This document shows positions 1-64,000 of a stretch of DNA of 64,000 nucleotides, in pieces. The notes beneath the pieces are model-generated. The model saw only the letters and a list, made by a program, of their open reading frames with translations. It searched no databases and had not been told where the DNA came from. Numbering within the stretch: position 1 is the stretch's first letter; every line of letters starts with the position of its first letter. Source of the DNA: a virus. Made by a program: the position numbers and the translations under genes. Location: IMG/VR virus record IMGVR_UViG_3300045977_000235, positions 39,466 through 103,465 of that record; one strand, given 5' to 3'.

Positions 1-2
1 AC

Positions 3-725
3 ATGACTGAACAAGAACTACTACCATTCTTATTGTTTAAGTGTCAAGTAGGATCTTACTTGTATGGTTGTAGTATTGATACAAGTGATACTGATTATAT
101 GGGAGTGTTTGTACCACCACTTGATTATACTTTCGGCTTTCAACATATTGAACATGTTGAATGTCGAACGAATCCATCATCTTCTGGCCGAAAAAATATT
201 CAAGAAGATAAAGATTGCATATATTTTACACTTCCTAAATTTATATTTCTTTGTATGAATGCAAGTCCTACATTATTAGAATTATTTTTTGTAAAAGAAT
301 TTGAATATTGTAATGAATATGGGCGATTGTTGTTACAAAATAGATCGTTATTCCTCAGTAAAAAGATCAAACAAACATTTCTTGGATACGTTAAATCACA
401 GCAAGAACAGCTATTCAAGGGTGATGCAATGTTGAATTATTACTACAATCCAAAAGTAGCGTACCATATAGTACGATTACTTGAAGAATGCTATCAACTC
501 TTGCATTATCAGTATATAAACTTTCCTCTTAAAAATGCTGCTGAACTACGAAAAATACGGTTAGGGATGCTTTCATTAAATAATTTAACCGATATAATAG
601 ATAATTATATGACTACAATCAATACAGTAGAAACATATCTTCCTGATGAACCAGATAAGAAAAATTTACAAGACCTTCAGAAGCGTATTATGTGGGACTA
701 TGCAGTAAAAGAGATGGATATATGA
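3..725 (+). CDS. Nucleotidyltransferase (DNA pol beta superfamily, RlaP/Nuc-transf-like)
   Basis: VGSYLYG-x5-SDTDY (GS...DxD) motif; C-terminal YHIVRLL...LRKIRLG...LPDEPD typical of this phage family. Confidence 0.8.
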   Translation: MTEQELLPFLLFKCQVGSYLYGCSIDTSDTDYMGVFVPPLDYTFGFQHIEHVECRTNPSSSGRKNIQEDKDCIYFTLPKFIFLCMNASPTLLELFFVKEFEYCNEYGRLLLQNRSLFLSKKIKQTFLGYVKSQQEQLFKGDAMLNYYYNPKVAYHIVRLLEECYQLLHYQYINFPLKNAAELRKIRLGMLSLNNLTDIIDNYMTTINTVETYLPDEPDKKNLQDLQKRIMWDYAVKEMDI

Positions 726-1108
726 ACAAATATTATCATGCACTCTCCTCTGTAAAAAAGTGGGGAGGTCACATAGACGACTATATGAAGTATCATGCAT
801 TCTTTGATCAAACTAAAAATCATATTGCAGATCAACGACACAGATTGATATTACATAACTCATTCGGTATTGATTTGTTAGAACAGACTTATGGTGTGTA
901 CTTTATTAATAGTGCTGGTAAAGAAGTACCAGTACGTAAAATAGGAGAGCAACATGTACTAGAAGATTTAGGACAAATACCCTCACTCTATGAGTGTTTG
1001 TTACACACTCCAGATCAATCATGGTTAGGTGGAATTATACGACATAGACAGTTAGTAATTGTATCAGATGACATATTTACACATGCATATGAAAAGGAGA
1101 ATCTATGA
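722..1108 (+). CDS. Conserved phage hypothetical protein (DUF6915-like)
   Basis: KWGG..DY..H.FFD.TK...D.RHR..HNSFG...VPVR.IGEQHV.ED.G.IP pattern; ATG at 722 overlaps the upstream stop. Confidence 0.65.
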   Translation: MNKYYHALSSVKKWGGHIDDYMKYHAFFDQTKNHIADQRHRLILHNSFGIDLLEQTYGVYFINSAGKEVPVRKIGEQHVLEDLGQIPSLYECLLHTPDQSWLGGIIRHRQLVIVSDDIFTHAYEKENL

Positions 1109-1491
1109 CTACTATATATATCGTTTCAGAAAAATTGTCAGAATATAATGATGAAGTCTATGTGTTTCATGAAGGTAATCAAGGGAAACCTATCAAAGCC
1201 TATACAAATAGAGAACCAGCAGAAGAATTGTGTTTCACACTAAACTGGCAATGGCTACTTGATAATGCAGATCCAGAGAAAAATGAATATTGCCAGTATG
1301 AATATCGTTTTGAAGATATGTTTTTTGGAAAAGCATGGGACTATCTACAAGACTATGAACTTACACATGAAAGTGATTTAATACGTTTTTCAGCAAAATG
1401 TACAGATTGTATTCCAATGGATGTTAAGAAGTACATTGCAGAACATTCAATTGCACCGTATTTGGTGATGGAGTGTACACTATATGGGTAG
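1105..1491 (+). CDS. Hypothetical protein
   Basis: AAGGAG RBS, ATGA coupling to the previous gene. Confidence 0.6.
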   Translation: MTTIYIVSEKLSEYNDEVYVFHEGNQGKPIKAYTNREPAEELCFTLNWQWLLDNADPEKNEYCQYEYRFEDMFFGKAWDYLQDYELTHESDLIRFSAKCTDCIPMDVKKYIAEHSIAPYLVMECTLYG

Positions 1492-1665
1492 TATGACAGA
1501 GTGGAGTGTGTGTTTGAAGGGTGAAATCTATCTGACCATCCAAGCACGGAGCAAAGAAGAAGCAATCAATTGTGCTTTTAAATGTATCAAGGAAGTACCA
1601 GGATACTTCAAAGTGAGAGAAACATTATGTGAGTCATTAGATTTCAAAGATGATGACGATGATGT

Positions 1666-1989
1666 ATGATCCAATTAAATTATTTAATAAGGAGTCCACC
1701 TATGTTTTTAGGAATACCATTTTTAGAAATATTGTTGATGTTACAAATCAGTTGTATGCCCCCAAATATAGAGGGCAATATGCTGGTGTTCAAAGAGTGT
1801 AGGGCATTGCATCCTGCGGTTATATCGTGTATGACTGTGGGCAACACAGAAGTCATATTTCGACACGATTTAATGATTATGGCCTATGATCCTGAACCTG
1901 GTAATCTCAAAGCTGGCTACTATGAACGTACTTCTCCGGCCACTTGTGAATGGAAATATACAAGCATGGAGAAGAAACAAGATACATAA
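1666..1989 (+). CDS. Hypothetical protein (likely start 1702)
   Basis: TAAGGAG RBS directly after the palindrome at 1674-1688, before ATG at 1702. Confidence 0.5.
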   Translation: MIQLNYLIRSPPMFLGIPFLEILLMLQISCMPPNIEGNMLVFKECRALHPAVISCMTVGNTEVIFRHDLMIMAYDPEPGNLKAGYYERTSPATCEWKYTSMEKKQDT

Positions 1990-2177
1990 TGAAAGGAAAG
2001 AACTATGGAACCAAAAGATGTTGTACCCTATCTTCAGAAGAAAATTGAAAAACTATTCAAAGAACCACCTGCTCTATTGAAGGAACCTTATTTATTCTAT
2101 ACGCTTGCTTCTATCCCATTGTGTATTGTAGGAGGAACACTACTCTATCGTTTACTCTGTAAGAAGAAAGATACCGT

Positions 2178-2504
2178 GTGAAATACACATACCAGTACGT
2201 GTACGTGCTATCATTATTACTCCTGAGTATATTCTTTTCTCCTGTATCTTCTGCTACACTAACATGGACGTATAATGATAATCTTCATGAAGGATTTATC
2301 ATTTTTCGACGACAAGCAGGTACAGGATACATATGGCAAGAAATACAGAGAGTGGATAAAAACACGCTCAAATATGTGGATCAACATAATGATGTGTTGT
2401 ATTGCTACTATGTCAAAGCCTATGCTGGTACACGTATATCAGCACGGAGCAATATAGCATGTATGACGGTAATCAATCCTACAGATTTGGTGATACAAGA
2501 ATAG
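2178..2504 (+). CDS. Secreted single fibronectin type III-like domain protein
   Basis: Signal peptide, then TLTW..N..EGF.I.R...W..I..V..N...YVD...YCYYVKAY...S..SN.AC FN3 pattern. Confidence 0.65.
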   Translation: MKYTYQYVYVLSLLLLSIFFSPVSSATLTWTYNDNLHEGFIIFRRQAGTGYIWQEIQRVDKNTLKYVDQHNDVLYCYYVKAYAGTRISARSNIACMTVINPTDLVIQE

Positions 2505-2570
2505 AGACAAGTTCCTTGTCTCTTAAAAAGAGATAAAATTTCGGGGAACATAATATATATAAAAATAATT

Positions 2571-2602
2571 ATGGAGAGATAAATATATCTCTCCATTTTT
2601 TT
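2571..2602 (+). terminator. Rho-independent terminator ending the + strand block
   Basis: ATGGAGAGATA-aata-TATCTCTCCAT followed by a T-tract. Confidence 0.7.
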
Positions 2603-2639
2603 CTTTGAAAAATTCTAGTGAATAGTGGTATTAAATTAT

Positions 2640-3570
2640 TTAATTTTTAAAATATTTTTACAAAAAATTTTAGAAAATTTTTAGAAAATTTTTAGACAAA
2701 AAACAAATATACACTCGCCCTGACCCCCTCTGTCATTTATTTGACAGACCCCCTGAGCCATAGTCACATAGCTAAACGCCTATGCATCTATCATCTCTTT
2801 TTTATATTAGACCTTAGCTATACATCTATATGGTCCTTCGTTATACATCTAATAAGACCTTAGTTAAGTACCTATATGTTATATAGCTAAGGACCATATA
2901 AGTATATACACATATAGCTAAGGACCGATATGTATACTAAAAGTCTAAAATGAGAATGAGAATCACTATGAGTCCTTAGTTAAACACCTATATATTCTCT
3001 GTATCATAATGATACAGTATTACATATGTATTACATTGTGTATAACATGTATTACATATGTAATATCATCTGATATTATCAGATATATATACTCTTTTAT
3101 CTGATAATAGTACCATGTATTACACCATATAATATATGTAATATATAAATACACTCTACATATTTTACAAAGTAAAAGCTTACATATAGCGTGTTACGTA
3201 TACGTAACATACTAAACGTTTACACAGTACATAATATGTAAACGTTATGATACGTTTACATAATAACGTAAACGTATTGATACATAGTGCATACGTATGC
3301 ATACGTAGTAATATGTAAACGTTATAGTATCTTTATGTTATAAACAACGTTGTTTACGTATACGAAACACCATACACGTATGCATATGGTGTCTTATGTA
3401 AACAACAAAGCACAATACAATACTAAGGTATACATATATGGTGTTATATATACATATGCTTTCATATGAAAGCACTATACTCTATATGTAAACATTATGT
3501 ATCATTCGTTTACTTAGTAAACGTTTACACTCTATATGTATACATATATAGTAATACGTAAACGTTATAG
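2640..3570. repeat. Left non-coding motif array (A-tract repeats, TGTCA-N6-TGACA box, GACCTTAG/CTAAGGAC repeats, GTAAACGTT/TACGTA palindromes)
   Basis: No credible ORF; TAGAAAATTTT tandem at about 2660-2695; box at 2731-2746; AGCTAAGGACC at 2885 and 2916; TGTAAACGTTAT-type repeats at 3235-3570. Confidence 0.7.
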
Positions 3571-4167
3571 GATATATGTCTCTTTTTATCTTCTCTTATT
3601 CTATTATTATCCTCTCTTTATATATTATATAGAGGATAGTATCGTATGTTATGCTCTTATTAGTAGAGCATATATGCTCTCTTATAAAGAGCATAGTGTA
3701 TCTGTAGTACTTATAGAGAAAGAGAGTATTACTATAGAACATAGGCGATTAAATTATTTAATCTGTAGTCTTGTAGTGTGCTCTTATGGTGTAGTAAATA
3801 CGTAGTCTACAATATGCCTCTATAATGCCGTTTTTTATGTATACGTATTGAAAATAAGACGTTTTTTTAATAGGTGAGTATGTTTGTATGTCTTTATTAA
3901 AAAACAAGCTATATGCTCGTATAAGAGCATTATTGACATATACACGTTTTATACAAGATCTGTATAAACCTTATACAAGTCTTATATAAATCTTGTATAA
4001 GACCTATACATAATGACAAATCATTATCAATACATAGCAAAATGAAAGAGCATAAAAACAAGGTGAGTTTACAAAGTAAACTCTACAAGTACATATAGAC
4101 TCTATACAAGAGTCTTGTACTTGCTCTTATGCTCTTATAGCTTTACTTGCTTATTTCATAAGCAAGT

Positions 4168-4626
4168 TTATTGCTTATACAAGACACCATACACGAATCC
4201 TGTACTATCTTCTATGATACATATACTATGGTATGGTTCTAAACATGGGTATATTTCCATGTCATCTATATCTATCTCAATTTCTGTTACTGTACCGTTT
4301 TCTCCTAAAGCAATTATTTCCCCTATACCATCTAAAGACAATAGATGAAAATAAGCAACATATGCTTGCTCATTTTCATATTTACCTGGAGAAACAATCC
4401 TACCATCTACTATTCTATAGTCTTTTTCTATTTGCTCTTTTAATGTTTGCCCGAATTTTTCATTGTGTAGCATATGCTCTTTTTCCTCTCTTTTAATTGT
4501 TTCTTGTAGCTCTTGATAGAGTCTTATGTCGTTACCATATGGATCATCATACTCTGCATTTTCATGGTAGAGCATACTGTTATCCTCTCTTGACAATGGC
4601 ATAGTGTAGTAGTCAAAGTACTGCAT
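4168..4626 (-). CDS. Hypothetical early-region protein
   Basis: GAGGA RBS; acidic phage-like protein (SPGKYENE...Y pattern). Confidence 0.6.
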   Translation of the reverse strand: MQYFDYYTMPLSREDNSMLYHENAEYDDPYGNDIRLYQELQETIKREEKEHMLHNEKFGQTLKEQIEKDYRIVDGRIVSPGKYENEQAYVAYFHLLSLDGIGEIIALGENGTVTEIEIDIDDMEIYPCLEPYHSICIIEDSTGFVYGVLYKQ

Positions 4627-4851
4627 TGCTCTGTATCCTCTCTTGTATTAAGTACCGCAAATAATACAAGGATAATAGATGCAATGCTTGTTTGTTACGT
4701 TGTACTGTACTTTACAAGCAGTACAAAGCATACAATCTGTACATTGATACTGTTTTGCTTTGCAGTCTTTTTCCTCTGGTACATCGCTTGCTTGCTCTTT
4801 TTGTTGAGCAAGCAATAAGTGTAGTTTATTGAGACTTATTTGCATTGTCTT

Positions 4852-5130
4852 TTATCCTCTATAGGCGAATTTTTTATCTGTCGTATAGTAGACGTACTGC
4901 GCCAATCTTTCCTTGTAGTTTCGTAGTATGCCTCTGTTTATATTGTCTTGAGTCCATCTGCTTTGTTTGTCATATGATGGTATGCTTGTATGGCAGAGTT
5001 TTTTAAACATGCTATATGCTTTATTAGAAGCAATTTCCAGAGTATCACAAGACTCTATATCCTTGTATGTTATCAAGTCTTGTGTACTTGCTACACTGTA
5101 CCCTAAAGCATAGTGTGTTTTCTGTGACAT
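4852..5130 (-). CDS. Hypothetical protein, paralog family A
   Basis: Y..GYS...AS.QDL ... KLC ... GI..NY..R shared with the two upstream ORFs. Confidence 0.6.
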   Translation of the reverse strand: MSQKTHYALGYSVASTQDLITYKDIESCDTLEIASNKAYSMFKKLCHTSIPSYDKQSRWTQDNINRGILRNYKERLAQYVYYTTDKKFAYRG

Positions 5131-5206
5131 TGTAAAAGTATCCTCTATAAATTGTTGTTTTATATGTTGCTCTATACACTTGCTTATAAAACAACATATA
5201 CACTTG

Positions 5207-5536
5207 CTACAGACTTGCTTGTAGTCTGTTTATTCTACTTGTGTAATTTGCCCGAATTCCTCTCACTATGCCACAAGAGTACACACTAAAGACGTTATAC
5301 TGTCTTGTCTCTTGTAGTGTCTTGAGTACCTTATACAATGCATCTGCCATTGTATCGAATTCAGTATAGCAGAGCTTATAGAATACCTCTCTTGCTTCTA
5401 AAGACGTTGTAATAGTACCGTAGTGTGACCATGTTACAGTATAAGGTACTTGTTTCCCTTGTATGATTAAATCTTGCCAAGACGCAATTGCAAAGCCTTG
5501 ACTATATCCTTGTCTGTAGATGTCTCTTTTTGTCAT
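5207..5536 (-). CDS. Hypothetical protein, paralog family A
   Basis: YRQGYSQGFAIASWQDL...FYKLCY...GIVRGIRANYTSR; AAGGA RBS before MTKRD. Confidence 0.65.
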   Translation of the reverse strand: MTKRDIYRQGYSQGFAIASWQDLIIQGKQVPYTVTWSHYGTITTSLEAREVFYKLCYTEFDTMADALYKVLKTLQETRQYNVFSVYSCGIVRGIRANYTSRINRLQASL

Positions 5537-5600
5537 GCGCTTTTTTCCTTGTCGTGTTATAAAGAGCATATGATAGACATATGCTCTTGCTCTTGTTTGC

Positions 5601-5951
5601 TTACTTACTCTTTAATGCTTTTATCCTCTCTTTATAGTTTTTCTTAATACCTGCCGCTATACCATCATCAAAAACAAGCCAGACATCATAAGATTTGCTT
5701 TCTTGTGTCTCGTTTAATGCTTGTGCAGTAAACTCGAAAGGTGAGTATTCTCTATTCATTTCCTCTGCATCATAGCAGAGCAAGTAAAACAGATCTTCTC
5801 TGTCTGTATTGTCGTTTACAGTCTCAATACAAGCATTGTAGATGTGTTTAGGTACTTTATCACCTATAGATGGTAAGTCTTGATAGGATGCTATCATGTA
5901 ACCTCTACTGTACCCTATGCTGTAAATGTATCGCTTATTCATTATTTGCAT
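5601..5951 (-). CDS. Hypothetical protein, paralog family A
   Basis: YSIGYSRGYMIASYQDL...FYLLCY...GIAAGIKKNYKER. Confidence 0.65.
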   Translation of the reverse strand: MQIMNKRYIYSIGYSRGYMIASYQDLPSIGDKVPKHIYNACIETVNDNTDREDLFYLLCYDAEEMNREYSPFEFTAQALNETQESKSYDVWLVFDDGIAAGIKKNYKERIKALKSK

Positions 5952-6182
5952 ACCTCTTGCTGTATTGTGTGCATTCTCTGTCGTAAAGAATCAAGTACCT
6001 TGCCAGTGTAACAATGAAACGATGGTATAGTGTCTGTAATGCTTGTTTGCTCTATATAGTACCTTTCCATTGCATATTGATAACACTCTACTCCTACCAT
6101 GCAAAACAAGTCTGCAATGTATCCTCTATAAGTACTTTTCTTGCTTTCATAGTGGTCAATTGCTTTGCGTGCTATTGTCTCG

Positions 6183-6371
6183 TTACTGCTCTGCATTGTT
6201 GAGTATCCTACGATAGATGATTCTGTAGTATGCTGTATACGGTGCATTTATACGGTAGTCTTTTAGATTGTCTCTTGCTTCTTTTCTGCTTTCACTACAG
6301 CAAAGATCTTCCCACCTATCATAAAAACCTTGGACAACGTAGCAGTACAAGTACTTGTTTGCTCTTTTCAT
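6183..6371 (-). CDS. Small hypothetical phage protein
   Basis: AAGGA RBS; YVVQG...WED......EA...LKDYR.N pattern. Confidence 0.55.
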   Translation of the reverse strand: MKRANKYLYCYVVQGFYDRWEDLCCSESRKEARDNLKDYRINAPYTAYYRIIYRRILNNAEQ

Positions 6372-6548
6372 TGTGTGCTCTCTTTCCTTGTAGGATTAAA
6401 TTATTTAATCTGTACTGTGCTCTGTACCGTACTTACTTGTTACGGTACAGAGTATGCTTTTTTCGCTCTACAATGCCTCTATTTTACGTTGTAATGTTTG
6501 CCCTATACTTTCCTATGCTCTCATGAGAGCAATGCACTATAGAGCATT

Positions 6549-6956
6549 CTAGGCTGTTTTTTCGGCCATTGTAGACGTATATGCTTGTGGCACAGTAAAG
6601 AGCTTGCTTGTATCTTTACGCCAGACATAAGCGCCAGAGTGCAAGCAATTATCGTATATATAGAAGTAATCAATTGCTTTGTACTCTGGCGTATCAATTG
6701 CAAGTCTCTTGCCGTTTACGACATAAGAAAACACAAGCTTATGCCATATGTCTTTAGCTTTACAGTCTTTATATCCTCTAATGTACTCTTTCATGTATAA
6801 AGGTAGTCTATTATAGTCATCTGTCATTAGTACAATTTCCAGATACTTGTTAGTAATCTGCTTGCCAGAGTAACAGTAAAGCTCTGCATTGCAGTATATA
6901 TCATCTATACGTGCTAGCATTCTGTCTTTTATGTTGAGCATTCTATCTTTACGCAT
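6549..6956 (-). CDS. Hypothetical early-region protein
   Basis: GAGGA RBS; tightly packed in the - strand gene run. Confidence 0.55.
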   Translation of the reverse strand: MRKDRMLNIKDRMLARIDDIYCNAELYCYSGKQITNKYLEIVLMTDDYNRLPLYMKEYIRGYKDCKAKDIWHKLVFSYVVNGKRLAIDTPEYKAIDYFYIYDNCLHSGAYVWRKDTSKLFTVPQAYTSTMAEKTA

Positions 6957-7200
6957 TGCTTTTGTTTTCCTCTTGTAGAGCTTGTCTGCATTCTACGAAT
7001 TTTACATTGTTAGTGTTTAGGTAGTGAGTAAGCAAGTATTCGATATAGTCTATAGTCTCAAGATTGCTATGCATATTGAGACTTTCTCTTGCCACAATAA
7101 GAGCTTTATCAATGGCTCTTACTAAAGCTCTATAGTCTGCATTATATCGTTTCATAATAAGACTCGTTACTACCTTTGTGCTCTTTAATAATATCGCCAT
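6949..7200 (-). CDS. Hypothetical protein (start probably about 7158)
   Basis: Overlap coupling with neighbouring ORFs. Confidence 0.45.
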   Translation of the reverse strand: MAILLKSTKVVTSLIMKRYNADYRALVRAIDKALIVARESLNMHSNLETIDYIEYLLTHYLNTNNVKFVECRQALQEENKSNA

Positions 7201-7351
7201 TCTCTAATAAGTAAACGCTTTCATTGGCACATCTACCATATGCAGACTTACTATGGTCAAGGTATATGTTAAACGTCAACAGAGCTTGTCTTTTATTGTT
7301 TGTCGTAAAGACGAATCCTACGTTACCAACTAGCACACTATACCGATCCAT
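7142..7351 (-). CDS. Hypothetical protein
   Basis: AGGGAAAG RBS; YSV.VGNVG.V pattern. Confidence 0.55.
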   Translation of the reverse strand: MDRYSVLVGNVGFVFTTNNKRQALLTFNIYLDHSKSAYGRCANESVYLLENGDIIKEHKGSNESYYETI

Positions 7352-7421
7352 TTTGCTTTCCCTTATATGATGCTATCATGGTACTTGCTTATGATTTGCT
7401 ATACCATGATAGCGTTTTGCT

Positions 7422-7703
7422 TTAGTTCTCTACACTGTAGAGCTTTCTTGCTTTATACTTCTTAACAAGGTTATTGTACTCTCTTGCTTGTAAATGCAAT
7501 TGCTCTATAGGCAATATATCCTCTCTTATTAAGTCATGTTCAAGATTACTCGTTTGGCTTGTATTTGTCTCGTAACAAGACTCTACTCTATAGCATTCCT
7601 CTTGCGTGTTATAGTGGTATACCATAACGAGTCTATAAGGTTTACCATCTGTATCATTATTCCTACGTACTACTTGATAGAACCAGATATTACTTTGTGC
7701 CAT
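7422..7703 (-). CDS. Hypothetical protein
   Basis: AAGGT RBS; packed ORF. Confidence 0.55.
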   Translation of the reverse strand: MAQSNIWFYQVVRRNNDTDGKPYRLVMVYHYNTQEECYRVESCYETNTSQTSNLEHDLIREDILPIEQLHLQAREYNNLVKKYKARKLYSVEN

Positions 7704-7709
7704 TATGCT

Positions 7710-7997
7710 TTACCTTTCCCTTGCCATTGATAGGATCTGCAAATAATCTACTTGCGATTCGATAGCATGAGATACTAGATCCATGATAAACCAAGCATTG
7801 TGTAACATATGGGTCTGCATTTTAGGAGGTATTGTCTTTTCTACTTCTTGCTCTATATAGTTTTTCAATGTCGATACTTTATCCTCTCTTGTACTTTTTG
7901 CTAGTTTTTCCAGATACGGTAAATGTACCTTGTCATTATTTAACCATAGGCTAACAATGAAAGTCTCAAAATTTGTCATACTCTGGTATTCTGCCAT
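7710..7997 (-). CDS. Hypothetical phage protein
   Basis: TNFETF.V.LWL.ND pattern seen in small phage/mobile-element proteins; AGGA RBS. Confidence 0.55.
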   Translation of the reverse strand: MAEYQSMTNFETFIVSLWLNNDKVHLPYLEKLAKSTREDKVSTLKNYIEQEVEKTIPPKMQTHMLHNAWFIMDLVSHAIESQVDYLQILSMARER

Positions 7998-8224
7998 TGT
8001 TTGCTTTTCCTCTATTTGTCGTTACCGTATACGCAAGTCTGCTCTTTTACTACTTCCATATGCAATGTATGCATTCTCGTTTCATAGTAAATATTCATAT
8101 GCATAATAGCGGCATATGACAGTACTACAAAAAGAGCAAGTACACTTGTCTTGATAGCAAATAGCATTTTGTTTTCCTTGTGTAGTGAGAGCATAGCAAG
8201 CAAGTACTATGCTCTCAGATTAAA

Positions 8225-10246
8225 TTATTTAACCTCTTTATAGAGAATAGCATACATATGTACTGGGATTTGTTTATGATACTTGCGTAACATTTTCAAT
8301 GCCGCAGTAATCTGTTTACTTGTTAGCTTGTCTCTTTCAGCAAGAGATCTGCCAAATTTGCCGTCTAATTTGTTGTATCCTATATCATTCTTCTCTGTAG
8401 CTTGATCCAGGTTTCGATTGTCCAGAAAACGACAAGCAGAAAGTACCGTATCATGGATCTGCTTTGTATACGTTACCTCTTGCACCGTAGTCTGTACCGT
8501 AGTTTTTCCTACTGTGCTCTGCAATACCGTGTTTTTGGTGTCTGGCGTAGTCTGTACTGCGTTTTGTTTCTCTACCTTGCCAGAGTATAGGGTACTTGAT
8601 TTGCTATGCTCAGATTGGCTTGTAGAGCTTTTTTCTCGTATAGGTTTATCCTCTCGTATCGTGACCTTGTTATCAAGTACTGCGTTTATAACACGGTACT
8701 TGTTAATAAAAGCTCTGATAAAAAGATTGTCCAGAGTGTTAGGTATTACAAGGTACTGTGCTAGTACTGCGTTTTTCTGTCCTATACGTAACAGTCTATC
8801 CTCTGCTTGTATGTTCAATAATGGTGACCATTCTGCCTCTACAAAGATTGCAATAGATGATCTAGTAAGCGTAAAGCCTACGCCTATCGCTCCTATAGTG
8901 CCTACAAGTACTACTATTTGTCCATCTTGAAATTGTTCTATAGTCTCTTGTCGTTTCTTAGGTGACACACTACCATCTAAAAAGATAGTATTAAAGTACT
9001 CTGCAATTTTAGCACCAACCTCTTTATGGTGAGTAAAGATTACTAATGGTGTAGTACTGCTCTCTTGTACTACCTTTATATGTTCTATAGCAGGATTAAC
9101 TTTTGCTTTGCCAAGTTTTGCTCTTTCCTCTGCTATATCCTCAAAACTTATCTTGTACTTGCGTAATACTTCTTGAAAAGTATCTGGATCTAGATCTGTT
9201 AATTCCTCTATATTGAAAGGTAAGCTACTATCTTTATATGTCGATTGTAGCTCTATTATTTGCCTTGTCTTTTCTGGCAAATCTTTTAGAACTTCGTCTT
9301 TAGTCCTACGAATCATAATTTTACTGCGTAGTAAGCTCTGCAATTCGGATTCGTTACTACTACCTTTATTATTCCAACCATACCGACCTTGACTAGCAGA
9401 GCAATACCTTTTTTCGTAGTATGATTTGCTATCGAATAGCTTTGCATTATGAACAATCGGCCATAGTTCTATAGGACGATTCAAGACAGGAGATCCTGTC
9501 ATATATAGTACTTGTGTACCATACTCAACAATGCCATTGATAGCAGGTATTGTATTGTATGTTCTGGTAATCGGATCGAATTCCTTATGTTCTGGTTTTC
9601 CTATAATTGCTTTAGTACGTTGTATATCTGGATTCTTTAGTAAATGGGATTCGTCACAGATTACTAGATCCCAAGGATGACAGAGCTTGTCATATAAAGC
9701 TACAGCAAGATCGTAGCTTATGATAACAATACCGCTATCTGCTACTCTGTCAGTACTTCTTGTTACAAGACAATACTTGTGTGCATCTACAAGCCAAGAA
9801 AAAGACTCGTATAACCAGTTAAGCTTGAGACTACTAGGGCAAACAATCAAGATGTCTTGATAACCTTTATAGTTTATCAAGCCAAGAGCTTGAATAGTCT
9901 TACCAATTCCCATGTCGTCAGCAAGTAGACATACTGGCTTGTCAAGCAAGTATTCTATACCTGCTATCTGATACGAGTAGTATTGCTTGTCTGCATTGCA
10001 TGGTACTTGTAGATTGCTTGTAGTAGCATAGGACGCTTTTAAGGTATTGATAAACGGTAGCAGATTGTCTCTTGTTTCCTTGTCTGCATATGCAATTAGA
10101 TGCATAGCATTCGCGGCATTAGTGGTATACCATACCTTTCTGGCATAGTCGAAACGCATATTTGCCTTGTGTGCTAGCATTCTCTCGTTATAGTCGCAAG
10201 TAAAGACATACTCCGAATCTTTCATTGTTAGTATAGGATCTGCCAT
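8225..10246 (-). CDS. SNF2/SWI2-family (HARP/SMARCAL1-like) helicase-ATPase
   Basis: LLADDMGIGKT (I), LVICDESH (II), MTGSPVLNRPIELW (III), GVGFTLT (V), QAEDRLLRIGQ (VI); GAGGT RBS before MADPIL at 10246. Confidence 0.9.
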   Translation of the reverse strand: MADPILTMKDSEYVFTCDYNERMLAHKANMRFDYARKVWYTTNAANAMHLIAYADKETRDNLLPFINTLKASYATTSNLQVPCNADKQYYSYQIAGIEYLLDKPVCLLADDMGIGKTIQALGLINYKGYQDILIVCPSSLKLNWLYESFSWLVDAHKYCLVTRSTDRVADSGIVIISYDLAVALYDKLCHPWDLVICDESHLLKNPDIQRTKAIIGKPEHKEFDPITRTYNTIPAINGIVEYGTQVLYMTGSPVLNRPIELWPIVHNAKLFDSKSYYEKRYCSASQGRYGWNNKGSSNESELQSLLRSKIMIRRTKDEVLKDLPEKTRQIIELQSTYKDSSLPFNIEELTDLDPDTFQEVLRKYKISFEDIAEERAKLGKAKVNPAIEHIKVVQESSTTPLVIFTHHKEVGAKIAEYFNTIFLDGSVSPKKRQETIEQFQDGQIVVLVGTIGAIGVGFTLTRSSIAIFVEAEWSPLLNIQAEDRLLRIGQKNAVLAQYLVIPNTLDNLFIRAFINKYRVINAVLDNKVTIREDKPIREKSSTSQSEHSKSSTLYSGKVEKQNAVQTTPDTKNTVLQSTVGKTTVQTTVQEVTYTKQIHDTVLSACRFLDNRNLDQATEKNDIGYNKLDGKFGRSLAERDKLTSKQITAALKMLRKYHKQIPVHMYAILYKEVK

Positions 10247-10351
10247 TGTAAATATACCTCTTATTAAACGCAGTAAAGAGAGTAGCATAGTGTACCTTGT
10301 CATTATTAAGGTACAAGGTACAAGGTAAATGTACCTTGTACCATGCCATTG

Positions 10352-10723
10352 TTATCGTATCGTTATGTTGCCTGAAATGCTACCTTTCCTCTCTTTCTTA
10401 GGTAGACTTTCTCTTATGATTTGCTCTGTTACCTTTAGACTTGCACCGTACTTTTCTTGTGCTCTGTCTATATCCTCTTGTGACATACTACAGATCTGAT
10501 TAAATAATTTAATCGCTCTATCTTGTGAGCAATTGAGAACGCCACATAAACGAGTAAGAGTATCAATGTTTACTGGCGTTTTTTGGTAGTACGTAGGCAG
10601 ACCAACTATGATGTCACCTTGCAAGTGTAGCGTTTCATCTACTGTATATCTACCAGACTTTAGCTTGAGTGTATCTGGTATCTTGATTGCTTTAATTGCA
10701 GCATATAGTAAGTCTCTTGTCAT
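10352..10723 (-). CDS. Hypothetical protein
   Basis: GAGGT RBS; contains an internal palindrome copy (AIKLFNQ). Confidence 0.55.
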   Translation of the reverse strand: MTRDLLYAAIKAIKIPDTLKLKSGRYTVDETLHLQGDIIVGLPTYYQKTPVNIDTLTRLCGVLNCSQDRAIKLFNQICSMSQEDIDRAQEKYGASLKVTEQIIRESLPKKERKGSISGNITIR

Positions 10724-10740
10724 TAGCTTATACCTCTATT

Positions 10741-11067
10741 CTAGTGCTGCTTTTTTAACTTGATAGACATGACATCTGCAAGTAAATCTATCATCTCTTG
10801 CTTTGGCATTGTCCAACTATCGCCTAAAATACTTTCATAATGTTTCTCTGTTATGCTGTGCAAGTATTGTATCTGGTTTAATACTTCCTCCCAAGTACTA
10901 TCTTTATGTATCATATACATAACAGCAAGTTTTGTTTCTTGCGATGGTACTTTACTTGCTACAGATTGCTTGTGATTTGCTTGTGCTCTTTTTGGCTTTG
11001 CTATTACATCTTGAGTACACAAGACAAGAGACACTACAAGCAACATAAACACGCAAAACTTTTTCAT
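10741..11067 (-). CDS. Hypothetical exported protein
   Basis: MKKFCVFMLLVVSLVLC...VIA signal-peptide-like N-terminus. Confidence 0.5.
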   Translation of the reverse strand: MKKFCVFMLLVVSLVLCTQDVIAKPKRAQANHKQSVASKVPSQETKLAVMYMIHKDSTWEEVLNQIQYLHSITEKHYESILGDSWTMPKQEMIDLLADVMSIKLKKQH

Positions 11068-11409
11068 TCTCTTTCCCCTATGAAACGAGAGCACACAAGC
11101 GTATTGTGTAGTGTGCTCTCAGAATACCGTTTTTTCGTCCTACAATACGCCAAATTTCGATTTGTTTTCCAAGGTAGTGTGTTTATACATCTTGAGAAAA
11201 CAAATCGTTTTTAGGGCAAAACAGAGCATAAAGTAAAAAAGACTCGTTACACTCAAGACAGAGCAACAAATTTGCTGCATCTACTATTGTGCAAGTATCA
11301 TCTGTTACTGCTTGCTTGCAATTATCACAAAAGCTTTTGATTGTCATATGATGCTACTCCTAAAAAATAAAGAGAGCACAGTATCATACTGTGCTCTCGT
11401 ATTGTTTAC

Positions 11410-12768
11410 TTATTTGTTGAGCTTTGCAATTTTATCATAACAGACTTTCAAGTCTGCTACATAGTCCAGAGTACCATCTTTGGACTTTTCAAAATTGATA
11501 AGCATAAGCAAAACATTTTGCAAGCCAACACTTGCTCTTGCTCTTACTACGTTTGTATTAGCAGACATAAGCAAAGCTTTTACTGCGGGATCTTTCTCTT
11601 TAGAGAAGTCTGTACCTAAAGATACTGGCGTATCAGACCTTGGCGTACTTGATACAGTACCTTTATTTGTTGGTGCATTGTTAGGAGTAGCAGGTACATT
11701 GCTTGTGCTAGCAGGTACATTGTTTGTACTTGCTGGCTTGCTAGTACTTGCTTGTGACTTGCTTGTGCCAGTGTTAGCAGTACTAGCAGATCCCTTCGGT
11801 CTGCCTCTTGTACTGCCTTGTGTGCCAGTACCTTGTTTTGGTGCTTTGTTGCCGTTTTTAATGATTTGCTGTGCTAGTGCATCATTCTGTACTTTAGTCT
11901 CTTGTGTAGTGCTATTGTTGCCGTACTTCTTACCTGTCGCAACAATACTCTGAGCAGTAGTAGCACTAATAAGACCTTTCTCTACTGCCTCTACTACCTC
12001 TGGTGTAGCTTGTAACAAGCTAAGCTTTTGTGTAACCCAAGGTGCAGTTTTGCCCATTTTGCTAGCTATATCTGCTTGAGTCCATTTATGCTCTTTAATC
12101 AAGCAAGCAATACACTCTGCAATTTCCATTGCTTCTAATGATTTGCCTTGATTGCTTGTAAGATTTGCAAACAAGAGCTTGTCTCTTGCTGTATCCTTGT
12201 CTGCATACATAGCAGGTAAACCATTGATAGCAAAACCATCTGCTATCAATTCTCTTGCTGCTTGTAAACGTCTGTGACCTTCGGTCAAGTACAGAGTAAA
12301 TGCACCGTTTACTGTATCTGCATATACCTTGATAGGAGGAAGATTCGCAGTACCGTTTACCTTGATATAATCTTTCAAGTCTTGCAAATCAAGGTTTTTT
12401 CTAGGATTAATACCTGCAATTGTTTGTACTTTGTTAGGATCGACAAGGAAAGCGTCTAAAGATTGCAAGATACCATTAGACTCTGGCGTAGTGGTAACAG
12501 TAGACTTGCTTGCTTTTGGTGTCTTTACTTTAGGCATTGTAGCAGTATCCTCTTGAGTAGTGGTAACAGTCTCTTGCACCGTAACAGTAGACTTGTTAGC
12601 TTTAGGCGTTTTTGGTGTCTTATTTGCTGGTATGGTAGCAGTATCCTCTTGTGCAATGATAGACTTTGTTTGACCGTTTACTGTAATCGTAGCAGACTTG
12701 AGAGCAGTATCCTCTTGTACGTTGTTAGTAACGATAGACACACTAGCAGACTTTTTAACTTTAGGCAT
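11410..12768 (-). CDS. ParB/Spo0J-family protein (ParB N-terminal CTPase-like domain plus HTH) with repetitive basic tails
   Basis: NPR..DL..L...I...G...PPI.V...L..GHRRL.A arginine patch; N..QGK.L...E.A; WTQADIASKMGKTAPWVTQKLSLL HTH; V.KG.IS...A. Confidence 0.85.
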   Translation of the reverse strand: MPKVKKSASVSIVTNNVQEDTALKSATITVNGQTKSIIAQEDTATIPANKTPKTPKANKSTVTVQETVTTTQEDTATMPKVKTPKASKSTVTTTPESNGILQSLDAFLVDPNKVQTIAGINPRKNLDLQDLKDYIKVNGTANLPPIKVYADTVNGAFTLYLTEGHRRLQAARELIADGFAINGLPAMYADKDTARDKLLFANLTSNQGKSLEAMEIAECIACLIKEHKWTQADIASKMGKTAPWVTQKLSLLQATPEVVEAVEKGLISATTAQSIVATGKKYGNNSTTQETKVQNDALAQQIIKNGNKAPKQGTGTQGSTRGRPKGSASTANTGTSKSQASTSKPASTNNVPASTSNVPATPNNAPTNKGTVSSTPRSDTPVSLGTDFSKEKDPAVKALLMSANTNVVRARASVGLQNVLLMLINFEKSKDGTLDYVADLKVCYDKIAKLNK

Positions 12769-12859
12769 TGCTTCTATATCCTTGTGAGTAGTGAGAGCAT
12801 AACACTATGCTATGCTCTCTTGATTAAATTATTTAATCCCTAGCAGATGGACAGTAGTT

Positions 12860-13171
12860 TTATAGGCTTTCTCTTTCTCTGATAAGTTTATCAATACGAC
12901 AATCAAGATCCATCTTGTATTGCTCTTGCAATGCATCCTTGGTAGTCTGCAAAGTCTCAAGCTCTTTTTGCAAGAGCTTTATTCTGTTTTCCCTACACTC
13001 AATTGACCTTGTTACCTCTCGCCATTGTTGACGTACAGACTTTACAAGGTACTGCTTGCCAGATACATACTTGCTTGCTGGTATTGCTTTCTTGCCAGTA
13101 TATGCTTTCGTACTAGCAAGCTTGCTGTACATTGTTGCTGGCATTGTCTCAACAATAGTCTGCTCTTTCAT
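12860..13171 (-). CDS. Hypothetical coiled-coil protein
   Basis: AGGGAAAG RBS; heptad-like C-terminal half. Confidence 0.55.
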   Translation of the reverse strand: MKEQTIVETMPATMYSKLASTKAYTGKKAIPASKYVSGKQYLVKSVRQQWREVTRSIECRENRIKLLQKELETLQTTKDALQEQYKMDLDCRIDKLIRERESL

Positions 13172-13587
13172 CTGCTTTCCCTTATAGTGTAGTGAGCAAT
13201 TGTTACAAGGTACAAGATACGATTTGCTTATAGTCTCTTTCCTCTCTTATAGTGTGCTTTTACTCTCGCCAGAATTTTGCATAATGTACAAGGCAATAAT
13301 GGCAGAAAAGATACTCAAGACAAGCAAGCTTGTCTATCATCCTAAAGATCCATACTGGCATAGTATAGTGTACTTCTTGCTTTTCCCATTTACAGCAAGT
13401 AATACCTTTAAACTCAATATGCCTCTTGTATCTGCCATTGATAGCGTTTTGTACAAGATACTTGATTCTGTTTTGCATTGTGCTTTCCTCTCGCTTGCAC
13501 TCAAGACAGAGTGCTATGCAATAATTGTACCATTCGGCCACTAATTAAAGCAAGTAAAGTTTTGATGCTAGCAAATCACTAGCAAGT

Positions 13588-13974
13588 CTACAGAGAAAAG
13601 TACATATAATCGCTATATGTACTGTAATGTGTCTGCTTGTTAAACAGAAAAACAATTGTACCTTCGTGACCTTGTACTGTTACCTCTATATAATTGTTTG
13701 TCTCTTTTCTTACTCTGCCATACTGTAAGCTATTATCTGCCATACTCTGGATCTTTACTTTTTCCCCTATCATATGTTTGTTAGTAGATACGGTATGCTC
13801 TACAGTAGGATGCACTCTTACAAGGTATGGATTATTTGCTACTCGCTTGACCTCTATCTTGTCGTTTACCTTTAGACCATAATGCGATCCGTATAATTCC
13901 TCTGCTTTACTGTTACGTCTTACTCTCACTACTACTCTGCCATTATTTACTGCGATTACTTTAGCTTGTGCCAT
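13588..13974 (-). CDS. Hypothetical protein, paralog family B
   Basis: AGGAG RBS; C-terminal half resembles 14440-14649. Confidence 0.6.
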   Translation of the reverse strand: MAQAKVIAVNNGRVVVRVRRNSKAEELYGSHYGLKVNDKIEVKRVANNPYLVRVHPTVEHTVSTNKHMIGEKVKIQSMADNSLQYGRVRKETNNYIEVTVQGHEGTIVFLFNKQTHYSTYSDYMYFSL

Positions 13975-14439
13975 TGTTCATACTCCTATGGTAAATGGAA
14001 AAAGCACAGTACAATACTGTGCTCTTGCTAGCTAGTCTCTTGTTTCCTCTTGCTCTCTTTCATCGTTACAAGTAGAGCACACTATAACGATGAAAGAGTA
14101 ATCTGCATTGTGCTCTACAATATAGGCAGTATTGCCACAGTCTGGACAACAAAGATCTTCCATTATGCTTTCCCCTATATATGATTTGCGACAAGAAACA
14201 AAACAAGGATAAACAAAACGAGACTTGTACAGACAATCCAGAAAGCAGACATTAGTTTATCCTCTTTACAGTGTAGTACTTGCTATCTTTCTGTACCCTA
14301 TGTACTACACGCCTATAGTGAAAATGCATTAAAACACGGTAACAGTATCTTTCCTCTCTTATTACTCTACCATACTGTGTCTTACCATCTATAGAGCAAG
14401 TAATAGATACTTCGTATTCTGTAAACATACTTTCCTCTC

Positions 14440-14649
14440 TTACTCGTTAGGATACAGAAAAAGATAATCTTGGAAGGTACAACGTAACTGTGAGCTTTTA
14501 TTAAACCTATACTGTACCTTTCTGTTACCGTAAGAGGTAAGAGCAATTGTGATATAGTCGCTTGTTTCTCTTACCACTACACCGTATTGCGTGTAACTAT
14601 CCATTGTTCTAACAGTCTTGATTGTTTGCCCTAACAATTGATACTGCAT
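14440..14649 (-). CDS. Hypothetical protein, paralog family B
   Basis: G..K...M...QYG.V..ET..YI...F.FNK...DY shared with 13588-13974. Confidence 0.6.
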   Translation of the reverse strand: MQYQLLGQTIKTVRTMDSYTQYGVVVRETSDYITIALTSYGNRKVQYRFNKSSQLRCTFQDYLFLYPNE

Positions 14650-15619
14650 TATGCTCTTTCCTATCGGATTAAATTATTTAATCTGAGAGCATACCAGAGT
14701 ATTGCCTTGTACTCTTTAAACAAGCTTTGTCTTTACTCACAGTAAAGTCTGGCGATTCGTAGCACGTGCTACAGATTTGCTTGTAAAGTATGCTCTCTTT
14801 CCAGAGTACAGTAGAGTGCTACCACTACTCTTTAACAAGCTTTGCGATACTCGCAAGTATCGCTTGGTGATCCATAGCATGTAACATGCTACAGTTTTGC
14901 TTGTACCTTGTACTCTGTAATGCTCTGCACTATAGACTTGCAATCTATAATTGTTGCATTACAAGCAATACCTAAGTCTTATTGTGTGCTTAGTTAATAC
15001 CTCTCTATACTAGCATGGTATATATTGCTTGTGCTCTGCAATGTACAGAGTCCAGATAGACAAGAGGTATAGTCTTACAAGGTAAGTTTTGTTTACAAGA
15101 GAGCATACCTTAGTATGCTGCATAACAAGTAAACAATGTTTGCTCTGCTATTGTCTCTTATCATCTGCTTTTATTTTTTCATCTTGTCTCAAGTACACAA
15201 TATATATACGCTCTTATCATGGCGTATGCTCTTATCATTCGCAAGAGTGTACTTCTATAGTCTTACTTGTTACTCGTATCAATGCACCGTTTACTTTATC
15301 AATATGCTATGTTTGCTTATGCAATCTTATAGACTTACTTATTGATAGGCTTTCCATATGCGTATGCTTTTTAGCTAGCGTCTTATATGATACTTTGCAA
15401 TGCTATAGGCTGTTATGGTTTGGCGTACCAGAGGATAGTATTGCATTGTGTTTTACAATGTTATCTATCCTGCTAGGGTTATCTTAGGCTAACCCTTAGT
15501 TTTACCTGCTAGCATACCTCATGCTGTTACTGGCTCTACTGCTTGAGTACCCTACCAAGTCTCAAGTATGCCTCTACATCTACCGTATGCCTGCTATTTG
15601 GTTTTAAAAGAGCAAAAAA

Positions 15620-15649
15620 ATTGTAACAAGTTTATCGGAATTAAAGCAA
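15620..15649 (-). promoter_or_regulatory. Possible sigma70 promoter facing the early block
   Basis: TTGCTT-18-TACAAT on the - strand. Confidence 0.35.
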
Positions 15650-15770
15650 GCAAACTTTAACTGTATTTTTTTTCAATATGTTATGCGGATTAAATTATTT
15701 AATCCGCTATATTCTGGCGTGTTTTCTAGGCTTTCCTCCTATGTACCCAAAGGTACGCGCTTGCATATGT

Positions 15771-15786
15771 TGCAAAGTGTATGCCA
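15771..15786 (-). promoter_or_regulatory. Sigma54-type -24/-12 element
   Basis: TGGCATACACTTTGCA vs consensus TGGCACG-N4-TTGCW, exact GG-N10-GC spacing. Confidence 0.55.
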
Positions 15787-15854
15787 AACTATGGCATTAT
15801 TGATACTCGTTTCTCATTGTGTGCATTTTTTCTGTTTTGCCCTATATCGTAGTC

Positions 15855-15870
15855 TGGCATACTTTTTGCT
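15855..15870 (+). promoter_or_regulatory. Sigma54-type -24/-12 element
   Basis: TGGCATACTTTTTGCT. Confidence 0.5.
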
Positions 15871-16050
15871 TGTGCGTTTTGCCCTATCGAATGCCGTTTT
15901 TTGGTGTCTGTAAAGCTCTATACTGCGTTTTGATGGTAAGACGTGCTACCATACTGGCATATGCCGAAAAATTGAAAATAGAGAAAGCATACGCATCTTG
16001 ACTAGCAAGTATGCCATATTGTAATTTTTTCCTCTCAAGTCTGCATAGTC

Positions 16051-16066
16051 TGGCATACTTTATGCT
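16051..16066 (+). promoter_or_regulatory. Sigma54-type -24/-12 element
   Basis: TGGCATACTTTATGCT. Confidence 0.4.
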
Positions 16067-16189
16067 GCGTAAAAAAATTGCATTATTGATATTTTTTATC
16101 ATTCCTCTGCTAACAATAGATCATAGTCACAGCCTATTAAAAACAGACTTTTTCATAGAAAAAATTCATAAAAAAATTTTACGAATTTT

Positions 16190-17010
16190 ACCTTGTACTG
16201 TCGTTTACATCCTATGCATAACGTTTACACCATACGATAAATGTATGCTTTCATCTGTTTTTATCCTCTCTTATTCTACTGTTATCCTCTAATGTCTGCT
16301 TTTATCCTCTATCGTATGCTTTTATCGTATAACGTATACGATAGTATGCAATCGTATACTTTTGACGGATTAAATAATTTAATCGTTTACATTTTGCGTG
16401 TTACGTATACGAAAAGATCCATCTGTAAACTTTATTATCATAAAGTTTACAGTCTGGCAGAGTGCAGACTGTTAGCTAAGGTCTTAACAATCTTATAGCT
16501 AATCACCTATCGACTTCGGCCATGATTAAATAATTTAATCTTTCTCATTGTGAGATACTTTTCAAAAATGAAAATGAGAATCAAAAAGATTAAATAATTT
16601 AATCGCCTATTAAAGATCTTTAAGACCTCATAGTGAGTACATAAAAAATAATAAGACCGCAACAATAGACTTATAAAGACCGTAGAAATATTGGTATACG
16701 CCTATATGGTCCTTAGACGTATAGCTATATATACATATTGCTGCGGTCTTTATTAAAGAATTTAATCGTGTCAAAATTTTGACACGTCAAAAATTTTACA
16801 CCTGTTAGAATTTTGACAATAAAGACCTTGTTTTTACGTCATTTTTTTGACATGGGGGTTGCGCGTGCGTGCGCGTGTGACGTGTGTGCGAGAGGGATAT
16901 GTGAGAAAAGAGAAGGTCTTTGGTGGGAGTGTGTGTATTTTTGGTGAGTGTATAGGAAATTTTATAGAGATATATGTATATAGTATATACATATATACAT
17001 ATATCTGTGT
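16190..17010. repeat. Right non-coding motif array mirroring 2640-3570
   Basis: CGTTTACA/CGTATACG repeats, TAGCTAAGGTC, CTATATGGTCCTT, AAAATGAGAATC, four TGTCA-N6-TGACA-like boxes at 16769-16852, four 15-bp palindromes. Confidence 0.7.
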
Positions 17011-17880
17011 GCGAAATATTTATAAATTTAATTCTAATTTTAATTTATTATATAGCAAAATTTTTTCTTCTCGTTCACGCTCGGAATTTTTTTCACGGCG
17101 CAATAAACTTTTTTCTCTGCGAATTAACCGTGCAATCGTTTCATTTTCTGTTTCCATTTGCTTCTGAAAAATCTCACATTCAATCCACATTTCTCCCCAT
17201 TCTTCTGACATTTTTATTTTCAAAAACTTCCGAGAATCACCACTGACTTTGTGAATTTGTGGATAATCTTTTTCCAGGTTGTACTGTAAATCCACAAAAA
17301 AATCACGGAAAGAATCATACGTTGCCGTAAAAGTGTAACGATTCATACAAAAAAGAATCATGTCAATTTGTTTTTCAATTTGTTTGCGTTCTGTTTCAAC
17401 ATTGTACTTTTCTCGGATGAAATTCTCTGTGATTTCCATGTGATTTTCTCCTGGTTTTCTTTTGAAATGTGTATGGATTTGTGTAGGATTTTCTACAGAA
17501 ATCAAAACGAAATTGAATTGATTTCTGTAGAAAATTGAAATGAAAATGAAATGAAAAATGATCCTATTTCGCTATGCCCCCGCCCATTTTTAGGGTTAAA
17601 GTGACTCCCTCTATATATTTCTATTAACAAACAAAATTAAATTATTTAATCCTCCCCTATCCGTACTATTAAAAAACATATAGTAAAGAACAATGTCCAT
17701 AACAAACAGAATACTACGACTCCTAACTCTGGTATATACTTCCTCATATTTTCCCTATGAGAATAGGTTCGTGAACACTGTTAGTATATACAGTATAACA
17801 TAGACTCCACATAATATCAATCCAAAGATAAAGAATAATAAAACGTATATACCATTATTATCATCTTTCATTGTGCGCCT

Positions 17881-18132
17881 TTATACTTTCCATAGTGGTG
17901 TCATCAACATTTGGGTAGCAGTCATATCTCCTACTTCCTTTGTTCTATCTACAGGATCTAATATTAGGTTCAATGTATCAGGTCTAAGTCCATAAACAAT
18001 GTATTGATGATCTGATTTATAATCCTGTGCATCATGTACAGCAATCAATCCTACTACCATAAACAATTGTCTATTACCATCCTTCTCTGGTGCCTTACCC
18101 ATGTGCCTCATTATTACCTGACCTGTAATCAT
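17881..18132 (-). CDS. Hypothetical protein
   Basis: AAGGAGA RBS. Confidence 0.55.
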   Translation of the reverse strand: MITGQVIMRHMGKAPEKDGNRQLFMVVGLIAVHDAQDYKSDHQYIVYGLRPDTLNLILDPVDRTKEVGDMTATQMLMTPLWKV

Positions 18133-18796
18133 ATATCTCCTTATTCAAATACTAATGTTAGGGTATATAATACACTGACAATAAATATCAACCAGCATAC
18201 AATGAACAATGCCATGACAATAATGTGTATGTTATCCCTCACGTTCAGCTACCGTTTCATGTATCGTATAATTAAATCTATCAAGTTCAATATAGAGTCT
18301 CTGATAATCTTGTATAGCTTTTCCTAAGTTATGAATAGATTGTTTATGATAGGTTATTATATCATAGTCTTTTGCATGGTCGGCAACTATTTTTCCAAGG
18401 TCTTTTAACAAGGTATCTAAGTGTTGATACGCTACATTGTATGCATAGTCTAGTGCATCCTTTTCAGTATCAAAATCTTTGCCATAAATACAGTACACAT
18501 CTTTTGTTCGTTTCTTAATCATAGTCGTATCTTCTTTAGTAGTAGTGTGAACTTTCATATTCTTCATCCTCTCCCATTTCATCTTCTTCATCATTCTTAT
18601 CAAAAAGTATGCCCGATGTACCATAATAATACACGTTAGGTAATACAGTAAACATATAGTATTTATGAAAATCAGGGTGTTTTGTTTTTATAAGTCGTAT
18701 TGCATCTCTCTTGTCATCGGCGGCAACAATATATATGTCTGTATCATAGTAAGTAATCTGCCAAATAAGATACACAGTCTTACCCATACTCATATG

Positions 18797-18982
18797 TTAT
18801 CCTTTTGTACCAAGAGATACCATCTCTCCATCCATCTGTATCTCTTGTGTTTGTAATAGACGTTCTACTGTTAAATCAAAATGTAAATCAAAAATAAATT
18901 GCAATCGTTCTTTGATGTCGTAGATAGAGAGGCTTTTATTCTCTATACAAAATTTAATATGTTGTTTTAAAAATTCATGCAT
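18797..18982 (-). CDS. Small hypothetical protein, paralog family C
   Basis: LQ.IF..HF....E.L....I....VSL..K shared by three tandem ORFs. Confidence 0.6.
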   Translation of the reverse strand: MHEFLKQHIKFCIENKSLSIYDIKERLQFIFDLHFDLTVERLLQTQEIQMDGEMVSLGTKG

Positions 18983-18985
18983 ATA

Positions 18986-19174
18986 TTATTCCTTAGTAAC
19001 AAGGGATGCTACATCATTTGTTATTTGTATTTCTTCATTCCGTACAAGAAACTCCATTGTAATAGCAAAGTGTGATTCAAAGATATATAGTAACTGCATA
19101 TGTAATTCTTGAACAGGAACAGATGGATTCTCTTTCAAAGTATCTAAGATATACCGTATCAACGTGTTATACAT
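18986..19174 (-). CDS. Small hypothetical protein, paralog family C
   Basis: YI...L......ELH.QL..IFE.HF....E.LV. Confidence 0.6.
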   Translation of the reverse strand: MYNTLIRYILDTLKENPSVPVQELHMQLLYIFESHFAITMEFLVRNEEIQITNDVASLVTKE

Positions 19175-19378
19175 TTATACATCCTTTGCAACAAGGTAGA
19201 CTGTATCATTGACTATAGATACATCTTGTGTCTCTACAAGAGACTCCAGTGCTACATCAAAATGAAATTCAAAAGCATTCTGTAGTTCCTGATGGAGTTC
19301 AACAAAAGATAAAGAATAATCTTCTTTATCTTCAAGGGCAGATATGATATAGGCTTGGAGTAATTCATGTAACTTCAT
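19175..19378 (-). CDS. Small hypothetical protein, paralog family C
   Basis: YII.AL......ELHQELQ..FE.HFD...E.LV. Confidence 0.6.
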   Translation of the reverse strand: MKLHELLQAYIISALEDKEDYSLSFVELHQELQNAFEFHFDVALESLVETQDVSIVNDTVYLVAKDV

Positions 19379-19592
19379 TATACTTTACTTTCTAGTTTTA
19401 TGATTCTCTTTTGTAGTTCCCCGTTTTCTATGGAGAGATCGTAGAGTTCTCTTTGTATTCTATGTTCAATCTTCTCTATACGATCTAATAGTTTCTCACA
19501 GAAACTTTGGAGTTGTCTTATAGATCTGTACTCCCATGAATATTGATGCCCGTAATTCCCATCTAGTTTCATATGTTCTCCTATTAAATAAT

Positions 19593-20270
19593 TTAATATC
19601 GTACAAGGATATTAGGTTTACCTACCTTGTATAACCATTCTTCTCCTTGTGCATTGTGTGCATCCCTATATTGTGGGAATACATATTTACCTACATTCTC
19701 TGAATAAGATTCAAGATTGAATCCTTCTGTGTTACGAATTACATATCCTTCTAAAGAGTTCTCATGTGTTGAATATGCAGACTTCTTCATTTTCATATCT
19801 ACCGCAGCTTGTATAGCCTTTACATCATACATGCCCGTGTAAATAACAGGTACGTGTATAAGATCTAGCTTCTTGATTATCTTCATTGTGTCATAATAAG
19901 ATAAGCAATAATGCCCTATCCAAATTGAATGAACTAAAAAATAATCAGGTAACAAATCGTACTCTATAACATGTTGCATGTACATGTTCTCTCCTACGAT
20001 TCGATACCTTGGATCTAGCTTGTAACAAAGAAGTGATTGTAATTGTGCTATGTAATGTGTACTACTGTGCTTCATAGGAGTTAAGCTACGTGTGTGCCAA
20101 TAATTTTGTGCCACAGTTACACATCCTCCGTCAACCTTTTCTGTAACTACTACTTCCTTTTGATTAAATACACTATCGGACTTTAATTGTCTATCACCTT
20201 TTGATATGTTAGACCAAGGGAGATGATAGACTCTTGGATACTTTATTTTCTCTGTCGTTTCTTCTGTCAT
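19593..20270 (-). CDS. RNA ligase (Rnl2-like nucleotidyltransferase)
   Basis: KYPR.YHLPWS; VVVTEKVDG (KxDG motif I); GENMY; EGYVIR; KYV. Confidence 0.8.
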   Translation of the reverse strand: MTEETTEKIKYPRVYHLPWSNISKGDRQLKSDSVFNQKEVVVTEKVDGGCVTVAQNYWHTRSLTPMKHSSTHYIAQLQSLLCYKLDPRYRIVGENMYMQHVIEYDLLPDYFLVHSIWIGHYCLSYYDTMKIIKKLDLIHVPVIYTGMYDVKAIQAAVDMKMKKSAYSTHENSLEGYVIRNTEGFNLESYSENVGKYVFPQYRDAHNAQGEEWLYKVGKPNILVRY

Positions 20271-21037
20271 GTGCGTTCCTTTATTAAATAATTTAATCTT
20301 TTTATACAAATATTATAATACTGTTTTTCTTTTTCTATTCCTATAAATTGCCGATTAAGATTTTGTGCAGCAACTAATGTTGAACCACTACCTGCACAGT
20401 TATCAAGAACAATGTCACCCTCATTTGTATAGGTCTTTATAAGATACTCACAGAGAGCTATAGGTTTTTGTGTAGGTACATAACCTCCTTCACTTTCAGC
20501 AGTCCTAAAATATTGTACACTTCTTGGGAAACGTAAACCTGATTCGTTTTTTAATTCTACTGGTTTACGTTCTCCAGCACCTTTTGATAAGGTTTCGTTG
20601 TTCTTACCATTATCTATCCCATAATTATATGGATTACCTTTAGTCTTTTGTGGAAAATATCTCATCCATTGTTTTGTATTTTGGGCTGCTGGATATTTAG
20701 AGAACACACTGATTATCTCATGTGTTTTCAATGGTTGAAATCTTGCATGAACATAATTACTTCCTTTTGATTTTTCCCATATCCAATCATACTTAAACAA
20801 ACGAAGATTAGAAAGTCGTAAATAACTACTAAAAGGTTCACTACCAAAAAGAAGAATAGCACAATCATCTTTAATGATCCTCTCGTAGTGTTCCCATAAC
20901 TTATCAAATGGTATAAGAACATCCCATTTGCAAGCGGTTGTTCCATAAGGTAAATCACAGAGTATCATATCTATTGATTGATCTGGTATATCTCCCATTA
21001 ATTCTAAACAATCACCTAACCATATTTCTTTCTTCAT
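20267..21037 (-). CDS. DNA N6-adenine/N4-cytosine methyltransferase (beta class)
   Basis: GDCLE...ILCDLPYGTT, PTQKP, VLDNCAGSGST, FIGIE. Confidence 0.9.
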   Translation of the reverse strand: MKKEIWLGDCLELMGDIPDQSIDMILCDLPYGTTACKWDVLIPFDKLWEHYERIIKDDCAILLFGSEPFSSYLRLSNLRLFKYDWIWEKSKGSNYVHARFQPLKTHEIISVFSKYPAAQNTKQWMRYFPQKTKGNPYNYGIDNGKNNETLSKGAGERKPVELKNESGLRFPRSVQYFRTAESEGGYVPTQKPIALCEYLIKTYTNEGDIVLDNCAGSGSTLVAAQNLNRQFIGIEKEKQYYNICIKRLNYLIKERT

Positions 21038-21063
21038 ATTTTCCTTTTATTAAATTATTTAAT

Positions 21064-21083
21064 GAGGGGTATTTCTACCCCTC
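21064..21083. terminator. Hairpin abutting a palindrome copy
   Basis: GAGGGGTA-tttc-TACCCCTC directly beside the 21049-21063 palindrome. Confidence 0.5.
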
Positions 21084-21089
21084 TAGTGT

Positions 21090-21521
21090 TTATGCAGTAA
21101 ACATTGTCCTTTCAATCTTCTTGAGTTTCCTTTGCATCTCCTTGAGAAACTTTAGTACATCATTAAACCCATAGTCATCATTCAACATGATGTGATAGTA
21201 TGCAACACCATCATTAAACAAGTATCCTGCATGTTGTTCTAGTTCATCATCTAACCATTCAGTTAGTTCATTATAGAATGGTACAAAAGGATACGTTGTT
21301 TCCTTTTCATGCTTGTAGATAGTTGATGCTGCAAGGTACAAAGCACCAGAGATACACCAGCTACATGCATCCTTGTCTAATGAAACAACAGGTTTTCCTT
21401 CTCTATTCCGTGCTTCTGTTTTTTGGCAGAAGGTATTAGGGTTCTTATAAAGGTCTAATACAAAGGCAATAACTTTTTGATACGCTTGTGTCTGCTCAAG
21501 TGTAATGGTATTCCGAATCAT
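21090..21521 (-). CDS. Hypothetical protein
   Basis: F.Q..EAR...G..V.....A..WC..GAL pattern found in phage proteins. Confidence 0.55.
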   Translation of the reverse strand: MIRNTITLEQTQAYQKVIAFVLDLYKNPNTFCQKTEARNREGKPVVSLDKDACSWCISGALYLAASTIYKHEKETTYPFVPFYNELTEWLDDELEQHAGYLFNDGVAYYHIMLNDDYGFNDVLKFLKEMQRKLKKIERTMFTA

Positions 21522-21524
21522 TAT

Positions 21525-21998
21525 TTATTCTCCAGTAAGACAATTAATATTATTTATTTTATACCTAGAAACATTATAATGGAATGCTTTGTTCTTTTCT
21601 ATTCCTCCTGTAGTGTGTACTAATAATCGACACCATGATTCCTTCGTACTATGTACTATCAATGGGCTTTCTTCTTTATACACTGGCTCTGTGTCTGGAC
21701 ACATAAGCATTGCTGCTAATGTGTTATCTGGATCTAATATGTTCACACGTAAACATTGTCCTGCACCAACAAGTATCTTTGTTCCATAATAAAATGTATT
21801 TGTTTTCTGTGAATGTCTGATGTTTGCAAAAAAATATCTCTTTGCACAATCTGTTGTTCTACATGTTGCTACAGGTACTACATATGCGGATTCTCCATCA
21901 GAGGTAGGTATCTTTTCTACAAGGCATTCACCTTGTACTACACACGTCCATATAAGAGTCACAACAAAAACAGTCATCATCACCAGGAATTTTATCAT
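21525..21998 (-). CDS. Hypothetical exported Cys-containing protein
   Basis: MIKFLVMMTVFVVTLIWTCVVQG signal peptide after AAGGTGA RBS. Confidence 0.5.
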   Translation of the reverse strand: MIKFLVMMTVFVVTLIWTCVVQGECLVEKIPTSDGESAYVVPVATCRTTDCAKRYFFANIRHSQKTNTFYYGTKILVGAGQCLRVNILDPDNTLAAMLMCPDTEPVYKEESPLIVHSTKESWCRLLVHTTGGIEKNKAFHYNVSRYKINNINCLTGE

Positions 21999-22581
21999 GT
22001 CACCTTTCTCCATTAAATTATTTAATTTTTTAAAACACATACTATCACTTTACCTTTTTCTTCCAACGAGCTAGTTTCTGTTTAGATCCTTCATGCCCTG
22101 CATCTTTATTTAACAGTCGTAACATCTTTAATTGTGCTTCTCGTAATGTAAAATACGTCCATTCTTTTTGTTCTTGTGCATTAATAATAATTACTACATA
22201 TATTTGTGCGTTCTCTATCCAATCATGTTCCCTTTGACTATAGAGTGCTACATTCTTTTCTCTTTTTAATTGTTTAAATTCATAGCCTTCACTAGAAAGT
22301 TCAATGGGAAGGGTTTGCATTTTTACTCCATTAAATTATTTAATCATTCGATTTGAGATGCACTAACTTATTATCTTTTATTCCTATGATTTCTTCCTTT
22401 GATAATGTATCAAATTCCTTTTTAATAATTTGGCCGACATATTCTAATATCAATGTATTGAATTTCTCTAAAGATATTCCCTTCTGTGCATATGACAACA
22501 AGATAGCACGCACATATTCTTTAAGCATACACATCCCCTCTATTAATTATATCCCATTGTATCTATTGTTGCAACATTATT

Positions 22582-23034
22582 TTAAATATTCTCTATTTTC
22601 AATTCAAGGAAATCTTGAAAATATCTTGTATTCTTTTTTGTTTGTTGATTGTATATCATATTACGATCTCTAAATTGTACACCTGTAAGAACATTACCTT
22701 CCCAATTTAATAATTGAGACATCCATATATAAGCTACTTTTTGTAAATCAAATACAAAAAAAGCCATAATATCAACAGTAGAAAATCGTAGTGTTTTATT
22801 ATTCTTACGACCATTTACTAAACCAAAACTATATACATCTTTCCTTGTTCCATATGTCACCATACGTAACGTACTTTTAACTTGAACTTTATAAATTTTA
22901 GATTGATGATCAATTAAAATATCATAAGGTAATCCTTGATCAGATAAAAATGCATTGTAACCTTTATAAATTAAATCATAACAAACAAAATGTTCTGCTG
23001 CTTTTCCTAATTGAAGTTCTGTAGAAAGTGCCAA
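22582..23034 (-). CDS. PD-(D/E)XK endonuclease (homing/restriction-like)
   Basis: G.AAE..V...L...GY......PYDILID......VQVKS. Confidence 0.75.
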   Translation of the reverse strand: MALSTELQLGKAAEHFVCYDLIYKGYNAFLSDQGLPYDILIDHQSKIYKVQVKSTLRMVTYGTRKDVYSFGLVNGRKNNKTLRFSTVDIMAFFVFDLQKVAYIWMSQLLNWEGNVLTGVQFRDRNMIYNQQTKKNTRYFQDFLELKIENI

Positions 23035-23043
23035 TAGACCTCC

Positions 23044-23757
23044 TTATATGTTTTCTATATGATAATATACTTCATGGCTTGGTTTATGAGTATGGTTAGA
23101 ATAACTTTTGCTTATAGTAGTTAAATTATTAAACGGTAGCCATGTAGCACCAGACTTTTCACACACTATAATTTGTCCCTTTCTTCTACTAATCCATAAT
23201 GCAAGGTGTTCATAATCTATTTTACTATATCTATATTCTGTGCTTATGTTATGTTGATACGGTGGATCTATCATATATGTAGCATACTCTGATGGTATAG
23301 GCATACTTTCATATGACCAATTACTTATCTTCCAATGGCGTATGTACTGTAACTGTGATGCTATTCTGTGTCGTGTTCGTTCATCCCAAAAGTAACCATT
23401 CATATGTTCTCTTGCCCATCGTGATAGTGTCTTGCGTGGTCTACCAGTACCTTTAGTGAGCCAGAATCGTATCAATAGTTGTGCTTCATGGGAGAGATAG
23501 GATACTTCATCTATATGTACCTTCACATCAGGTAGTGAAAGTATCTCTTGTTCTGATACATGGATCAAATAGTCCCATAGTGTAGCTACATTTTCATCTC
23601 TATCATTAAGGATTATTTGTTTGTGTGGATACCGTAAACTGTATCCTGCGCTGCCACTAAACGGCTCTACAATTATGTCATATTTGGGAGTCGGGTAGTA
23701 CCTTGCTAATCTGTACTTACTGCCAAAAAAAGAGAAGAATGCTCGTAGTGTATGCAT
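23044..23757 (-). CDS. Dam-like (alpha class) DNA adenine methyltransferase
   Basis: FFGSKYRLA, VEPFSGSA (motif I), ILND, IDPPY (motif IV). Confidence 0.8.
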   Translation of the reverse strand: MHTLRAFFSFFGSKYRLARYYPTPKYDIIVEPFSGSAGYSLRYPHKQIILNDRDENVATLWDYLIHVSEQEILSLPDVKVHIDEVSYLSHEAQLLIRFWLTKGTGRPRKTLSRWAREHMNGYFWDERTRHRIASQLQYIRHWKISNWSYESMPIPSEYATYMIDPPYQHNISTEYRYSKIDYEHLALWISRRKGQIIVCEKSGATWLPFNNLTTISKSYSNHTHKPSHEVYYHIENI

Positions 23758-24212
23758 TAGTCTGTCCATTCTTGTATTTTTTGTTGTATTTCTTTGCGCC
23801 CGAAAGGTGATTGACAACGTTGTAAATATTCTTGATACGTATTAAAACCTAATGCTTCTGCTAATTCTTGCATCACAACGTATGCTTCATTAACATCTCT
23901 TGGCATATAATAGAAGTTCTTTTCTATATCACCCTCATTTCTCAACCTGAGAATATGCATAGTAGGTCACAATACACCTTTTGTTGTTGCCCATATAGAA
24001 GGATCTAATGTATAGCGATGATGTTTAATATAATGTTTTTCTTCATAAGACAACATAACTAATCTCCTAGTGATTAAATTATTTAATCCAGCTTGTCTTT
24101 ATGATTTTCTTTATACGATGCTGCAAAATTTGCCCCGACAAATAGCCCTATCAAAAACCCGACAAACAACACAGCAAAAAACATAAACCATACACCTACC
24201 ATGCTATCCATA

Positions 24213-24647
24213 TTATTCCTTTCGTTGAAACAACCATTGATATAAACCGAATATTCCTAAACCAGTACCTAGTAGCAGCATTGTTCCTGGTTCTGGTACT
24301 GGTGAGATAGGAGGAACATCATCTGGTTTTTCTTTCTTATCTTTTTTCTCTTTCTTATCATCACTGATATTGTCAAGTGGTTTAGCTATTGCATAGCTTG
24401 GTCCAAATTGTACTTTATTCAATCGTAACATACCACCTATACCACCTGCTAATGGTTTTGCAGCAGCAGGTGATTCAGGAATATCACGTATAGATGTATT
24501 AGAAAACAGTAGAAAAAGTATTCCGGCCATAGTCAACGCGACAAACAGAACAAGCATAAAAATAGTCACCCATATATTTTTCTTTTTTCTTGGTGTATCA
24601 TTGTTATTCTTATCGTCATCATCCATATAAAAATTTGTACCTATCAT
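24213..24647 (-). CDS. PEP-CTERM sorting-domain protein with N-terminal transmembrane segment
   Basis: C-terminus VPEPGTMLLLGTGLGIFGLYQWLFQRKE = VPEP + hydrophobic helix + basic tail; AGGAGA RBS. Confidence 0.85.
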   Translation of the reverse strand: MIGTNFYMDDDDKNNNDTPRKKKNIWVTIFMLVLFVALTMAGILFLLFSNTSIRDIPESPAAAKPLAGGIGGMLRLNKVQFGPSYAIAKPLDNISDDKKEKKDKKEKPDDVPPISPVPEPGTMLLLGTGLGIFGLYQWLFQRKE

Positions 24648-24661
24648 TTGTATATCTCCTT

Positions 24662-25057
24662 TTAATTACCCACAGGATAAAACAAACATCGAAAACAATG
24701 AGAACTTATTTCTCCATGTCCACACAACATAGGTGATGGTTCACTTTTTTTCAAAAACCAATCTTCATGTAGCCGATACGATGAAAATTGATAGCAATAG
24801 TATGCATGAGTATCTTCACTTGGGAATACAGCAGAAGATTGTAGTTCAAGTACCTTATCATTTATACGTACTCTCCAGAATCTTCCATTGTTCTCTAATA
24901 CTTGAACATCTACACGAATACAATCATTCTTTCCACAACATTGTAATTGATCATCGGCAAAATAATCTTGCAACCATTGCAGGTCATTGTCATCATGTGC
25001 CCATGTCACAGTAATTAATAACACAATCATTAAATAATTTAATAAGATTCGTTTCAT
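24662..25057 (-). CDS. Exported Cys-rich hypothetical protein
   Basis: Signal peptide; CCG..DC...C..CLF. Confidence 0.55.
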   Translation of the reverse strand: MKRILLNYLMIVLLITVTWAHDDNDLQWLQDYFADDQLQCCGKNDCIRVDVQVLENNGRFWRVRINDKVLELQSSAVFPSEDTHAYYCYQFSSYRLHEDWFLKKSEPSPMLCGHGEISSHCFRCLFYPVGN

Positions 25058-25221
25058 ACATTCATCTCATAGTCTAAAAGTTTATCATCTAAATGAAGGA
25101 TAACGTAACAGGTTATCGCTACACCTACATACAATCCTATAAAAAACGCTATCCCTACTACCACTACCGTACCCATATTTTGGCCTCATGACACCCATAG
25201 ATGTTATTGCTATGTCTGTGT

Positions 25222-25707
25222 TCACCAATATTGTAATGCATCCTTCGGTGGAGGAAACAATATGTATCCTGTTGTTCGTTCTACATATTCAGCTATAGCT
25301 TTTTTAATATGATGTCGTGATGATTCTTTTGTGGTCGGGCAAAAAATACGGAGAAAATATTCTTTATAGAGTTTTTCTTTATCTCCTTTGTTTTTAAAGA
25401 AAGCATTCATTGCATCGTGTCCTGTCAATTTACGTATCCAATATTTCTTTTTGTATACTAATATCACTCCACGAAAATGTAATCCTTTCTCTATAAAATA
25501 TGGATCTTTTGCACACCAACCTGCAATACATCCTTTGTCATTATGTGGATTATACCACATACCGAAGTGAAGTTTATCATCAGGAATTTGATCATATACC
25601 CTTACAAGATTCAACCATTTTTCAATATCAGGCATATGATTAAACATAGGGTTTCCTTTATAACTTGGATAGACTTCTACCATACCATCTCTATACACAA
25701 TAATCAC
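25222..25707 (-). CDS. Hypothetical protein
   Basis: GCIAGW motif; packed ORF. Confidence 0.5.
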   Translation of the reverse strand: MIIVYRDGMVEVYPSYKGNPMFNHMPDIEKWLNLVRVYDQIPDDKLHFGMWYNPHNDKGCIAGWCAKDPYFIEKGLHFRGVILVYKKKYWIRKLTGHDAMNAFFKNKGDKEKLYKEYFLRIFCPTTKESSRHHIKKAIAEYVERTTGYILFPPPKDALQYW

Positions 25708-26220
25708 AGTATATTTTCTGCAAGAACTACCTGCTCATTTTCCATAAAAGAAACTACGTACCCATGTCCTTCTTCTTTATTTAATGAAACAGCATTATAG
25801 GTACGTAGTTTATCCCCTGCATACACATCTTGTATTTTTAAAAAGAGTCTATTTTTATAATAAAAATAATCTCCCCGTTTTAAATCTTTCATTGTCATAT
25901 ATTATCCTTTATCTATAACAAGATCCAAGGGGTAACTATCATCTTCTAATAGTTCCCCTTCATATTCAAGTTCATCTACAAGAACATTTAACAAATGTCG
26001 GAGTTCTTCTATGATACTTAGGATTCGTTCTTTCTTATTCATTGTTACTCCTTTAAAGTAAATTCTATTTGTATCTTATCACGTTCATCATCATATTGTA
26101 TATGCATACCATCAATGTGTTTGCCAAACCATTTTTCTAAATAGCGTTGAAGTATATCAGTATATGAAACAGTCGTACACAGGGTATTGTATCTATCATA
26201 GTCAGTCATTGATATATGTC

Positions 26221-26484
26221 CTAATAGTAAATAGGGAACTGTCTTTCTATTTTATCCAGTTCATTCAATCGTATAAATTCTTCATTTAAGCATTGTTGTT
26301 TCTGTTGCCATTGTTCCCCATTAATTTCTTCAGATTCAAAGTACAGCATTGTACCATTCATGAAAGATAGTACAGTGCCAGCATCAAACTTTGCTGGTTT
26401 ACCTCCCCAACACGTATAGAATCCTACATAGGGAACTTCTTCTACCATATCTAAATAGTCTGTAAAACTAATTCTTTTCATCAC
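26221..26484 (-). CDS. Hypothetical protein, paralog family D
   Basis: I...Y.D.....P..G.Y.C..G.PAK..A..V..FMNG shared with 29638-29883. Confidence 0.6.
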   Translation of the reverse strand: MMKRISFTDYLDMVEEVPYVGFYTCWGGKPAKFDAGTVLSFMNGTMLYFESEEINGEQWQQKQQCLNEEFIRLNELDKIERQFPIYY

Positions 26485-26848
26485 TATCCCTTATCCATAA
26501 AAACCATTCAACAAACGAGTTAAAATGTTTCACAAATGGATGATAGTGAAACACATTCTCCTTTGAACCTATCACCCACATTTTTTTACTGAGGATTAAC
26601 GCTATCCCAAACTCTACGTGTCTACCACCTTTCGTATATTGTAATGGAGGTTCACTAAAGAACAACAATGCGTCAGCTTTTTGTATATCTTCTATATCTT
26701 CAAGACACGCTAGCTGTTCTCCGACACTATGATGTGCATGTATCCATCGTGAAGTAATCTCAATCTCTGGAATATACAGCTTGAGAAAATATTTAATAGC
26801 TCGCATTGTTTCTGCATGATCGAATCGTGCTGCTAAATACAATCGCAT
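26468..26848 (-). CDS. Nucleoside 2-deoxyribosyltransferase-like protein
   Basis: LYLAA.F ... D.EDI..AD.LL ... GGRHVEFGIA. Confidence 0.7.
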   Translation of the reverse strand: MRLYLAARFDHAETMRAIKYFLKLYIPEIEITSRWIHAHHSVGEQLACLEDIEDIQKADALLFFSEPPLQYTKGGRHVEFGIALILSKKMWVIGSKENVFHYHPFVKHFNSFVEWFLWIRDSDEKN

Positions 26849-27214
26849 ATGATTCTCCTAAGAGTGTCTACATAGTAGACACTCTCTTTAATTATTTAAT
26901 ATAATGCACTATACGTTATCTTTTGCCCTTGCTTCTTTTTCAGCATTAGCCTTTAAGTGTGCTGTGATATTGTTCCATTGTCCAAGAAGGTATCGTGTTT
27001 CTCTTGATGATCGTAAAGCAAGGGCATGAAAATTAGAATGAAGTGGGAACCTCTTATATTGTTTCATTCTCTTGAGACATTTTTCTAATTCATAAACGAC
27101 TTGATCTGTTATGGTCATTTTTTCTCCAGTTCAATAACACAACTATTAAATTATATAATCCTAAAAGAAACCCTACTGTCATTGCAACTAAAAGGATAGC
27201 TAGTATTATGTCCG

Positions 27215-27559
27215 TCAACATTCCCTATTCTCCCAAGGAAAATACATACCTTTTTGATCATATTTACTTGTTGATTGTACCTTGATTGCCTTATATGGCG
27301 GTAAATTCCAGGCTATATACACAAGACTTCGTAGTATCTTACTTTTCTGTATAGGTAATGCTACACTCTCATACATCTTTAATGCATAGTATGCTCGTTG
27401 TTTTGCTATGTTCCTCCCTATAGCTTTTTGACATTGATCCTTTGGTGAACAAACTGCATATCCTAATGCAAGGAGTTCACGATCATCATTATATAATGCA
27501 CATTCGGTTACTAATGGTTTATCATATTCATTTCGATAATACCTGTAGGCTTCTTTCAT
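27215..27559 (-). CDS. Hypothetical phage protein
   Basis: G.A.CSPKDQ..K.IGR.IA..RA motif common in phage proteins. Confidence 0.6.
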   Translation of the reverse strand: MKEAYRYYRNEYDKPLVTECALYNDDRELLALGYAVCSPKDQCQKAIGRNIAKQRAYYALKMYESVALPIQKSKILRSLVYIAWNLPPYKAIKVQSTSKYDQKGMYFPWENREC

Positions 27560-27582
27560 ATGATACCCTTGTATTAAATTAT

Positions 27583-27810
27583 TTAATACCACTCTAAATT
27601 GTCTGCACAATTATTTGTTATGTTCCCATCAATATGACGTACTTTAGATTTATTATCAGGATTAGGTATAAATGTTTGTGCAACTAATTCATGCACATAA
27701 TGTTTTGTTCCTTTATTATTTTTATAAAGGATTACATACAAATAACCTGTTTTATCTTTATATTGTTTTACAAATTCTTCTTCTTTTTTCTTCGTTTTAA
27801 ACTTTGACAT
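27583..27810 (-). CDS. Minimal/truncated HNH homing-endonuclease domain
   Basis: YVHELVAQTFIPNPDNK..V.HIDGN..NN...NLEW. Confidence 0.75.
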   Translation of the reverse strand: MSKFKTKKKEEEFVKQYKDKTGYLYVILYKNNKGTKHYVHELVAQTFIPNPDNKSKVRHIDGNITNNCADNLEWY

Positions 27811-28513
27811 ATGCTCTCCTTAAAGTCCTAAAACCATTTGTGCATACGCTTGTGCAGCTTCTTCTGCATCTTCTCTTGTTTCATATGGACCATACACATG
27901 CATACCTGCTTCATCCCAAAAGTACCAACATCCCCCTTTATGATAGTCACCTGTTATTTCATCTACCCAACCTTCAGAAATATACTGTACCATATTACCC
28001 CCTATAGATATTGGCCTACGTTACCATCAGTAGTTTCTGTTTGTTCTTCTCCTGGTTCTGGATCAAATTTAAAATCACCTGAATTATAGAGTTCTCTATA
28101 ATGTGGTTTCATTTCAATAGTCAAATGATTTTCAGGGAACTGATGTGCCCATCCAAGTACGGCTGTATAGATAGCAGCTTCAACTAAATTTTCATCTGTC
28201 AACCACGTCTCTGTATTCGGTATTAATGCAATCAATGCTTTTTTAAATTGTTCTTTTGTCATATTAGTATACCTTTACTATTAAACCTAAAGGAGTCCAT
28301 ATAGACCATTTTGATTCACAATACATACATTCCACTATTAATTCTGCCCACATATTATTTTTATGATACGTTAATCCTACTGTTGAACACATAGGACATC
28401 TGCCTACTTGAAAACACATTGCCCATACGATACCGTGACTTTGCTTCCTTCCTGTTGTACCATAGTAGGTAACTATGACATCATATAATGTTTCTGCTTC
28501 ATGGCATTGTGCA

Positions 28514-29077
28514 TTAAAAACTAGATGTTGAATACAATTTATTACCTTTCTTATCATTCATCTTTTTTTCTACAAATTGTTCCCATAGTATGTCCTCATA
28601 TTTATTTAATATTTTTATCAACATGTTATATGTGTACTTCTGGATACCAGGAGCAACACTTTCCCTATTCCCCCCTATATTAAGTATATCATACTTCCCG
28701 AATAAAAGCCACTCTATTAATGAGTTTTTTGCAAGATTATATTCATCTTGTTTATATGTCATACCAAAAACAAATAATGGTTTATTATACTGCCCTGCAA
28801 GTTTCAACATTAATGCTGTACCAGGACTATTTAAAACTTTTGCAATGACCAATGTAGCATCACTTATTTCTATGTTTGCTTGTGTGCGTCTTTTATAAGA
28901 GTAAGTCTTATCTATCAATCCTAATCGTTTCTGTAAACGTACATCCTTGTACCCATTTTCATTTAAGTATCCACTACATGCATACCCACCTGTATTAAGT
29001 CCTATATCATGGGCTGCACATAATGCTCCAAGGTCACAGCCTGTCTGACCTCCACTTATAACTTTCACGTACTTCAT
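28514..29077 (-). CDS. SLOG-superfamily protein (putative molybdenum-carrier/YpsA-like)
   Basis: KVISGGQTG.D.GAL; Y..RT..N...SDATL; LNIGGNRES..PGI. Confidence 0.75.
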   Translation of the reverse strand: MKYVKVISGGQTGCDLGALCAAHDIGLNTGGYACSGYLNENGYKDVRLQKRLGLIDKTYSYKRRTQANIEISDATLVIAKVLNSPGTALMLKLAGQYNKPLFVFGMTYKQDEYNLAKNSLIEWLLFGKYDILNIGGNRESVAPGIQKYTYNMLIKILNKYEDILWEQFVEKKMNDKKGNKLYSTSSF

Positions 29078-29637
29078 TCTCTAATTCATGTTGTTGTTGA
29101 TAATACACCCACCATTGTTCATAGTCAAAGATGTCATCTTCATCACCATCTTGCATTTCATGGGCAAAGAAATCAGGTTCATAACTATTCTTCATCATGA
29201 ATTGTTCAAAACTTTCATCTCTGTTCATTTCATTATCGCCTTTACATACATGTCCACAACGTAACCATTAATATCATCGGCCAACATTTGTGCATCATAC
29301 CTATCATGAAACCCCTTCACTGGCATTTTTGCTTTTCCTTTTCCTTCGAATGTACTAAATACCCAAAAACTTGGAACCCAATTTTCTTTGACTTGTTTAT
29401 TGTGTGCTGTCTTTGCAGGTTTCTTTGCCATAGTTACCTTTCATTTATTTATTTAATATGCTTACATACATATACTCAGTTATATCAGGTTTAAGAAAAC
29501 CTATTCCTACTAATTGTTCTTGTACATCAAAGTTAAAGGTAATATATCCACACGTCACAAAATATGTATCAGGATTACATTCACACACATGATCAATTTT
29601 CATTTGATCAAGTGCATGTATTATATCAGTTAGGTTC

Positions 29638-29883
29638 TTACTTATATCCATTTGATTCCTTGTCTAAAAATTCTATAAGTTCTTCTACTTGTCTCTGCAT
29701 TAATTCATTCCATTCTTTACCGCCGATTTCATCAGGAGTACAAAGGTATATATCCCCATTCATAAACCCGACAATAGATGATGCATTGTTTTTTGCTGGT
29801 ACTCCTTCTGCACAATAATAATAACCCATATCAGGGTTATGGTCGATAAGATCTTGGTACTGTTGGTATGTAATATGAGTCAT
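29638..29883 (-). CDS. Hypothetical protein, paralog family D
   Basis: Similarity to 26221-26484. Confidence 0.6.
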   Translation of the reverse strand: MTHITYQQYQDLIDHNPDMGYYYCAEGVPAKNNASSIVGFMNGDIYLCTPDEIGGKEWNELMQRQVEELIEFLDKESNGYK

Positions 29884-30516
29884 TGAGTTTTACTTTCTCT
29901 TTATATTCTAATACTGCTTCACTACTTTTCCCACAAAAAGGACAAAAGATGTACGTAGGAAACCAGTCAGCTATATGAAACAATTTAATTGTTACCTGTC
30001 CACATCCACACAGGTATCGTATGCTTGTCCTATACATTATGTTACTCTGTCTTTTGTAGCAAACATAGCATCATAACATTCTTTACAAGAATACGATAGA
30101 ATATCTCTCCGAATATACATTTCACTTTTTACTACATTGTGGCACAAATCACAGGTATATATTTTTTCTAATGAATATGGATCAAAATAGAATGGTTGAT
30201 ACAAACATTCATGTAACCATTTAAAGGCACTATTTTCCATTATACTTTCTCCAACCTTATATGATTAAATAGTTCCCATGCGGTATATAATTTTTCTCCA
30301 TGAAATCATATACCGCATCTTTACTGAGATTGTAGACTATGACTCCTTTTTTAAATGCCTCTGTTCTTTCATATGATAACATTGTGCGTGTTTCAATATA
30401 TGGTACATAGACAATTTTATGTTCTTCATAGAAAGAAAAATTATATCGACGTTTATAGATGTTGTAAATCAATATATCTAATTCATCTTTATCCATTGTC
30501 CAGACCACAGTTTGTT

Positions 30517-31032
30517 TCATACAAACAAATCTTTAACTCCTGTCAATTTACTGGTACAAAAGAGATGATGAAACTCAATCAATGTGGGCATTTGAAATGA
30601 TGCAATCATCCGTTGAATTACTTCATCTGGTATCTCTTTTCCTGTTTCCATGAATCTTAGCTCAAGTCGTTCTCGTATTTCATCCATTGGTGTATCAACA
30701 TAAATTCCTACTCTTACGTAATCAGGAGTTAAATAATTTAATTTTTTTTGTCGTGTCTTTTGTGTAACATTCACTTGATCAATGATGATATTTTTTCTGT
30801 CAGCTACAAATTCTGTGTATCTGTCATAGAATATTGTCTCTACAGTATTGAACCGTATCCTATTGAATGCATCGTTATATGACCATCCGTGTACCTTTCC
30901 GAGTTCAATAAAAATATCATCAGTGCTCAAGATGTTATACTGTTTCTCAGGCCATTTCTTTTGGATGTTTAACGCTAATCGACTCTTACCACTACCAGGA
31001 ATACCCATCAACATAATGCATGTTGGTTGCAT
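30517..31032 (-). CDS. P-loop kinase (AAA_33/polynucleotide kinase-like)
   Basis: MGIPGSGKS Walker A; STDD; IIIDQ.N....R; R...TGK.IP..VI. Confidence 0.8.
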   Translation of the reverse strand: MQPTCIMLMGIPGSGKSRLALNIQKKWPEKQYNILSTDDIFIELGKVHGWSYNDAFNRIRFNTVETIFYDRYTEFVADRKNIIIDQVNVTQKTRQKKLNYLTPDYVRVGIYVDTPMDEIRERLELRFMETGKEIPDEVIQRMIASFQMPTLIEFHHLFCTSKLTGVKDLFV

Positions 31033-32745
31033 TAATTCTTGACCTTATACCGTATGTTAGGTAAGGTAGGAACTGATGATCCTACAGCCGTTACAGTATT
31101 AATACGTCCTTCTAATCTGTATACTAATGCACTCAATGTTGTAAGAGTGTTAGAAAGTTCGTGTACCTCTCTTTCTAATAAAAGAATACGTTGTGTTAAT
31201 TCTTCTAAAGATAAAATCATAGTTTACTCCTTTGAGATAATGGTCCTAAAAGTTTCATTAGCTCCTGTGATTTAACGTTAGTCTTAATAACCTTTTCTAA
31301 ATCATCAGCTAGTCCTACTTTCCCTGTACGTTGTGTAAATGGACTCTTATAAAAGAGTGGTTGTAATTTTTCCCATATGTACTCTGCTGTGACAAGATAA
31401 TCTTCCCAATCTTTTTTACAGAGTTGACAGAGTATATCCTGACACTTACATCGTGTTGCAGTTTTAGGTAAATCCATAGTTCTACCTTATGCATTACGAC
31501 AGTATTTTAAAAAACCATGTTCTAATAACAAACAACAGATGTCTTTATAATTTGTAGCAAGTGTACTTCCTAGAAAAAGATTTTCTAATGAACCTATACC
31601 TAAATAGGTATGTGGTTCATTCCCGTATCTTGCACAAATTTCTTGTGCCCCATGAGCAGGATACACATAAATATCATAGACCTTACCATCACTACTTTTT
31701 ACCCAACCAATATATGTTTCTGGATCATGAGCACACAGATTCGACCATTTCATATACATTATTGTATGTATCCTTTTTTATTATAGAGTACAAACTTTCT
31801 TGCTGTATGGATTTTTTTACCATCAGAAGTAACAAAACTATATGTTCGTCTCACGTCATCTGACATAACAAACAATATAGGTTGCCAATCAATCAATGAA
31901 CGTTCTCTATGTTGATAATCATATGAGACTAGCTTACCCCATACGTACCCATTATTTAAGGTTGTTTCAAATTCAACATGAGCAAGTTCAACGGTTTCCA
32001 TCATAGTAATATGTAAATGAATCGTATCATCTATTCGTCCTTCTGGACCTTTTGTATTATAAGGTACACAGACTTTTTGTTGTACCCAATCTTTCATACG
32101 TGTCTTACGTTGTTTCAATCCTTCATAACACACATCACATAAAACAATTGTCCATTTTACCCCTTTTGCTTGAAGTTGTGGATGATCTCTTGGTACAGTA
32201 TCCTCTTTAAAAAAATTACAGATTTGACAGTATTGTTTCATAGGCTTAACTCTTTTTATGAGATCCTGGTTTTCTAAAATTTCTCTCATTAGGTTTAGGA
32301 GTTGTGTTTGTCAACTGGCTTATACTTTTTTGCCATCCTTCAATACGTTTTAATAAATTCTGTTGCGCTTTTTTTCTATCAACATTGTGTCCAGCCATAA
32401 TTTCTCCTTATTAAATTATTTAATTATTTTGTGGACCACACAAAGATAATTCTAACAATGAACCTGCTATATCAATCTTATCATTCAACTTTACTAATGT
32501 TTCATCAATGTCATGTACCCGTGATTCTACCTTTTCAAATTGTTCTGCAATAGCACTATTATTTTCCATCATACATTCATGAATTGTTTTAGCATAATCT
32601 GCAAATGCTTCTGATAATAATGCCATACCAGAAGCAAGATTTCCTACAAGATTCGTAAGTTCATCAAAAGTTATTTCTGACATTATTTTTTCCTTTTCTA
32701 TAATATTTTTGTTGTGCAACATTTTTGTTATATATTAATTATATC

Positions 32746-33207
32746 TCATTGAGCGATTTTTTGCAAGGTTTTTATATGTGGATAACGTGTATTATATAAA
32801 CATTGTTCTAACCATGTAACATACGAGTGCTCTGGTTTTGATTGTAAATATTCCTCCCAAAATTTTCCATTCACTAAATGAAACCACTCAGTAAAATTGG
32901 TGTTCGATGCAAAGTATGCATACTCTTTTGTTCGTTGTAGTCCCATGTCTGTAGCTGTCCTTTGCTCTGTCATATCATCTGTATAATAAATCATCCGTTC
33001 ATATTGTTTGTTATAGTTAATGTATCCCGTACAATCAAATTCAAGATACACCAGTGGTACGTTATATATCACTTGTGTTTCACATTGAGTAATCTGTGCT
33101 ATCATACCTTCTTCAAAGTACCACATGAGCGAATTAGCTTTCTCTGTGAAGCATACGACTACATGAAAATCGTATGCTTTCAGTTCACTATAGGTTAATT
33201 TGTTCAT
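32746..33207 (-). CDS. Hypothetical protein
   Basis: ATGA-coupled ORF; ends SYV.WLE. Confidence 0.5.
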   Translation of the reverse strand: MNKLTYSELKAYDFHVVVCFTEKANSLMWYFEEGMIAQITQCETQVIYNVPLVYLEFDCTGYINYNKQYERMIYYTDDMTEQRTATDMGLQRTKEYAYFASNTNFTEWFHLVNGKFWEEYLQSKPEHSYVTWLEQCLYNTRYPHIKTLQKIAQ

Positions 33208-33524
33208 TTAATATACTTCTCCATAAGATTTTTTAATAACTCTCGTTCTCGTTGTTCAACAGCTTTCATTGCGACTTCTTTTGAAAGCAATCGTTGCTGA
33301 TATTCTTCGTCTGTTTCTAAAACTTTATATTCGAAATAAAATCTCACGGTATCATAACCACCATAATTATCACATCGGTATTCTAATCGTATTGACGGAC
33401 CATATTTATCAATACACATTTGAAATTCTTTTACAAGATCTGTGAGTCGTTCACCACTAATATATATATCATTAATTTGTTTGTAGACGTATTCTTTTTC
33501 TTCCATTGTTCTCCCCTTATTAAA

Positions 33525-35783
33525 TTATTTAATTTCTTCCAGAGACGCTAAATCATATCCTATTTTCACATCGGCCACTAATGGTACACTTAATGAACAT
33601 CCGAATTGTTCTGTTGGTAAATTCTCCATTGTCCACTTCAATTTTTTAGCACACTCTATTGCCTTATGCTCTGGTGCATATGCATAGATAGAGTCGTGTA
33701 TCGTACCCCATACGTGAATATGGGGATCTTTACTTATCTCTAAGACTGCTAACAAATTCAAATCAGAAGCATCTGCTTGTACAGGTGCATTCGTTGAACG
33801 TCTCTCTGCTTGTTGTCGTACCTTATCAACAGAAGAATATATCTGTGGGAGATGTCGTATACGTCCTAACAGAGACACCATATATCCATGTTCATACGCA
33901 TGAGAGATACATTTCTTATGCCAAGGTTTAATGTTCTTATATGTCTCATGGAACGAAGTATAGTATTTTTGTGCATCATCTAAGGAGAATGCTACACCAT
34001 AGGATTTTTCTGCATATACTTGTAATCCCCGAAATCCCATGACGTACACTAGGCCAAAATTCTGTGACTTTGCTACTTGTCGATAATGCTTCTGTTTCTC
34101 TATAGGTAACTCATAGAATTGTTGTTCCGTAATATCTAAAGTATTATATGCTGTGACTTTATGAAGATCTTTTCCTTCTCTAAATGCTTGCATCATCACA
34201 GGATCTTTTGATAAATGAGCAACAAGTCTTAACTCTGCTTGACTCAAGTCTGCTCCAATAATCATGTATCCTGGTGGAGCAACAAACATTTTTCGTATTC
34301 TATCAGCATCTATCGTATGTGATGGGAGTACCATCAATGGAGGATTCTTCCATCCTATCCTACCTGTTACTGTTCCTCCCCTACTTCCATCTTCAAAACT
34401 TCCCCGATGGAGTATAACAGAAGGATGAAATTTTCCATCTTCTCTAATATGAGTTTTAAACCCTGTAATATACGTACTAAGTATTTTGTTTAGTTCACTA
34501 TATCGTTTCAGGTACTCTATGAACTTCCCTGCTTTTGGATGTGTTTTAAACTTATAGAGATGATCCTTATAGGATGTTGATGGTTTATGTGATTTTGCTG
34601 TGACAACAAATGGTTCTAAGTTTAATCCTTCTGGAGTAAACAAATATTCTTGTAACAATGATGCACGTGTAATACTTAGGTTATCTTTATACTTCCTTTG
34701 GAGAGACTTAGGTATAAGTTTCAATGCTTGTTGTGATACTTCAGCAATTTCATTTTCTACCTGTGTCTCTAACTCATTAAGGTATTCAAGATCAACATAG
34801 ATACCTCTGTATTCAATATCCTCAAATACACGGGCAATAGGATGGAGTAACTTTTGATAAAAGTTCATTGGACCTACACGTTTATGAACTTTACGAATCT
34901 TCTTTTCTTCTTCTTGTAACTGTGCTCTAAAAACTTCACCTACCTTGTACTCTGCTATAGCATCACCTATGGCATATGGTCCCAATTCTGCTATGGGTAC
35001 TTCTGCCATATTGTTCTTATCATATTTTTTATTTAGTGCGCTATCGTATCCTCCCCACGGTGTAAATATACGTGAATGAAGTGTAAGACTATTCGATCTA
35101 TTTTCATCTAACAATGAACCTATCAATGTTGTATCACATGCAAAATTTGTACACGTAATACCATACTTTACCTTTAACCATAGCAAATCATACTTGAGAT
35201 TTGCACCTTCTACTTTCCAGCTTTTTTCATTTAATAAATAATTTAATTGCTCATGAATCTTCTTGGGCAATTGTCCATTGATGTACACTCCACAAGAATA
35301 TTCACCAGAAGAAAACGTAAAACAGATAATATAATTTGCAGAGTTAAATGGATCTGAACCTTGTGTCTCTATATCAAATGCTACCCATTTGTTGATGTTA
35401 ATATGTCCACAGAGTTCTGTGAGATCTGATACCCATGCCATAGGAGGTAATGTTACATCAAACGAACCATTTTCTTCATATCGTATAAGTTGTTTTAATC
35501 TCCATATGAGATCAAAGTTCTTATTATAATCTTCTTCAATATCTTCTGGATGATACGTTGGTAAAATATATGCATTTTCATACGCATATATTTCATCTTG
35601 TAATGAAGCTAGTGTTCTGTTTTTTGCAATCAATCCTTCTTTCTTTAATACACCTAATACCTTGTCGCCTAATGCTAACACTATGCCATCAGTAGGAACA
35701 GTAGGAACATTATGAATCTGATAATCAAATCCTTTAAAGAAAGATAAATACCCTTCTAACGTATGTGACCATATGGTAATCAT
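33525..35783 (-). CDS. polA: DNA polymerase family A with 3'-5' exonuclease and a degenerate N-terminal UDG-like domain
   Basis: AFDIET (ExoI), NLKYD (ExoII), YAIGD (ExoII/III), TVTGR, ADLSQAELR (A), RQVAKSQNFGLVY (B), NAPVQ, TIHDS (C); N-terminal LALG...LPTYHP. Confidence 0.92.
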   Translation of the reverse strand: MITIWSHTLEGYLSFFKGFDYQIHNVPTVPTDGIVLALGDKVLGVLKKEGLIAKNRTLASLQDEIYAYENAYILPTYHPEDIEEDYNKNFDLIWRLKQLIRYEENGSFDVTLPPMAWVSDLTELCGHININKWVAFDIETQGSDPFNSANYIICFTFSSGEYSCGVYINGQLPKKIHEQLNYLLNEKSWKVEGANLKYDLLWLKVKYGITCTNFACDTTLIGSLLDENRSNSLTLHSRIFTPWGGYDSALNKKYDKNNMAEVPIAELGPYAIGDAIAEYKVGEVFRAQLQEEEKKIRKVHKRVGPMNFYQKLLHPIARVFEDIEYRGIYVDLEYLNELETQVENEIAEVSQQALKLIPKSLQRKYKDNLSITRASLLQEYLFTPEGLNLEPFVVTAKSHKPSTSYKDHLYKFKTHPKAGKFIEYLKRYSELNKILSTYITGFKTHIREDGKFHPSVILHRGSFEDGSRGGTVTGRIGWKNPPLMVLPSHTIDADRIRKMFVAPPGYMIIGADLSQAELRLVAHLSKDPVMMQAFREGKDLHKVTAYNTLDITEQQFYELPIEKQKHYRQVAKSQNFGLVYVMGFRGLQVYAEKSYGVAFSLDDAQKYYTSFHETYKNIKPWHKKCISHAYEHGYMVSLLGRIRHLPQIYSSVDKVRQQAERRSTNAPVQADASDLNLLAVLEISKDPHIHVWGTIHDSIYAYAPEHKAIECAKKLKWTMENLPTEQFGCSLSVPLVADVKIGYDLASLEEIK

Positions 35784-35792
35784 ACTGTACCT

Positions 35793-36146
35793 CTACATGA
35801 AAGAAAAGATTGTAACTGGATGCGGCCAAGGGGTTATCCATTCGGTAACATCTGCTAATGCATATAAAATTCCCCCGATAACAATTAGCTTATGGAGTTT
35901 ATTATTCACCATAAATCGTCCTGACCAATAATTCGTATTGTGATTAAATCCTAATTTCTCTATATATTTTATTATTGTTTCTCTTTCTGTTTCATTTATA
36001 CCATCATGAATATAAATATGAAACGTTATGTATGTCGGACTTACTTTGACTGTCACATCTAATTGTTCACTTTTTGCAACAACAAGATATTTTGATCCGG
36101 TTTTTCCTACAACAGTATCATACATGCTGTGTGTATTTTTGTCCAT
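35793..36146 (-). CDS. Hypothetical protein in the PPDK-like module
   Basis: GAGGG RBS; G.TGS.Y.VVA pattern. Confidence 0.55.
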   Translation of the reverse strand: MDKNTHSMYDTVVGKTGSKYLVVAKSEQLDVTVKVSPTYITFHIYIHDGINETERETIIKYIEKLGFNHNTNYWSGRFMVNNKLHKLIVIGGILYALADVTEWITPWPHPVTIFSFM

Positions 36147-36633
36147 ACCCTCTCCATTTCCATTCTTCTTTTTCTTTTACTTGTTCATAGTCTAACGGAT
36201 AGACTTCTAAACCATACTCCATAAGGAATCTATATTGTACCGTTGTCTCTACTGCCTTATGACAATATCTCTCTCTTAAAGTATACAAGCTTAACTTGTC
36301 TTTTGTCAACTGAAATAAAAGAATAGAAAGAAATAATCCTGTTCTCCCATGTCCACCAAGACATCCTACAAATATAGGGCATCCTTCAGTCACAAAGATA
36401 GCAGCTTTTTCTAAACATTGATTAAATAATTTAATATTCTGTGGTACACCAAAGTTTGGTATATGGTGTACCGTGATATAAGGGGTACGTGGAGTTTTTA
36501 TCGCTCCATCTAAAAAGAAATAATGATCTGCTATACCTCTTGGTACATCAAAGATTGAACCTCCGTGTATAGCAGTATCATTAATCATAAAAACTGGATG
36601 TTTACATCTTTCTTTTTTCAACGAGAACCTCAT
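36118..36633 (-). CDS. Cys-dependent protein tyrosine/dual-specificity phosphatase
   Basis: IPNFGVP; VGCLGGHGRTG (CX5R); AVET..Q. Confidence 0.85.
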   Translation of the reverse strand: MRFSLKKERCKHPVFMINDTAIHGGSIFDVPRGIADHYFFLDGAIKTPRTPYITVHHIPNFGVPQNIKLFNQCLEKAAIFVTEGCPIFVGCLGGHGRTGLFLSILLFQLTKDKLSLYTLRERYCHKAVETTVQYRFLMEYGLEVYPLDYEQVKEKEEWKWRGYGQKYTQHV

Positions 36634-37540
36634 TTACCAAAGGAAATGGTAGATACGTAAGTTTACCCTCTAACTTCACAGCAATAAGATCTTTCAGCAT
36701 CTTATATTTCAGTAGATACATTTCATCATTCTCTACAGCTAATGGAAACATCTTTTCATAGTCCATCAATTTTTCATAGGTTTTATTTGCATATATTTGT
36801 TTAAATATATTCTCTGAATACTTCAACAAAACAGGTAATTTTCCTTCATGTTGAATATCTAATAGGGCTTTAAAGAATGGTCTGCTTGGTTCAAATACTA
36901 TACCTTTGTTAAAAATGTCTGATGTATTATGCTCCAGGTTGAAACATAAGTCCACAAACATTTCTGTCGTGAGTTTTCCTTTAAAATAATCTAAGGCAAA
37001 ATCTGTAATGGTTTTCCAGTTCTTTCCCCCGCATGACATACCGAAGCATCCACACACAAACAACTTTGATATAGATTGAAGCAATGTACTGATTGATAGC
37101 TGTGATGTTTTCAAAAACTTCACAGCTTGTTCAATAGATTTCAATGGACCTGTATTCCGTAAAGACATAATGACTGCTGCTGTTTCCTTGTTCTCTGGTA
37201 ATTGTGCCCATGCTTTGAAGTTAGGGTTCTTATTATACGCATGTCGTGTTTCTCGTAAACAAATGAATAAAAGATACACAACTATGTGCTCTGCAACTTC
37301 TAATGTCGTCTTAATATAATCATCTACTATACGTTGTTTTTCTTGTAGATCACCATATAAACCATAGAGACTTTCCAGAACGTTTACTGATTGATTGAGA
37401 TAGTAGAACGCAAACATATCTGCTTCTGGCGAACGTTTATGTTTCCCATAAAAATCATACCATTGATATAAACGTTCAGCCAGAACAGGATACATAAATG
37501 ATCTACGTACAGGTGATAAATACAGATCAATAACTGGCAT
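36602..37540 (-). CDS. Conserved hypothetical protein between two phosphatases
   Basis: 312 aa; motif-like ICLRETRH, GGKNW..I, D.CF.LEHN...IFNKG; AAGGA RBS. Confidence 0.65.
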   Translation of the reverse strand: MPVIDLYLSPVRRSFMYPVLAERLYQWYDFYGKHKRSPEADMFAFYYLNQSVNVLESLYGLYGDLQEKQRIVDDYIKTTLEVAEHIVVYLLFICLRETRHAYNKNPNFKAWAQLPENKETAAVIMSLRNTGPLKSIEQAVKFLKTSQLSISTLLQSISKLFVCGCFGMSCGGKNWKTITDFALDYFKGKLTTEMFVDLCFNLEHNTSDIFNKGIVFEPSRPFFKALLDIQHEGKLPVLLKYSENIFKQIYANKTYEKLMDYEKMFPLAVENDEMYLLKYKMLKDLIAVKLEGKLTYLPFPLVNEVLVEKRKM

Positions 37541-37551
37541 GATTTTTTTCC

Positions 37552-38061
37552 TTAGAATCTATTGACGAATGATTCTTGCTCTGGTGTTTCTATTGCACGC
37601 TTATCATACAACAAACGTACTTCTTGTATTGGGTTTTTACTCCCATGCATCTTGAGTAAACATGCAATGCTCATACCTGTTCGACCGTAACCACCTTTAC
37701 ATCCTATATACACAATTTTTTCTTTCTTCGCGTGACAATAGACCTCTGTTAATATATCCCTAAATGCACTCTTATCCCGTGGTACTTTAAAATCTGGTAT
37801 AGGGAACAACCAATCATCTGTATCATTATTCACATTATAATATTGTTCTTCTAAACATAATCCTCTGATATTGCTCGGTTTTTTATAAAATGGTCCTGCT
37901 AAAATAATATAGGGATTCGGAGCATCAACAATAATTCCTTTTGATGAAAACAAATGCAAATCATCAAAGGATGGAACACACTTGATTTCATCTCGTTGTA
38001 CTGGTACTTCTACTGTATTCCATTGAAAGAAACGATTAAATAATTTAATCCAGCTAAACAT
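37552..38061 (-). CDS. Cys-dependent protein tyrosine/dual-specificity phosphatase
   Basis: PIPDF.VP; IGCKGGYGRTG (CX5R); AIET.EQ..FV; AGGAGAG RBS before MFSW. Confidence 0.85.
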   Translation of the reverse strand: MFSWIKLFNRFFQWNTVEVPVQRDEIKCVPSFDDLHLFSSKGIIVDAPNPYIILAGPFYKKPSNIRGLCLEEQYYNVNNDTDDWLFPIPDFKVPRDKSAFRDILTEVYCHAKKEKIVYIGCKGGYGRTGMSIACLLKMHGSKNPIQEVRLLYDKRAIETPEQESFVNRF

Positions 38062-38365
38062 AATTCTCTCTCCTAATGGGAACGTTCTTATATGCACTGA
38101 TAAACACATGAGCAATAGATGATGTTGTACGTTTTCCTATCCACATAAACACAGGGGATAGAAGTTCACTATAAAAAGGTAATTCATGATTTTGTTTGAG
38201 TATAATAACTCCTTCTTTATTTTGTGCGGAGTATGTTAAAGCACAGGTATAATGCTTCTTTGCCCAATTATGACGTATTTCTGTTACCGTAAATTTTACA
38301 TCTCCTACAAAAAAAGAATCATTAACAGGTAAACATATTCCTAGTGTTCCGAATGTATGTGACAT
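38054..38365 (-). CDS. Hypothetical protein
   Basis: AAGGA RBS; ends A...VPI.RE (CsrA-like tail, weak). Confidence 0.5.
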   Translation of the reverse strand: MSHTFGTLGICLPVNDSFFVGDVKFTVTEIRHNWAKKHYTCALTYSAQNKEGVIILKQNHELPFYSELLSPVFMWIGKRTTSSIAHVFISAYKNVPIRRENYV

Positions 38366-38378
38366 ATATGCATCCTTT

Positions 38379-40190
38379 TTATAATGTTGTTTCTATCATC
38401 TCCTTCAACAATTCATCATGAGTAAATATAATATTTTTATCTGCATATGTTACATCTTTTGCTCCTATAAAAGTATAATAGTTTTCAAGATATTTGTCAA
38501 TCACTTCTTGATCAACAAACTTGAGATAGTAGGAATGTATGTTATCTGCCCGTTGAACATAATAAGTACGCATGACCTTTTGTAGTGGTTTTATTCTTTT
38601 ACAAAATTCATCATAAGGAAACATAAACCATGATGGATCTAATATAACGTTCTTACCTACCATCTCTAATGGAATATACGGATTCACTAACACAAACGGA
38701 TCTTTAAAGTGTGAAAAGATATACGTCCATATAGAATCTATCTTTTTCAACAAAGCCGCATCTTTTACTATCTTCCCTTTTCCTTTATATAATCTATCAT
38801 GTGTTGTGTCTAATGATACAGGTTCACCTTCAAGAAAATATAGATCACCCATATTCAATGAAGGTTTAATAGGATCAAAAGTAGCATCAATATTTAATAA
38901 ACAGGGTTTTTGTAAACTCCGCGCTAATACAGCAGCATGAGATGTTACACCACCTGTTAAAGCAATGATACCTTTACATTTTAATAGAGCAGGTATCATT
39001 TCTGTTGTCGTATATTCTGTACAATAAATTGAATCTTCTGTACAGTTATCAAGATTAAATGTTAATCGTCCTACAGCAACACCATTACATGCACTTTTCC
39101 CTTGGAGAAAAGGTGTATCTTTAGGGATATTTAATTTATTCATATCCAACATAAAATCTTGAAGTGTTAAATTCTTTAATGGTATACGATTTTTCTTCAA
39201 GATGATGTTTTCATACAACATCGTGATTTTTGTGCTTGATGGAATTTTTGCATCACGTGTTTGTAAGAAATATAATTTCTTATTGTACACTGTCCATTCA
39301 ATATCCTGTGGATATTTGTAATGATTTTCTATTTTCTTAGCATTCGTGCGTAATGCTTCATATAACCGTGTACCCATTATTGCAGTAAGATCTATTGGCG
39401 TCATATGACCTGAAACAATATCTTCACCTTGAGCATTACGAATAAACTCTCCTTGTATTGCATCAGAACCTGTTTCAAGATTCGATGAAAACATAACACC
39501 TGTAGCACCTTCAGAACTATTACCAAATACCATTTCTTGTATAACAACACCAGTACCTATATCTTGTAGATGATTGTATTTTCTATAAGCATCTGCTTCT
39601 GGTGAATCCCAAGATTCCCATACAGCTTTAATAGCATAAAATAATTGACTCCCTAGATCGAGCATTTCAGGAGTCTTTTGCTTGTGGCCTTCATATTCTG
39701 CTTTAAGATTTTTCAATGATTGTACAGGATTATCATACACATAGGTACTATGGAGAGGAAGTCCTAAGACAATCTCTCCAAACATTTTCCTAAAACGAAA
39801 GAGAGAATTAAAAGCTGTTTCATCCCCTAATTGTTCCATCCATCCTTTGAAATTTTGTACAGTTAATCCTACGTTTAAAATGGTACTCATAAGTCCAGGC
39901 ATTGAATATGGAGCACCAGAACGTACAGAGACTAATTTCTTCTCAAAGTATGGTACAAGTACCTGCTTAATCACATCTACTAACCGTAGCTCTGCTTGTG
40001 TTTTATCTTTTTTATAGAGTCGGCAAAAATTTGTCGGCAACACAACAAAGAAAGGAACATTAATACCTTCAATAGACTTCAGTCCAAAAAGATTACTCCC
40101 TTTATTCCCGAAGATTTGTTTATGATATTGTACAGGAAGTTCTTTATATTTTGGATCATTACTTTTATAGAAAAAATGTGTCTTAAACAT
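38379..40190 (-). CDS. Pyruvate phosphate dikinase-like protein (ATP-grasp plus phospho-His swivel domain, no pyruvate-binding barrel)
   Basis: GNKG.NL; LVSVRSGA..SMPG.M.T.LN.G; QEMVFGN; TGV.F; GE....AQGED.VSG; DIEWT...LY.LQTR; GG.TSHAAV.AR. Confidence 0.88.
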   Translation of the reverse strand: MFKTHFFYKSNDPKYKELPVQYHKQIFGNKGSNLFGLKSIEGINVPFFVVLPTNFCRLYKKDKTQAELRLVDVIKQVLVPYFEKKLVSVRSGAPYSMPGLMSTILNVGLTVQNFKGWMEQLGDETAFNSLFRFRKMFGEIVLGLPLHSTYVYDNPVQSLKNLKAEYEGHKQKTPEMLDLGSQLFYAIKAVWESWDSPEADAYRKYNHLQDIGTGVVIQEMVFGNSSEGATGVMFSSNLETGSDAIQGEFIRNAQGEDIVSGHMTPIDLTAIMGTRLYEALRTNAKKIENHYKYPQDIEWTVYNKKLYFLQTRDAKIPSSTKITMLYENIILKKNRIPLKNLTLQDFMLDMNKLNIPKDTPFLQGKSACNGVAVGRLTFNLDNCTEDSIYCTEYTTTEMIPALLKCKGIIALTGGVTSHAAVLARSLQKPCLLNIDATFDPIKPSLNMGDLYFLEGEPVSLDTTHDRLYKGKGKIVKDAALLKKIDSIWTYIFSHFKDPFVLVNPYIPLEMVGKNVILDPSWFMFPYDEFCKRIKPLQKVMRTYYVQRADNIHSYYLKFVDQEVIDKYLENYYTFIGAKDVTYADKNIIFTHDELLKEMIETTL

Positions 40191-40199
40191 TTGTATCCT

Positions 40200-40781
40200 C
40201 TAATCTCCTATAATAGATCTAACTTTTTGCACACGATTTTCTAATGTATCCCAAGGAACAAAGTATATAGGATCATTTTGTCGTAAAATTGCCTTATTAT
40301 TGTAACTAATAATAAAATCATAATAAAGTATCTGTAATGCATAGATAACAGATTGATCTGTAATTCGTATGGAATCTTTTTCTTCTTCTACAACAGGTGG
40401 AGATTCAATATAAAACAAATAATCATATGTTTTTAATGACCTATATACTTTCCGTTGATACATTTTATAGGTGTCTTGTGATACTACTGATGCACAACGG
40501 AATATGGTATGAAGAAAGACATCAAGTAACGTTCTATCAGATATAAACTCTCGTAATTCCTTTTCTTCTTCTATACGATAGGTAAACATATGATGCTGAC
40601 ACTTATAAATATCTTCTATTGGCCTTTCAAGAAAATCATCATTCGTATGAAAACCATGTTCTGCTGCTATCTTTCTTGCACAACTCGGTAAAAATGGACT
40701 ATTAACTATTTTATTCTCAACTAAGTATTGTGCTAATGTTGTTTTCCCACATGCAGATAACCCCATGAACCCTATCTTCAT
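40200..40781 (-). CDS. P-loop nucleotide kinase (AAA_28/dNMP kinase-like)
   Basis: IGFMGLSACGKTT; ISDRT.LD; YDYLFY. Confidence 0.7.
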   Translation of the reverse strand: MKIGFMGLSACGKTTLAQYLVENKIVNSPFLPSCARKIAAEHGFHTNDDFLERPIEDIYKCQHHMFTYRIEEEKELREFISDRTLLDVFLHTIFRCASVVSQDTYKMYQRKVYRSLKTYDYLFYIESPPVVEEEKDSIRITDQSVIYALQILYYDFIISYNNKAILRQNDPIYFVPWDTLENRVQKVRSIIGD

Positions 40782-41090
40782 TTACGTTTTCCTCTTGAAA
40801 GAAACCATTGTATAAACAAAAATGTACCAATATTTATTATACACAATAATACGATAAAAAGCATAAAATTAAACAAACCAATCGTTTCCATATCTGTCAT
40901 TTGCTATTCCTCCCAAATAAAAAAATCATGAGAAGAATAATTGCACATACAAATGTGCCTATCAAAACAAATATTCCAAGTGAGATAAGAAAAATTTCCA
41001 TATTTATCTAAGATATATCCACATTAAAAAAAAACAAGAAAAATGAAATAATAAGTATCCATATATTTTCCTTGATGTACACTTTAACAT

Positions 41091-41109
41091 GGGCTGTTTT
41101 AGACAGCCC
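41091..41109. terminator. Hairpin abutting a palindrome copy
   Basis: GGGCTGT-tttag-ACAGCCC beside the 41111-41125 palindrome. Confidence 0.5.
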
Positions 41110-41366
41110 CATTAAATTATTTAATTCTTCAAACAGCCACCGTATCATCACTGTCTTTCATATCAACATATGCAAACATACCTGCTTGTGAAACTTCAAA
41201 GTTCTCTATTGCCTGTCTGTGTGGTTTCATACCACCTTCTACACACTTACGTAAAGCTTCACCCCTTGATTCAGCTTCAACAACAAAGATAGATTTCGTG
41301 TGAAGGACAACTTCAAATTTTGGCATTTTAACTATCCTCTATATGAGTGTGTTTTTGTCTATAATA

Positions 41367-41395
41367 ATTATACCCATTCTTGGGATTTAAGTCAA
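41367..41395 (-). promoter_or_regulatory. Sigma70-type promoter
   Basis: TTGACT-17-TATAAT upstream of 41129-41326. Confidence 0.75.
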
Positions 41396-41850
41396 GTTTT
41401 TCTTCATCCGTAAGAAACTGTTGATACTTATATTTTTCTTTTTTTAAAGGTTCCATTTTTAATTGTTTTTGGCCTTCATCGGTATTTTTTCTAAATTTTT
41501 TCATACTGCGTTTTTAATCCTTTCAAACATTTCTTCTGCTCTTGGTGAATGAATTTCTAAAAAATCATTACCAGAATTAAACCATACTCTAAGTTTATTG
41601 TCAAGTTGATCAACTGCTGCTAAATCAATTCTATTTAGTATCAATACTTCTTGTGGATGATAATACATAATGTGGTTTTCACCTTCTTCTGGAATTTCTG
41701 TAAGACTATTAATTGTTTTCTCTAACAATTCTCTTGCAACATCATTTATGTAATAAACATAAGAAAAATTTCCATAAAACCCTAACATGAGTTCATCATG
41801 GGCTTTATCGTAATAGGCACACGTTAAATTATTATGGTTCATATATAATT

Positions 41851-42408
41851 TCATACATAATCCTCCGTATGCTGTTTATTAAGTTCTATGTTTCTTGCAC
41901 CTTGATACTTCCCTTGATACGCTACTTTGACTGTCTCATGTAAATGAAAACGTACTTGAGCAATACCAACACCAGCATAGAGTTTTACAATACATGGATT
42001 AAAATTTGAGACTTCAATTGTTAGGTTGCCTTCATATCCTGCTTCAATAGGTGTAATATGTGGCACTATACCTATACGTGCAAGTGACGATTTTCCCCAA
42101 CATTCAGCACTAACATTAAGAGGGAGTTTCAATCTTTCTGTTGCTAATCCTAATATACGTCCATATGCTGGTATATGGACGTAATCTTGTTTAACAAGTT
42201 CGTAATTTTCTATATTATCTTGTTGTAATGAATCAATCATATAATTTTTTGGTGGATTAAATACTAAAAAATGTGGCTGTAAGGTAATAACGTAGCCAGC
42301 AGGATCAAGACCGTAACTGAGTACAGATTTTACTTTATGATCAATAAATGGATCAATCATCTGATGATGTTTTACATACTCACAAATCATAGTATCTGTT
42401 AAAAGCAT
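41851..42408 (-). CDS. dcd: dCTP deaminase
   Basis: SYGL...GY; GKSSLAR.G; TPIEAG.EG.LT.E; G.GIAQ; Y.GKYQ. Confidence 0.88.
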   Translation of the reverse strand: MLLTDTMICEYVKHHQMIDPFIDHKVKSVLSYGLDPAGYVITLQPHFLVFNPPKNYMIDSLQQDNIENYELVKQDYVHIPAYGRILGLATERLKLPLNVSAECWGKSSLARIGIVPHITPIEAGYEGNLTIEVSNFNPCIVKLYAGVGIAQVRFHLHETVKVAYQGKYQGARNIELNKQHTEDYV

Positions 42409-42682
42409 ATTAATCTCCAGTGCTTAAATTAAAGTTTTCACCAAGTTCTTCTGTAAGAATTTGTAGTTCTTTTGTCCGTTTATCTACAAAATCTTTAGAC
42501 ATATAATACGACTTCTGTTTATCTTCATAGACAATAAATGTCTCGGTAGGAAATTCATAGTCAACATGATCAAAAATATCATGAAAATATTCCATTGTTT
42601 CTACATCATACTTTTCTTCAAGGTACGCTAATACTTCGTCCATATCATAATACTCTAATGTTCGGACTTTTGGTTTGTGCAT

Positions 42683-43027
42683 TTAATAGCATCTCCTTTC
42701 GTATCTATAATGCATATGACACCAACCTACTCTATTATTTGTGCAACGTCTTTGTGGAGCATATACAATTGGCGGTTGTACATACACATAAGCACCACCA
42801 CGATATACACGTTGTCTTTCTCTATTGTGCCTATGTCCATGATGTCTATGTTGGTGTGCGTGTCTTTTATTTCTTCCATGCCAATGTGGATGTGAACCAT
42901 GTGCTAATGTAATTTCTACATTCTGTGCTTCTGCACGATTAATTAAAGTAGGTACTCCAAGAGACACACACCACATTAATAACCCACATCCAATAATTTT
43001 AATCAGGTTCATCTGGTTCTTCTTCAT
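42683..43027 (-). CDS. Exported His/Arg/Pro-rich small protein
   Basis: Signal peptide ...AEA; HQHRHHGHRH; YVQPPIVYAP. Confidence 0.55.
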   Translation of the reverse strand: MKKNQMNLIKIIGCGLLMWCVSLGVPTLINRAEAQNVEITLAHGSHPHWHGRNKRHAHQHRHHGHRHNRERQRVYRGGAYVYVQPPIVYAPQRRCTNNRVGWCHMHYRYERRCY

Positions 43028-43990
43028 AAGGTTTTTCCTTTACTGATAAAACTTCTACGGTTGTTTCATACATATCTTCTTGATCTATGGCACTAAAAAA
43101 TTTGCCATCAAGATACTGCATGACAAGATCCTTTGCTTCTTCTTCTGTTTCACAATCAACAGTAAAAGCGGTTTTAATAATTTCTTGAATATGAACTATG
43201 AACATAACTATCTCCTTTTAGTTAGGTACACATTGTTGTAACCAATGAGAATCAGTAGGACCATTAGGCTCTGCGGCATAAAAACCTATAGTCATATCAA
43301 TACGTGGATTTTTAAAAAACTTATAGTATCTTGCACATGTACCATTGTCAAAAATATATGGTGTAAAAGAATATTTATCTGGAAAGCATTTATTCAAAGT
43401 AAGAAGATAATGAATAACATTCGTTGTACACGTCATAAGATCTTCACCAACAGCATACACCACATAATTTGTAGGACTTAACTGTAACTGATGTTCATTC
43501 CTACCAACTACAACTGCTTCATAATATTTGAAAATCATGTGTTTCCTTTGTGGGCATTTGTAGATGCCCACTTTTAATTAAATAATTTAATCTTTCTATC
43601 GTGGTAAGGTTTGGATTAATTGTAGTACGGCTAACAATACTACAGGAACCCATAAAGGACACCAATTAGCAGCAGATAACGCTGCTAATATTAACGCAAG
43701 AATCGCTAAAACTACACTAACTGTAAGCACCATGTTATCCCCCTATACACCATTCGTAAATGGTTCTTCATGTATACCATCTAACAAAACACCTAAATTA
43801 AGTTTATCTCCCCATTTCGTATACAGGTTATCCAATTCACACACAAAAACCCCATCATGAACAACAACTAACCCTTCATAACACACGTATACTCCATCAG
43901 GAATATGTACTTCTTGTCCTGGTACGTAACACATACTATGTGCATCAACTTTTATTTGACACCCATTTTCACCATAGACATCATAATTCA

Positions 43991-44443
43991 TTAATCACAT
44001 CTCCTATAAGTACGATAACCATACCAGTTTCCATATCTATCATATTGTCGTTGACGATGTGTATAACATCGTCGATAACGATATGAAGGTGGAGTTACGT
44101 ACACAGGTGGAGCAGGTTGTACATATACAGGTGGAGTAGTAATTGTTACAGGAGCAGGAGTCACAGAGACATTACCATATGGATCTACTGCTGCAACACA
44201 TCCACCTACTAATAATCCAATACCTATCATTAAACCAGCAATACTCTTTTTCATATTACAATCCTTGTCATTTGCAATAACATAGACTTTTGATAAATCA
44301 ACTCCCCCGCACCGAATATAATCAGACCCTCCATCCACAAATGTCTGATTTTGACATGAACATTGGTGAAAATCATGCCTATGTTTTGACTCTAAAATTT
44401 CTCCACATTCTAAACATTGTACTTTACTCATACCAATATCCAC
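43991..44443 (-). CDS. Zn-ribbon domain fused in frame to a small Pro-rich lipoprotein
   Basis: C..CG..LES.HRHDF..C.C....VDGG.DY.R, then an internal AAGGA RBS + MKKS...LVGGC lipobox at 44254. Confidence 0.6.
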   Translation of the reverse strand: MDIGMSKVQCLECGEILESKHRHDFHQCSCQNQTFVDGGSDYIRCGGVDLSKVYVIANDKDCNMKKSIAGLMIGIGLLVGGCVAAVDPYGNVSVTPAPVTITTPPVYVQPAPPVYVTPPSYRYRRCYTHRQRQYDRYGNWYGYRTYRRCD

Positions 44444-45153
44444 TTGTTTTTTTCAAGTATCTCTATTGTTACAGGACACATGTTTGCTTCTTTCACTTCT
44501 TCTAGCATCAATTGAGCTACTGTATGTATTTCTTCTTGTGCATGGGCTGAATTTCGTAACATTTGATAATTCGCAAATGAACGAAGATTCATTGTTGTTA
44601 CACGTTCTGTCATATTATTCTGTGGCAATACTCCTCTATAAAATTCTCTCAGTCTTTTATACTGAGTGTTTGTAATCAAACCCATTTTTTCATGTTGTTT
44701 CATACGTTCTAAACACGTTCTATATAAATCATTTGCACGTCCACAGATGTATTCATACTCTCCTATTAAATCATCTTCATAACAATCATAGAATACATTC
44801 AAAATATCCTCTGGCATTTTGAGCCATTCATTAGGCATGGTTCTATATCGTCCACTCATACCATTATGAGATGCTATCCTATGTGTCATGTGTTGTCTAT
44901 CTGTGCTTATAGGAATTTTCATCCAGAAACGAAAGACAACACTTTCAAAAGGACTACCATGTACGTGTCCTACATCTTCTAATGTTTGTATTGGACGTGT
45001 AAGCACTTCTGTTAAGATTCTTTTTACATCTTCATCTGTACGTTTTTCTTTTCCTTGTAATGTTGTACTTGAAGTCCATGCACTTTCAGCAATTGCCCTA
45101 TCATCACCTAGCCAACCTTGTAATTCAACATGTATCTGGCCTTTATTCCTCAT
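44428..45153 (-). CDS. thyX: Flavin-dependent thymidylate synthase
   Basis: H.SPFE...F.F; RQ...HR..S.N..S.RY; LR...HAQ.EI. Confidence 0.88.
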   Translation of the reverse strand: MRNKGQIHVELQGWLGDDRAIAESAWTSSTTLQGKEKRTDEDVKRILTEVLTRPIQTLEDVGHVHGSPFESVVFRFWMKIPISTDRQHMTHRIASHNGMSGRYRTMPNEWLKMPEDILNVFYDCYEDDLIGEYEYICGRANDLYRTCLERMKQHEKMGLITNTQYKRLREFYRGVLPQNNMTERVTTMNLRSFANYQMLRNSAHAQEEIHTVAQLMLEEVKEANMCPVTIEILEKNKWILV

Positions 45154-45171
45154 AATTCACCTATGATTAAA

Positions 45172-45651
45172 TTATTTTTGACTATGCACGACATTTGCTG
45201 ATTCATAAATATAGACATTCTTAGGAAGTGTATCAGTATAGACTTTGACAAGATCACGTTCAAGTAAACCGTATCCAATCCCTGGAAAGTTTACCACAAC
45301 ACGATTGTAATGTCCAGCAATCTTCTGAAGGAGTTTACAAGAGTATTCAATAAGAGGCAAACTCGAAGGCTGTTGATAATTCTTCTTTGTTTGAAAAATC
45401 CCTATATGTTTTCCTTCAATCTCTGTAATAATCAAAACCCCATATTCACCTAAATGTCCACACACTTCACGTACTAATTGTCCTGCTTCAAAAGCAATAT
45501 GCGGATATTTTTTTGCTAATCTTCCTGCTGCTCCTACTCCCATCACCAATGAACCATCTTGTTTTATACATGAGTTTGCGGTAACAAGAAATAAATCAGC
45601 CAAACCTAATTCATTAAACATTTCACCTGTAAGATACTCAGGCATTTTCAT
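45172..45651 (-). CDS. Macrodomain-like (ADP-ribose-processing) protein
   Basis: VTAN..IK.DG.LVMG.G.A; FQTK; PGIG.G.L. Confidence 0.7.
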   Translation of the reverse strand: MKMPEYLTGEMFNELGLADLFLVTANSCIKQDGSLVMGVGAAGRLAKKYPHIAFEAGQLVREVCGHLGEYGVLIITEIEGKHIGIFQTKKNYQQPSSLPLIEYSCKLLQKIAGHYNRVVVNFPGIGYGLLERDLVKVYTDTLPKNVYIYESANVVHSQK

Positions 45652-46300
45652 ATCCTTCTAGTTCTGTTATTTCAATCAACATATGAGGATATTTTTGTGT
45701 CAATATTTGCAACACATCGTCTAATGGTGTTTCATCAATTAAATTATTTAATTTTTTCTCTTTATGATACTCCTGTTTCTCTACATTTGTTTTTAATAAA
45801 TACTCTAATACTTCATAGAGATATGCAAATTTATGTGCATATTTAATCGCTTCTAATTGTCCATGTATTTTTTCGTATTTTTGTAAAGGAACATAAATTA
45901 TAGCTTTTTGTCTCTGAATAATTTGTGTTTTTTCTTGATCATTAATATATTGTTTATAATTTTTTGTAGATAAATTTTGTGCTGCTTGAAGCATATCATC
46001 TTTATTATGCTGTGTAATATACCGCATAAATGCTTTAATGCGCCACCAAGGTACATCTTTTAAATCACGAAATTTTATACCAAGATGTGAACACATTTTA
46101 TATAAATTAATGTATGAAGTAACATCTTTTGTATTTAAATTTGGATATTCTCTTTGTAAATATACCCAAAAATTACTATGTTTATCTTTATACACTTTTC
46201 TTTCCTTTATATCATATAAGTATGCTCCTAATCGTATTTTGTTTTCTAAATCAATATCAATATATTTTTGAATCATTTCTGGAGTTACTGTACTTTCCAT
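45638..46300 (-). CDS. Hypothetical protein, possibly DNA-binding
   Basis: LG..L..IKE...Y......F..Y...E pattern. Confidence 0.5.
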   Translation of the reverse strand: MESTVTPEMIQKYIDIDLENKIRLGAYLYDIKERKVYKDKHSNFWVYLQREYPNLNTKDVTSYINLYKMCSHLGIKFRDLKDVPWWRIKAFMRYITQHNKDDMLQAAQNLSTKNYKQYINDQEKTQIIQRQKAIIYVPLQKYEKIHGQLEAIKYAHKFAYLYEVLEYLLKTNVEKQEYHKEKKLNNLIDETPLDDVLQILTQKYPHMLIEITELEGYENA

Positions 46301-46785
46301 ATTTTATCCTGTACAGAATATTTCCACGGACTACTTTTGTTCTGTAAATAATGTACTCCTGTTATTGCTATACCTAATGCATCTCGTAAGTGTTCATTAG
46401 GTAATAACAAATTCCATGTTGTTTTTAGTCCCATTGCGACATCTTTTTTTGTGGCTCTCCCATTACCCGTAATAAACTTCTTCATTGTCAATGGAGCAAC
46501 TATATATAACGGACACCAATCATACAAATACTCTCGTAATAAAATATTGATTGTTGCTAAAAGTTCTAGCACGTTTTTATTAGGTGATCCCCATGAAATA
46601 CCTTCCATAAAGATTGCTGTGACTTTATAATCTTGTGCTATCCATTGACATTGTGTAGCGAGCATCCTTGCTCCTACTAATCCTTTTTTCTCTATATCAT
46701 ACAATTCAGTATATCTTATCTGCAAGTTCTCATTGAGAACAACTATACCTGTATGCGTGCTAGGATCAATACCCATAATAATCAT
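46285..46785 (-). CDS. ruvC: RuvC-like Holliday junction resolvase
   Basis: MGIDPS...G; IFMEG; P.T.KKF.TGNG.A.K..V; DALGIA. Confidence 0.8.
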   Translation of the reverse strand: MIIMGIDPSTHTGIVVLNENLQIRYTELYDIEKKGLVGARMLATQCQWIAQDYKVTAIFMEGISWGSPNKNVLELLATINILLREYLYDWCPLYIVAPLTMKKFITGNGRATKKDVAMGLKTTWNLLLPNEHLRDALGIAITGVHYLQNKSSPWKYSVQDKIWKVQ

Positions 46786-46880
46786 CTATACCACATATAT
46801 AATAACATTATAACAAATACTAAACAACCATATTGTATAACTGTCATTATATCCCACAAAATATTTCCTATATACATTAT

Positions 46881-48272
46881 TTATACTACCTCTTGTGATT
46901 GTTGTTCTTCTATATCTGTTTGGCCTGAGTCTTTTACTAAACCCTCTCCTACAAGGAACGTATGGCTTTTAAATTTCCAGAAATGTGTTGAACCATTTTC
47001 TCTTTCTACTCTGAATACAACACCTTCCATATAATGAGAAGGATCTAATGGTTCTGGACGTTCTACAAATTCAGAAAAATCAGGCAAAACATCAGCAAAT
47101 GTCATATGATCTTTATAGGTTTCATGCCCAACAGTATACATCATAAATTCATGAACATGAGTAAGTTGAAGTTGTTCACATCGTTTCTTCACTAATGACC
47201 AAGGTACTTCATAGACTTCACCATCTTCATTCGTCCAAGTGATTCTATAAACGAGTAATTTTCTTTGATACGGGAAACATCCATACTTAAAGAACAATTT
47301 ATTCGCTTCATCAGTATTCGCTTTATATTGTTTTTGTATTTCCTTGGGCAATTTTTTTAATTCAACACTTGGCATAATAGGTTGATACGGACTAATAAAG
47401 CCTACGTGTTCATAATAAATTGTTTCGCCTTTATGCAATTTAATATCTTGTACGTCATCAAATCGAAATGATTCATCAGAATAATAACCCCTTGTCTTAC
47501 CCCTATCTGGAAATAAAAATGCAAGGAAGGGCAACCTCTGACTCAAAAAATGCCTATTCTGATAGGCTTCTGTAGTGCCTTTAATAACTCTCCGTGACCC
47601 TACCCAATGTTCATATCTTGGTTTTAATAGCCATGCTACCTTGTTCAACCATTTGTTCTTATATGGTGTACGATTGATACCTCTATGCAATCGTCCAGAA
47701 GTCCCATGTGCTTTTGCTGTAACATAAATCCTATCACCTATAGATACATGTTGATTCAAATGATACCTGAGATGATCTGTGTCTACATGTTCTAAAAATG
47801 TAGGGACTTGTGCTTTCCGTACAACTTTCTGTTTACCAGGAGTTGACGATTGTCTTACTGGTATCACATAACGATTACAGATTTCTGTACCATTAATAGC
47901 AGTAAATTGATACCCTAATGGTGCAGTTTCTAATATCTCATGTCCTTTACAATAGATTAAATAATTTAATCCACAGACGAATCCTTGACTCTTTATTCCC
48001 CGAAATGATTGTGCTCGTACACGTCTTTTTTCATCAAAATATCCACCACCTATTTTTGTCCCTGTTGCATCGTATCGTGCAATCAGATCGTTCTTTTCAC
48101 AGAACTCCTGTGAAAGCTGTACATCACAATCAAAGTATAATACACGATCTTCTACCTTTGCATCTAACCCAACAATAACTCGTTCACCTAATACTGTAGC
48201 AACTTGTAATCTATCAGCATTAGGATGTTTTTCAAGACGTGTTATGTGTGCTAATGTGCAAATACCCGACAC
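46881..48272 (-). CDS. RNA ligase with N-terminal OB/tRNA-binding-like domain (DRB0094-type)
   Basis: LEKHPNADRL.VA; VTAKAHGTS (KxxG); IYYE; EGVV.R; KFKS..FL. Confidence 0.75.
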   Translation of the reverse strand: MSGICTLAHITRLEKHPNADRLQVATVLGERVIVGLDAKVEDRVLYFDCDVQLSQEFCEKNDLIARYDATGTKIGGGYFDEKRRVRAQSFRGIKSQGFVCGLNYLIYCKGHEILETAPLGYQFTAINGTEICNRYVIPVRQSSTPGKQKVVRKAQVPTFLEHVDTDHLRYHLNQHVSIGDRIYVTAKAHGTSGRLHRGINRTPYKNKWLNKVAWLLKPRYEHWVGSRRVIKGTTEAYQNRHFLSQRLPFLAFLFPDRGKTRGYYSDESFRFDDVQDIKLHKGETIYYEHVGFISPYQPIMPSVELKKLPKEIQKQYKANTDEANKLFFKYGCFPYQRKLLVYRITWTNEDGEVYEVPWSLVKKRCEQLQLTHVHEFMMYTVGHETYKDHMTFADVLPDFSEFVERPEPLDPSHYMEGVVFRVERENGSTHFWKFKSHTFLVGEGLVKDSGQTDIEEQQSQEVV

Positions 48273-49099
48273 TTTTTTTCTCCTGTCACTTGAGTAATTT
48301 TTTTACCAGTTTTACAAAATCAACAATCGTAAATAACACTAACCAGCAAGCGATTGCTACCCACATCCATAAAAGATATGCAAATGAATGTTCATCACGA
48401 TACCTTTTAATAATATCTTGTAAGTCTGTTTTCTCTACTTCCACTTCCTTGAATATATCAGAAATAAGTGGTTTAGAATACACTAAAATAAATACAAACA
48501 TATACAGAACAACTAATATCCAAAACATTATGAACCCCTGTAATGTAAAGAAATTTTATCTGTTACTATGTAACACGTATCAAGTTCATGATCAAGTCGA
48601 ACAAGATGATTACCTGTTACTAATGAAATCATATGAATATATGGCATATCAATTTTAAACACTTTATATGCTAATGCCTTTGTTTCTGTTACATAGAGAA
48701 TAAAATCTCCAGGTACAACTTCTTTTCCTTCATTATCAAAAAACTTCTTTTTAGTCGGGGTTAAAATCATTGCTAAACCATACCTCTCCATTGACGTTAA
48801 ATTCGTCATAGATTGTTGTAAGATAGTCTCGCAAAATAAATAAATTGGCTTTTATCTGTGGATCTCCTGTCTCTAAAATATTCCGTTCTAATATTGGCAT
48901 ATCTTTAGCTGTCATAGTAATTGCACCACGAATAGGATACAACATTGCATGAGTTATAATGTGTGTTACATAATCATAGTACCCATACTGATATTTTTCC
49001 TCCACATAATCTAATACTTGTTTTGCATTATACACTATTACTTCTTTGCCCGTTGGTTTCTCCATAAGTATCCTAACATAATTAAATTATTTAATATAT

Positions 49100-49128
49100 A
49101 GTATACACCAAAAGGGGAGATTTGTCAA
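49100..49128 (-). promoter_or_regulatory. Sigma70-type promoter with the 15-bp palindrome over its start site
   Basis: TTGACA-17-TATACT, then 4 nt, then ATTAAATAATTTAAT (49081-49095). Confidence 0.8.
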
Positions 49129-49217
49129 GGATACACAAATACTCCCCATATAAGTAACCATCCTACAAATGTTGTTATTCCTACACACCACAGTCAAAAG
49201 AACCAATTACACACATA

Positions 49218-51791
49218 TCACCCACAGAGAGAAGTTAAACATTGTGTGCATCTTTTACATCCTTCTTGATACACCATTTGTCCACCACATTCTTTACATA
49301 AAGATCCAGCAGATACACCATCTGTTACAAAATCTTTTAATAGTCGTATGACTCCATTTCTCCATGTGTGAATTGAATCACCATCTAATCGTAACTTCTC
49401 TAACACAGATATAACATAGTTGGTCGGCATTTGATGCCTTAATAATCCACTAATTAGGCGTGCATAATTTCCGTAGATATTCTCCCCAAGGTTATTAAGT
49501 AACAATGACCGTTGTTCAATATCTGAACTGTAGGAAAGCCAATATTGATTGTGTCTGTTTGCTTCTTTTATTTTCACAATGATAGAAGGTTTATGAACAT
49601 CTATAGGCATTGATTCAGGAAATTCACCAGCAAACAATTCATACGGTTGATCATTTTTTAATCCTATAACACCTAACCATTTCTTTCCTTCATTCCAAAA
49701 GGTAGATAATTTTCCTGGTAAAATCTCTGGACGTTTTTCAAAGGCAACAGATTTTTGTTTCTTATGTATGTCTACGAGCACTCCTGTACGAGAATTAGCC
49801 CTATAAATTGTGACACCTTTTAATCCTAATGCCCATGATTGAAGGTAAATATCTGCTACCTGTTGTTCTGATACATTTTCGGGGAGATTCAATGTAGAAG
49901 AAATAGCAGATGTCGTATAGTGTTGTACCATAGATTGTATGCGGATTCTATTGTAGGAGCTAATTTCTTCTGCACACGATTTGTGCCACGGTGAAAATAC
50001 ATATAAATATTCTAAATTTTTTTCTGTTAAATTATTTAATTCATATGTATGTAAATAATCATATGTTTGTATAATCCATTTTTTGAACTGTGGATGGAGT
50101 ACAAAATATTCTTGCCATTTATCCCCATTTTGATCTATAAAATCTTCATGTTCATGTTCTATTTTTCTTCGGCGCACATAATACGGTTTAAATAATGGTT
50201 CTATACCTGATGTTGTTCCAGTAAGTATTGACACTGAACCTGTAGGAGCTACACAACTCCAGTTGACGTTTCTTCTCCCATGCATTTGTAGATGTTTTAT
50301 TAACCAAGGATATTCTTTCCGTATCATTTCATAGAATGAATTGCGGCCTTGAAGGTTATCATCAAACTCTAATTCAAAATTAAAAAACTCAAAAGGTCCA
50401 CGTTCTTTTGCAAGGGTTATAGACGTATCTAACTCCACTCGCATTTTTATATACATGATTTTTTCAGTTAATTCTAATGCAGCTAAAGATCCATATGGTA
50501 AACCTAATGCTGCAAACATATCCCCTAATCCTGTTAAACCACATCCACATCGTCTACCATTGATTGCTTGTTCTTTTATACGTTTCCATAAACGTAATTC
50601 ACAATCTTTCAAATAATCAGGACCAGGATCATTGATAATTTTGTTGATGATTTTATCTACAGCTTCTATTTCTAAATCAACTAAATCATCACCTAAGCGT
50701 AATTGTAAACCTGCTAATTGTTCTAACCGTTGAAAATTAAATGTTGCTTGTGCAGTAAATGGACGATCAACACATTTTAACAAGTTCAACACAATGAGTC
50801 TACAGGTATCACCTACAGCTTGTGGTATTTCTCCACACGCATTTGTACTCACAGGTTTCAATGAAGGATACACACTAGCTGGATCATAGTCTACCATTCT
50901 ATCCCATAGAAACAATCCTGGTTCACTATGTTCTCTTGCATTTTTAATAATAAGATCCCATAACTCTTTTGCTCGGATTCTTTTAATGTATCCGAATGAT
51001 GTAGGTTCAAGCACGTTATATGGTGCAATTCGTATTTTATCCCCTTCATCATTCATATCATGTTCATAGAAATTATAATCACTAGGGTATCGTAACACAT
51101 AATCTGTATCATGCTGTACAGCATGAATAAAATCATCACGTATCTTAATGCTAATGTTTGCGCCAGTAATTTTTGTTCTGTCATTCTTTACGGTGACAAA
51201 ATCATAAATATCAGGATGCCGTACATCTAAAGAAATTAAACACGCTCCCCTACGTCCTTCTTGAGCACATTCACGTGTACTATTCGAGAAACGTTCCATA
51301 AATGAGACTGCACCTGTAGATGTTTGTGCAGCATTATTAACTGTTGATCCTTTTGGCCTGAGAAAAGAAATATCTAAACCATATCCCATTCGTCTTTTTG
51401 CTGACTGTACGACTTGTTGATCAAGATCTAAGATCCCTGCATAGGAATCCGTATCAACACCAAGTACAGTGCAATTGCTAAGAGAAACCACCGTAAAATC
51501 ATTACCAGCACCATACATTACACTCCCTTGTGGAATGATACTCCAATCAGTAAAAAAGGATAAAATAGATTCTTCACTTATAGGATTAGGATATTTTAAT
51601 TCGATACGGGCAAATTCACGTGCAAGTCGTTGATGCATCATCAATGGAGAATTTTCTAAAAACTGTCCTTCCTTATTTCGTAGTGCATATTTGTTCATCC
51701 ATACTTCAGAAGCAAGTACGTCCTGATTAAAATATTTAATCGTTTCACTATATACTTCGTCACGACTATACATTGAAATCCTTTCCTTCAA
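49218..51791 (-). CDS. nrdJ: Ribonucleotide reductase, probably class II (B12-dependent)
   Basis: SLSNC; GRRGA....L...HPD; EPG; STNACGE; R..G.G..G; APTGSVS; KGVTIYR..SR; C-terminal C..CG....QEGC..C..C; no small subunit gene in the window. Confidence 0.85.
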   Translation of the reverse strand: MKERISMYSRDEVYSETIKYFNQDVLASEVWMNKYALRNKEGQFLENSPLMMHQRLAREFARIELKYPNPISEESILSFFTDWSIIPQGSVMYGAGNDFTVVSLSNCTVLGVDTDSYAGILDLDQQVVQSAKRRMGYGLDISFLRPKGSTVNNAAQTSTGAVSFMERFSNSTRECAQEGRRGACLISLDVRHPDIYDFVTVKNDRTKITGANISIKIRDDFIHAVQHDTDYVLRYPSDYNFYEHDMNDEGDKIRIAPYNVLEPTSFGYIKRIRAKELWDLIIKNAREHSEPGLFLWDRMVDYDPASVYPSLKPVSTNACGEIPQAVGDTCRLIVLNLLKCVDRPFTAQATFNFQRLEQLAGLQLRLGDDLVDLEIEAVDKIINKIINDPGPDYLKDCELRLWKRIKEQAINGRRCGCGLTGLGDMFAALGLPYGSLAALELTEKIMYIKMRVELDTSITLAKERGPFEFFNFELEFDDNLQGRNSFYEMIRKEYPWLIKHLQMHGRRNVNWSCVAPTGSVSILTGTTSGIEPLFKPYYVRRRKIEHEHEDFIDQNGDKWQEYFVLHPQFKKWIIQTYDYLHTYELNNLTEKNLEYLYVFSPWHKSCAEEISSYNRIRIQSMVQHYTTSAISSTLNLPENVSEQQVADIYLQSWALGLKGVTIYRANSRTGVLVDIHKKQKSVAFEKRPEILPGKLSTFWNEGKKWLGVIGLKNDQPYELFAGEFPESMPIDVHKPSIIVKIKEANRHNQYWLSYSSDIEQRSLLLNNLGENIYGNYARLISGLLRHQMPTNYVISVLEKLRLDGDSIHTWRNGVIRLLKDFVTDGVSAGSLCKECGGQMVYQEGCKRCTQCLTSLCG

Positions 51792-52503
51792 TATACTCTT
51801 GTTGTAATCGCTTACTTATTACTTCACAGTATTCTTTTTCTTTTTCAATAAGGATAAATTGTCTACCAAGATTTTTACATGCTACCCCTGTTGTTCCTGA
51901 GCCAGCACAGTTATCTAAAACTAGCTCACCTTCTTGTGTATACGTTTTCACAAGGTATTCACATAATTCTACAGGTTTTTGTGTAGGATGTAATTTACCT
52001 ATTTGAACAGCATTGGAGATATTTATTAAATTTTTAGGATAGTATTCATTTGATTTTATTTCGGATTTTGTAGGGATAACGTTATAATTATCACTTACAG
52101 TATATCCACCTTTATTTCTTGGTTTTCCGCGTATTTCCATTTGCGGATAATAGTTTACTTTCTGCAATCCAAACACTACAATATCTTCACAAATTTGAAA
52201 TGGACGTATTTTTGCTGTAACGAATCCAGCACTATTGTTTTTATTCCAAACCCAACAATGCCTATACATAGACAAGTTACTCATAACTAACATGCTTGTA
52301 AATGGCTGTGATGCATGTAAGACTATTGCTCCATGCTTTTTTATGATTCGTATATACTGCTTCCATAATAAAGTAAATGGAATAGGTATATCCCATTTAC
52401 ATGCAGTTGTTCCATAAGGTAAATCACACAATATCATATCTATACTGTTATTTTTTATACCCTCCATTACTTCTAAACAATCACCATGTAGTATTGTATG
52501 CAT
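51766..52503 (-). CDS. DNA N6-adenine/N4-cytosine methyltransferase (beta class), paralog of 20267-21037
   Basis: GDCLE...ILCDLPYGTTACKWD; HPTQKP; VLDNCAGSGTT. Confidence 0.9.
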   Translation of the reverse strand: MHTILHGDCLEVMEGIKNNSIDMILCDLPYGTTACKWDIPIPFTLLWKQYIRIIKKHGAIVLHASQPFTSMLVMSNLSMYRHCWVWNKNNSAGFVTAKIRPFQICEDIVVFGLQKVNYYPQMEIRGKPRNKGGYTVSDNYNVIPTKSEIKSNEYYPKNLINISNAVQIGKLHPTQKPVELCEYLVKTYTQEGELVLDNCAGSGTTGVACKNLGRQFILIEKEKEYCEVISKRLQQEYIEGKDFNV

Positions 52504-52504
52504 A

Positions 52505-53107
52505 TTATTTTATACCATAATATTGTCTTGTGAGTAACACAACGTCTCTTGCATCATCTAATGCTCTATGATTGACTTTTTCTGGTAGTTTAGCGCGTTT
52601 TTTACATTCTGCTAAATCTGGTATACGAACATCCTTTACATCAACAAACCATGAACCAGGATCTAAATGTCGATGTGGTAACTTTACATGATTTTCAAAA
52701 GATGGAAGTTTTTCTAAAAACCCTAAATCAAAAGATCCATAATTCTTTCCTGCAACAATATAGGGAGAATCATATTTAATAGATTTTAACCATTGTTTTA
52801 ATGCTCGTCCTACGTTCTCTGGATCTAAAACTCCTGACCATTGTTGATAAAAATTAATATAATGTAAATCAAGTGTATCAATTATCTTTGTTTTTGTTTT
52901 TAAAATTTCTTCAAATAATACTTTGTTCATCTGATACGCTACAGGTTCCCAACAATACAAAGGATGTTGAATAAGACAATGAAAATATGGACACACATTA
53001 ATATCTTGTGGATTCTCTGTATCATCATAAACAACAGCAATTTCTATGATTTGACACTTCTCTTTATTTAATCCGGTTGTCTCGGTATCGACTGAAATAT
53101 ATCGCAT
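52505..53107 (-). CDS. DEDDh 3'-5' exonuclease
   Basis: SVDTETTG; G.N..FD..FL; HRALDDA. Confidence 0.85.
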   Translation of the reverse strand: MRYISVDTETTGLNKEKCQIIEIAVVYDDTENPQDINVCPYFHCLIQHPLYCWEPVAYQMNKVLFEEILKTKTKIIDTLDLHYINFYQQWSGVLDPENVGRALKQWLKSIKYDSPYIVAGKNYGSFDLGFLEKLPSFENHVKLPHRHLDPGSWFVDVKDVRIPDLAECKKRAKLPEKVNHRALDDARDVVLLTRQYYGIK

Positions 53108-53418
53108 TATATTCTCCTAATTAAATTATTTAATAAATGCGTACTGCATGTCTTTCTACAGATTTTCCTTGGATATATTGTCTATGCCATAATTCTACCC
53201 CTTGAGGCCATACAGTCTTAGTGACTGTTAGTATAGTGTAAGGCATTCGTTTATTCATTTCAAGCATGATATTATGTACAATATCTTCTCGTACATTAAT
53301 TATCCATATTTCTTGTTCTTTTAATATTGCATGGCCTTTAAAATATTGTTGAGCAAGAAACATTATATCAGGTGTCATAGGCAATGGAAGTATGACGTAT
53401 TTAACAAAAGGTGTCAAT

Positions 53419-53982
53419 TTACTCTCCTAACATTCCAGTATGAAGATATACATACGGTTTAGAAACATAGTTGTTATGTTCTACAATAGAATCCAAAATA
53501 ATCTCTAATTGAAGTTTAGATGGATATAAGGATAAATTCTTCGTGACAATACTTAAACCTACTATTGCTGCTTCAAATGGTGATCCTGTTGCAGCATAAT
53601 CCTCATGTTCTAATACAGAGAAATCAGAATAAATGGTATAGATTTTATCCTTAAATGCAACAATCAAAGAAAAACCATTTACACAATGTTCATCAGTATC
53701 TTCTCGTTGTAATGGTTCAAATGCTTCCATAAGTACAGGTATAAATTCACATACCATAAATTTATATGCACAAAAGTTATAGGATTTATACGAAGGGAGA
53801 TCTAAAAATTGAAGGATATTTATAAATCTCCCTACTCCTGAACCTCCTATAATGTACTCCTTCGTCTCTGTAATAAACATTTTGCTTGTCATTTTTACTT
53901 TAAGATTATCACCTACTGTACACGCTGTATCAGCTAAACAATGAACCATGTCACCTTCTCTTAAAGCAAGAATGCAAGACAT
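53419..53982 (-). CDS. Ntn-hydrolase (HslV/proteasome beta-like) protein
   Basis: M-S-CI.A.......AD; K.F; IGGSG; YAA.GS. Confidence 0.6.
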   Translation of the reverse strand: MSCILALREGDMVHCLADTACTVGDNLKVKMTSKMFITETKEYIIGGSGVGRFINILQFLDLPSYKSYNFCAYKFMVCEFIPVLMEAFEPLQREDTDEHCVNGFSLIVAFKDKIYTIYSDFSVLEHEDYAATGSPFEAAIVGLSIVTKNLSLYPSKLQLEIILDSIVEHNNYVSKPYVYLHTGMLGE

Positions 53983-54314
53983 AATGTTTATCCTTCATTA
54001 AATTATTTAATTGACGAGTTCTACTGTGGGCTGTGATACAGCAGCTTGTGGTACTGGTTGAGTACCTTGTTGTGCTGCTTGTTCTTCTTCTTTCTTTGTT
54101 TTAAAATGTTCTAACAAAGCCATGACATCTTCAGCTTTTTCTGGTAGAGCCATGACCAATGGTGTACGACTGATATGCTTGATACCCAAAAACAAATACA
54201 CAACATCACACAAATCTACTGCTTCTCTCCGTTCTGCACCTGTCAACCAACCCAATACAAAAGTACCTACCAGTGTTGTAATATCATTCGCCATATATAG
54301 ATCTCCTTATTTTA

Positions 54315-55136
54315 CTATAGTAAATTCCTCACCATACACGGTGAGAAAAATGGACAATTCAATGCTTGTTTATCTTGTAAAGATGTGCATACTCTCGTTG
54401 GATACACACCTGTACTTTTTGCCTCATAAAATGGTTCTGTACGTTGTTTAATCTCCTCTGAGATGTCTTTGTAATTCACCTGAAACGTCTTAAAAGGAAA
54501 GATAGATCCTTCTACAAACACTCCTGAACTTTTTGCACAGTAAAGTATATACGCTTTTTCTATAGGTCCAAGTATTTCTCCTAATTCAGAATTTTGAAAT
54601 GAAGGTGTATTGATACAGTTGAGATACACCTGTGTACGCCACTCATGATGATCAAGTGGTTTATACAATTTTTTGAATAGTTCTTCATTGATAGATTTAA
54701 TCTCTAATAAATAAAAATCTCCTTCTATGAAAAGTATACCATCTAATGCACACGATAACAAATATTCACTACTGATAAATTCAAATTCTTTATACTTCCA
54801 ATTTAACCATCCACAATCTTGACATTCTTGTGTCCAATATCCTCCTTTCTCTTTTCGGCCACAAAAAGTAAATTCATCAGATCGTGACATACATTCCCAT
54901 ACACCATAAATATAATCTTTCAAATAATGTTCTCGTATTAAATCTTCTATAGAGTGTCCTATATCAAATGTATACGTTAAAAAAGAACCTTGGATATTAT
55001 CTGTTTGTCCTTTCTTATATTTATAATATTGTTGTCTAGGGCAATACGGACTATCTAAATCTGATGCATGAAGTATTTCATTATCCCTAGACGGTATATG
55101 TTTTGTTGTTTGTTCTCGTAGGAGTTGTTCTAACAT
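54315..55136 (-). CDS. Cas4-like PD-(D/E)XK exonuclease
   Basis: HAS.L...CPR; G..IE; DG.L....LLEIKS; QVYL; C-terminal C.......C.F...C. Confidence 0.75.
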   Translation of the reverse strand: MLEQLLREQTTKHIPSRDNEILHASDLDSPYCPRQQYYKYKKGQTDNIQGSFLTYTFDIGHSIEDLIREHYLKDYIYGVWECMSRSDEFTFCGRKEKGGYWTQECQDCGWLNWKYKEFEFISSEYLLSCALDGILFIEGDFYLLEIKSINEELFKKLYKPLDHHEWRTQVYLNCINTPSFQNSELGEILGPIEKAYILYCAKSSGVFVEGSIFPFKTFQVNYKDISEEIKQRTEPFYEAKSTGVYPTRVCTSLQDKQALNCPFFSPCMVRNLL

Positions 55137-55472
55137 TCAATCAGTATCCCTTAAATAATTTAATATCTCCAAAATATCATCTATTGTAGGGAGAAGATCT
55201 TGTATCTTCTCCCATATCCTTATTAAAAATTTAATAGTCCACCAGGAGTATCTTTAGGTTCATCTAACCATTCATCATAAATACGTATAATTTTACAGTC
55301 ATACATATCTATTTGATTCTCTGAATCACGTATACCAAAAACAATTGTATCACCACTACAACGATATGAAAATTCATGAGGATACTTTGAACGTGTCAAA
55401 TCATCATATACTTGTTGTGCCCATACGTCTCTATTTTTTTCAGGAATCTCTACACCTACAAAATGATCCATT

Positions 55473-55814
55473 CTAATTTTCATTATAATATCTCCATACA
55501 GATAGTGGTACAGCCAACCATTCTTCTTCTGAAACACCATTCATTGTAACAAATGAAAAAAGCAATCCAGGTTGCTTATTTTGTTCTAGTGCTGCTTTAC
55601 GTATTTTGTGTAGATATTCCTTCTTGAGAGTTATAGATTCATGGGTACTTGTTTTTAATTCTAAAAGAAGATCTCCAATAAGTAAATCTCCTTTCTTTGC
55701 TTGAGATCCAGAACCAGGAGTTAATTGTCCTTGTAGTGCTTTGCTCGCTTTTTTCTCGTAGTTCTTTCCTCCTTTGCCTGTGTCTGTGATAATCCATTTA
55801 TTCTTCTTCAACAA
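55473..55814 (-). CDS. Small PD-(D/E)XK nuclease (Hjc-like)
   Basis: YEK..........PGSG....KGD......LELKT. Confidence 0.65.
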   Translation of the reverse strand: MLKKNKWIITDTGKGGKNYEKKASKALQGQLTPGSGSQAKKGDLLIGDLLLELKTSTHESITLKKEYLHKIRKAALEQNKQPGLLFSFVTMNGVSEEEWLAVPLSVWRYYNEN

Positions 55815-56817
55815 AGTGTGTTTGTCCTGCTTCTATAAGCTGTTGTTGTACGTAACATTTCCATTCAGAATCGTTTACAATATCATCTTTCAAGGCTTTT
55901 TGTGAATTATATTCTCTCCCTAAGCATATCGTAGTTGTTCCTAACTTCCCTAACAGATTGAACGACTTCAAATATTTCAACATCAAATCTGCATCATCAT
56001 TCTTCCCTGCTTTAATAGATCCATTATTCAACAAACCAATCTCAAATTCAATGTGATTTAACACAGTTTTCATTTTACTTTTTTTAACTGTTAAATTCAC
56101 TTGATGCTTTGATGCAATATTCGGATTGACTTCTTTATAGATTACTGGTTTTCCTGATATACGTAAATTCAATGAAGGTGCATGTTCTACCATAGCTCCA
56201 CCAGGAGCATACTCAGGATTACCATACATCACACCTATCTTTTGTCGTACTTGATTGATACACAACAAAGTAGGATAATAGTCCTTTTTACTTTGTTCTA
56301 ATTGTGCGTGTATAGCTTTTCGGAGAATTTTTGTAATGATACCTGAAGAACCAGCAACTATTTGCTTATCTCCATACGATTCTATTTCATTTGTTGTAAT
56401 GATTGCTCCTAGCGAATCAATCACACCAAAATCAATATCATCACAATTCATCAATCCATCTACTATATCAACAATCTGCTCTCCATTAGCAGGTTGAAAC
56501 ACCATTAAATTATTTAATTCGATACCTAATGAAGTAGCCCAATTCACATCAAAGGTATTTTCAGTATCTACATAAAAACATTTCTTCCCTGTGCGCTGTA
56601 ATTCTCCTGTAATTGACAACGCTAAAGTTGTTTTCGCAGAATCTTTCGGACCATAGACATGTGTAATTTTCCCCAACGGAATACCACCACCTAACATAAA
56701 ATCAATGGGGAAAATTCCAGAGGATAACTTTTCCCCTTCTTTCAGTTCACTACCCATTGAATATATTTTCTCTCCATGATGCTTTTTTAAAAATTTCAGT
56801 ATGTCATCAGAAACCAA
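55798..56817 (-). CDS. recA: RecA/UvsX-like recombinase
   Basis: SSG...D..LGGGIP.G.I...YGP..S.KTT; D.E..FD; VIDS; INQ.R.KIGVMYGNPE..PGG. Confidence 0.92.
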   Translation of the reverse strand: MVSDDILKFLKKHHGEKIYSMGSELKEGEKLSSGIFPIDFMLGGGIPLGKITHVYGPKDSAKTTLALSITGELQRTGKKCFYVDTENTFDVNWATSLGIELNNLMVFQPANGEQIVDIVDGLMNCDDIDFGVIDSLGAIITTNEIESYGDKQIVAGSSGIITKILRKAIHAQLEQSKKDYYPTLLCINQVRQKIGVMYGNPEYAPGGAMVEHAPSLNLRISGKPVIYKEVNPNIASKHQVNLTVKKSKMKTVLNHIEFEIGLLNNGSIKAGKNDDADLMLKYLKSFNLLGKLGTTTICLGREYNSQKALKDDIVNDSEWKCYVQQQLIEAGQTHFVEEE

Positions 56818-56911
56818 TGTATACTCCTATGTGATAAGGTTAAAAATAAATGGAACAGATCTAAAGGTGGAGATCGTATCAATACTACCATGTATTTCCC
56901 TTATCAATCAT

Positions 56912-57922
56912 CTACCACTCTAATGTTTCTTCTTCCATATCAATAGTTACTTCTTCTTGTTGTACTGTGGCGACTTTACCTCCTTTCTGTTGTGGCTTTA
57001 CATTATTCGTAGACTTGTACCCTATACCGAGTTCAAGCAATTGCTCTGGAGTATATACAAACAAATCTTCATCATAGTTTGCAGGAGAAAAATTATACTC
57101 CTTTCCACAGATCTTTTTCAACTCTGCAAGAGAACGTTTACCCATAAAGGTAAAGACATCACCTACTCTTGGTGCTTTGTCTTTCTTACTACGTCCAATG
57201 TTCACTAATTGTCCTTTTAGTGAACCCCCGAATTTCTTAGCACGCATAAACAATTCTTCACGTGTGCCACTGGTTGCAATGAACAATTGCTTCTGGTTCT
57301 CATAGACAACTGAAGGATCTTTTCTGGATTGAATAGGCGTATGATTAATAATGGTAAAGACACAAACATACGTCCCTTTTGCACCAGAATTACATGCAGG
57401 ACAATCACCATGCTTTCTTTTAGGACATTGAAAAGAAAGCCATGTTGTTCCTGTCTGTACGGTATGTTGTAGATAGAAAGGAACATCAAATAACTCTACA
57501 CCATCTTCAGTTACAACATCACCATCTAAAAACGTAACATCTCTTTCTTCACCTACAGGAATCCAAAAAGGCCATAATTGAGTAGCTGTGACTTCTCCAT
57601 TTGCCTTTTTGTCTGCTGCTGCTTTTTGATTTTTCTGGATCTGAGCCATTTCTTTTGCAGAAATTAAATTTGCCATATGTTTCTTCTCTTGTTTAATCGG
57701 TTGTACAGGGAGGTATATTACAGTATTTTTCTCACCTATAGCACTGTCTTTCTCCTTTATTTGAGGCATCTTATACAACGTATACGTTTTTTTATGAAAT
57801 GAATCTAAATGTTTAAACTTTCCTTCTTTTAAATAATTTAATAAAGAAGCTGTTAATACTGTTCCATCTGGCAACGTGTATGTACATTCCTCTGGATTGT
57901 ATGTAACGGAGAAGTGCTGCAT
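56912..57922 (-). CDS. Probable single-stranded DNA-binding protein (core may start at 57676)
   Basis: Between primase and recA; H...C......CPAC Zn motif; acidic aromatic tail DMEEETLEW. Confidence 0.6.
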   Translation of the reverse strand: MQHFSVTYNPEECTYTLPDGTVLTASLLNYLKEGKFKHLDSFHKKTYTLYKMPQIKEKDSAIGEKNTVIYLPVQPIKQEKKHMANLISAKEMAQIQKNQKAAADKKANGEVTATQLWPFWIPVGEERDVTFLDGDVVTEDGVELFDVPFYLQHTVQTGTTWLSFQCPKRKHGDCPACNSGAKGTYVCVFTIINHTPIQSRKDPSVVYENQKQLFIATSGTREELFMRAKKFGGSLKGQLVNIGRSKKDKAPRVGDVFTFMGKRSLAELKKICGKEYNFSPANYDEDLFVYTPEQLLELGIGYKSTNNVKPQQKGGKVATVQQEEVTIDMEEETLEW

Positions 57923-57930
57923 ATAGTATA

Positions 57931-57959
57931 AGTATACCCCTTTATAACAATTTTGTCAA
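57931..57959 (-). promoter_or_regulatory. Sigma70-type promoter
   Basis: TTGACA-17-TATACT, 8 nt before ATG at 57922. Confidence 0.8.
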
Positions 57960-57971
57960 GTGAGAAATTCC

Positions 57972-58817
57972 CTACCACAATAATTCTTTCTGGAAAACTT
58001 GTTCCAATGTCTCTACACTTGCGTCACCTGGATCTTTAATTTCTCCTGGTAAACGTAAGTGTCGTACATTATTCTTTCCAAAGTAATTCGATACTTTCCT
58101 TCTGGCATTATCACCAGCAACGTCATTATCGTACAATGTAAACACATATGGAGTAGTATGAATACGTTTCAGTTTTGTATGTGTGAGTTGAGATCCTAAT
58201 GATGCAAGTACGTTAGATTTTACTTCATATACACGTGCAGCATCAAATAGTCCTTCAACTAATATAACTGGTTCATTCAAATCTACCCAATGTTCCCCTA
58301 ACCATATGTGACCATTTGATTCACCATACCAAGGATACACAAAATACTTTGGTAGTGAAATAAGAGAACGTCCTACAAAACCTACTAACTTCCCTACAAA
58401 ATTCCGTATAGGAACTCCTATACGATGTTTAGAACTATCATATCGAAAATCAAATAGTATCCGTATATCTGCTCGTACTTTCCTTTTGTCTAAATAAGGA
58501 TGGGTATAGTTTCTTTTCAATGTTTTTAGAAAATGTTCTGGATATATTATATCTTCTTTTTCTTGTTGTGGGCTTTCAATTAATGTTGTACTTGGTTCAA
58601 CGTGATAATTAAATAATTTAATCACATCTCCATTTTCCCCACACGTGAAACAATTATACCGTCCACTTGTTGAAATACCGAAGGAGAAATGGGTATCTGT
58701 TCCATGTGCATGTTTTTCTTTTGCCCAAGGGCAAGAGAGATTTACCCATTTCCCCGATACTTTGTATGAACCTAATTCTTTTTCTTTGATTAGTTCTATG
58801 ATGGTTGCTATTTCCAT
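57972..58817 (-). CDS. DNA primase (Zn finger plus TOPRIM)
   Basis: CPW...H...CFTCG..G; G..GR; LVEG.FDA; YDND.AG; KDPG. Confidence 0.88.
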   Translation of the reverse strand: MEIATIIELIKEKELGSYKVSGKWVNLSCPWAKEKHAHGTDTHFSFGISTSGRYNCFTCGENGDVIKLFNYHVEPSTTLIESPQQEKEDIIYPEHFLKTLKRNYTHPYLDKRKVRADIRILFDFRYDSSKHRIGVPIRNFVGKLVGFVGRSLISLPKYFVYPWYGESNGHIWLGEHWVDLNEPVILVEGLFDAARVYEVKSNVLASLGSQLTHTKLKRIHTTPYVFTLYDNDVAGDNARRKVSNYFGKNNVRHLRLPGEIKDPGDASVETLEQVFQKELLW

Positions 58818-60037
58818 CAGAAATAATCCCCTATCTTAATAATATCCTGATTGAATGTAGAGAAATCTATTCCATCACTGATACTCCAATTAATTAATCC
58901 TTCTCCTAATTGTCCATCTCTTGCTTTAAGTACCTGTATCTTTCTCCGAAAGTCTTTATCCAGATCTGTATTAGGACTGAGAGCTAATACTACAGAAGAT
59001 AACTGTGCTATATCATCAGAGTAGTATATGTTTGTTGCAGATATTTCTTTTTTCTTTTCTGCATCTCTATTCAATTGCCATGAGGCAAATATTGGTATGT
59101 TCAACCCTAATGAATATCCTTTCAGTTCTTCTGCTACGAGAGCATAGCGTTCTGTTTTTGCTAGGTATTTATCTATGCGTAATAAATATGCTCCATCAAC
59201 AAATATCATCTGAGCACCAAAGGATTGTGCTTTCGCGTATACAGATTCTACAGGTACTCTAAAATCATGATGGAGTTTAAATGGACACGTTTTATTGGAT
59301 AAACGTTTCATTAAATCATTAAACTCTTTCCAATCTTTTTTATCTAATGCTCCTTGAAGGATTTTGTTGAGATTGATATTTGTATTTAATGCTACCAATC
59401 TCTGTGCTATTCTTTTTGCGGGCATTTCTAATGAGATAAACAATATCGGTATCTTATAGGTGTTCCATATATAATTTGCTATATGAAGCATGAAGAAGGT
59501 TTTTCCTATATTCAACCGTGCTACAATAGAAACAAGATCACCACCAGTAAAACCATTGATAAGTGCATCTAACCAATCATATCCTAACTTATATAACTGT
59601 TGTTCTCCTGTTGCAACAGCTTTCATACTATCAACAAGAACATCTTTTGCATGAGCGAAATCTATAGAAGAATCAGGTTTTGCTTTTTTAATTTCTAAAA
59701 TATGAGCAAGTAACTTATCTACAGCTAATGATGGATCATATTTCTCTTTTTGAAGGTATGGAGAACATATCGTATTAATAGCTAACAGTTGATTATGAAC
59801 ATATTGATCTTTGAGTTTGTTATAATAAAACTCAAATTCGCCATTTGCTAATGGTAATGATACCCCATGTTCATCTTGTACAACTTCATACGTAGGAAAC
59901 GTATGATATTTAAAATAGTAATCCCTAATGAACTGATACACGTCACTAGAAAATAACATAGGAGTCATTTCATCAAACAAGGCTTTTTTGTCTGCTTGCA
60001 TGAGAAATGCAGATAAACAAGCTAATTCAGTATTCAA
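58817..60037 (-). CDS. Replicative DnaB-like helicase
   Basis: G..GGDL..I.AR..IGKT; FISLEM; IFVDG; QLNR; SD.I.Q; K.RDG. Confidence 0.88.
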   Translation of the reverse strand: MNTELACLSAFLMQADKKALFDEMTPMLFSSDVYQFIRDYYFKYHTFPTYEVVQDEHGVSLPLANGEFEFYYNKLKDQYVHNQLLAINTICSPYLQKEKYDPSLAVDKLLAHILEIKKAKPDSSIDFAHAKDVLVDSMKAVATGEQQLYKLGYDWLDALINGFTGGDLVSIVARLNIGKTFFMLHIANYIWNTYKIPILFISLEMPAKRIAQRLVALNTNINLNKILQGALDKKDWKEFNDLMKRLSNKTCPFKLHHDFRVPVESVYAKAQSFGAQMIFVDGAYLLRIDKYLAKTERYALVAEELKGYSLGLNIPIFASWQLNRDAEKKKEISATNIYYSDDIAQLSSVVLALSPNTDLDKDFRRKIQVLKARDGQLGEGLINWSISDGIDFSTFNQDIIKIGDYF

Positions 60038-60052
60038 TTATCCATCTCCTGA

Positions 60053-60562
60053 TTAAATTATTTTATAGTTGTTCAACAGATAATTGTACAGATCTTTTGG
60101 ATAGATTTGTTGGAACCTCATTTTATCTTGTATATCAACTACACAATGAAAAGGAGGATTATATAGATATTGTATTATCTGTGATTTTATATTAACATCT
60201 ATATGTTCTAACCCATATAAAAATACAATCTGTGGTTGTGTATCATTTTCAAAAAGAGCAACAAGAGTATAAGGATTTACTAATCTTGCATCAATAAGAT
60301 ACCGTATGAGTATCCCTATCATATATGAAAAACGTTCTATAGGATCTACAAGATCATATAATATTCCTTTTTTTCCTTCGGGCAAAGAATAGGATTGTGT
60401 TTGGTAATTAAATAAATAATTAATTATCCATACAAAATCTTCTTCTGTACAATATTCCTTGGCCGAATTTAAAATATAATAAGGAGAGATGTTTGCTAAT
60501 CGTGCATATTTTTCCACATTTTGTACGATCTTTTGTTGAATGGGATTTTGGAATGACATCAT
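60053..60562 (-). CDS. Hypothetical protein (possible degenerate helicase loader)
   Basis: First gene after a promoter, directly upstream of the helicase; AGGAGG RBS. Confidence 0.45.
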   Translation of the reverse strand: MMSFQNPIQQKIVQNVEKYARLANISPYYILNSAKEYCTEEDFVWIINYLFNYQTQSYSLPEGKKGILYDLVDPIERFSYMIGILIRYLIDARLVNPYTLVALFENDTQPQIVFLYGLEHIDVNIKSQIIQYLYNPPFHCVVDIQDKMRFQQIYPKDLYNYLLNNYKII

Positions 60563-60592
60563 CTATGAACCTCCTGTAGTAGTGGTACATTA

Positions 60593-60621
60593 ATTATACC
60601 ACATGAAATCATTTATGTCAA
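60593..60621 (-). promoter_or_regulatory. Sigma70-type promoter of the replication operon
   Basis: TTGACA-17-TATAAT perfect consensus. Confidence 0.85.
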
Positions 60622-61020
60622 GTGAATCTTAGTCGATAATATGAATCCATATTTTTTTAATGGAGATAAATCTGTATCAAAATTAAAAAACAAAAGATAG
60701 GAACTTTTATCTGCTTTCCAATACTCCGAATAGCACATCATCATGTATTGTGCTAGTGGTAACAATTTACTTTTCAACAGATAATGTGCATTGTTCGTCA
60801 ACATGCAGACTTTTGTTTGATTTAATACTGCTGTACGGACTTTTTGACCCCATGCACATAAAAACATCCATTCTTCATCTTGTACATCAAGAAACGTAGG
60901 AACTCTCCAACGTATATCTAATCCTTTCAAATCATAATATTCTGTTGTCATGAGTGGATGATAATTTTTCTTCTTAGCATTTATCTCTAATCCTAAATAG
61001 TCAATAACGTTCTCTATCAT
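60613..61020 (-). CDS. Hypothetical protein
   Basis: AAGGTGA RBS. Confidence 0.5.
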   Translation of the reverse strand: MIENVIDYLGLEINAKKKNYHPLMTTEYYDLKGLDIRWRVPTFLDVQDEEWMFLCAWGQKVRTAVLNQTKVCMLTNNAHYLLKSKLLPLAQYMMMCYSEYWKADKSSYLLFFNFDTDLSPLKKYGFILSTKIHLT

Positions 61021-61050
61021 ATATTCACCTTTTCATCATAAACCTCATTG

Positions 61051-61077
61051 AAAGGGCATTCAGAAATGCCCTTTTTT
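61051..61077. terminator. Rho-independent terminator-like hairpin
   Basis: AAAGGGCATT-caga-AATGCCCTTT-TTT. Confidence 0.65.
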
Positions 61078-61145
61078 GTGTTAGTATATGAAATTCTAGC
61101 CACTTTTTTCCTAAACATGATAAATCATACTAGGCATTAAATAAT

Positions 61146-61706
61146 TTAATAGTGAAGGCATACACCAGGACAATATGGTACTGTCGCATCTGCTATTGCT
61201 TGAAGAACATTCGTGAGTGGCACATAAACAACCTGTGACTCTATTTTTCCTTGTATAGTGGCTGTTTCTAATTCTTCTTCAAGTTTATATTGTAATAAAC
61301 TAAAAAATTCTCGAAAACGTTGTTCTCGATACATTTCCATTTTTGTCCATACAATTTTTCTCCACATGAGATTTCGTATGTCTGTTACTAATCCTATTTC
61401 TGTTGGGCTAGTAACTCGTTGTGCTCTACGAACTTCAGTATATAAAATATGAGCAAATTCTCTGTTTATTCTCAAATACTGAGATGTTGTTTGTGTAATA
61501 ACATTCTCTACTAAACTATCAACACTAACACGTGCAACTGGTGGATTCTCTTGAACTGTTGGAACAGTTGTAACAACAGGAGCAGTTGGAGTAGTAGGAG
61601 TCTTAGAAGAAGCATCAGGAGTAGCAATAACAGTTCGTGTGCATCCACTTAGAGCTAAACCTAAACACAAAATAACTACTGCAACACTTACACCTAACAT
61701 TTTCAT
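61146..61706 (-). CDS. Lipoprotein
   Basis: Signal peptide with LSGC lipobox; Thr/Pro linker. Confidence 0.65.
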   Translation of the reverse strand: MKMLGVSVAVVILCLGLALSGCTRTVIATPDASSKTPTTPTAPVVTTVPTVQENPPVARVSVDSLVENVITQTTSQYLRINREFAHILYTEVRRAQRVTSPTEIGLVTDIRNLMWRKIVWTKMEMYREQRFREFFSLLQYKLEEELETATIQGKIESQVVYVPLTNVLQAIADATVPYCPGVCLHY

Positions 61707-61736
61707 AATTCACCTTTCGATTAAATTATTTAATAA

Positions 61737-61755
61737 GCGGGGGATAAACCCCCGC
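61737..61755 (-). terminator. Hairpin abutting a palindrome copy
   Basis: GCGGGG...CCCCGC directly beside the 61720-61734 palindrome. Confidence 0.55.
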
Positions 61756-61762
61756 ATTCTAC

Positions 61763-62257
61763 TTAGTTAGACCAAAGCACTACAGTTGAATCATCAAGAC
61801 GCCAAACATCATCAGTTGCATCATTACAATTCACAAGATTTGCATTCACTTGGGCGGTATGTAAACCTGGTTCTGGCACCACAACAACACCTGTTGCCGA
61901 AGCACTTACCCATCCATTAATATCATTGACTCCACGTGATGTACAAAATGCATTATCTGTTGTTTGTGTTGGAGAAACTTGTACTCCATCCACAACCAAA
62001 TCAATATTCAACCAGGAAAAATTATCTGGTGATTTAACAGAACATTCTCCTGTATACCCAAAAACAACACGTTGATAATCACGTGTGGTAACAAAACGCA
62101 ATGTGTGTAAATTAACAACAGGTACACACGATGCTGCGCCTACACCTACTTGAACTGCTGTTGTACTTGTTCTGGTTGCAATGACATCAGCAAAAGACAC
62201 TTGAGCAAACAAGAGACATGAAAGAATCGTTCCAATACTTATCATCCATTTTTTCAT
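61763..62257 (-). CDS. Exported beta-rich protein
   Basis: AAGGAG RBS; MKKW...VSFA signal peptide. Confidence 0.6.
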   Translation of the reverse strand: MKKWMISIGTILSCLLFAQVSFADVIATRTSTTAVQVGVGAASCVPVVNLHTLRFVTTRDYQRVVFGYTGECSVKSPDNFSWLNIDLVVDGVQVSPTQTTDNAFCTSRGVNDINGWVSASATGVVVVPEPGLHTAQVNANLVNCNDATDDVWRLDDSTVVLWSN

Positions 62258-62361
62258 AAAAACTCCTTTAATATAATTCTTACACAATTAAATAATTTAA
62301 TCCCTATGCCTAATTCCCTCTGAAATCTGTCCTCTCCTTTCATTTCATGATTAATCATTTC

Positions 62362-62392
62362 TTATTTGTGCAATAGGCTGTTGCACAAATAA
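62362..62392. terminator. Hairpin after the tail-fibre gene
   Basis: TTATTTGTGCAA-taggctg-TTGCACAAATAA. Confidence 0.55.
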
Positions 62393-62397
62393 TTTAA

Positions 62398-63999
62398 CTA
62401 CACTCCTACTGTCCATCCTTGTATGGGCGAACGTGCTATCCAAGCAGAACTACTCACAGCAATAAGTTCCAGATAATCACCTACGGTTGTTGATTGAACG
62501 TATCCAGCAGCAGCAGTTACCGTTGATCCAATACGTATGGTGTCGCTAGTAAACGCACGGATACGAAGTCCTTGTGCAACTGTAACAACAAACTTAAACG
62601 TGTATCCGGCAGCAGCGGCAGGTAACGACACTTGTGCCATTGCAGTTGTATTAGCAGCCAAATACGTTCTATTTGATTCTTCTAATGCAACCGCTACATG
62701 TGGTGCAGCAATCGTTTGTGTTGTCATATTCAAATAGGCTGCTCTCGTAATAATACCGTTGCCTATTTTCGTAATCCAATTTGATTCACTTCGTATATGT
62801 AATGATCCGGTTCCTGCGGTATCATAATCTTCTACCCATAGTTGTGCCATAGCAGCAGGAGAAGTTGTCGGACGTGTTCCTGTAGAAATACCAAATACGA
62901 AAGCCCCACTTGTCCCTACTGCTGTGGCTGCTACCGGACCAAGAACCATACTTGTTGAAACGGGTATCACACGTAACACTGGCACAAAAGTCACGCCATC
63001 TACTGAGGACATTCCTCCAATTTCTACACGTGCGCTTGAACTATTTGGCGAATAGATCTGCATTTGGGAACTACCAATACCAAAACCATATTTTGCTAGT
63101 ATTGTATCATATAAATTAATTTTCTGTCCTGTCCACGTTCCAAACGATAACACACCAGTATCCAAAAGAGTCATGCGCCAAGTTGGACCAGCAGCACCTA
63201 TTGCTGTTGTTGCAAAAGCTAAACGTGTTCCTAATGTTGTTGCAGTATGTGCTTCACTTGCATATGCACGTATATATGCTGTCATGACACTTGGACTTAA
63301 ATTTGTATCATTACTATGAAAATCAATACCATTAAGTATATTATCAACAGCAATAGCCACACGTTGAGACGTTAATATAAAACCTGCATCGACTACATCA
63401 CTATTCCCTACATGAAGAGTAGTTGTTGGTGAAGATACGCCTACCCCAATAAAACCACTTTGATTAATTCGCATACGCTCTACGAGTGCCCCACTACCAG
63501 CCGGAAGAGTATAAAATAACAACGCACCCCCTGCTCGTCCACTAGCATCCACAGATTCAACAATCGAATCCATACGAGTAGCATACAAATAAGTATCCGC
63601 TGTATCAGCAGAGTTTCTAAAATAGCCTTGATGTGACCAATATCCAACTAAATCTCCCTGCAATAATTTAACAGGAACATCTTGCGTTCCACGAGATTTA
63701 CGGGTAATCATATTGAAACCCACAGCACTAGCCGCATGACATTCAAAATAGGCAGTAGCATTGACAACGTTGAAATTACCAGTAGGGACGGTCGTAAAAA
63801 AGCCTACCCTATCACCAATCACATGTTCAGCACCTGTTTCGGCCCGCAGATGGAGCGATGCCGTTCCCCCCAGCCCAACAACATCTGCGGCCCACATCTG
63901 CACCATATCAACAGGAGAAGTCGTTGGAGCAGTCCCAATATTGATCCCAAACGTAAAACTTGCTGAGGTTCCTGCATCATTTGCTGTCCCAAGTATAAT
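62398..63999 (-). CDS. Tail fibre / receptor-binding-like protein, 5' end outside the window
   Basis: Frame open to the window edge; ERMRI...G.IG.G...P...LHV fibre repeats; internal duplication GTS..F.FGI..GT.PTTSP..M.Q.W..D....GT.SLH.R.E; Gly/Ala/Thr-rich. Confidence 0.75.
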   Translation of the reverse strand: MILGTANDAGTSASFTFGINIGTAPTTSPVDMVQMWAADVVGLGGTASLHLRAETGAEHVIGDRVGFFTTVPTGNFNVVNATAYFECHAASAVGFNMITRKSRGTQDVPVKLLQGDLVGYWSHQGYFRNSADTADTYLYATRMDSIVESVDASGRAGGALLFYTLPAGSGALVERMRINQSGFIGVGVSSPTTTLHVGNSDVVDAGFILTSQRVAIAVDNILNGIDFHSNDTNLSPSVMTAYIRAYASEAHTATTLGTRLAFATTAIGAAGPTWRMTLLDTGVLSFGTWTGQKINLYDTILAKYGFGIGSSQMQIYSPNSSSARVEIGGMSSVDGVTFVPVLRVIPVSTSMVLGPVAATAVGTSGAFVFGISTGTRPTTSPAAMAQLWVEDYDTAGTGSLHIRSESNWITKIGNGIITRAAYLNMTTQTIAAPHVAVALEESNRTYLAANTTAMAQVSLPAAAAGYTFKFVVTVAQGLRIRAFTSDTIRIGSTVTAAAGYVQSTTVGDYLELIAVSSSAWIARSPIQGWTVGV

Positions 64000-64000
64000 A

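Follow-up and report, generated by a model that had tools for sequence, protein, structure and literature searches.

A 15-base palindrome repeated across a phage chromosome, with an orphan ParB-family protein as its candidate reader

The window analysed here is a stretch of 64 kb from the 103-kb record of an uncultured, tailed phage, whose gene blocks are one-stranded over 30-60 kb. Its genes for RecA, primase (Toprim plus zinc ribbon), RNR and PolA, named as such in the original prediction, were recovered by Pfam or tblastn, and so were two DSP-type phosphatases; an "RNA ligase" (463-aa ORF) was weakly supported, with E 3.6e-4, below the cut-off. An exact 15-base all-A/T palindrome, ATTAAATWATTTAAT, recurs about every 1.5 kb over the entire phage chromosome, the RecA, primase and polymerase genes included. 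There are 36 exact copies in the window, all at the places first reported, and 52 in the record. When up to one mismatch is allowed the record has 68 copies; the essential core is TTAAATWATTTAA, and the 13-bp core occurs 64 times. The "about 12 near copies" noticed before are 11 with one mismatch and four with two, which gives 51 copies in the window at up to two mismatches against 2.2 expected. In 11 of 16 imperfect sites it is the outermost base that carries the mismatch. Could such numbers arise by chance? Base composition predicts 0.018 copies per 103 kb, in agreement with an earlier estimate of about 0.01 per window, and 100 dinucleotide shuffles of the window gave no exact copy at all. 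Codon-preserving shuffles averaged 2.4 copies and reached 7 at most, far below the 52 exact copies of the record.

Where do the sites lie relative to genes? About half of them fill intergenic spacers: 37 of 80 spacers of at least 15 nt hold a site, compared with 0 of 84 shorter ones. For 25 of the 68 sites the centre falls 17-39 nt 5' of a start codon (p 2e-14), and at 21 junctions it falls 17-27 nt upstream. Fourteen sites supply the TAA stop codon of the upstream gene, and many junction sites abut GGAG or AGGAG with a gap of 0-4 nt. For example, the upstream stop codon is held by the exact junction sites at 19583..19597 (abutting AGGAG), 22330..22344 (GGAG), 27573..27587 (extended to 19 bp as GT-core-AC, 27571-27589), 32410..32424 (AAGGAG), 33519..33533 (the polA stop, abutting AAGGGGAG), 53120..53134 (TAGGAG) and 53997..54011, by another exact site at 61136..61150, and by two sites with one mismatch, 8219..8233 (the SNF2 helicase stop, followed by a GAGAGCATAG hairpin) and 60052..60066 (junction 5' of the DnaB-like helicase gene). 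The overlaps with stop codon or ribosome binding site described earlier at 8219, 19583, 22330, 32410, 33519, 53120 and 53997 are all among these. Further exact sites lead directly into AAGGAG and ATG at a junction of plus-strand genes (1674..1688), abut GGAG at a junction (22012..22026), precede AGGAG and ATG between genes (24073..24087), or fall within the final codons of a DNA methylase gene, with the next start codon 12 nt further on (20283..20297). Terminator-like hairpins directly precede the exact junction sites 21049..21063 (11 nt to a methylase start codon) and 61720..61734 (13 nt to a start codon), and a hairpin also stands before the junction site 55150..55164, which has one mismatch at the outer base. 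An exact site at a gene end (41111..41125) is followed by a hairpin, and an exact intergenic one (43577..43591) by a hairpin and a start codon. Two intergenic sites lie 26 nt (27145..27159, one mismatch) and 29 nt (62287..62301, exact) 5' of start codons. Two sites lie 3-4 nt past the -10 box of near-consensus sigma-70-type promoters; one of them, the exact site 49081..49095, is 4 nt 3' of the -10 box of a promoter-like TTGACA-17-TATACT (-35 at 49128, minus strand) and 15 nt 5' of a start codon.

About 25 sites lie deep within genes and are conserved there. The motif encodes IKLFN or LN[NY]L in the frames read before, and it is the motif that underlies 8 of 8 IKLFN and 20 of 22 LN[NY]L peptides. 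IKLFN is encoded by exact sites in the primase gene (58608..58622), in one phosphatase ORF (36421..36435), at a junction of overlapping genes, 12 nt into the other (38035..38049), and in ORF 10352-10723 (10499..10513). LNNL is encoded by exact sites in recA (56504..56518) and ORF 45638-46300 (45738..45752), and by sites with one mismatch at the outer base in an RlaP-like ORF, 3-725 (575..589), and the RNR large subunit gene (50026..50040). LNYL is encoded by an exact site in the 463-aa ORF (47956..47970) and by sites with one mismatch in polA (35233..35247) and, at the outer base, in a P-loop kinase ORF (30728..30742). Other sites lie at the 5' end of the RNR gene (51726..51740, one mismatch), in a 336-aa ORF (57828..57842, one mismatch at the outer base) and 14 nt in from the 5' end of ORF 24662-25057 (25029..25043, exact). 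In an alignment with E. coli RecA, the recA site encodes LNNL at the position of the conserved IDNL, without any indel.

One relative was found, with 78% nucleotide identity and 33 core copies in 69 kb; its contig ends before the parB region, and the comparison covers 32 aligned sites. Of these, 24 differ by at most one base, compared with 21.6% of control AT-rich 15-mers, and the primase site is identical. Divergence is 9.4% within sites and 25.9% in their flanks. By this comparison the sites are under purifying selection at orthologous positions. It is the DNA, and not the encoded protein, that selection targets, as the original prediction had argued from the use of several frames; the codon shuffle, the mapping of peptides to the motif and the conservation in the relative all bear this out.

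Is the site read with a direction? Only the full palindrome is enriched; the half-sites, for which enrichment was also looked for, showed none. On the coding strand of junction sites the central base is A in about 19 cases and T in about 11 (tallied by hand, with p about 0.2 as a hand estimate), the site flanks are not asymmetric, and the central T is flipped to A in 2 of 25 sites conserved in the relative. The central base (W) having no clear orientation bias, this argues for a symmetric protein dimer that reads the palindrome as double-stranded DNA, in keeping with the dimeric reader proposed earlier. Stoperators are asymmetric, oriented sites, and for that reason a strict stoperator reading of this symmetric palindrome fails.

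The same observations bear on two explanations at the level of gene expression. One would make the motif a promoter or start element of an RNA polymerase redirected by the phage in its middle or late phase, like the T4 late TATAAATA boxes. The tight distance to start codons at 21 junctions would suit it, and so would the two sites directly after terminator-like hairpins; after masking, no other over-represented word fit for a phage promoter was found, and TTAAATA resembles T4-type late boxes. However, a perfect palindrome would fire both ways in one-stranded gene blocks, neither its central base nor its flanks give it an orientation, and the conserved sites deep within ORFs are out of place. 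Where spacers are long, the start codon stands anywhere from 9 to about 140 nt away, therefore the tight spacing at junctions reflects compaction. Searches for a sigma factor or a phage RNA polymerase found none, and neither sigma-70 region 2 nor an integrase turned up in six-frame scans. We thus regard a promoter element as improbable. The other explanation places the function in RNA, as an intercistronic cassette combining a two-frame TAA with an A/U-rich ribosome stand-by site or enhancer by the Shine-Dalgarno sequence, or as the target of a translational repressor or RNase. When its central base on the coding strand is A, the motif does give TAA in two frames, and the 14 upstream stops and the abutting GGAG or AGGAG speak for such a cassette. 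But an RNA function would be strand-specific and need no dyad symmetry, exactness over 13-15 nt goes beyond the need of A/U-rich enhancers, arms of 7 nt around a 1-nt centre make a hairpin impossible, a non-coding stretch of 3 kb holds six sites away from start codons, and the conserved sites inside ORFs again do not fit. This explanation is very unlikely.

The sites are also more regularly spaced than random, with a coefficient of variation (CV) of 0.67-0.71 and p between 0.0008 and 0.006 under three null models. They are spread along the whole genome. Even spacing and location at gene boundaries might also mark a cis site for other DNA transactions, such as a nickase or endonuclease target, a junction for recombination or module exchange, or a priming or packaging signal, and the phage encodes RecA, RuvC-like, PD-(D/E)XK and GIY-YIG-like proteins. 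Against this, orthologous sites are conserved in the collinear relative, where no rearrangement breakpoints or indels were seen at sites, no insertion family accompanies them, and nicking at a palindrome would cut both strands. We hold such a role to be highly doubtful.

Then which protein might read the palindrome? An orphan ParB-family gene of 452 aa lies at 11410..12768 on the minus strand, and was identified by Pfam, PDB sequence and AF2/Foldseek searches. The protein retains the NPR, GHRR and N206 boxes, and its layout is NPR121, GHRR164, a helix-turn-helix (HTH) at 210-283 and an RGRP321 AT-hook. Pfam detects HTH_ParB (7e-13) and KorB (9.5e-5) and does not detect the N-domain with its ParB_N model; the NCBIfam models Noc and parB_part match N-domain and HTH with scores below their cut-offs, and the PDB sequence matches are Spo0J and Noc. 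The AF2 model has a pLDDT of 93.7, and its top Foldseek matches are all ParB, Noc or KorB (KorB 8qa9, TMq 0.65). The RGRP AT-hook is conserved in the closest homologues and would suit an all-A/T site. No ParA partner was found.

The sites around this gene have a form of their own. In the island around parB the palindrome takes the form GATTAAATWATTTAATC, and the G...C extension is present in 9 of 9 exact sites there compared with 4 of 43 elsewhere (p 2e-7). Exact sites of this 17-bp form lie in the non-coding left flank of the island (3748..3762), between genes after a strong hairpin (6395..6409), in the ORF at 10499, 54 nt 5' of the parB start codon and followed by a hairpin (12823..12837), and 18 nt 5' of a start codon (14668..14682); another exact site (2630..2644) marks the left edge of an array of non-coding repeats that flanks the island. 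Sites cluster most densely 2-5 kb from parB, in a mostly non-coding stretch with iteron-like repeats (14700..17650). This cluster comprises a 23-bp palindrome, GCGG-core-CCGC at 15685-15707, around the exact site 15689..15703 (this and the 19-bp extension above had both been reported), three exact sites of the 17-bp form (16369..16383, 16525..16539 and 16589..16603), one site with a mismatch beside a TGTCAAAATTTTGACA box (16752..16766) and an exact site at 17636..17650. Both the 17-bp form particular to the island and the cluster by parB point to ParB as the candidate reader.

The palindrome copies are most likely docking sites of the phage's own partner-less ParB/KorB-type clamp. On the model of KorB, Noc and ParB, dimers would load at each of roughly 68 sites and close into a nucleotide-gated clamp, presumably with use of CTP, which would slide about one kilobase from the site. 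With a site every 1.5 kb, sliding of this extent would cover the entire phage chromosome; KorB slides up to 1.5 kb away from its operator (PMC11790492). Clamps at sites that abut promoters or fill spacers would gate transcription in a KorB-like manner, and the even tiling would mark or compact the phage DNA. That the orphan ParB does all this, as clamp, cover, gate and mark, is a tentative proposal that we rate slightly short of an even chance. Transcriptional control is probably part of the function and not a mere alternative, because the sites are tied to junctions and two abut -10 boxes. The genome-wide, DNA-level and symmetric site of the original prediction holds, while its tie to gene junctions had been under-weighted. 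The junction bias (25 of 68, p 2e-14) is also compatible with a purely transcriptional element and counts against the ParB reading.

Might the reader be another dimeric regulator, with ParB unrelated? A host factor that has a 7-1-7 box, or some small protein of the phage, could use the sites as a dispersed operator, for a global transcriptional switch or roadblock like stoperators or P1 C1 operators. The occupied spacers and the two sites overlapping the start region of sigma-70-type promoters would agree with this, and another reader could be hidden, as about half of some 165 ORFs lack a recognisable family. Yet ParB is the sole site-specific DNA-binding protein recognised in the phage: Pfam and PHROGs scans of about 90 proteins revealed no second such domain, and six-frame scans gave only an HTH_3 match, weak and sub-threshold, in the ORF of the terminase small subunit. 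Operators are not expected at even spacing or at conserved sites deep inside genes, the island points to ParB, and the motif is not known to match the Fur, PerR, Zur or CodY boxes, which share its layout. Such a regulator is a possible but rather unlikely reader.

Other phages bear on both this regulator and the ParB clamp. Agrobacterium phages Milano and 7-7-1 encode ParBs 30-33% identical to the present one, and carry TACAAATnATTTGTA in 7 and 5 copies, respectively, a palindrome with the 7-1-7 layout and inner AAATnATTT of ATTAAATWATTTAAT. The recognition helix of all three ParBs contains a Trp and the helix after it ATxAQ, two features missing in four other phage ParBs compared. The palindrome of Milano and 7-7-1 occupies a promoter spacer, and may there be read by another factor than ParB. 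In cultured phages with ParB homologues the sites are either absent or limited to a few, embedded in promoters or clustered, and the lattice was never found among them. The nearest published case is that of the Cluster O mycobacteriophages, whose 17-bp dyad repeat, without an assigned reader, is comparable to the present palindrome and would also be in line with a regulator other than ParB (PMC4351075).

The all-A/T word ATTAAATWATTTAAT occurs 36 times exactly in the window, whereas 100 dinucleotide shuffles contained none, and with up to two mismatches there are 51 copies in the window against 2.2 expected. Over the whole record of 103,465 bp (G+C 34%), of which the window is bases 39466-103465, the counts rise to 52 exact copies and 68 with at most one mismatch, and the 13-bp core occurs 64 times. 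All coordinates and reading frames quoted in the original prediction of a genome-wide palindrome were verified. The mismatch spectrum is sharp, with 52, 16, 7 and 35 windows at 0, 1, 2 and 3 mismatches, and where there is a single mismatch it affects the outermost base in 11 of 16 cases, so that the essential word is TTAAATWATTTAA. No other word is comparably over-represented in the genome, masked or unmasked. Half-sites stand at the Markov expectation (94 against 81); thus only the full dyad is selected, and half-site binding was dropped. The flanks show only a symmetric preference for G(-1)/C(+1). Is the site read in one orientation? At junction sites, the central base on the coding strand is A in about 19 and T in about 11 cases by hand tally (p about 0.2, an estimate), which is no clear orientation bias, and the site is read symmetrically. 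With 7-nt arms and a single central base, it cannot form a hairpin.

The word was further predicted to be under selection as DNA and not as protein. When synonymous codons were permuted within each gene, leaving the proteins unchanged, a mean of 2.4 exact copies and a maximum of 7 were obtained, against the 52 observed. The mapping of peptides to the motif agrees with this: all eight IKLFN pentapeptides in the proteome and 20 of its 22 LN[NY]L tetrapeptides are spelled by the motif or its core, and exist because the DNA word encodes them. The third frame of the motif gives a TAA stop, and 14 sites supply the stop codon of the upstream gene. Selection on the DNA is thereby supported. An alignment of RecA, proposed earlier as a way to see residues changed to fit the site, has LNNL in place of the IDNL of E. 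coli RecA, with no indel, within the conserved stretch LGxxxxNLxxSQPxxGEQ.

Conservation in related phages had also been expected, and it was found in the one relative that turned up in all collections searched, a 69-kb IMG/VR contig (UViG 3300045955_000166) recovered by a PolA search of IMG/VR. This contig, which is without the parB region, is collinear with the phage and 78% identical over 60 kb, and it carries 17 exact copies, 40 with at most one mismatch and 33 copies of the core. Where sites lie in long alignments, 24 of 32 differ by no more than one base in the relative, compared with 21.6% of 561 control AT-rich 15-mers. Per base, the sites diverge by 9.4% and their 30-nt flanks by 25.9%. 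Sites within primase and other genes are among those retained, and two of the 25 conserved sites have the central T and A exchanged, which a degenerate centre would predict. Searches of viral contigs with the SNF2 helicase and with ParB (single sequence and alignment) gave no relative, and ParB and PolA alignments against metagenome contigs gave no useful match. The 15-mer in viral contigs and the 17-mer in GTDB genomes were almost only single-copy among the matches listed, with one viral contig holding two, and among these listed matches no host or prophage relative was identified.

Where do the sites lie with respect to genes? About 55% are at junctions or in non-coding DNA and about 35-40%, roughly a third, within ORFs, around 25 of them well inside. 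A start codon follows at 17-39 nt for the centres of 25 of the 68 sites, which is true of 5.7% of random positions (p 2e-14). Sites are absent from all 84 junctions with a gap shorter than 15 nt and present in 37 of the 80 whose gap is longer. In compact junctions little besides the motif, a Shine-Dalgarno sequence and a few bases makes up the spacer, and the tight distance from site to start follows from this compactness; in long spacers the distance runs from 9 to about 140 nt. Near-consensus sigma-70 promoters precede two sites, whose distance from the -10 box is 3-4 nt. The first promoter (TTGACA-17-TATAAT, genome position 32552) lies in the divergent region that separates the late from the nucleotide-metabolism operons; the second is TTGACA-17-TATACT at window position 49128. 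Terminator-like hairpins before a site, or 5' hairpins after it, were seen at a minority of sites only, and a uniform hairpin or terminator architecture was dropped. Could the palindrome then be itself a promoter, an RNA-level cassette or a site of some DNA transaction? All three are opposed by its palindromic symmetry, by the conservation of sites within genes and by the densest group of sites, which has six of them in 3 kb of non-coding DNA 2-5 kb from the gene of a ParB-family protein. We consider it unlikely that the word is a promoter, and highly improbable that it is either an RNA-level cassette or a DNA-transaction site. A T4-type late promoter is an asymmetric -10-like box oriented with the gene and served by a dedicated sigma-like factor. 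This type was rejected, the site being symmetric and without clear orientation bias, and sigma-70 region 2 not being detected.

The spacing of the sites, which was to be checked for regularity, is more even than chance under all three null models (uniform, gene-start and mixed; p 0.0008-0.006), with a coefficient of variation of 0.71 for exact sites and 0.67 for sites with at most one mismatch. Even spacing, together with sites in long genes, suggests that coverage itself matters.

Which protein would read such a site? The candidate is an orphan ParB-family protein of 452 aa (window 11410-12768, minus strand). It has the central helix-turn-helix of the ParB/KorB/Noc family, with Pfam matches to HTH_ParB at 7.2e-13 (49 bits; cut-off 22.6) and to the KorB domain at 9.5e-5 (22.7 bits; cut-off 22.3), and it matched Spo0J and Noc in a phmmer search against the PDB. 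The NCBIfam models Noc and parB_part align over the N-domain plus the helix-turn-helix with scores below their cut-offs, the best being Noc with 46 bits against a cut-off of 315. An exhaustive search gave 319 ParB-sized relatives at E <=1e-10, all of them aligning to residues 95-300. The AF2 model of these residues has a pLDDT of 93.7, and its Foldseek matches are exclusively ParB-CDP, Noc, KorB and ParB-parS structures, the top ones covering both domains; the best global match is a KorB chain (TMq 0.65). Of the motif boxes, NPR121 and GHRR164 were located, and the third keeps its conserved Asn, in SNQGK. Model, structural matches and boxes together give the ParB/Srx nucleotide-binding fold. 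The Pfam ParB_N model does not match the N-domain, which is therefore divergent. Binding and hydrolysis of CTP, and closure of a clamp at the cognate palindrome, would be expected of a member of this family; the motif residues were checked for them.

Outside the folded region, an N-terminal arm (residues 1-95) carries three QEDTA(T/L) repeats with K/T-rich spacers, and a second arm (residues 300-390), rich in Ser, Thr, Asn and Pro, surrounds an RGRP AT-hook. This AT-hook, at residue 321, is conserved in the nearest homologues and would suit an all-A/T site. Low-complexity arms are unusual for a ParB, and multivalent or condensate-like behaviour could result from them. No KGGxGK[ST] Walker box of a ParA was found in the called ORFs of the record, which may be incomplete, and the ParA-binding motif [LFI]G[KR]G[LFI] was not found in ParB. 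A ParABS partition system was rejected, as it requires a ParA and, in ParB, a ParA-binding motif of the LG[KR]GL type.

Circumstantial evidence points to the parB product as the putative reader of the palindrome. One site is 54 nt 5' of the parB start codon, the six-site cluster is near, and the 17-bp form GATTAAATWATTTAATC is taken by all nine exact sites of the island around parB and by 4 of the 43 elsewhere (p 2e-7). Another regulator, one that we did not recognise, might read the site instead. Our gene coordinates come from ORF-based calling and are approximate, and for roughly half of the ORFs the family is not recognisable. No other site-specific DNA-binding domain was detected in about 90 proteins by Pfam or PHROGs and in six-frame scans, where an HTH_3 scan gave only a weak, sub-threshold match to the ORF of the terminase small subunit (E 0.03). 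The palindrome presumably matches none of the host 7-1-7 boxes Fur, PerR, Zur and CodY. We regard such a second reader as doubtful, though worth keeping in mind beside ParB.

ParB-family clamps serve as centromere binders in ParABS, as the division-site guard Noc and as the plasmid silencer KorB. Noc of Bacillus subtilis has its palindrome, NBS, at about 70 chromosomal places. Like the phage protein it has no partner; this ParB paralogue reads a scattered palindrome and spreads from it, and the phage ParB has its best NCBIfam match, and some of its best PDB matches, in Noc. However, Noc anchors DNA at the membrane by an N-terminal amphipathic helix to block cell division, a role that nothing here suggests, and NBS is an even-length, GC-centred palindrome, whereas the phage site is odd-length and all A/T.

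The IncP-1 plasmid RK2 has about a dozen KorB operators (OB), against about 68 sites in the phage. As in the phage, they are dispersed over the replicon, at promoters and at distant places, and KorB slides about 1.5 kb to silence. The operator TTTAGCSGCTAAA and the TTAAATWATTTAA of the phage are unrelated in sequence, although both are odd-length palindromes with a degenerate centre. RK2 is a plasmid and keeps its sites intergenic; here the replicon is a virulent-type siphophage, and about a third of its sites are within coding sequence. KorB has as partners IncC, which is a ParA, and the clamp-locker KorA, neither of which was found in the phage, and unlike KorB the phage ParB has long low-complexity arms and an AT-hook. 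What the two proteins share is the fold of a ParB CTP clamp and the helix-turn-helix (PMC11790492, PMC13768133). KorB loads at its operator, closes on CTP, slides for up to 1.5 kb and occludes promoters (PMC11790492). Orphan ParBs are common on phages and mobile elements, where they are unexplained (PMC12704722). In 5mYOX systems, a Tet/JBP dioxygenase adjoins a ParB that has no DNA-binding domain (PMC13229309). A target of ParB-dependent thymine dioxygenation or hypermodification was rejected, because a six-frame scan of the phage gave no Tet_JBP match and its ParB has a helix-turn-helix.

We found no description of a ParB lattice, that is, of sites spread along the whole genome at about one per 1.5 kb, for a lytic phage in the literature searched. 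Is there any precedent among other phage repeats? The stoperators of Cluster A mycobacteriophages (L5 gp71) are short exact sites in 20-30 copies, located in short intergenic spaces, which silence transcription globally. Stoperator-like control was one of the roles first suggested for the palindrome. As a strict, temperate stoperator system it did not hold, since the site is a perfect palindrome with no clear orientation bias and the genome has no detectable integrase or resolvase; many sites are also intragenic. Stoperators are summarised in the literature as asymmetric, oriented with transcription and read by the immunity repressor of a temperate phage (PMC4351075). Closer in pattern are the Cluster O mycobacteriophages (Corndog), whose genomes of about 70 kb each have more than 30 copies of a 17-bp dyad repeat, TGTTCGGNNNCCGAACA, many of them intergenic and about a third coding (PMC4351075). 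In the authors' prediction, the repeat is bound by a dimeric protein that does something other than control promoters (PMC4351075). These are the only genome-wide phage dyad repeats published in the literature searched (PMC4351075). The present palindrome shows the same features of more than 30 copies (52-68), in intergenic and coding DNA, kept in the relative. The Cluster O repeat is 7-3-7 and GC-rich whereas the phage site is 7-1-7 and all A/T, and host and phage lineage differ as well. Cluster O is a precedent for the pattern and not an explanation.

Do other phages with such a ParB have a lattice? Homologues of this type are present in 49 phage records (tblastn), and six of these genomes were scanned for over-represented palindromes. 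Among Agrobacterium phages, Milano has the word TACAAATnATTTGTA seven times and 7-7-1 has it five times, confined to one region of about 12 kb in each (42972-54409 in Milano, 27273-39108 in 7-7-1). Every copy has a TTGAC -35 box on one side and a TAnnnT -10 box on the other, which makes them promoter-spacer operators, in contrast to the genome-wide lattice of the phage. They form a promoter family TTGACnnn-TACAAATnATTTGTA-TAnnnT of 5-7 members downstream of a ParB/Noc-like gene. The word resembles the phage site in being 15 bp long, 7-1-7, and identical in the inner AAATnATTT. The ParBs of Milano and 7-7-1 are 30-33% identical to that of the phage and share with the ParBs of its lineage a Trp in the recognition helix and ATxAQ in the next helix, both absent from the other four ParBs in the alignment. 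Judged from sequence, in a small sample where the reader in Milano and 7-7-1 is itself putative, this likeness suggests a specificity shared with the phage ParB. In Bacteroides phage Versailles, eight TTTGCCTAAGCAAA repeats are clustered within 400 bp (TTTGC(C/T)TA(A/G)GCAAA, 1573-1960), 13 kb from its ParB-like gene, and look like a possible centromere or iteron array. The remaining three genomes had nothing striking. With a few promoter palindromes in two of six, a cluster in one and none in three, a general link between phage ParB homologues and a lattice was rejected; cultured phages with a ParB do not in general have a lattice.

What might the lattice do? A symmetric dimer, most likely the phage ParB, would bind each palindrome. 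If it behaved as KorB does, a site every 1.5 kb would let the clamps cover the entire chromosome, and sites at promoters and in spacers might gate transcription; all steps from binding onward are argued by analogy. We therefore put forward, as a tentative scenario only, that a virulent-type phage coats its whole chromosome with a partner-less ParB clamp from about 70 even sites, kept even in essential genes, as a viral chromatin or condensate that times expression and marks phage against host DNA. If so, the mark could serve, for instance, replication or packaging factories or the shielding from host nucleases, and the Cluster O repeats would be an instance of the same widespread, undescribed phage strategy. 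The genome offers a clean candidate pair: a single orphan ParB that bears an AT-hook, and a single exact palindrome kept at about 68 positions. What the lattice costs can be seen in the codons and residues of RecA, primase, RNR and PolA, which are bent to fit. Were the pairing true, a lytic-type phage would have its entire chromosome tiled with sites for clamp loading, a function would be at hand for the long-unexplained dyad repeats of Cluster O, and an orthogonal all-A/T ParB-site pair would be available for tools. Even with another reader, the lattice would be, to our knowledge, among the densest conserved site arrays in a phage.

The island around parB (14 kb, window 2640-17650) has a G+C of 0.36-0.38 against 0.32-0.34 and also contains an SNF2-family helicase gene (window 8225-10246). 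It is flanked by non-coding repeat arrays of 1.5 kb and 3 kb sharing words almost absent elsewhere (ATATGTATA, ATGTAAACG and ACGTATACG), and TGTCA-N6-TGACA boxes are also present in the flanks, where no DnaA-box clusters were found. As to its nature, the island may hold an origin or a centromere, may be an end of the genome or may be a segment that is injected first. No sigma-70-like promoters were seen ahead of its genes. Related hairpins GAGAGCATAG...CTATGCTCTC of about -18 to -20 kcal/mol (window 8186-8217, 12793-12819 and others) lie between the palindrome and the next Shine-Dalgarno sequence of island genes and have no U-tract.

As for the phage as a whole, the structural module identified by PHROGs and Pfam is of siphovirus type and lies on the minus strand (terminase, portal, protease, major head protein, tape measure, a J-like central fibre and long fibres). 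The plus strand holds a nucleotide-metabolism block. A long minus-strand replication block encodes a DnaB-like helicase, primase, RecA, RNR, ThyX, dCTP deaminase, PolA and three DNA methylases. Of the methyltransferase genes (window 20267-21037, 23044-23817 and 51766-52503), two are of N6_N4 type and one belongs to the D12/Dam class. Integrase, resolvase, sigma-70 region 2 and tRNA were looked for in the phage genome and not detected. Cultured phages are distant relatives only, with PolA identity of at most 37%, and megablast of 8 kb of the phage against them gave no match. Record positions 1-940 and 102526-103465 (window 63061-64000), which are both contig ends, are paralogous tail-fibre gene segments 78% identical to each other, and the contig of the relative continues straight across the junction of the two ends. 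Rather than being 76% complete, the record is thus probably a circularly permuted genome that is almost complete and was broken within a repeat.

Some further genes were noted. Upstream of polA, a module (window 35793-40781) encodes a 603-aa PPDK_N plus PEP-utilizer protein in which no C-terminal barrel is recognisable, two DSP-type phosphatases (SAK-like), a 312-aa protein of no known kind and a P-loop kinase. A circularly permuted YpsA/SLOG-family protein (window 28514-29077; Pfam cpYpsA 2e-28) is found among small early-type genes. Upstream of the window, about five paralogous genes of about 194-216 aa each stand in a row in the tail module (record positions 11818-15039), with palindrome sites at both ends of the run (11808 and 15052).

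Follow-up and report, generated by a model that had tools for sequence, protein, structure and literature searches.

A minus-strand gene block flanked by the longest non-coding regions of a phage genome

The window analysed here is a stretch of 64,000 nucleotides from a phage assembly, and all positions are counted from its first letter. The assembly as a whole is 102.5 kb long and, as judged by comparison of its ends, closes as a circle: its terminal 940-bp segments are alleles of each other (78% identity) flanked by identical 40-mers, and this overlap sits inside a giant tail-fibre gene. Given this closure, the ends of the contig do not mark those of the genome. The interval from about 2,620 to 17,070 is one discrete, cis-bounded module, a 14.4-kb stretch in which a minus-strand block lies between the genome's two longest non-coding regions. 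Its features are given below, with the strand where one is assigned. Conservation was assessed in G001, the sole relative found.

2546–17183: zone without CTTCA, GTGGA, GGAAC, AGCTG and their reverse complements
2571–2596, plus strand: hairpin (11-pair stem, then a T run) closing the plus-strand operon; it lies immediately outside the unit
2660–2705: tandem TTTTAGAAAATT-type repeats just outside the boundary, partly conserved in G001; they resemble what we take to be the CodY box
2674–2790: left boundary element, conserved in G001, with a nearly genome-unique box
2708–2719: outer 12-nt inverted-repeat word, left copy
2724–2728: C5 run of the left boundary
2731–2746: single TGTCA-N6-TGACA box of the left boundary, followed by a second GACCCCCT
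2804–2990: left outer array, a large palindrome of GACCTTAGCTA / CTATATGGTCC units and then two copies of AATGAGAAT; core units conserved in G001
3001–3150: ATGTATTACA repeats and palindromes, left flank only (three copies, none elsewhere)
3175–3570: left inner array, GTAAACG (nine copies, both orientations) and TACGTATACG units; islands conserved in G001
3571–4167: non-coding tail of the block, which shares its vocabulary and holds hairpins and, at 3747, a perfect 17-bp palindrome
4168–14649, minus strand: gene block of about 23 ORFs (PHROGs/Pfam, codon usage)
8225–10303, within the minus-strand block: SNF2 helicase
11410–12768, within the minus-strand block: ParB/KorB-HTH protein
14944–16199, minus strand: non-coding leader upstream of the block's first gene, with block-type vocabulary and GTATGCCAGACT-type repeats
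15685–15707: 17-bp palindrome within a hairpin of the leader
16200–16450: right inner array, GTAAACG and TACGTATACG units, mirror partner of 3175–3570
16368–16753: right outer arrays, with 17-bp palindromes, TAGCTAAGGTC and two further palindromes, one with AAAATGAGAATC at its centre and one of CTATATGGTCCTTAG
16368, 16524 and 16588: three perfect 17-bp palindromes of the right outer arrays
16769–16852: three TGTCA-N6-TGACA boxes at an exact 34-bp spacing (starts 16769, 16803, 16837)
16854–16953: right boundary, with a G5 run, a stretch whose G+C content is high by the standard of this genome and which contains an alternating purine-pyrimidine tract, and the outer 12-nt word
16942–16953: outer 12-nt inverted-repeat word, right copy

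Two traits described in an initial annotation of the window, many tiny ORFs and a single strand switch, are both present: besides the helicase and the ParB/KorB-HTH protein, the block holds about 21 orphans of 54–152 aa, and the only strand switch within the window is at its left edge. The right non-coding stretch had been drawn too short, and extends over about 14944–17019. The block genes use their own AGAGGA/AGGAAAG-type ribosome-binding sites, and GC content, codon usage and ribosome-binding sites all differ from those of the rest of the genome. The SNF2 helicase of the block is recorded on six contigs. Structural genes (tape-measure, J-type central tail fibre) are found in the genome, and DnaB, PolA and UvsX are located 40 kb away from the flanks of the block. 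A faint deoxyribonucleotidase-like match (PHROGs, E 0.007) was seen outside the block.

The two flanks are diverged inverted repeats

Every motif quoted in the initial annotation is present at its position, and the same motif families do follow in mirror order on both sides. Global alignment of 2690–3720 with the reverse complement of 16150–16970 scored 277, compared with 215 ± 14 for shuffles and 225 ± 14 for permutations of 40-nt chunks, none of which reached that score (0/100 ≥ 277), and a repeat run of the mirror alignment gave z = 4.6. Aligned in direct orientation, the two flanks gave no signal (score 209). They form a diverged inverted repeat about 0.8 kb in length, with a longest exact inverted match of 24 bp, and an outer pair was newly found in the 12-nt word at 2708–2719 and 16942–16953 (11/12 reverse-complement match). 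In shared 10-mers they are each other's best partners in the genome (184 and 160; medians 37 and 47).

Several of the shared motifs are nearly confined to the flanks. With at most one mismatch, TGTCA-N6-TGACA occurs five times in 103 kb: once on the left (2731), three times on the right and once as a stray. AGCTAAGG and CTAAGGAC each have four copies in the two flanks and none elsewhere in the genome, while the counts in the flanks and elsewhere are 4 and 1 for AGGTCTTA and 4 and 2 for ATGAGAAT. GTAAACG is found nine times in the left flank and four times in the right, compared with 14 times in the 88 kb outside the unit.

The left boundary is 85–97% identical to that of G001, whereas identity is 40–60% on either side of it and 71–80% elsewhere. 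The half-sites of the TGTCA-N6-TGACA box are kept in G001 and the 6-nt spacer is different. As the G001 contig stops inside the left array, this comparison covers the left boundary only.

The block avoids four 5-mers used by the rest of the genome

The enclosed DNA had been described as having a different word usage, and counts per 2 kb bear this out: TGCTCT/AGAGCA occurs 5–15 times in the block and 0–3 times outside, and CTTG/CAAG about 50 versus about 15 times. A tetranucleotide profile along the genome, which had been proposed as a check, separates the block from the rest by its log-likelihood ratio (+0.26 ± 0.08 in the block, −0.26 ± 0.07 outside). The tetranucleotide distance between the block and the rest has z = 6.3; the terminal repeats of T5 (4.4) and K (3.4) are compositional outliers as well.

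The sharpest difference concerns CTTCA, GTGGA, GGAAC and AGCTG. These four 5-mers occur 721 times in the genome and not once across a gap of 14,639 bp, where about 119 occurrences are expected (ln P about −119). The edges of the gap lie within about 230 bp of the inverted boundary elements, and its non-coding parts are likewise free of the four words (27.6 expected). The left edge of the gap is at the same site in G001, and the compartment is therefore old. Restriction-type palindromes show another pattern. For AGTACT, 22 sites are expected in the block and 17 are present, compared with a single one in the other 88 kb, where 20 are expected; GAATTC occurs three times in the block and nowhere in the rest of the genome; this tolerance is the opposite of what would be predicted if the first DNA in were the most exposed. 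The block likewise lacks most of the palindromic hexamers avoided elsewhere in the genome (0 found, 23.5 expected).

Terminase kinship and promoters

The large terminase subunit (TerL) matches that of SPO1 with E 7e-23 and that of K with E 1e-15, and gave no significant match to the T5 terminase. Its 823 matches in the phage collection are mostly from Staphylococcus, Bacillus, Enterococcus and Listeria phages. In Caulobacter phage Seuss, whose TerL is also related, a terminal repeat of 1,748 bp is annotated, and small minus-strand genes lie at the left end. This suggests a terminase lineage in which packaging gives fixed ends and terminal repeats, as a hint rather than proof, because identity is only 22–27%.

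Sigma-A-type promoters scoring at least 11/12 are absent from the block and its flanks, and nine are found in the plus-strand arm and the replication arm. The block had been labelled 'early', which is not supported, because it lacks a strong promoter of this type while nine lie elsewhere. Promoter-like sites are not enriched in it either (65 found, 74.6 expected). The terminal-repeat genes of T5, SPO1 and K, unlike the block, are driven by strong host-type promoters.

Comparison with known phage systems

The terminal repeat of SPO1 is about 13 kb, and the block, at 14 kb, falls within this range. The Herelleviridae K and SPO1 share with this phage a related terminase and small orphan genes in kilobase-long blocks. 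The 8,486-bp terminal repeat of phage K has a 12-bp inverted repeat across its two edges (PMC6022877, PMC4111496), which we verified in K; here, short inverted repeats are present at both edges as the pair of 12-nt words and the pair formed by the C5 run and the box. However, PHROGs identified no terminal-repeat families of K or SPO1 in the block and no protein homology between their repeat genes and the block genes, the SNF2 and ParB genes inside the block set it apart from both, and its avoidance of specific 5-mers far exceeds that in K. The structural genes here suggest a long-tailed phage, whereas K is described as a myovirus (PMC7596081).

In T5, the pre-early genes are on the minus strand, the terminal repeat has a 1-kb untranslated repeat region along its inner edge, and two inverted repeats of 131 bp are separated by 3 kb (bioRxiv 10.1101/866236). 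Expression of the pre-early genes runs towards the left tip, and the orientation of the block is similar; it too has a large untranslated repeat region at its inner edge with distant inverted partners, and, as in T5, an inverted repeat pair kilobases apart brackets a gene segment, which in T5 is variable. The first-entering DNA of T5 lacks a restriction site carried by the rest (GAATTC, 0 in the repeat and 6 in the unique part), which is comparable to the missing words of the block. The differences are that the T5 terminase is not detectably related to this TerL, that homologues of T5 A1, A2 and dmp were not found in the block by PHROGs, that the inverted repeats of the T5 stop region hold paired DnaA boxes, which are not enriched here, and that the T5 repeat ends are not mirror images.

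Mirror symmetry spans about 0.8 kb of arrays here, 12 bp in K and no detectable length in SPO1, and a search for extended symmetry at the repeat ends gave no signal in K (z −0.1), T5 (z 1.3) or SPO1 (z 0.3). In T7, short-repeat arrays (SRL and SRR) adjoin the 160-bp terminal repetition and are thought to be active in concatemer processing, as Dunn and Studier are said to have reported in 1983. Both phages have arrays of one short motif family on either side of a terminal repeat, which here is a candidate one; however, the T7 arrays are outside a very short repeat, whereas those described here are inside the edges of a 14-kb block and comprise several motif families.

The block as a candidate long terminal repeat

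We give a probability of about one half to the reading that the block is a long direct terminal repeat of about 14.2 kb, made by an SPO1/K-type terminase, and the first DNA to enter the host. The initial annotation had argued for a terminal repeat from the arrays, and that step alone is not sufficient, because the repeats of K, T5 and SPO1 lack such extended mirror arrays. A bounded terminal module is favoured by the circular assembly, the position of the longest non-coding regions at its flanks, the TerL kinship, the inverted boundary pair with its nearly genome-unique boxes, the parallel with K, the similar layout of T5, the compositional islands, the conserved left boundary and the word-free zone. 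Evidence against a terminal repeat is the lack of strong host-type promoters, of homologues of T5 A1, A2 and dmp and of K or SPO1 terminal-repeat families, together with the unenriched DnaA boxes and the tolerance of AGTACT in the block. The assembly closes as a circle with a single copy of the candidate repeat, as headful or cos genomes would also do.

The genome would then be linear, its repeat collapsed to a single copy in the circular assembly. On the concatemer, TerL and an HTH-bearing TerS would recognise the inverted boundary elements at both edges, namely the outer 12-nt word, the C5 run and the TGTCA-N6-TGACA box. Because these elements are inverted, opposite strands would be cut at the two edges, and fill-in synthesis after cutting would duplicate the 14 kb. 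As the inner 0.8 kb of each edge is a mirror image of the other, both tips of the virion DNA would show an identical order of binding sites from the tip inwards. On infection, the left tip may enter first, with the block read leftwards from the leader at 14.9–16.2 kb, and the three phased boxes and arrays at its inner (right) edge would be placed like the injection-stop region of T5. The private forbidden 5-mers may reflect contact with nucleases to which only this module is exposed.

A more specific and doubtful idea is that the genome has two exposure compartments: the 14.4-kb module bounded by inverted repeats would enter and act alone first, in a T5-like two-step entry by a phage unrelated to T5. 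The ban on CTTCA, GTGGA, GGAAC and AGCTG would then be the sequence footprint of this separate entry.

Alternative explanations

A non-terminal position of the block seems rather unlikely to us. It would then be an internal gene module whose two control regions share operator or iteron sites and are bound by the same proteins, its own ParB/KorB-type protein for instance. The genome would have its physical ends at other positions, or would be packaged by a headful mode. The ParB/KorB-HTH gene within the block fits this, as do the perfect 17-bp palindromes, nine of whose 13 copies in the genome are between 3747 and 16588 (three in the right flank), and the conserved islands of the left flank, which look like footprints of bound protein. 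RK2 KorB has 13-bp OB palindromes, and the combination of a ParB-family HTH protein with a dispersed 6-1-6 palindrome suggests a likeness to it; this putative binding concerns the genome-wide palindrome and not the boundary boxes. An internal module leaves unexplained why four common 5-mers are missing from a contiguous 14.6 kb, including non-coding DNA, whose edges fall at the boundaries, and why codon usage and ribosome-binding sites differ. In addition, the kinship of TerL argues for a genome with fixed ends and a terminal repeat, and no other long non-coding region is available to host the ends.

The differences in GC content, codon usage and ribosome-binding sites could also mean another history instead of another exposure. 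The block would then be a horizontally exchanged cassette or hitch-hiking mobile element, from or among related phages, with terminal inverted repeats of about 0.8 kb. Its restriction-site spectrum differs in both directions (AGTACT and GAATTC tolerated, four 5-mers banned), terminal inverted repeats are present, the near-identical boundary element in the relative could be a recombination anchor, and T5 relatives are most variable between the two inverted repeat regions. However, no transposase, integrase, invertase or other recombinase was identified among the 23 block ORFs with PHROGs or the 10 with Pfam, although the orphans could hide one, and no target-site duplication adjoins the outer repeat words. 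In G001, the left end is retained at this position, together with the old word-free edge. The block also shares with the rest of the genome the dispersed 13-bp palindrome and the absence of most avoided palindromic hexamers. We hold a cassette to be less probable still.

That the flanks are replication origins or partition sites, made of iterons and AT-rich DNA and served by the helicase and ParB of the block, is improbable as an explanation of the whole, and could coexist with the other readings. GTAAACG is about 36-fold enriched in the left flank in both orientations, this flank has 27% G+C and large palindromes are present, with the SNF2 helicase and ParB genes between the flanks. However, neither an initiator (Rep) nor a ParA gene was found, DnaB, PolA and UvsX are distant, no enrichment of DnaA boxes is seen (21 consensus boxes genome-wide, one in the flanks), and an origin does not explain the word-free zone. 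An assembly chimera or invertible segment, as the sharp compositional break and the inverted repeats on both sides might suggest, is very improbable: a second sample yielded the left junction in an independent assembly, the block helicase is on six contigs, the longest exact inverted match is just 24 bp, no invertase was found, and the block has no tail-fibre genes, alternative ones included.

Implications for phage DNA entry

If the ban on these 5-mers is indeed the footprint of a separate entry, two-step injection might be predictable from the sequence alone. The mirror arrays would then represent a new kind of entry-stop and end signal that makes both tips of the phage DNA alike.

Genome organisation and likely host

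In IMG/VR, the contig totals 103,465 bp, of which the window covers bases 39,466–103,465. Its first 940 nucleotides (genome 1–940) are 78% identical to positions 63061–64000 of the window; identical 40-mers bound the two copies, both of which lie within a giant tail-fibre gene. The assembly is therefore circular and carries two alleles of a variable gene. The assembler walked a strain bubble twice; the complete genome is thus a circle of ~102.5 kb, although it is labelled 'linear, 76% complete'. This closure means that the contig ends are not the genome ends. The genes are arranged in three arms:

Structural arm, minus strand: genes for TerS with HTH, TerL, portal, protease, capsid, tape-measure and central tail fibre
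Small nucleotide-metabolism genes, plus strand: arm ending at 2504
Long arm, 4168 to the window end, minus strand: the block described below, then methyltransferase, PolA, ribonucleotide reductase, UvsX-like recombinase and DnaB

The host is probably a low-G+C Gram-positive bacterium, as indicated by strong Shine-Dalgarno sites and by promoters of consensus sigma-A type. The closest cultured phages are remote (PolA 37% identical at best, TerL 22–27%). No tRNA genes were found, and the genome encodes no sigma-factor domain. At least a dozen palindromic hexamers are broadly avoided in the whole genome, block included. In the 88 kb outside the block, 16 palindromic hexamers, including GAATTC, GATATC, CTGCAG, GGATCC, GGTACC and GTGCAC, occur 0–2 times each, compared with 8–21 expected.

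Mirror-ordered flanks enclose the block

The block (about 2,620–17,070) consists of minus-strand genes, among them those for an SNF2 helicase and a ParB/KorB-HTH protein, between two non-coding flanks. No other non-coding stretches in the genome are as long as these flanks (2505–4167 and ~14944–17019). Each is the best partner of the other in shared 10-mers, and several 8-mers have four copies in the flanks and none or one elsewhere. All motifs quoted in the initial annotation are present where it had placed them, and its claim that the same motif families recur in mirror order is borne out by alignment. Alignment of the left flank with the reverse-complemented right flank scored 277, compared with 215 ± 14 for shuffled sequences and 225 ± 14 for permutations of 40-nt chunks, which preserve the motifs and destroy their order. 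As none of the 100 permuted controls reached 277, the flanks are diverged inverted repeats of ~0.8 kb. No signal was seen between the two flanks in direct orientation. Each flank contains an inner motif array (3175–3570 and 16200–16450) and, further out, a set of boundary elements:

Left outer end, 2674–2790: 12-nt word, C5 run and one TGTCA-N6-TGACA box
Right outer end, ~16769–16953: the same 12-nt word (11/12, inverted), G5 run and three TGTCA-N6-TGACA boxes spaced exactly 34 bp

Apart from these two boundaries, TGTCA-N6-TGACA occurs a single time in the 103 kb when one mismatch is allowed.

Three further features were observed in the flanks. Adjoining the right boundary box, ~30 nt of alternating purine-pyrimidine sequence (CG/TG, 16859–16890) stand out in this 32% G+C genome and might readily adopt the Z-DNA form. 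Immediately outside the left boundary, positions 2660–2705 contain two or three AATTTTTAGAAAATT-like units that overlap and are conserved in part in the relative described below; they look similar to the CodY box known from low-G+C Gram-positives. A further ~1.1 kb (14944–16100), upstream of the block's first gene, lacks a credible ORF and contains many GTATGCCAGACT-like repeats and GCATAC words. This stretch could be a structured leader or non-coding RNA. An Rfam search for non-coding RNAs returned only spurious hairpin matches.

Conservation of the left boundary

A single relative was found, a 13.9-kb IMG/VR contig whose TerL protein is 90% identical and whose DNA is 71–80% identical. It spans TerL to the left flank and ends inside the inner array, and the comparison thus covers the left boundary only. 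The 120 bp around this boundary are 85–97% identical between the two phages, compared with 40–60% for the adjacent non-coding DNA, and the cores of the inner motifs form conserved islands in the alignment. This conservation shows that the left boundary is a constrained cis-element. In the left box, the half-sites are kept and the 6-nt spacer differs, as recognition by a dimeric protein would predict.

Searches for other relatives gave little. A megablast of the block against cultured phages yielded no match, nor did the flanking RNA-ligase-like gene used as query. With the SNF2 protein and a four-sequence alignment as queries, no match in IMG/VR, JGI metagenomes or GTDB genomes exceeded 32% identity. 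Contigs of 24.2 kb and 24.8 kb carry the helicase and a relative of it with 71% identity. The ParB-type protein had only 27–30% matches among plasmids. A pattern scan with the left boundary recovered only the one relative, and scans with the 17-bp palindrome, the right-boundary box and the hairpin cassette gave chance matches or none.

The block is a separate word-usage compartment

The distinct word usage noted in the initial annotation proved to be pronounced, as a tetranucleotide profile separates the block completely from the rest of the genome. The Glu codon GAG makes up 54% in the block and 16% in the rest, C-ending Asn, Asp, Tyr and His codons ~40% and ~15%, and GGC 31% and 5%. Ribosome-binding sites are AGAGGA/AGGAAAG-like in the block and GGAG in the rest. 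Canonical 5-mers are also missing more often, with 35 of 512 absent from the block compared with 10.6 ± 3.2 in same-size segments of the rest.

The sharpest difference concerns CTTCA, GTGGA, GGAAC, AGCTG and their reverse complements. These words occur 721 times genome-wide and not once between 2545 and 17184, where ~119 are expected; the next-largest gap elsewhere is 921 bp. From the block's own 4-mer counts, 16 would be expected, and 27.6 in its non-coding parts alone. As the words are missing from non-coding DNA and relative to the 4-mer expectation, their absence reflects a DNA-level rule and not a codon effect. Both edges of the word-free gap are no more than ~230 bp from the inverted boundary elements. 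The words stop at the boundary in the relative too, where its 897 bp on the array side contain none of them and the 13 kb outside contain 87. Two palindromic hexamers also differ between the compartments: AGTACT occurs 17 times in the block (22 expected) and once outside (20 expected), and GAATTC three times inside and never outside.

Genes and palindromes of the block

The block ORF nearest the left tip (4168–4626) encodes a very acidic 152-aa protein (pI 4.4, 21% Asp+Glu), conceivably a DNA mimic. It had no family or fold match, and an Atlas search gave no usable result. Three adjacent small ORFs (4852–5951; 92, 120 and 116 aa) share an N-terminal GYS-x-G-x-x-IAS-x-QDL-like motif and so form a small paralogous family. 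PHROGs searches of the block ORFs recognised neither T5 A1, A2 or dmp homologues nor any family of the K or SPO1 terminal repeats. The block contains no strong host-type promoter, compared with nine in the other early-looking arms.

The 13-bp palindrome TTAAATWATTTAA has 64 copies in the 103 kb (in the window, e.g., at 19584, 21050, 22331, 32411, 33520 and 53121). In ~25 cases its centre lies 13–26 nt upstream of a start codon, directly 5' of the ribosome-binding site; in two it directly follows the -10 box of a consensus promoter, and copies also occur within coding sequence. Nine of the 13 perfect 17-bp versions are inside the block. A conserved cassette precedes both the ParB gene (12768–12840) and the ORF at 8012 (8150–8235), in the order 17-bp palindrome, GAGAGCATAG...CTATGCTCTC hairpin, ACTACNCACAAGGA and start codon.

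A possible terminal repeat

In the reading we consider best, to which we give roughly even odds (probability about 0.5), the block is a terminal repeat of ~14.2 kb and also the first DNA to enter the host; its 'early' expression is an assumption. The boundary elements would then be cutting or recognition sites, and through the mirrored inner arrays the two DNA tips would be built alike. A nuclease that is to nick opposite strands at either edge of a repeat in a concatemer needs its sites as an inverted pair.

Several known systems resemble this arrangement. TerL shares significant similarity with the SPO1 and phage K terminases, enzymes that package long exact terminal repeats, and not with that of T5. 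In Caulobacter phage Seuss, a TerL relative, a terminal repeat is annotated, with small minus-strand genes in its left copy. In phage K, a 12-bp inverted repeat straddles both edges of the 8,486-bp repeat, as stated in the literature (PMC6022877, PMC4111496) and verified here in its sequence. The tetranucleotide deviation of the block (z 6.3) compares with z 4.4 and 3.4 for the proven repeats of T5 and K, which served as controls and are among the most deviant segments of their own genomes. In T5, the inner edge of the repeat is occupied by 1 kb of untranslated repeat sequence, and a variable gene segment lies between 131-bp inverted units spaced 3 kb apart. The EcoRI site is absent from T5's first-entering repeat, whereas six are found in its unique part. 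GAGAC/GTCTC is likewise missing from the T5 repeat (1–10219), where 8.3 are expected from the rest of that genome.

Some observations fit the terminal-repeat reading poorly. The block lacks a strong host-type promoter, no phage sigma factor was found, and PHROGs linked no block ORF to T5 A1, A2 or dmp or to a K or SPO1 terminal-repeat family. The AGTACT and GAATTC pattern does not follow from a simple model in which the first DNA to enter is the most exposed; a partly separate history, with cassette exchange at conserved boundaries, would predict it, as would exposure to nucleases that differ over time. The repeat ends of K, T5 and SPO1 lack extended mirror symmetry. We thus rejected mirror arrays as generic to long terminal repeats; they are a peculiarity of this phage and not diagnostic. 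A DnaA-box stop signal was also rejected, as DnaA boxes are not enriched.

Among the alternatives, an internal module under shared regulators is less likely and does not account for the word-free zone. A mobile or exchanged cassette is unlikely. It accounts for the vocabulary of the block. However, PHROGs and Pfam recognised no recombinase gene in the block, no target duplication was seen next to the outer words, and such a cassette must be old because the relative has the same edge. A function of the arrays as origin or in partition is quite unlikely, and may coexist with any of these readings. An invertible segment or a simple chimera is very improbable, and both were rejected.

Implications

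In this uncultivated phage, the limits of the module can be read in three independent ways: from the inverted boundary elements, the conservation peak and the word-free zone. To our knowledge, only a few groups of cultured phages have long terminal repeats that carry the genes expressed first, and two-step DNA entry has hardly been described outside the relatives of T5. If the block is indeed a terminal repeat, its word-free signature would provide a means of finding first-entering DNA in metagenomic phage genomes, and the missing words would give pointers to the host nucleases encountered by this DNA. The mirror arrays of 0.8 kb would then be candidate end-recognition or entry-pausing sites, which are directly testable.

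Follow-up and report, generated by a model that had tools for sequence, protein, structure and literature searches.

The parB locus and its product

The window (the whole stretch of 64,000 nucleotides analysed) belongs to a 103-kb phage genome that is 91% coding. On its minus strand, positions 11410..12768 encode a 452-amino-acid protein that is a true orphan member of the ParB/KorB/Noc type. A ParB N-terminal domain, a GHRR arginine patch and an HTH had been recognised here in the initial annotation, and the family and structure comparisons agree. Both Pfam HTH_ParB (E 7e-13) and Pfam KorB (E 9.5e-5) score above their cut-offs, PHROG 1033 ('ParB-like partition protein') matches the ORF at E 1.3e-33, and the PDB sequence matches are Spo0J and Noc. 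The core of the AF2 model (residues 100-307) has a pLDDT above 90, and the top Foldseek matches of the model are Noc, KorB and ParB-CDP (E 6e-10 to 1e-8).

Residues 1-95 (12484..12768, minus strand) form a disordered tail (AF2 pLDDT below 50) that carries three QEDTA...TPK...KSTVT repeats. The SD+ATG-CCT-AAA-GT start is repeated internally at Met78, and no ParA-interaction motif of the LG[KR]GL type was seen in this tail. The next domain (residues ~100-205, 12154..12471, minus strand) is of the ParB N-terminal, nucleotide-binding type according to alignments, AF2 and Foldseek; the protein falls short of the threshold for Pfam ParB_N (E 0.001), a family matched by 51 of its 86 closest homologues. 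Box I reads N121-P-R123. Box II reads G164-H-R-R167-L-Q-A170, with GHRR (residues 164-167) encoded at 12268-12279; G164 and R167 do not vary among the 86 homologues, and R166 is found in 77 of them. Box III is S205-N206-Q-G208-K where the canonical motif is E-N-x-x-R, with Ser at the Glu position and the Arg absent. N206 and G208 are near-invariant in the family, and SNxGK occurs throughout the PHROG 1033 phage family. N206 corresponds to ParB N112 and KorB N146 by alignment only, the two HMMER alignments differing by a few residues. CTP-clamp behaviour is something that we only infer for this protein, and the mechanism is uncertain because box III is S-N-x-G-K and not E-N-x-x-R. Folds of the ParB type are able to bind ATP or GTP too (PMC12704722).

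The ParB-type HTH domain (residues 210-283, 11920..12141, minus strand) is assigned by Pfam HTH_ParB and KorB and by alignments, and its putative recognition helix is GKTAPWVTQKLSLL. It is followed by a disordered linker (residues 310-385, AF2 pLDDT below 50) that carries an AT-hook, TRGRPKGS (residues 320-327, 11788..11811, minus strand), which is conserved in most of its narrow clade. The form RGRP(K/S)GSAST is kept in three of four narrow-clade ParB clusters (P0001/P0155/P0156, P0002/P0157 and P0008/P0158), at 46-48% aligned identity; neither P0007 nor any other of the proteins fetched (158 in total) has it. The C-terminal helical domain (residues 387-451, 11416..11610, minus strand; AF2 pLDDT ~80) matches no Pfam family and is predicted to dimerise. 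Its homodimer model scores 0.69, compared with 0.00 for the best of three controls, with at least 92% contact agreement between runs and a partner pLDDT of at least 76. Among solved structures, 20 of 30 one-chain pairs and 1 of 23 single chains reach that mark, counts that hold only roughly because our own 4-row alignment was used.

Upstream of parB lies a 17-bp extended copy of a palindrome, GATTAAATTATTTAATC (12822..12838, no strand assigned). The position given in the initial annotation is correct, and the distance to the parB ATG is 53 nt instead of the 55 bp claimed. The copy sits 21 nt past the stop of the upstream gene, in an intercistronic gap where a recognisable promoter is absent. 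Between it and the parB SD is a hairpin with a 12-bp stem (GAGAGCAUAGCA..., 12793..12819, minus strand) that lacks a U-tract and is a member of an early-block hairpin family; the 91-nt gap 5' of parB has an RNA fold of -25.5 kcal/mol (z -3.4). An intrinsic terminator follows the gene (11360..11399, minus strand), with a 12-bp stem GAGAGCACAGUA... and then UUUAUUUUUU (-20.3 kcal/mol, z -4.4). The gene's position suggests that ParB is expressed early.

A dispersed palindrome across the phage genome

The initial annotation had spoken of dozens of palindromic sites, and the genome indeed contains 52 exact copies of the 15-mer, where ~0.005 are expected. The word is the all-A/T palindrome TTAAATWATTTAA, with a 13-bp core, TTAAAT-W-ATTTAA, of 6-1-6 geometry. 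Allowing up to two mismatches, 64 matches are found in the window and 0.1 in shuffles; the whole genome has 52-68 sites, or one per ~1.5-2 kb. The window holds 36 exact 15-mers (574..62302), 12 of which are exact 17-mers, and nine of these 12 fall at 3.7-16.6 kb, in the early block and the adjacent non-coding DNA. Four copies lie within 400 bp of non-coding DNA that has no genes downstream (16368..16767): exact 17-mers at 16368, 16524 and 16588, and a copy with two mismatches at 16751. The parB gene itself contains none.

The sites are spaced more evenly than random placement gives (CV 0.71 versus 0.97, p 0.007). Most exact copies (42 of 52) are intergenic or at gene edges, and the 10 that lie deep inside genes occupy the largest gaps between intergenic copies (p 0.006). 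Given this preference and the roughly 190 gene junctions of the genome, the presence of a copy upstream of parB carries no significance of its own, and it is not evidence of autoregulation.

Both arms of the palindrome are strictly conserved. Eleven of 16 single mismatches affect the outermost base, and only one of 11 variants with two mismatches is compensated. The lack of compensatory covariation favours protein-DNA recognition over an RNA hairpin, which would be worth only -3 kcal/mol, and the hairpin reading was rejected on these two grounds.

It is quite unlikely, in our estimate, that the palindrome is a cis-acting expression signal independent of ParB, either a promoter element for a modified host RNA polymerase or an mRNA translation or processing signal. 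Such a signal would account for the ~24 copies that directly abut an SD (stop codon - motif - 0-8 nt - SD - ATG), for the resemblance of each half to a -10 or T4-late-type box (TTTAAT, ATTAAATA) and for the excess of intergenic and gene-edge copies in so densely coding a genome. Yet in a packed genome the intergenic gaps are also the cheapest places for a 15-bp all-A/T word, and a transcript that started ~7 nt past the motif would lose the conserved SDs. Neither a promoter nor a signal in single-stranded RNA requires two strictly symmetrical arms around a W centre without orientation, the palindromes showed no conserved -35 or other oriented flank, and covariation and hairpin strength speak against an RNA element as above. 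The four-copy cluster without downstream genes and the intragenic copies that fill spacing gaps do not fit an expression signal either, and none of the scanned ORFs was assigned to a phage sigma or RNAP family. Two of the 68 sites are located at +1 of a consensus sigma70 promoter, which would suit the expression reading, but neither is retained in the relative described below, and a sigma70-promoter explanation of the palindrome was rejected.

Gene content of the phage

PolA, RNR, RecA, DnaB and primase are among the phage genes, and the gene set looks virulent. The phage shows no sign of lysogeny: integrase families are absent from the Pfam lists of the ~143 non-structural ORFs, and no repressor family was found among the scanned ORFs. 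ParB is the sole recognisable sequence-specific DNA binder among these ~143 ORFs: apart from it, neither Pfam for these ORFs nor PHROG for 58 early and plus-strand ORFs listed an HTH, RHH, sigma or RNAP family. More than half of the ORFs lack a recognisable family, and most early ORFs are ORFans.

The initial annotation had noted that no parA lies near parB, and this absence extends to the whole 103-kb genome. The CbiA profile has no match, and the sole AAA_31 match is sub-threshold, in the P-loop of a recA-like gene. It is therefore very improbable that ParB binds a centromere as one half of a partition system for a plasmid-like carrier state. Its family membership and the four sites within 400 bp, which resemble a parS cluster, would suit that role, but the sites are distributed genome-wide instead of being confined to one centromere, the tail shows no ParA-interaction motif, and neither the missing integrase and repressor families nor the virulent gene content points to a carrier state. 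We rejected the partition reading on the genome-wide absence of ParA.

We regard as extremely improbable, and also rejected, a role for ParB in activating a thymine dioxygenase (5mYOX) of the phage. According to PMC13229309, phage ParBs that activate T-dioxygenases exist, and kinase and phosphatase genes adjoin polA in the present genome. However, Tet_JBP (PF12851) has no match at E<=1 in the whole genome, and the 5mYOX-associated ParBs are described in the same paper as being without an obvious DNA-binding domain, unlike the present protein with its clear ParB HTH.

Conservation of the palindrome and distribution of related ParBs

A search via TerL and PolA identified a sole phage relative, represented by contigs G001 and G002, at ~77% nucleotide identity. 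The 13-mer core is kept at ~22 of ~32 orthologous places, where ~5% would be expected, and the central base swaps between A and T; the palindrome is under purifying selection. The two contigs keep the motif, but the early block with parB is missing from them entirely, so the absence of a ParB match in them is not evidence on the pairing of protein and site. Scans of viral, metagenome and genome contig collections found no further loci of this ParB clade, and likewise no match for the SNF2 neighbour of parB.

Ten named phages encode related orphan ParBs, and eight of them have no palindrome in three or more copies. Lumi has only three unique palindrome sites, in its terminal repeat, which makes it a weak case. 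These nine phages indicate that a palindrome lattice is not a family-wide trait. The sole multi-copy case among the ten is the Agrobacterium phage Milano, with seven copies of TACAAATnATTTGTA, which has the 7-1-7 layout and AAATnATTT centre seen here. The Milano ParB (gp051) is 32-35% identical over the core and has a Trp at the same position of the recognition helix. The Milano palindromes are placed inside sigma70-type promoters, between -35 and -10, and a separate annotated regulator is encoded inside the motif-bearing region.

ParB as the candidate reader

ParB is the most likely candidate for the protein that reads TTAAAT-W-ATTTAA, with a probability that we put somewhat short of even. 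It is favoured because it is the only recognisable specific DNA binder, has a clade-conserved AT-hook, which suits a target made up entirely of A/T, and has a C-terminal domain predicted to dimerise. The 6-1-6 geometry, equal to that of the KorB operator, and the palindromes of Milano with its related ParB also speak for the pairing; the missing Glu and Arg in box III and the lack of a lattice in most of the ten named phages speak against it.

Because more than half of the ORFs lack a family, the reader could also be a small DNA-binding protein that escaped recognition, or a factor of the host. On this account, which we hold to be unlikely, a small phage protein, a host transcription factor or a nucleoid protein would read the palindrome, and ParB would act at a few other sites, bind AT-rich DNA non-specifically via the AT-hook or act on host DNA. 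The many early ORFans leave room for such a protein, the named phages with related orphan ParBs mostly have no lattice, and Milano encodes an annotated regulator within its motif-bearing region. Fur-family boxes, too, typically have a 7-1-7 layout. Against a different reader, the scanned ORFs gave no further domain that binds DNA sequence-specifically, and the clade-specific AT-hook fits the all-A/T target. In addition, the 17-mer has only single scattered chance matches in IMG/VR and GTDB genomes and is not enriched in any bacterial genome; the search thus gave no host regulon and no host clue.

If ParB is the reader, the C-terminal domain would hold the dimer together while the two HTHs sit on the two 6-7-bp half-sites, and the AT-hook would lie in the minor groove at the A/T tract in the middle. 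Nucleotide-dependent closure of the N-terminal domains round the DNA may follow, and ParB may spread over a limited distance from each palindrome. As sites recur every 1.5-2 kb, the protein would mark or coat the phage chromosome over its full length, and no other DNA. Its effect would probably be to silence or insulate transcription in the manner of KorB, or to shield the phage DNA. Nucleotide-dependent sliding and the physiological outcome are both steps that we infer. The initial annotation had proposed a factor that loads at the sites and spreads, and the genome-wide, gap-filling and selectively conserved distribution of the palindromes fits it. The full proposal is more tentative than the pairing of ParB with its site, and somewhat unlikely as a whole: ParB/AT-hook dimers would load at ~60 evenly spaced palindromes, some of them intragenic, and coat the chromosome, thereby silencing, insulating or shielding it and distinguishing phage from host DNA.

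Orphan ParB homologues are widespread in phages and their roles are uncharacterised (survey PMC12704722); literature searches brought up nothing relevant on ParBs with an AT-hook or on palindrome lattices in phages. If ParB reads the lattice, orphan phage ParBs would gain a concrete function, the marking or silencing of a whole genome during lytic growth. This would also explain why selection keeps a 15-bp word even inside essential genes, and the ParB family would gain a new way of recognising a site, by an AT-hook together with an HTH on all-A/T 6-1-6 DNA.

Comparison with known systems

The phage protein shares its fold, GxRRxxA motif, HTH and C-terminal dimerisation domain with Spo0J, the canonical ParB of ParB-parS systems. 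What sets Spo0J-type systems apart from the phage protein is the ParA that they work with, a motif at the N-terminus that binds ParA and a box III that reads ENLQR; the canonical parS is a 16-bp site clustered near the origin. Closest in structure and sequence is Noc of Bacillus subtilis, which is likewise an orphan ParB paralogue without ParA that binds many dispersed chromosomal palindromes (NBS). However, the NBS is an even-length, GC-centred palindrome, and Noc carries a membrane-targeting helix at its N-terminus and serves to select the division site, whereas the phage ParB has a disordered tail rich in K, T and P.

The orphan ParBs of PHROG 1033, such as gp051 of Milano, belong to the same family as the phage ParB. 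Most of them lack the AT-hook, long tail and C-terminal domain of the present clade, and most of the named phages examined with orphan ParBs carry no multi-copy palindrome.

VirB, encoded on the Shigella virulence plasmid, is only distantly related in sequence and acts at few sites, all of them at specific virulence promoters. The VirB site is a near-palindrome of 7-nt boxes round one central base. Like the phage protein, VirB is a partner-less member of the ParB family; it is a regulator that binds CTP and acts on AT-rich DNA, where it counters the silencing that a nucleoid protein exerts (PMC10653881), and a similar effect is conceivable for the phage ParB.

The analogy with KorB and its operators in plasmid RK2 (IncP-1), drawn in the initial annotation, is borne out by the comparison of operator sequences: TTTAGC-S-GCTAAA and the phage TTAAAT-W-ATTTAA are both 13-bp 6-1-6 sites with a degenerate centre (PMC11790492). 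The two proteins share the ParB fold and the KorB/ParB HTH, both keep GxRR and, by alignment, a box-III Asn (in KorB, N146 is required for CTP hydrolysis; PMC11790492), and the KorB operators, like the phage palindromes, are dispersed over the replicon, at promoters and away from them. In RK2, KorB works with a ParA (IncC) and with KorA, which locks the clamp, whereas the phage genome has no ParA. The phage replicon, in which no lysogeny genes were found, is not a plasmid, and the phage box III lacks the Glu and Arg. The phage has 52-68 all-A/T sites, about one per 1.5-2 kb, and a protein with an AT-hook. Should the self-marking of the chromosome by ParB prove true, it would represent a plasmid-style genome-wide clamp network moved into lytic development.

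Distribution and conservation of the palindrome

The all-A/T palindrome ATTAAATWATTTAAT occurs 52 times in the phage genome, against ~0.005 copies expected, and 68 times if one mismatch is allowed. Because 11 of the 16 single mismatches fall on the outermost base, and the unit repeated in a related uncultured phage is a 13-mer (35 copies in 69 kb), TTAAAT-W-ATTTAA (6-1-6) is predicted from sequence to be the functional core. Most copies (42 of 52) are intergenic or at gene edges, and about 24 are arranged as stop codon (often the motif's own TAA), motif, 0-8 nt, SD sequence and ATG. The simplest account of this nearness to SD sequences is packing, as short intergenic gaps are the cheapest spot for a 15-bp all-A/T word containing TAA. 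The ten deep intragenic copies, translated as IKLFN or LNNL(I/M), occupy the largest gaps among the intergenic ones, and the resulting drop in spacing CV beats 99.4% of random placements. Overall, the spacing is evener than random (CV 0.71 vs 0.97, p 0.007).

Of ~32 assessable orthologous places in the relative, intragenic ones included, ~22 retain the 13-mer core, where ~5% would be expected from background identity. A promoter element is a weak reading of the palindrome: no oriented signal flanks it, no sigma or RNA polymerase family is among the matches listed for the scanned ORFs, and only two copies follow a consensus sigma70 promoter, at a distance of 3-4 nt and over the transcription start. 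These promoters are TTGACA-17-TATAAT at genome 32553-32598 and TTGACA-17-TATACT at window 49081-49123, and neither copy is retained in the relative. RNA structure is likewise disfavoured, since compensatory covariation is essentially absent (1 compensated among 11 double variants) and the hairpin reaches only -3 kcal/mol; the central base flips freely between the two phages. Position, spacing, conservation, covariation and hairpin results combined point to a duplex-DNA site that would be recognised sequence-specifically by a symmetric dimer and selected for whole-genome coverage.

The window holds 12 G...C-flanked 17-mers, nine of them at 3.7-16.6 kb (the early block and adjoining non-coding DNA). 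Three of these nine and a two-mismatch copy at 16751 form a four-copy cluster inside 400 bp of non-coding DNA. The surrounding ~2 kb non-coding stretch (window 15000-17000) carries 5-6 palindrome copies and TATA-rich repeats, with repeated words containing TTGACA at 16750-16850 and a GC-rich tract, GCGCGTGCGTGCGCGTGTGACG, at 16860-16890. Possible identities for this stretch are an origin, a genome end and an early-promoter array.

An orphan ParB as candidate reader

The ORF at 11410-12768 (minus strand) encodes a 452-aa ParB with matches to the Pfam families HTH_ParB (E 7e-13) and KorB (E 9.5e-5), to PHROG 1033 'ParB-like partition protein' (E 1.3e-33) and, by sequence, to the solved structures of Spo0J, Noc, ParB and KorB. 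In its AlphaFold2 model, built from an alignment of 86 homologues, residues 100-307 form a confident core (pLDDT >90), residues 1-95 and 310-385 are predicted to be disordered, and residues 387-451 make up a helical domain; Foldseek matched the model best to Noc, KorB and CDP-bound ParB. The initial annotation had described a ParB with a GHRR patch, an HTH and a 17-bp palindrome copy upstream, all of which we confirm (GHRR at residues 164-167), and its remark that parA is missing from the window extends to the whole genome, in which no ParA was found.

Six residues (N121, R123, G164, R167, N206 and G208) are near-invariant over the 86 closest homologues. Box III reads S205-N206-Q-G208-K versus the canonical E-N-L-Q-R, so that Glu and Arg are missing; judged by sequence, the retained Asn is plausibly the counterpart of the hydrolysis Asn of KorB (N146, PMC11790492). 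Within the linker, residues 320-327 (TRGRPKGS) form a canonical AT-hook core. Of the four ParB clusters in the narrow clade (46-48% aligned identity), three keep this core, and it is present in none of the remaining fetched proteins. All four clade members have the recognition-helix region GKT(A/P)xW(V/I)(T/N)Q.LS in common. When residues 380-452 were modelled as two copies, the score was 0.69 and the best of three controls gave 0.00. Of 30 proteins solved as pairs of one chain, 20 attain that mark, as does 1 of 23 single-chain structures; these counts hold only roughly here because the model used our own alignment. Contact agreement between runs was at least 92% and partner pLDDT at least 76. 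The modelling supports, but does not show, dimerisation of the C-terminal region.

Among the matches listed, we found no other HTH, RHH or similar regulator, either in Pfam (~143 non-structural ORFs, with the best 25 families listed for two of the sets) or in PHROG (58 early and plus-strand ORFs). ParB-family HTH dimers read palindromes of 13-16 bp, some of them odd-centred, and the AT-hook suits the 9-bp A/T centre. ParB is thus the best candidate reader, by elimination and fit only, and we regard the pairing as tentative, if quite possible. The full model of the initial annotation, a CTP clamp that loads at the palindromes and coats the phage genome, appears rather unlikely: the KorB-like 6-1-6 geometry and the selected genome-wide spread favour it, but a box III without Glu and Arg does not.

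The two contigs of the relative span genome 60.8-103.5 kb plus 1-25.8 kb, and 29.0-42.3 kb, with breaks that flank the parB-bearing early block. Closer ParB homologues sit on contigs of 5-70 kb, and scans of viral, metagenome and genome contig collections found no ParB-clade loci.

Sequence context of parB

The 17-bp copy GATTAAATTATTTAATC (12822-12838) lies 53 nt ahead of the parB ATG, and the upstream gene's stop codon is 21 nt before it. Between it and the parB SD is a hairpin with a 12-bp stem and no U-tract (12793-12819), and downstream of parB is a strong intrinsic terminator, a hairpin with a U-tract (11360-11399). No promoter was seen in the gap upstream of parB, which is therefore probably co-transcribed with the genes upstream; for this reason the palindrome copy is not a classical autoregulatory operator.

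Both hairpins, and a third at 8186-8217, share the outer arms GAGAGCA...TGCTCTC, while their inner stems differ but are compensated; the palindrome copies at 8218 and 12822 each directly adjoin such a hairpin. The 5' end of parB (12480-12768, minus strand) is internally duplicated, one copy of SD+ATG-CCT-AAA-GT lying at the annotated start and the other at Met78 (AAGAGGA, 8 nt, ATG). As the homologue P0007, one of the four clade clusters, begins near residue 95 of the phage ParB, a shorter isoform without most of the K/T/P-rich tail is possible.

The phage genome and its relatives

The phage is represented by one record of 103,465 bp, of which the window covers positions 39466-103465. The genome has a G+C content of 34%, and a crude ORF call puts ~91% of it in coding sequence. 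It encodes TerL, TerS, portal, protease, major head protein, tape measure protein and a J-like central fibre, along with family-A DNA polymerase, RNR, an SNF2 helicase, RecA, DnaB, primase, ThyX, RuvC, two DNA methylases, an RNA ligase, kinases and phosphatases. No close named phage was found, the best match of the DNA polymerase being only 37% identical. The uncultured relative (IMG/VR 3300045955_000166 and _000180) has ~77% nucleotide identity and bridges both record ends. Given that record bases 1-127 recur at genome 102526-102652 and that related contig G001 spans the junction of the ends (25585-26351), the record is probably circularly permuted or terminally redundant, and not the 76%-complete fragment estimated by CheckV.

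Adjoining polA (window 35793-40781) are a P-loop kinase, two PTP-type phosphatases and a 603-aa protein (PHROG 18609, 'kinase'); ThyX, a dCTP deaminase-like gene and a dCMP deaminase are encoded elsewhere. Together these may form a nucleotide or DNA-modification module, although no TET/JBP dioxygenase was found in the genome. Activation of T-dioxygenases, a role described for ParB (PMC13229309), accordingly does not apply to the present protein.

Comparison with other phages and known systems

Eight of the ten named phages compared, all with a related orphan ParB, contain no palindrome that reaches three copies. Xylophilus phage Lumi, whose ParB is likewise an orphan and which lacks ParA, carries three unique 7-1-7 sites, TTACTAGnCTAGTAA, in its terminal repeat (record 1277-2171 and again 81773-82667); two of these sites are spaced 27 bp apart. 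Agrobacterium phage Milano has seven TACAAATnATTTGTA sites (record 42972-54423), each between the -35 (TTGAC) and -10 (TATAag) of a sigma70-type promoter; they precede small genes, 3-15 kb downstream of a Noc/ParB-like gene. Temporal control in this phage group is unknown according to the 7-7-1 genome paper (PMC3517404). Milano and our phage have in common the 7-1-7 layout, the AAATnATTT centre and a Trp at one recognition-helix position, a likeness that is suggestive of the ParB-palindrome pairing, not proof of it.

Orphan phage ParBs are widespread, with no functions assigned in a recent survey (PMC12704722). The closest partner-less relatives are Noc and VirB, and the closest described system is KorB with the RK2 operators, whose site, TTTAGC-S-GCTAAA, is also 6-1-6 (PMC11790492). 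If the pairing is true, this would be a KorB/Noc-type system, with an added AT-hook, in a phage in which no lysogeny genes were found.
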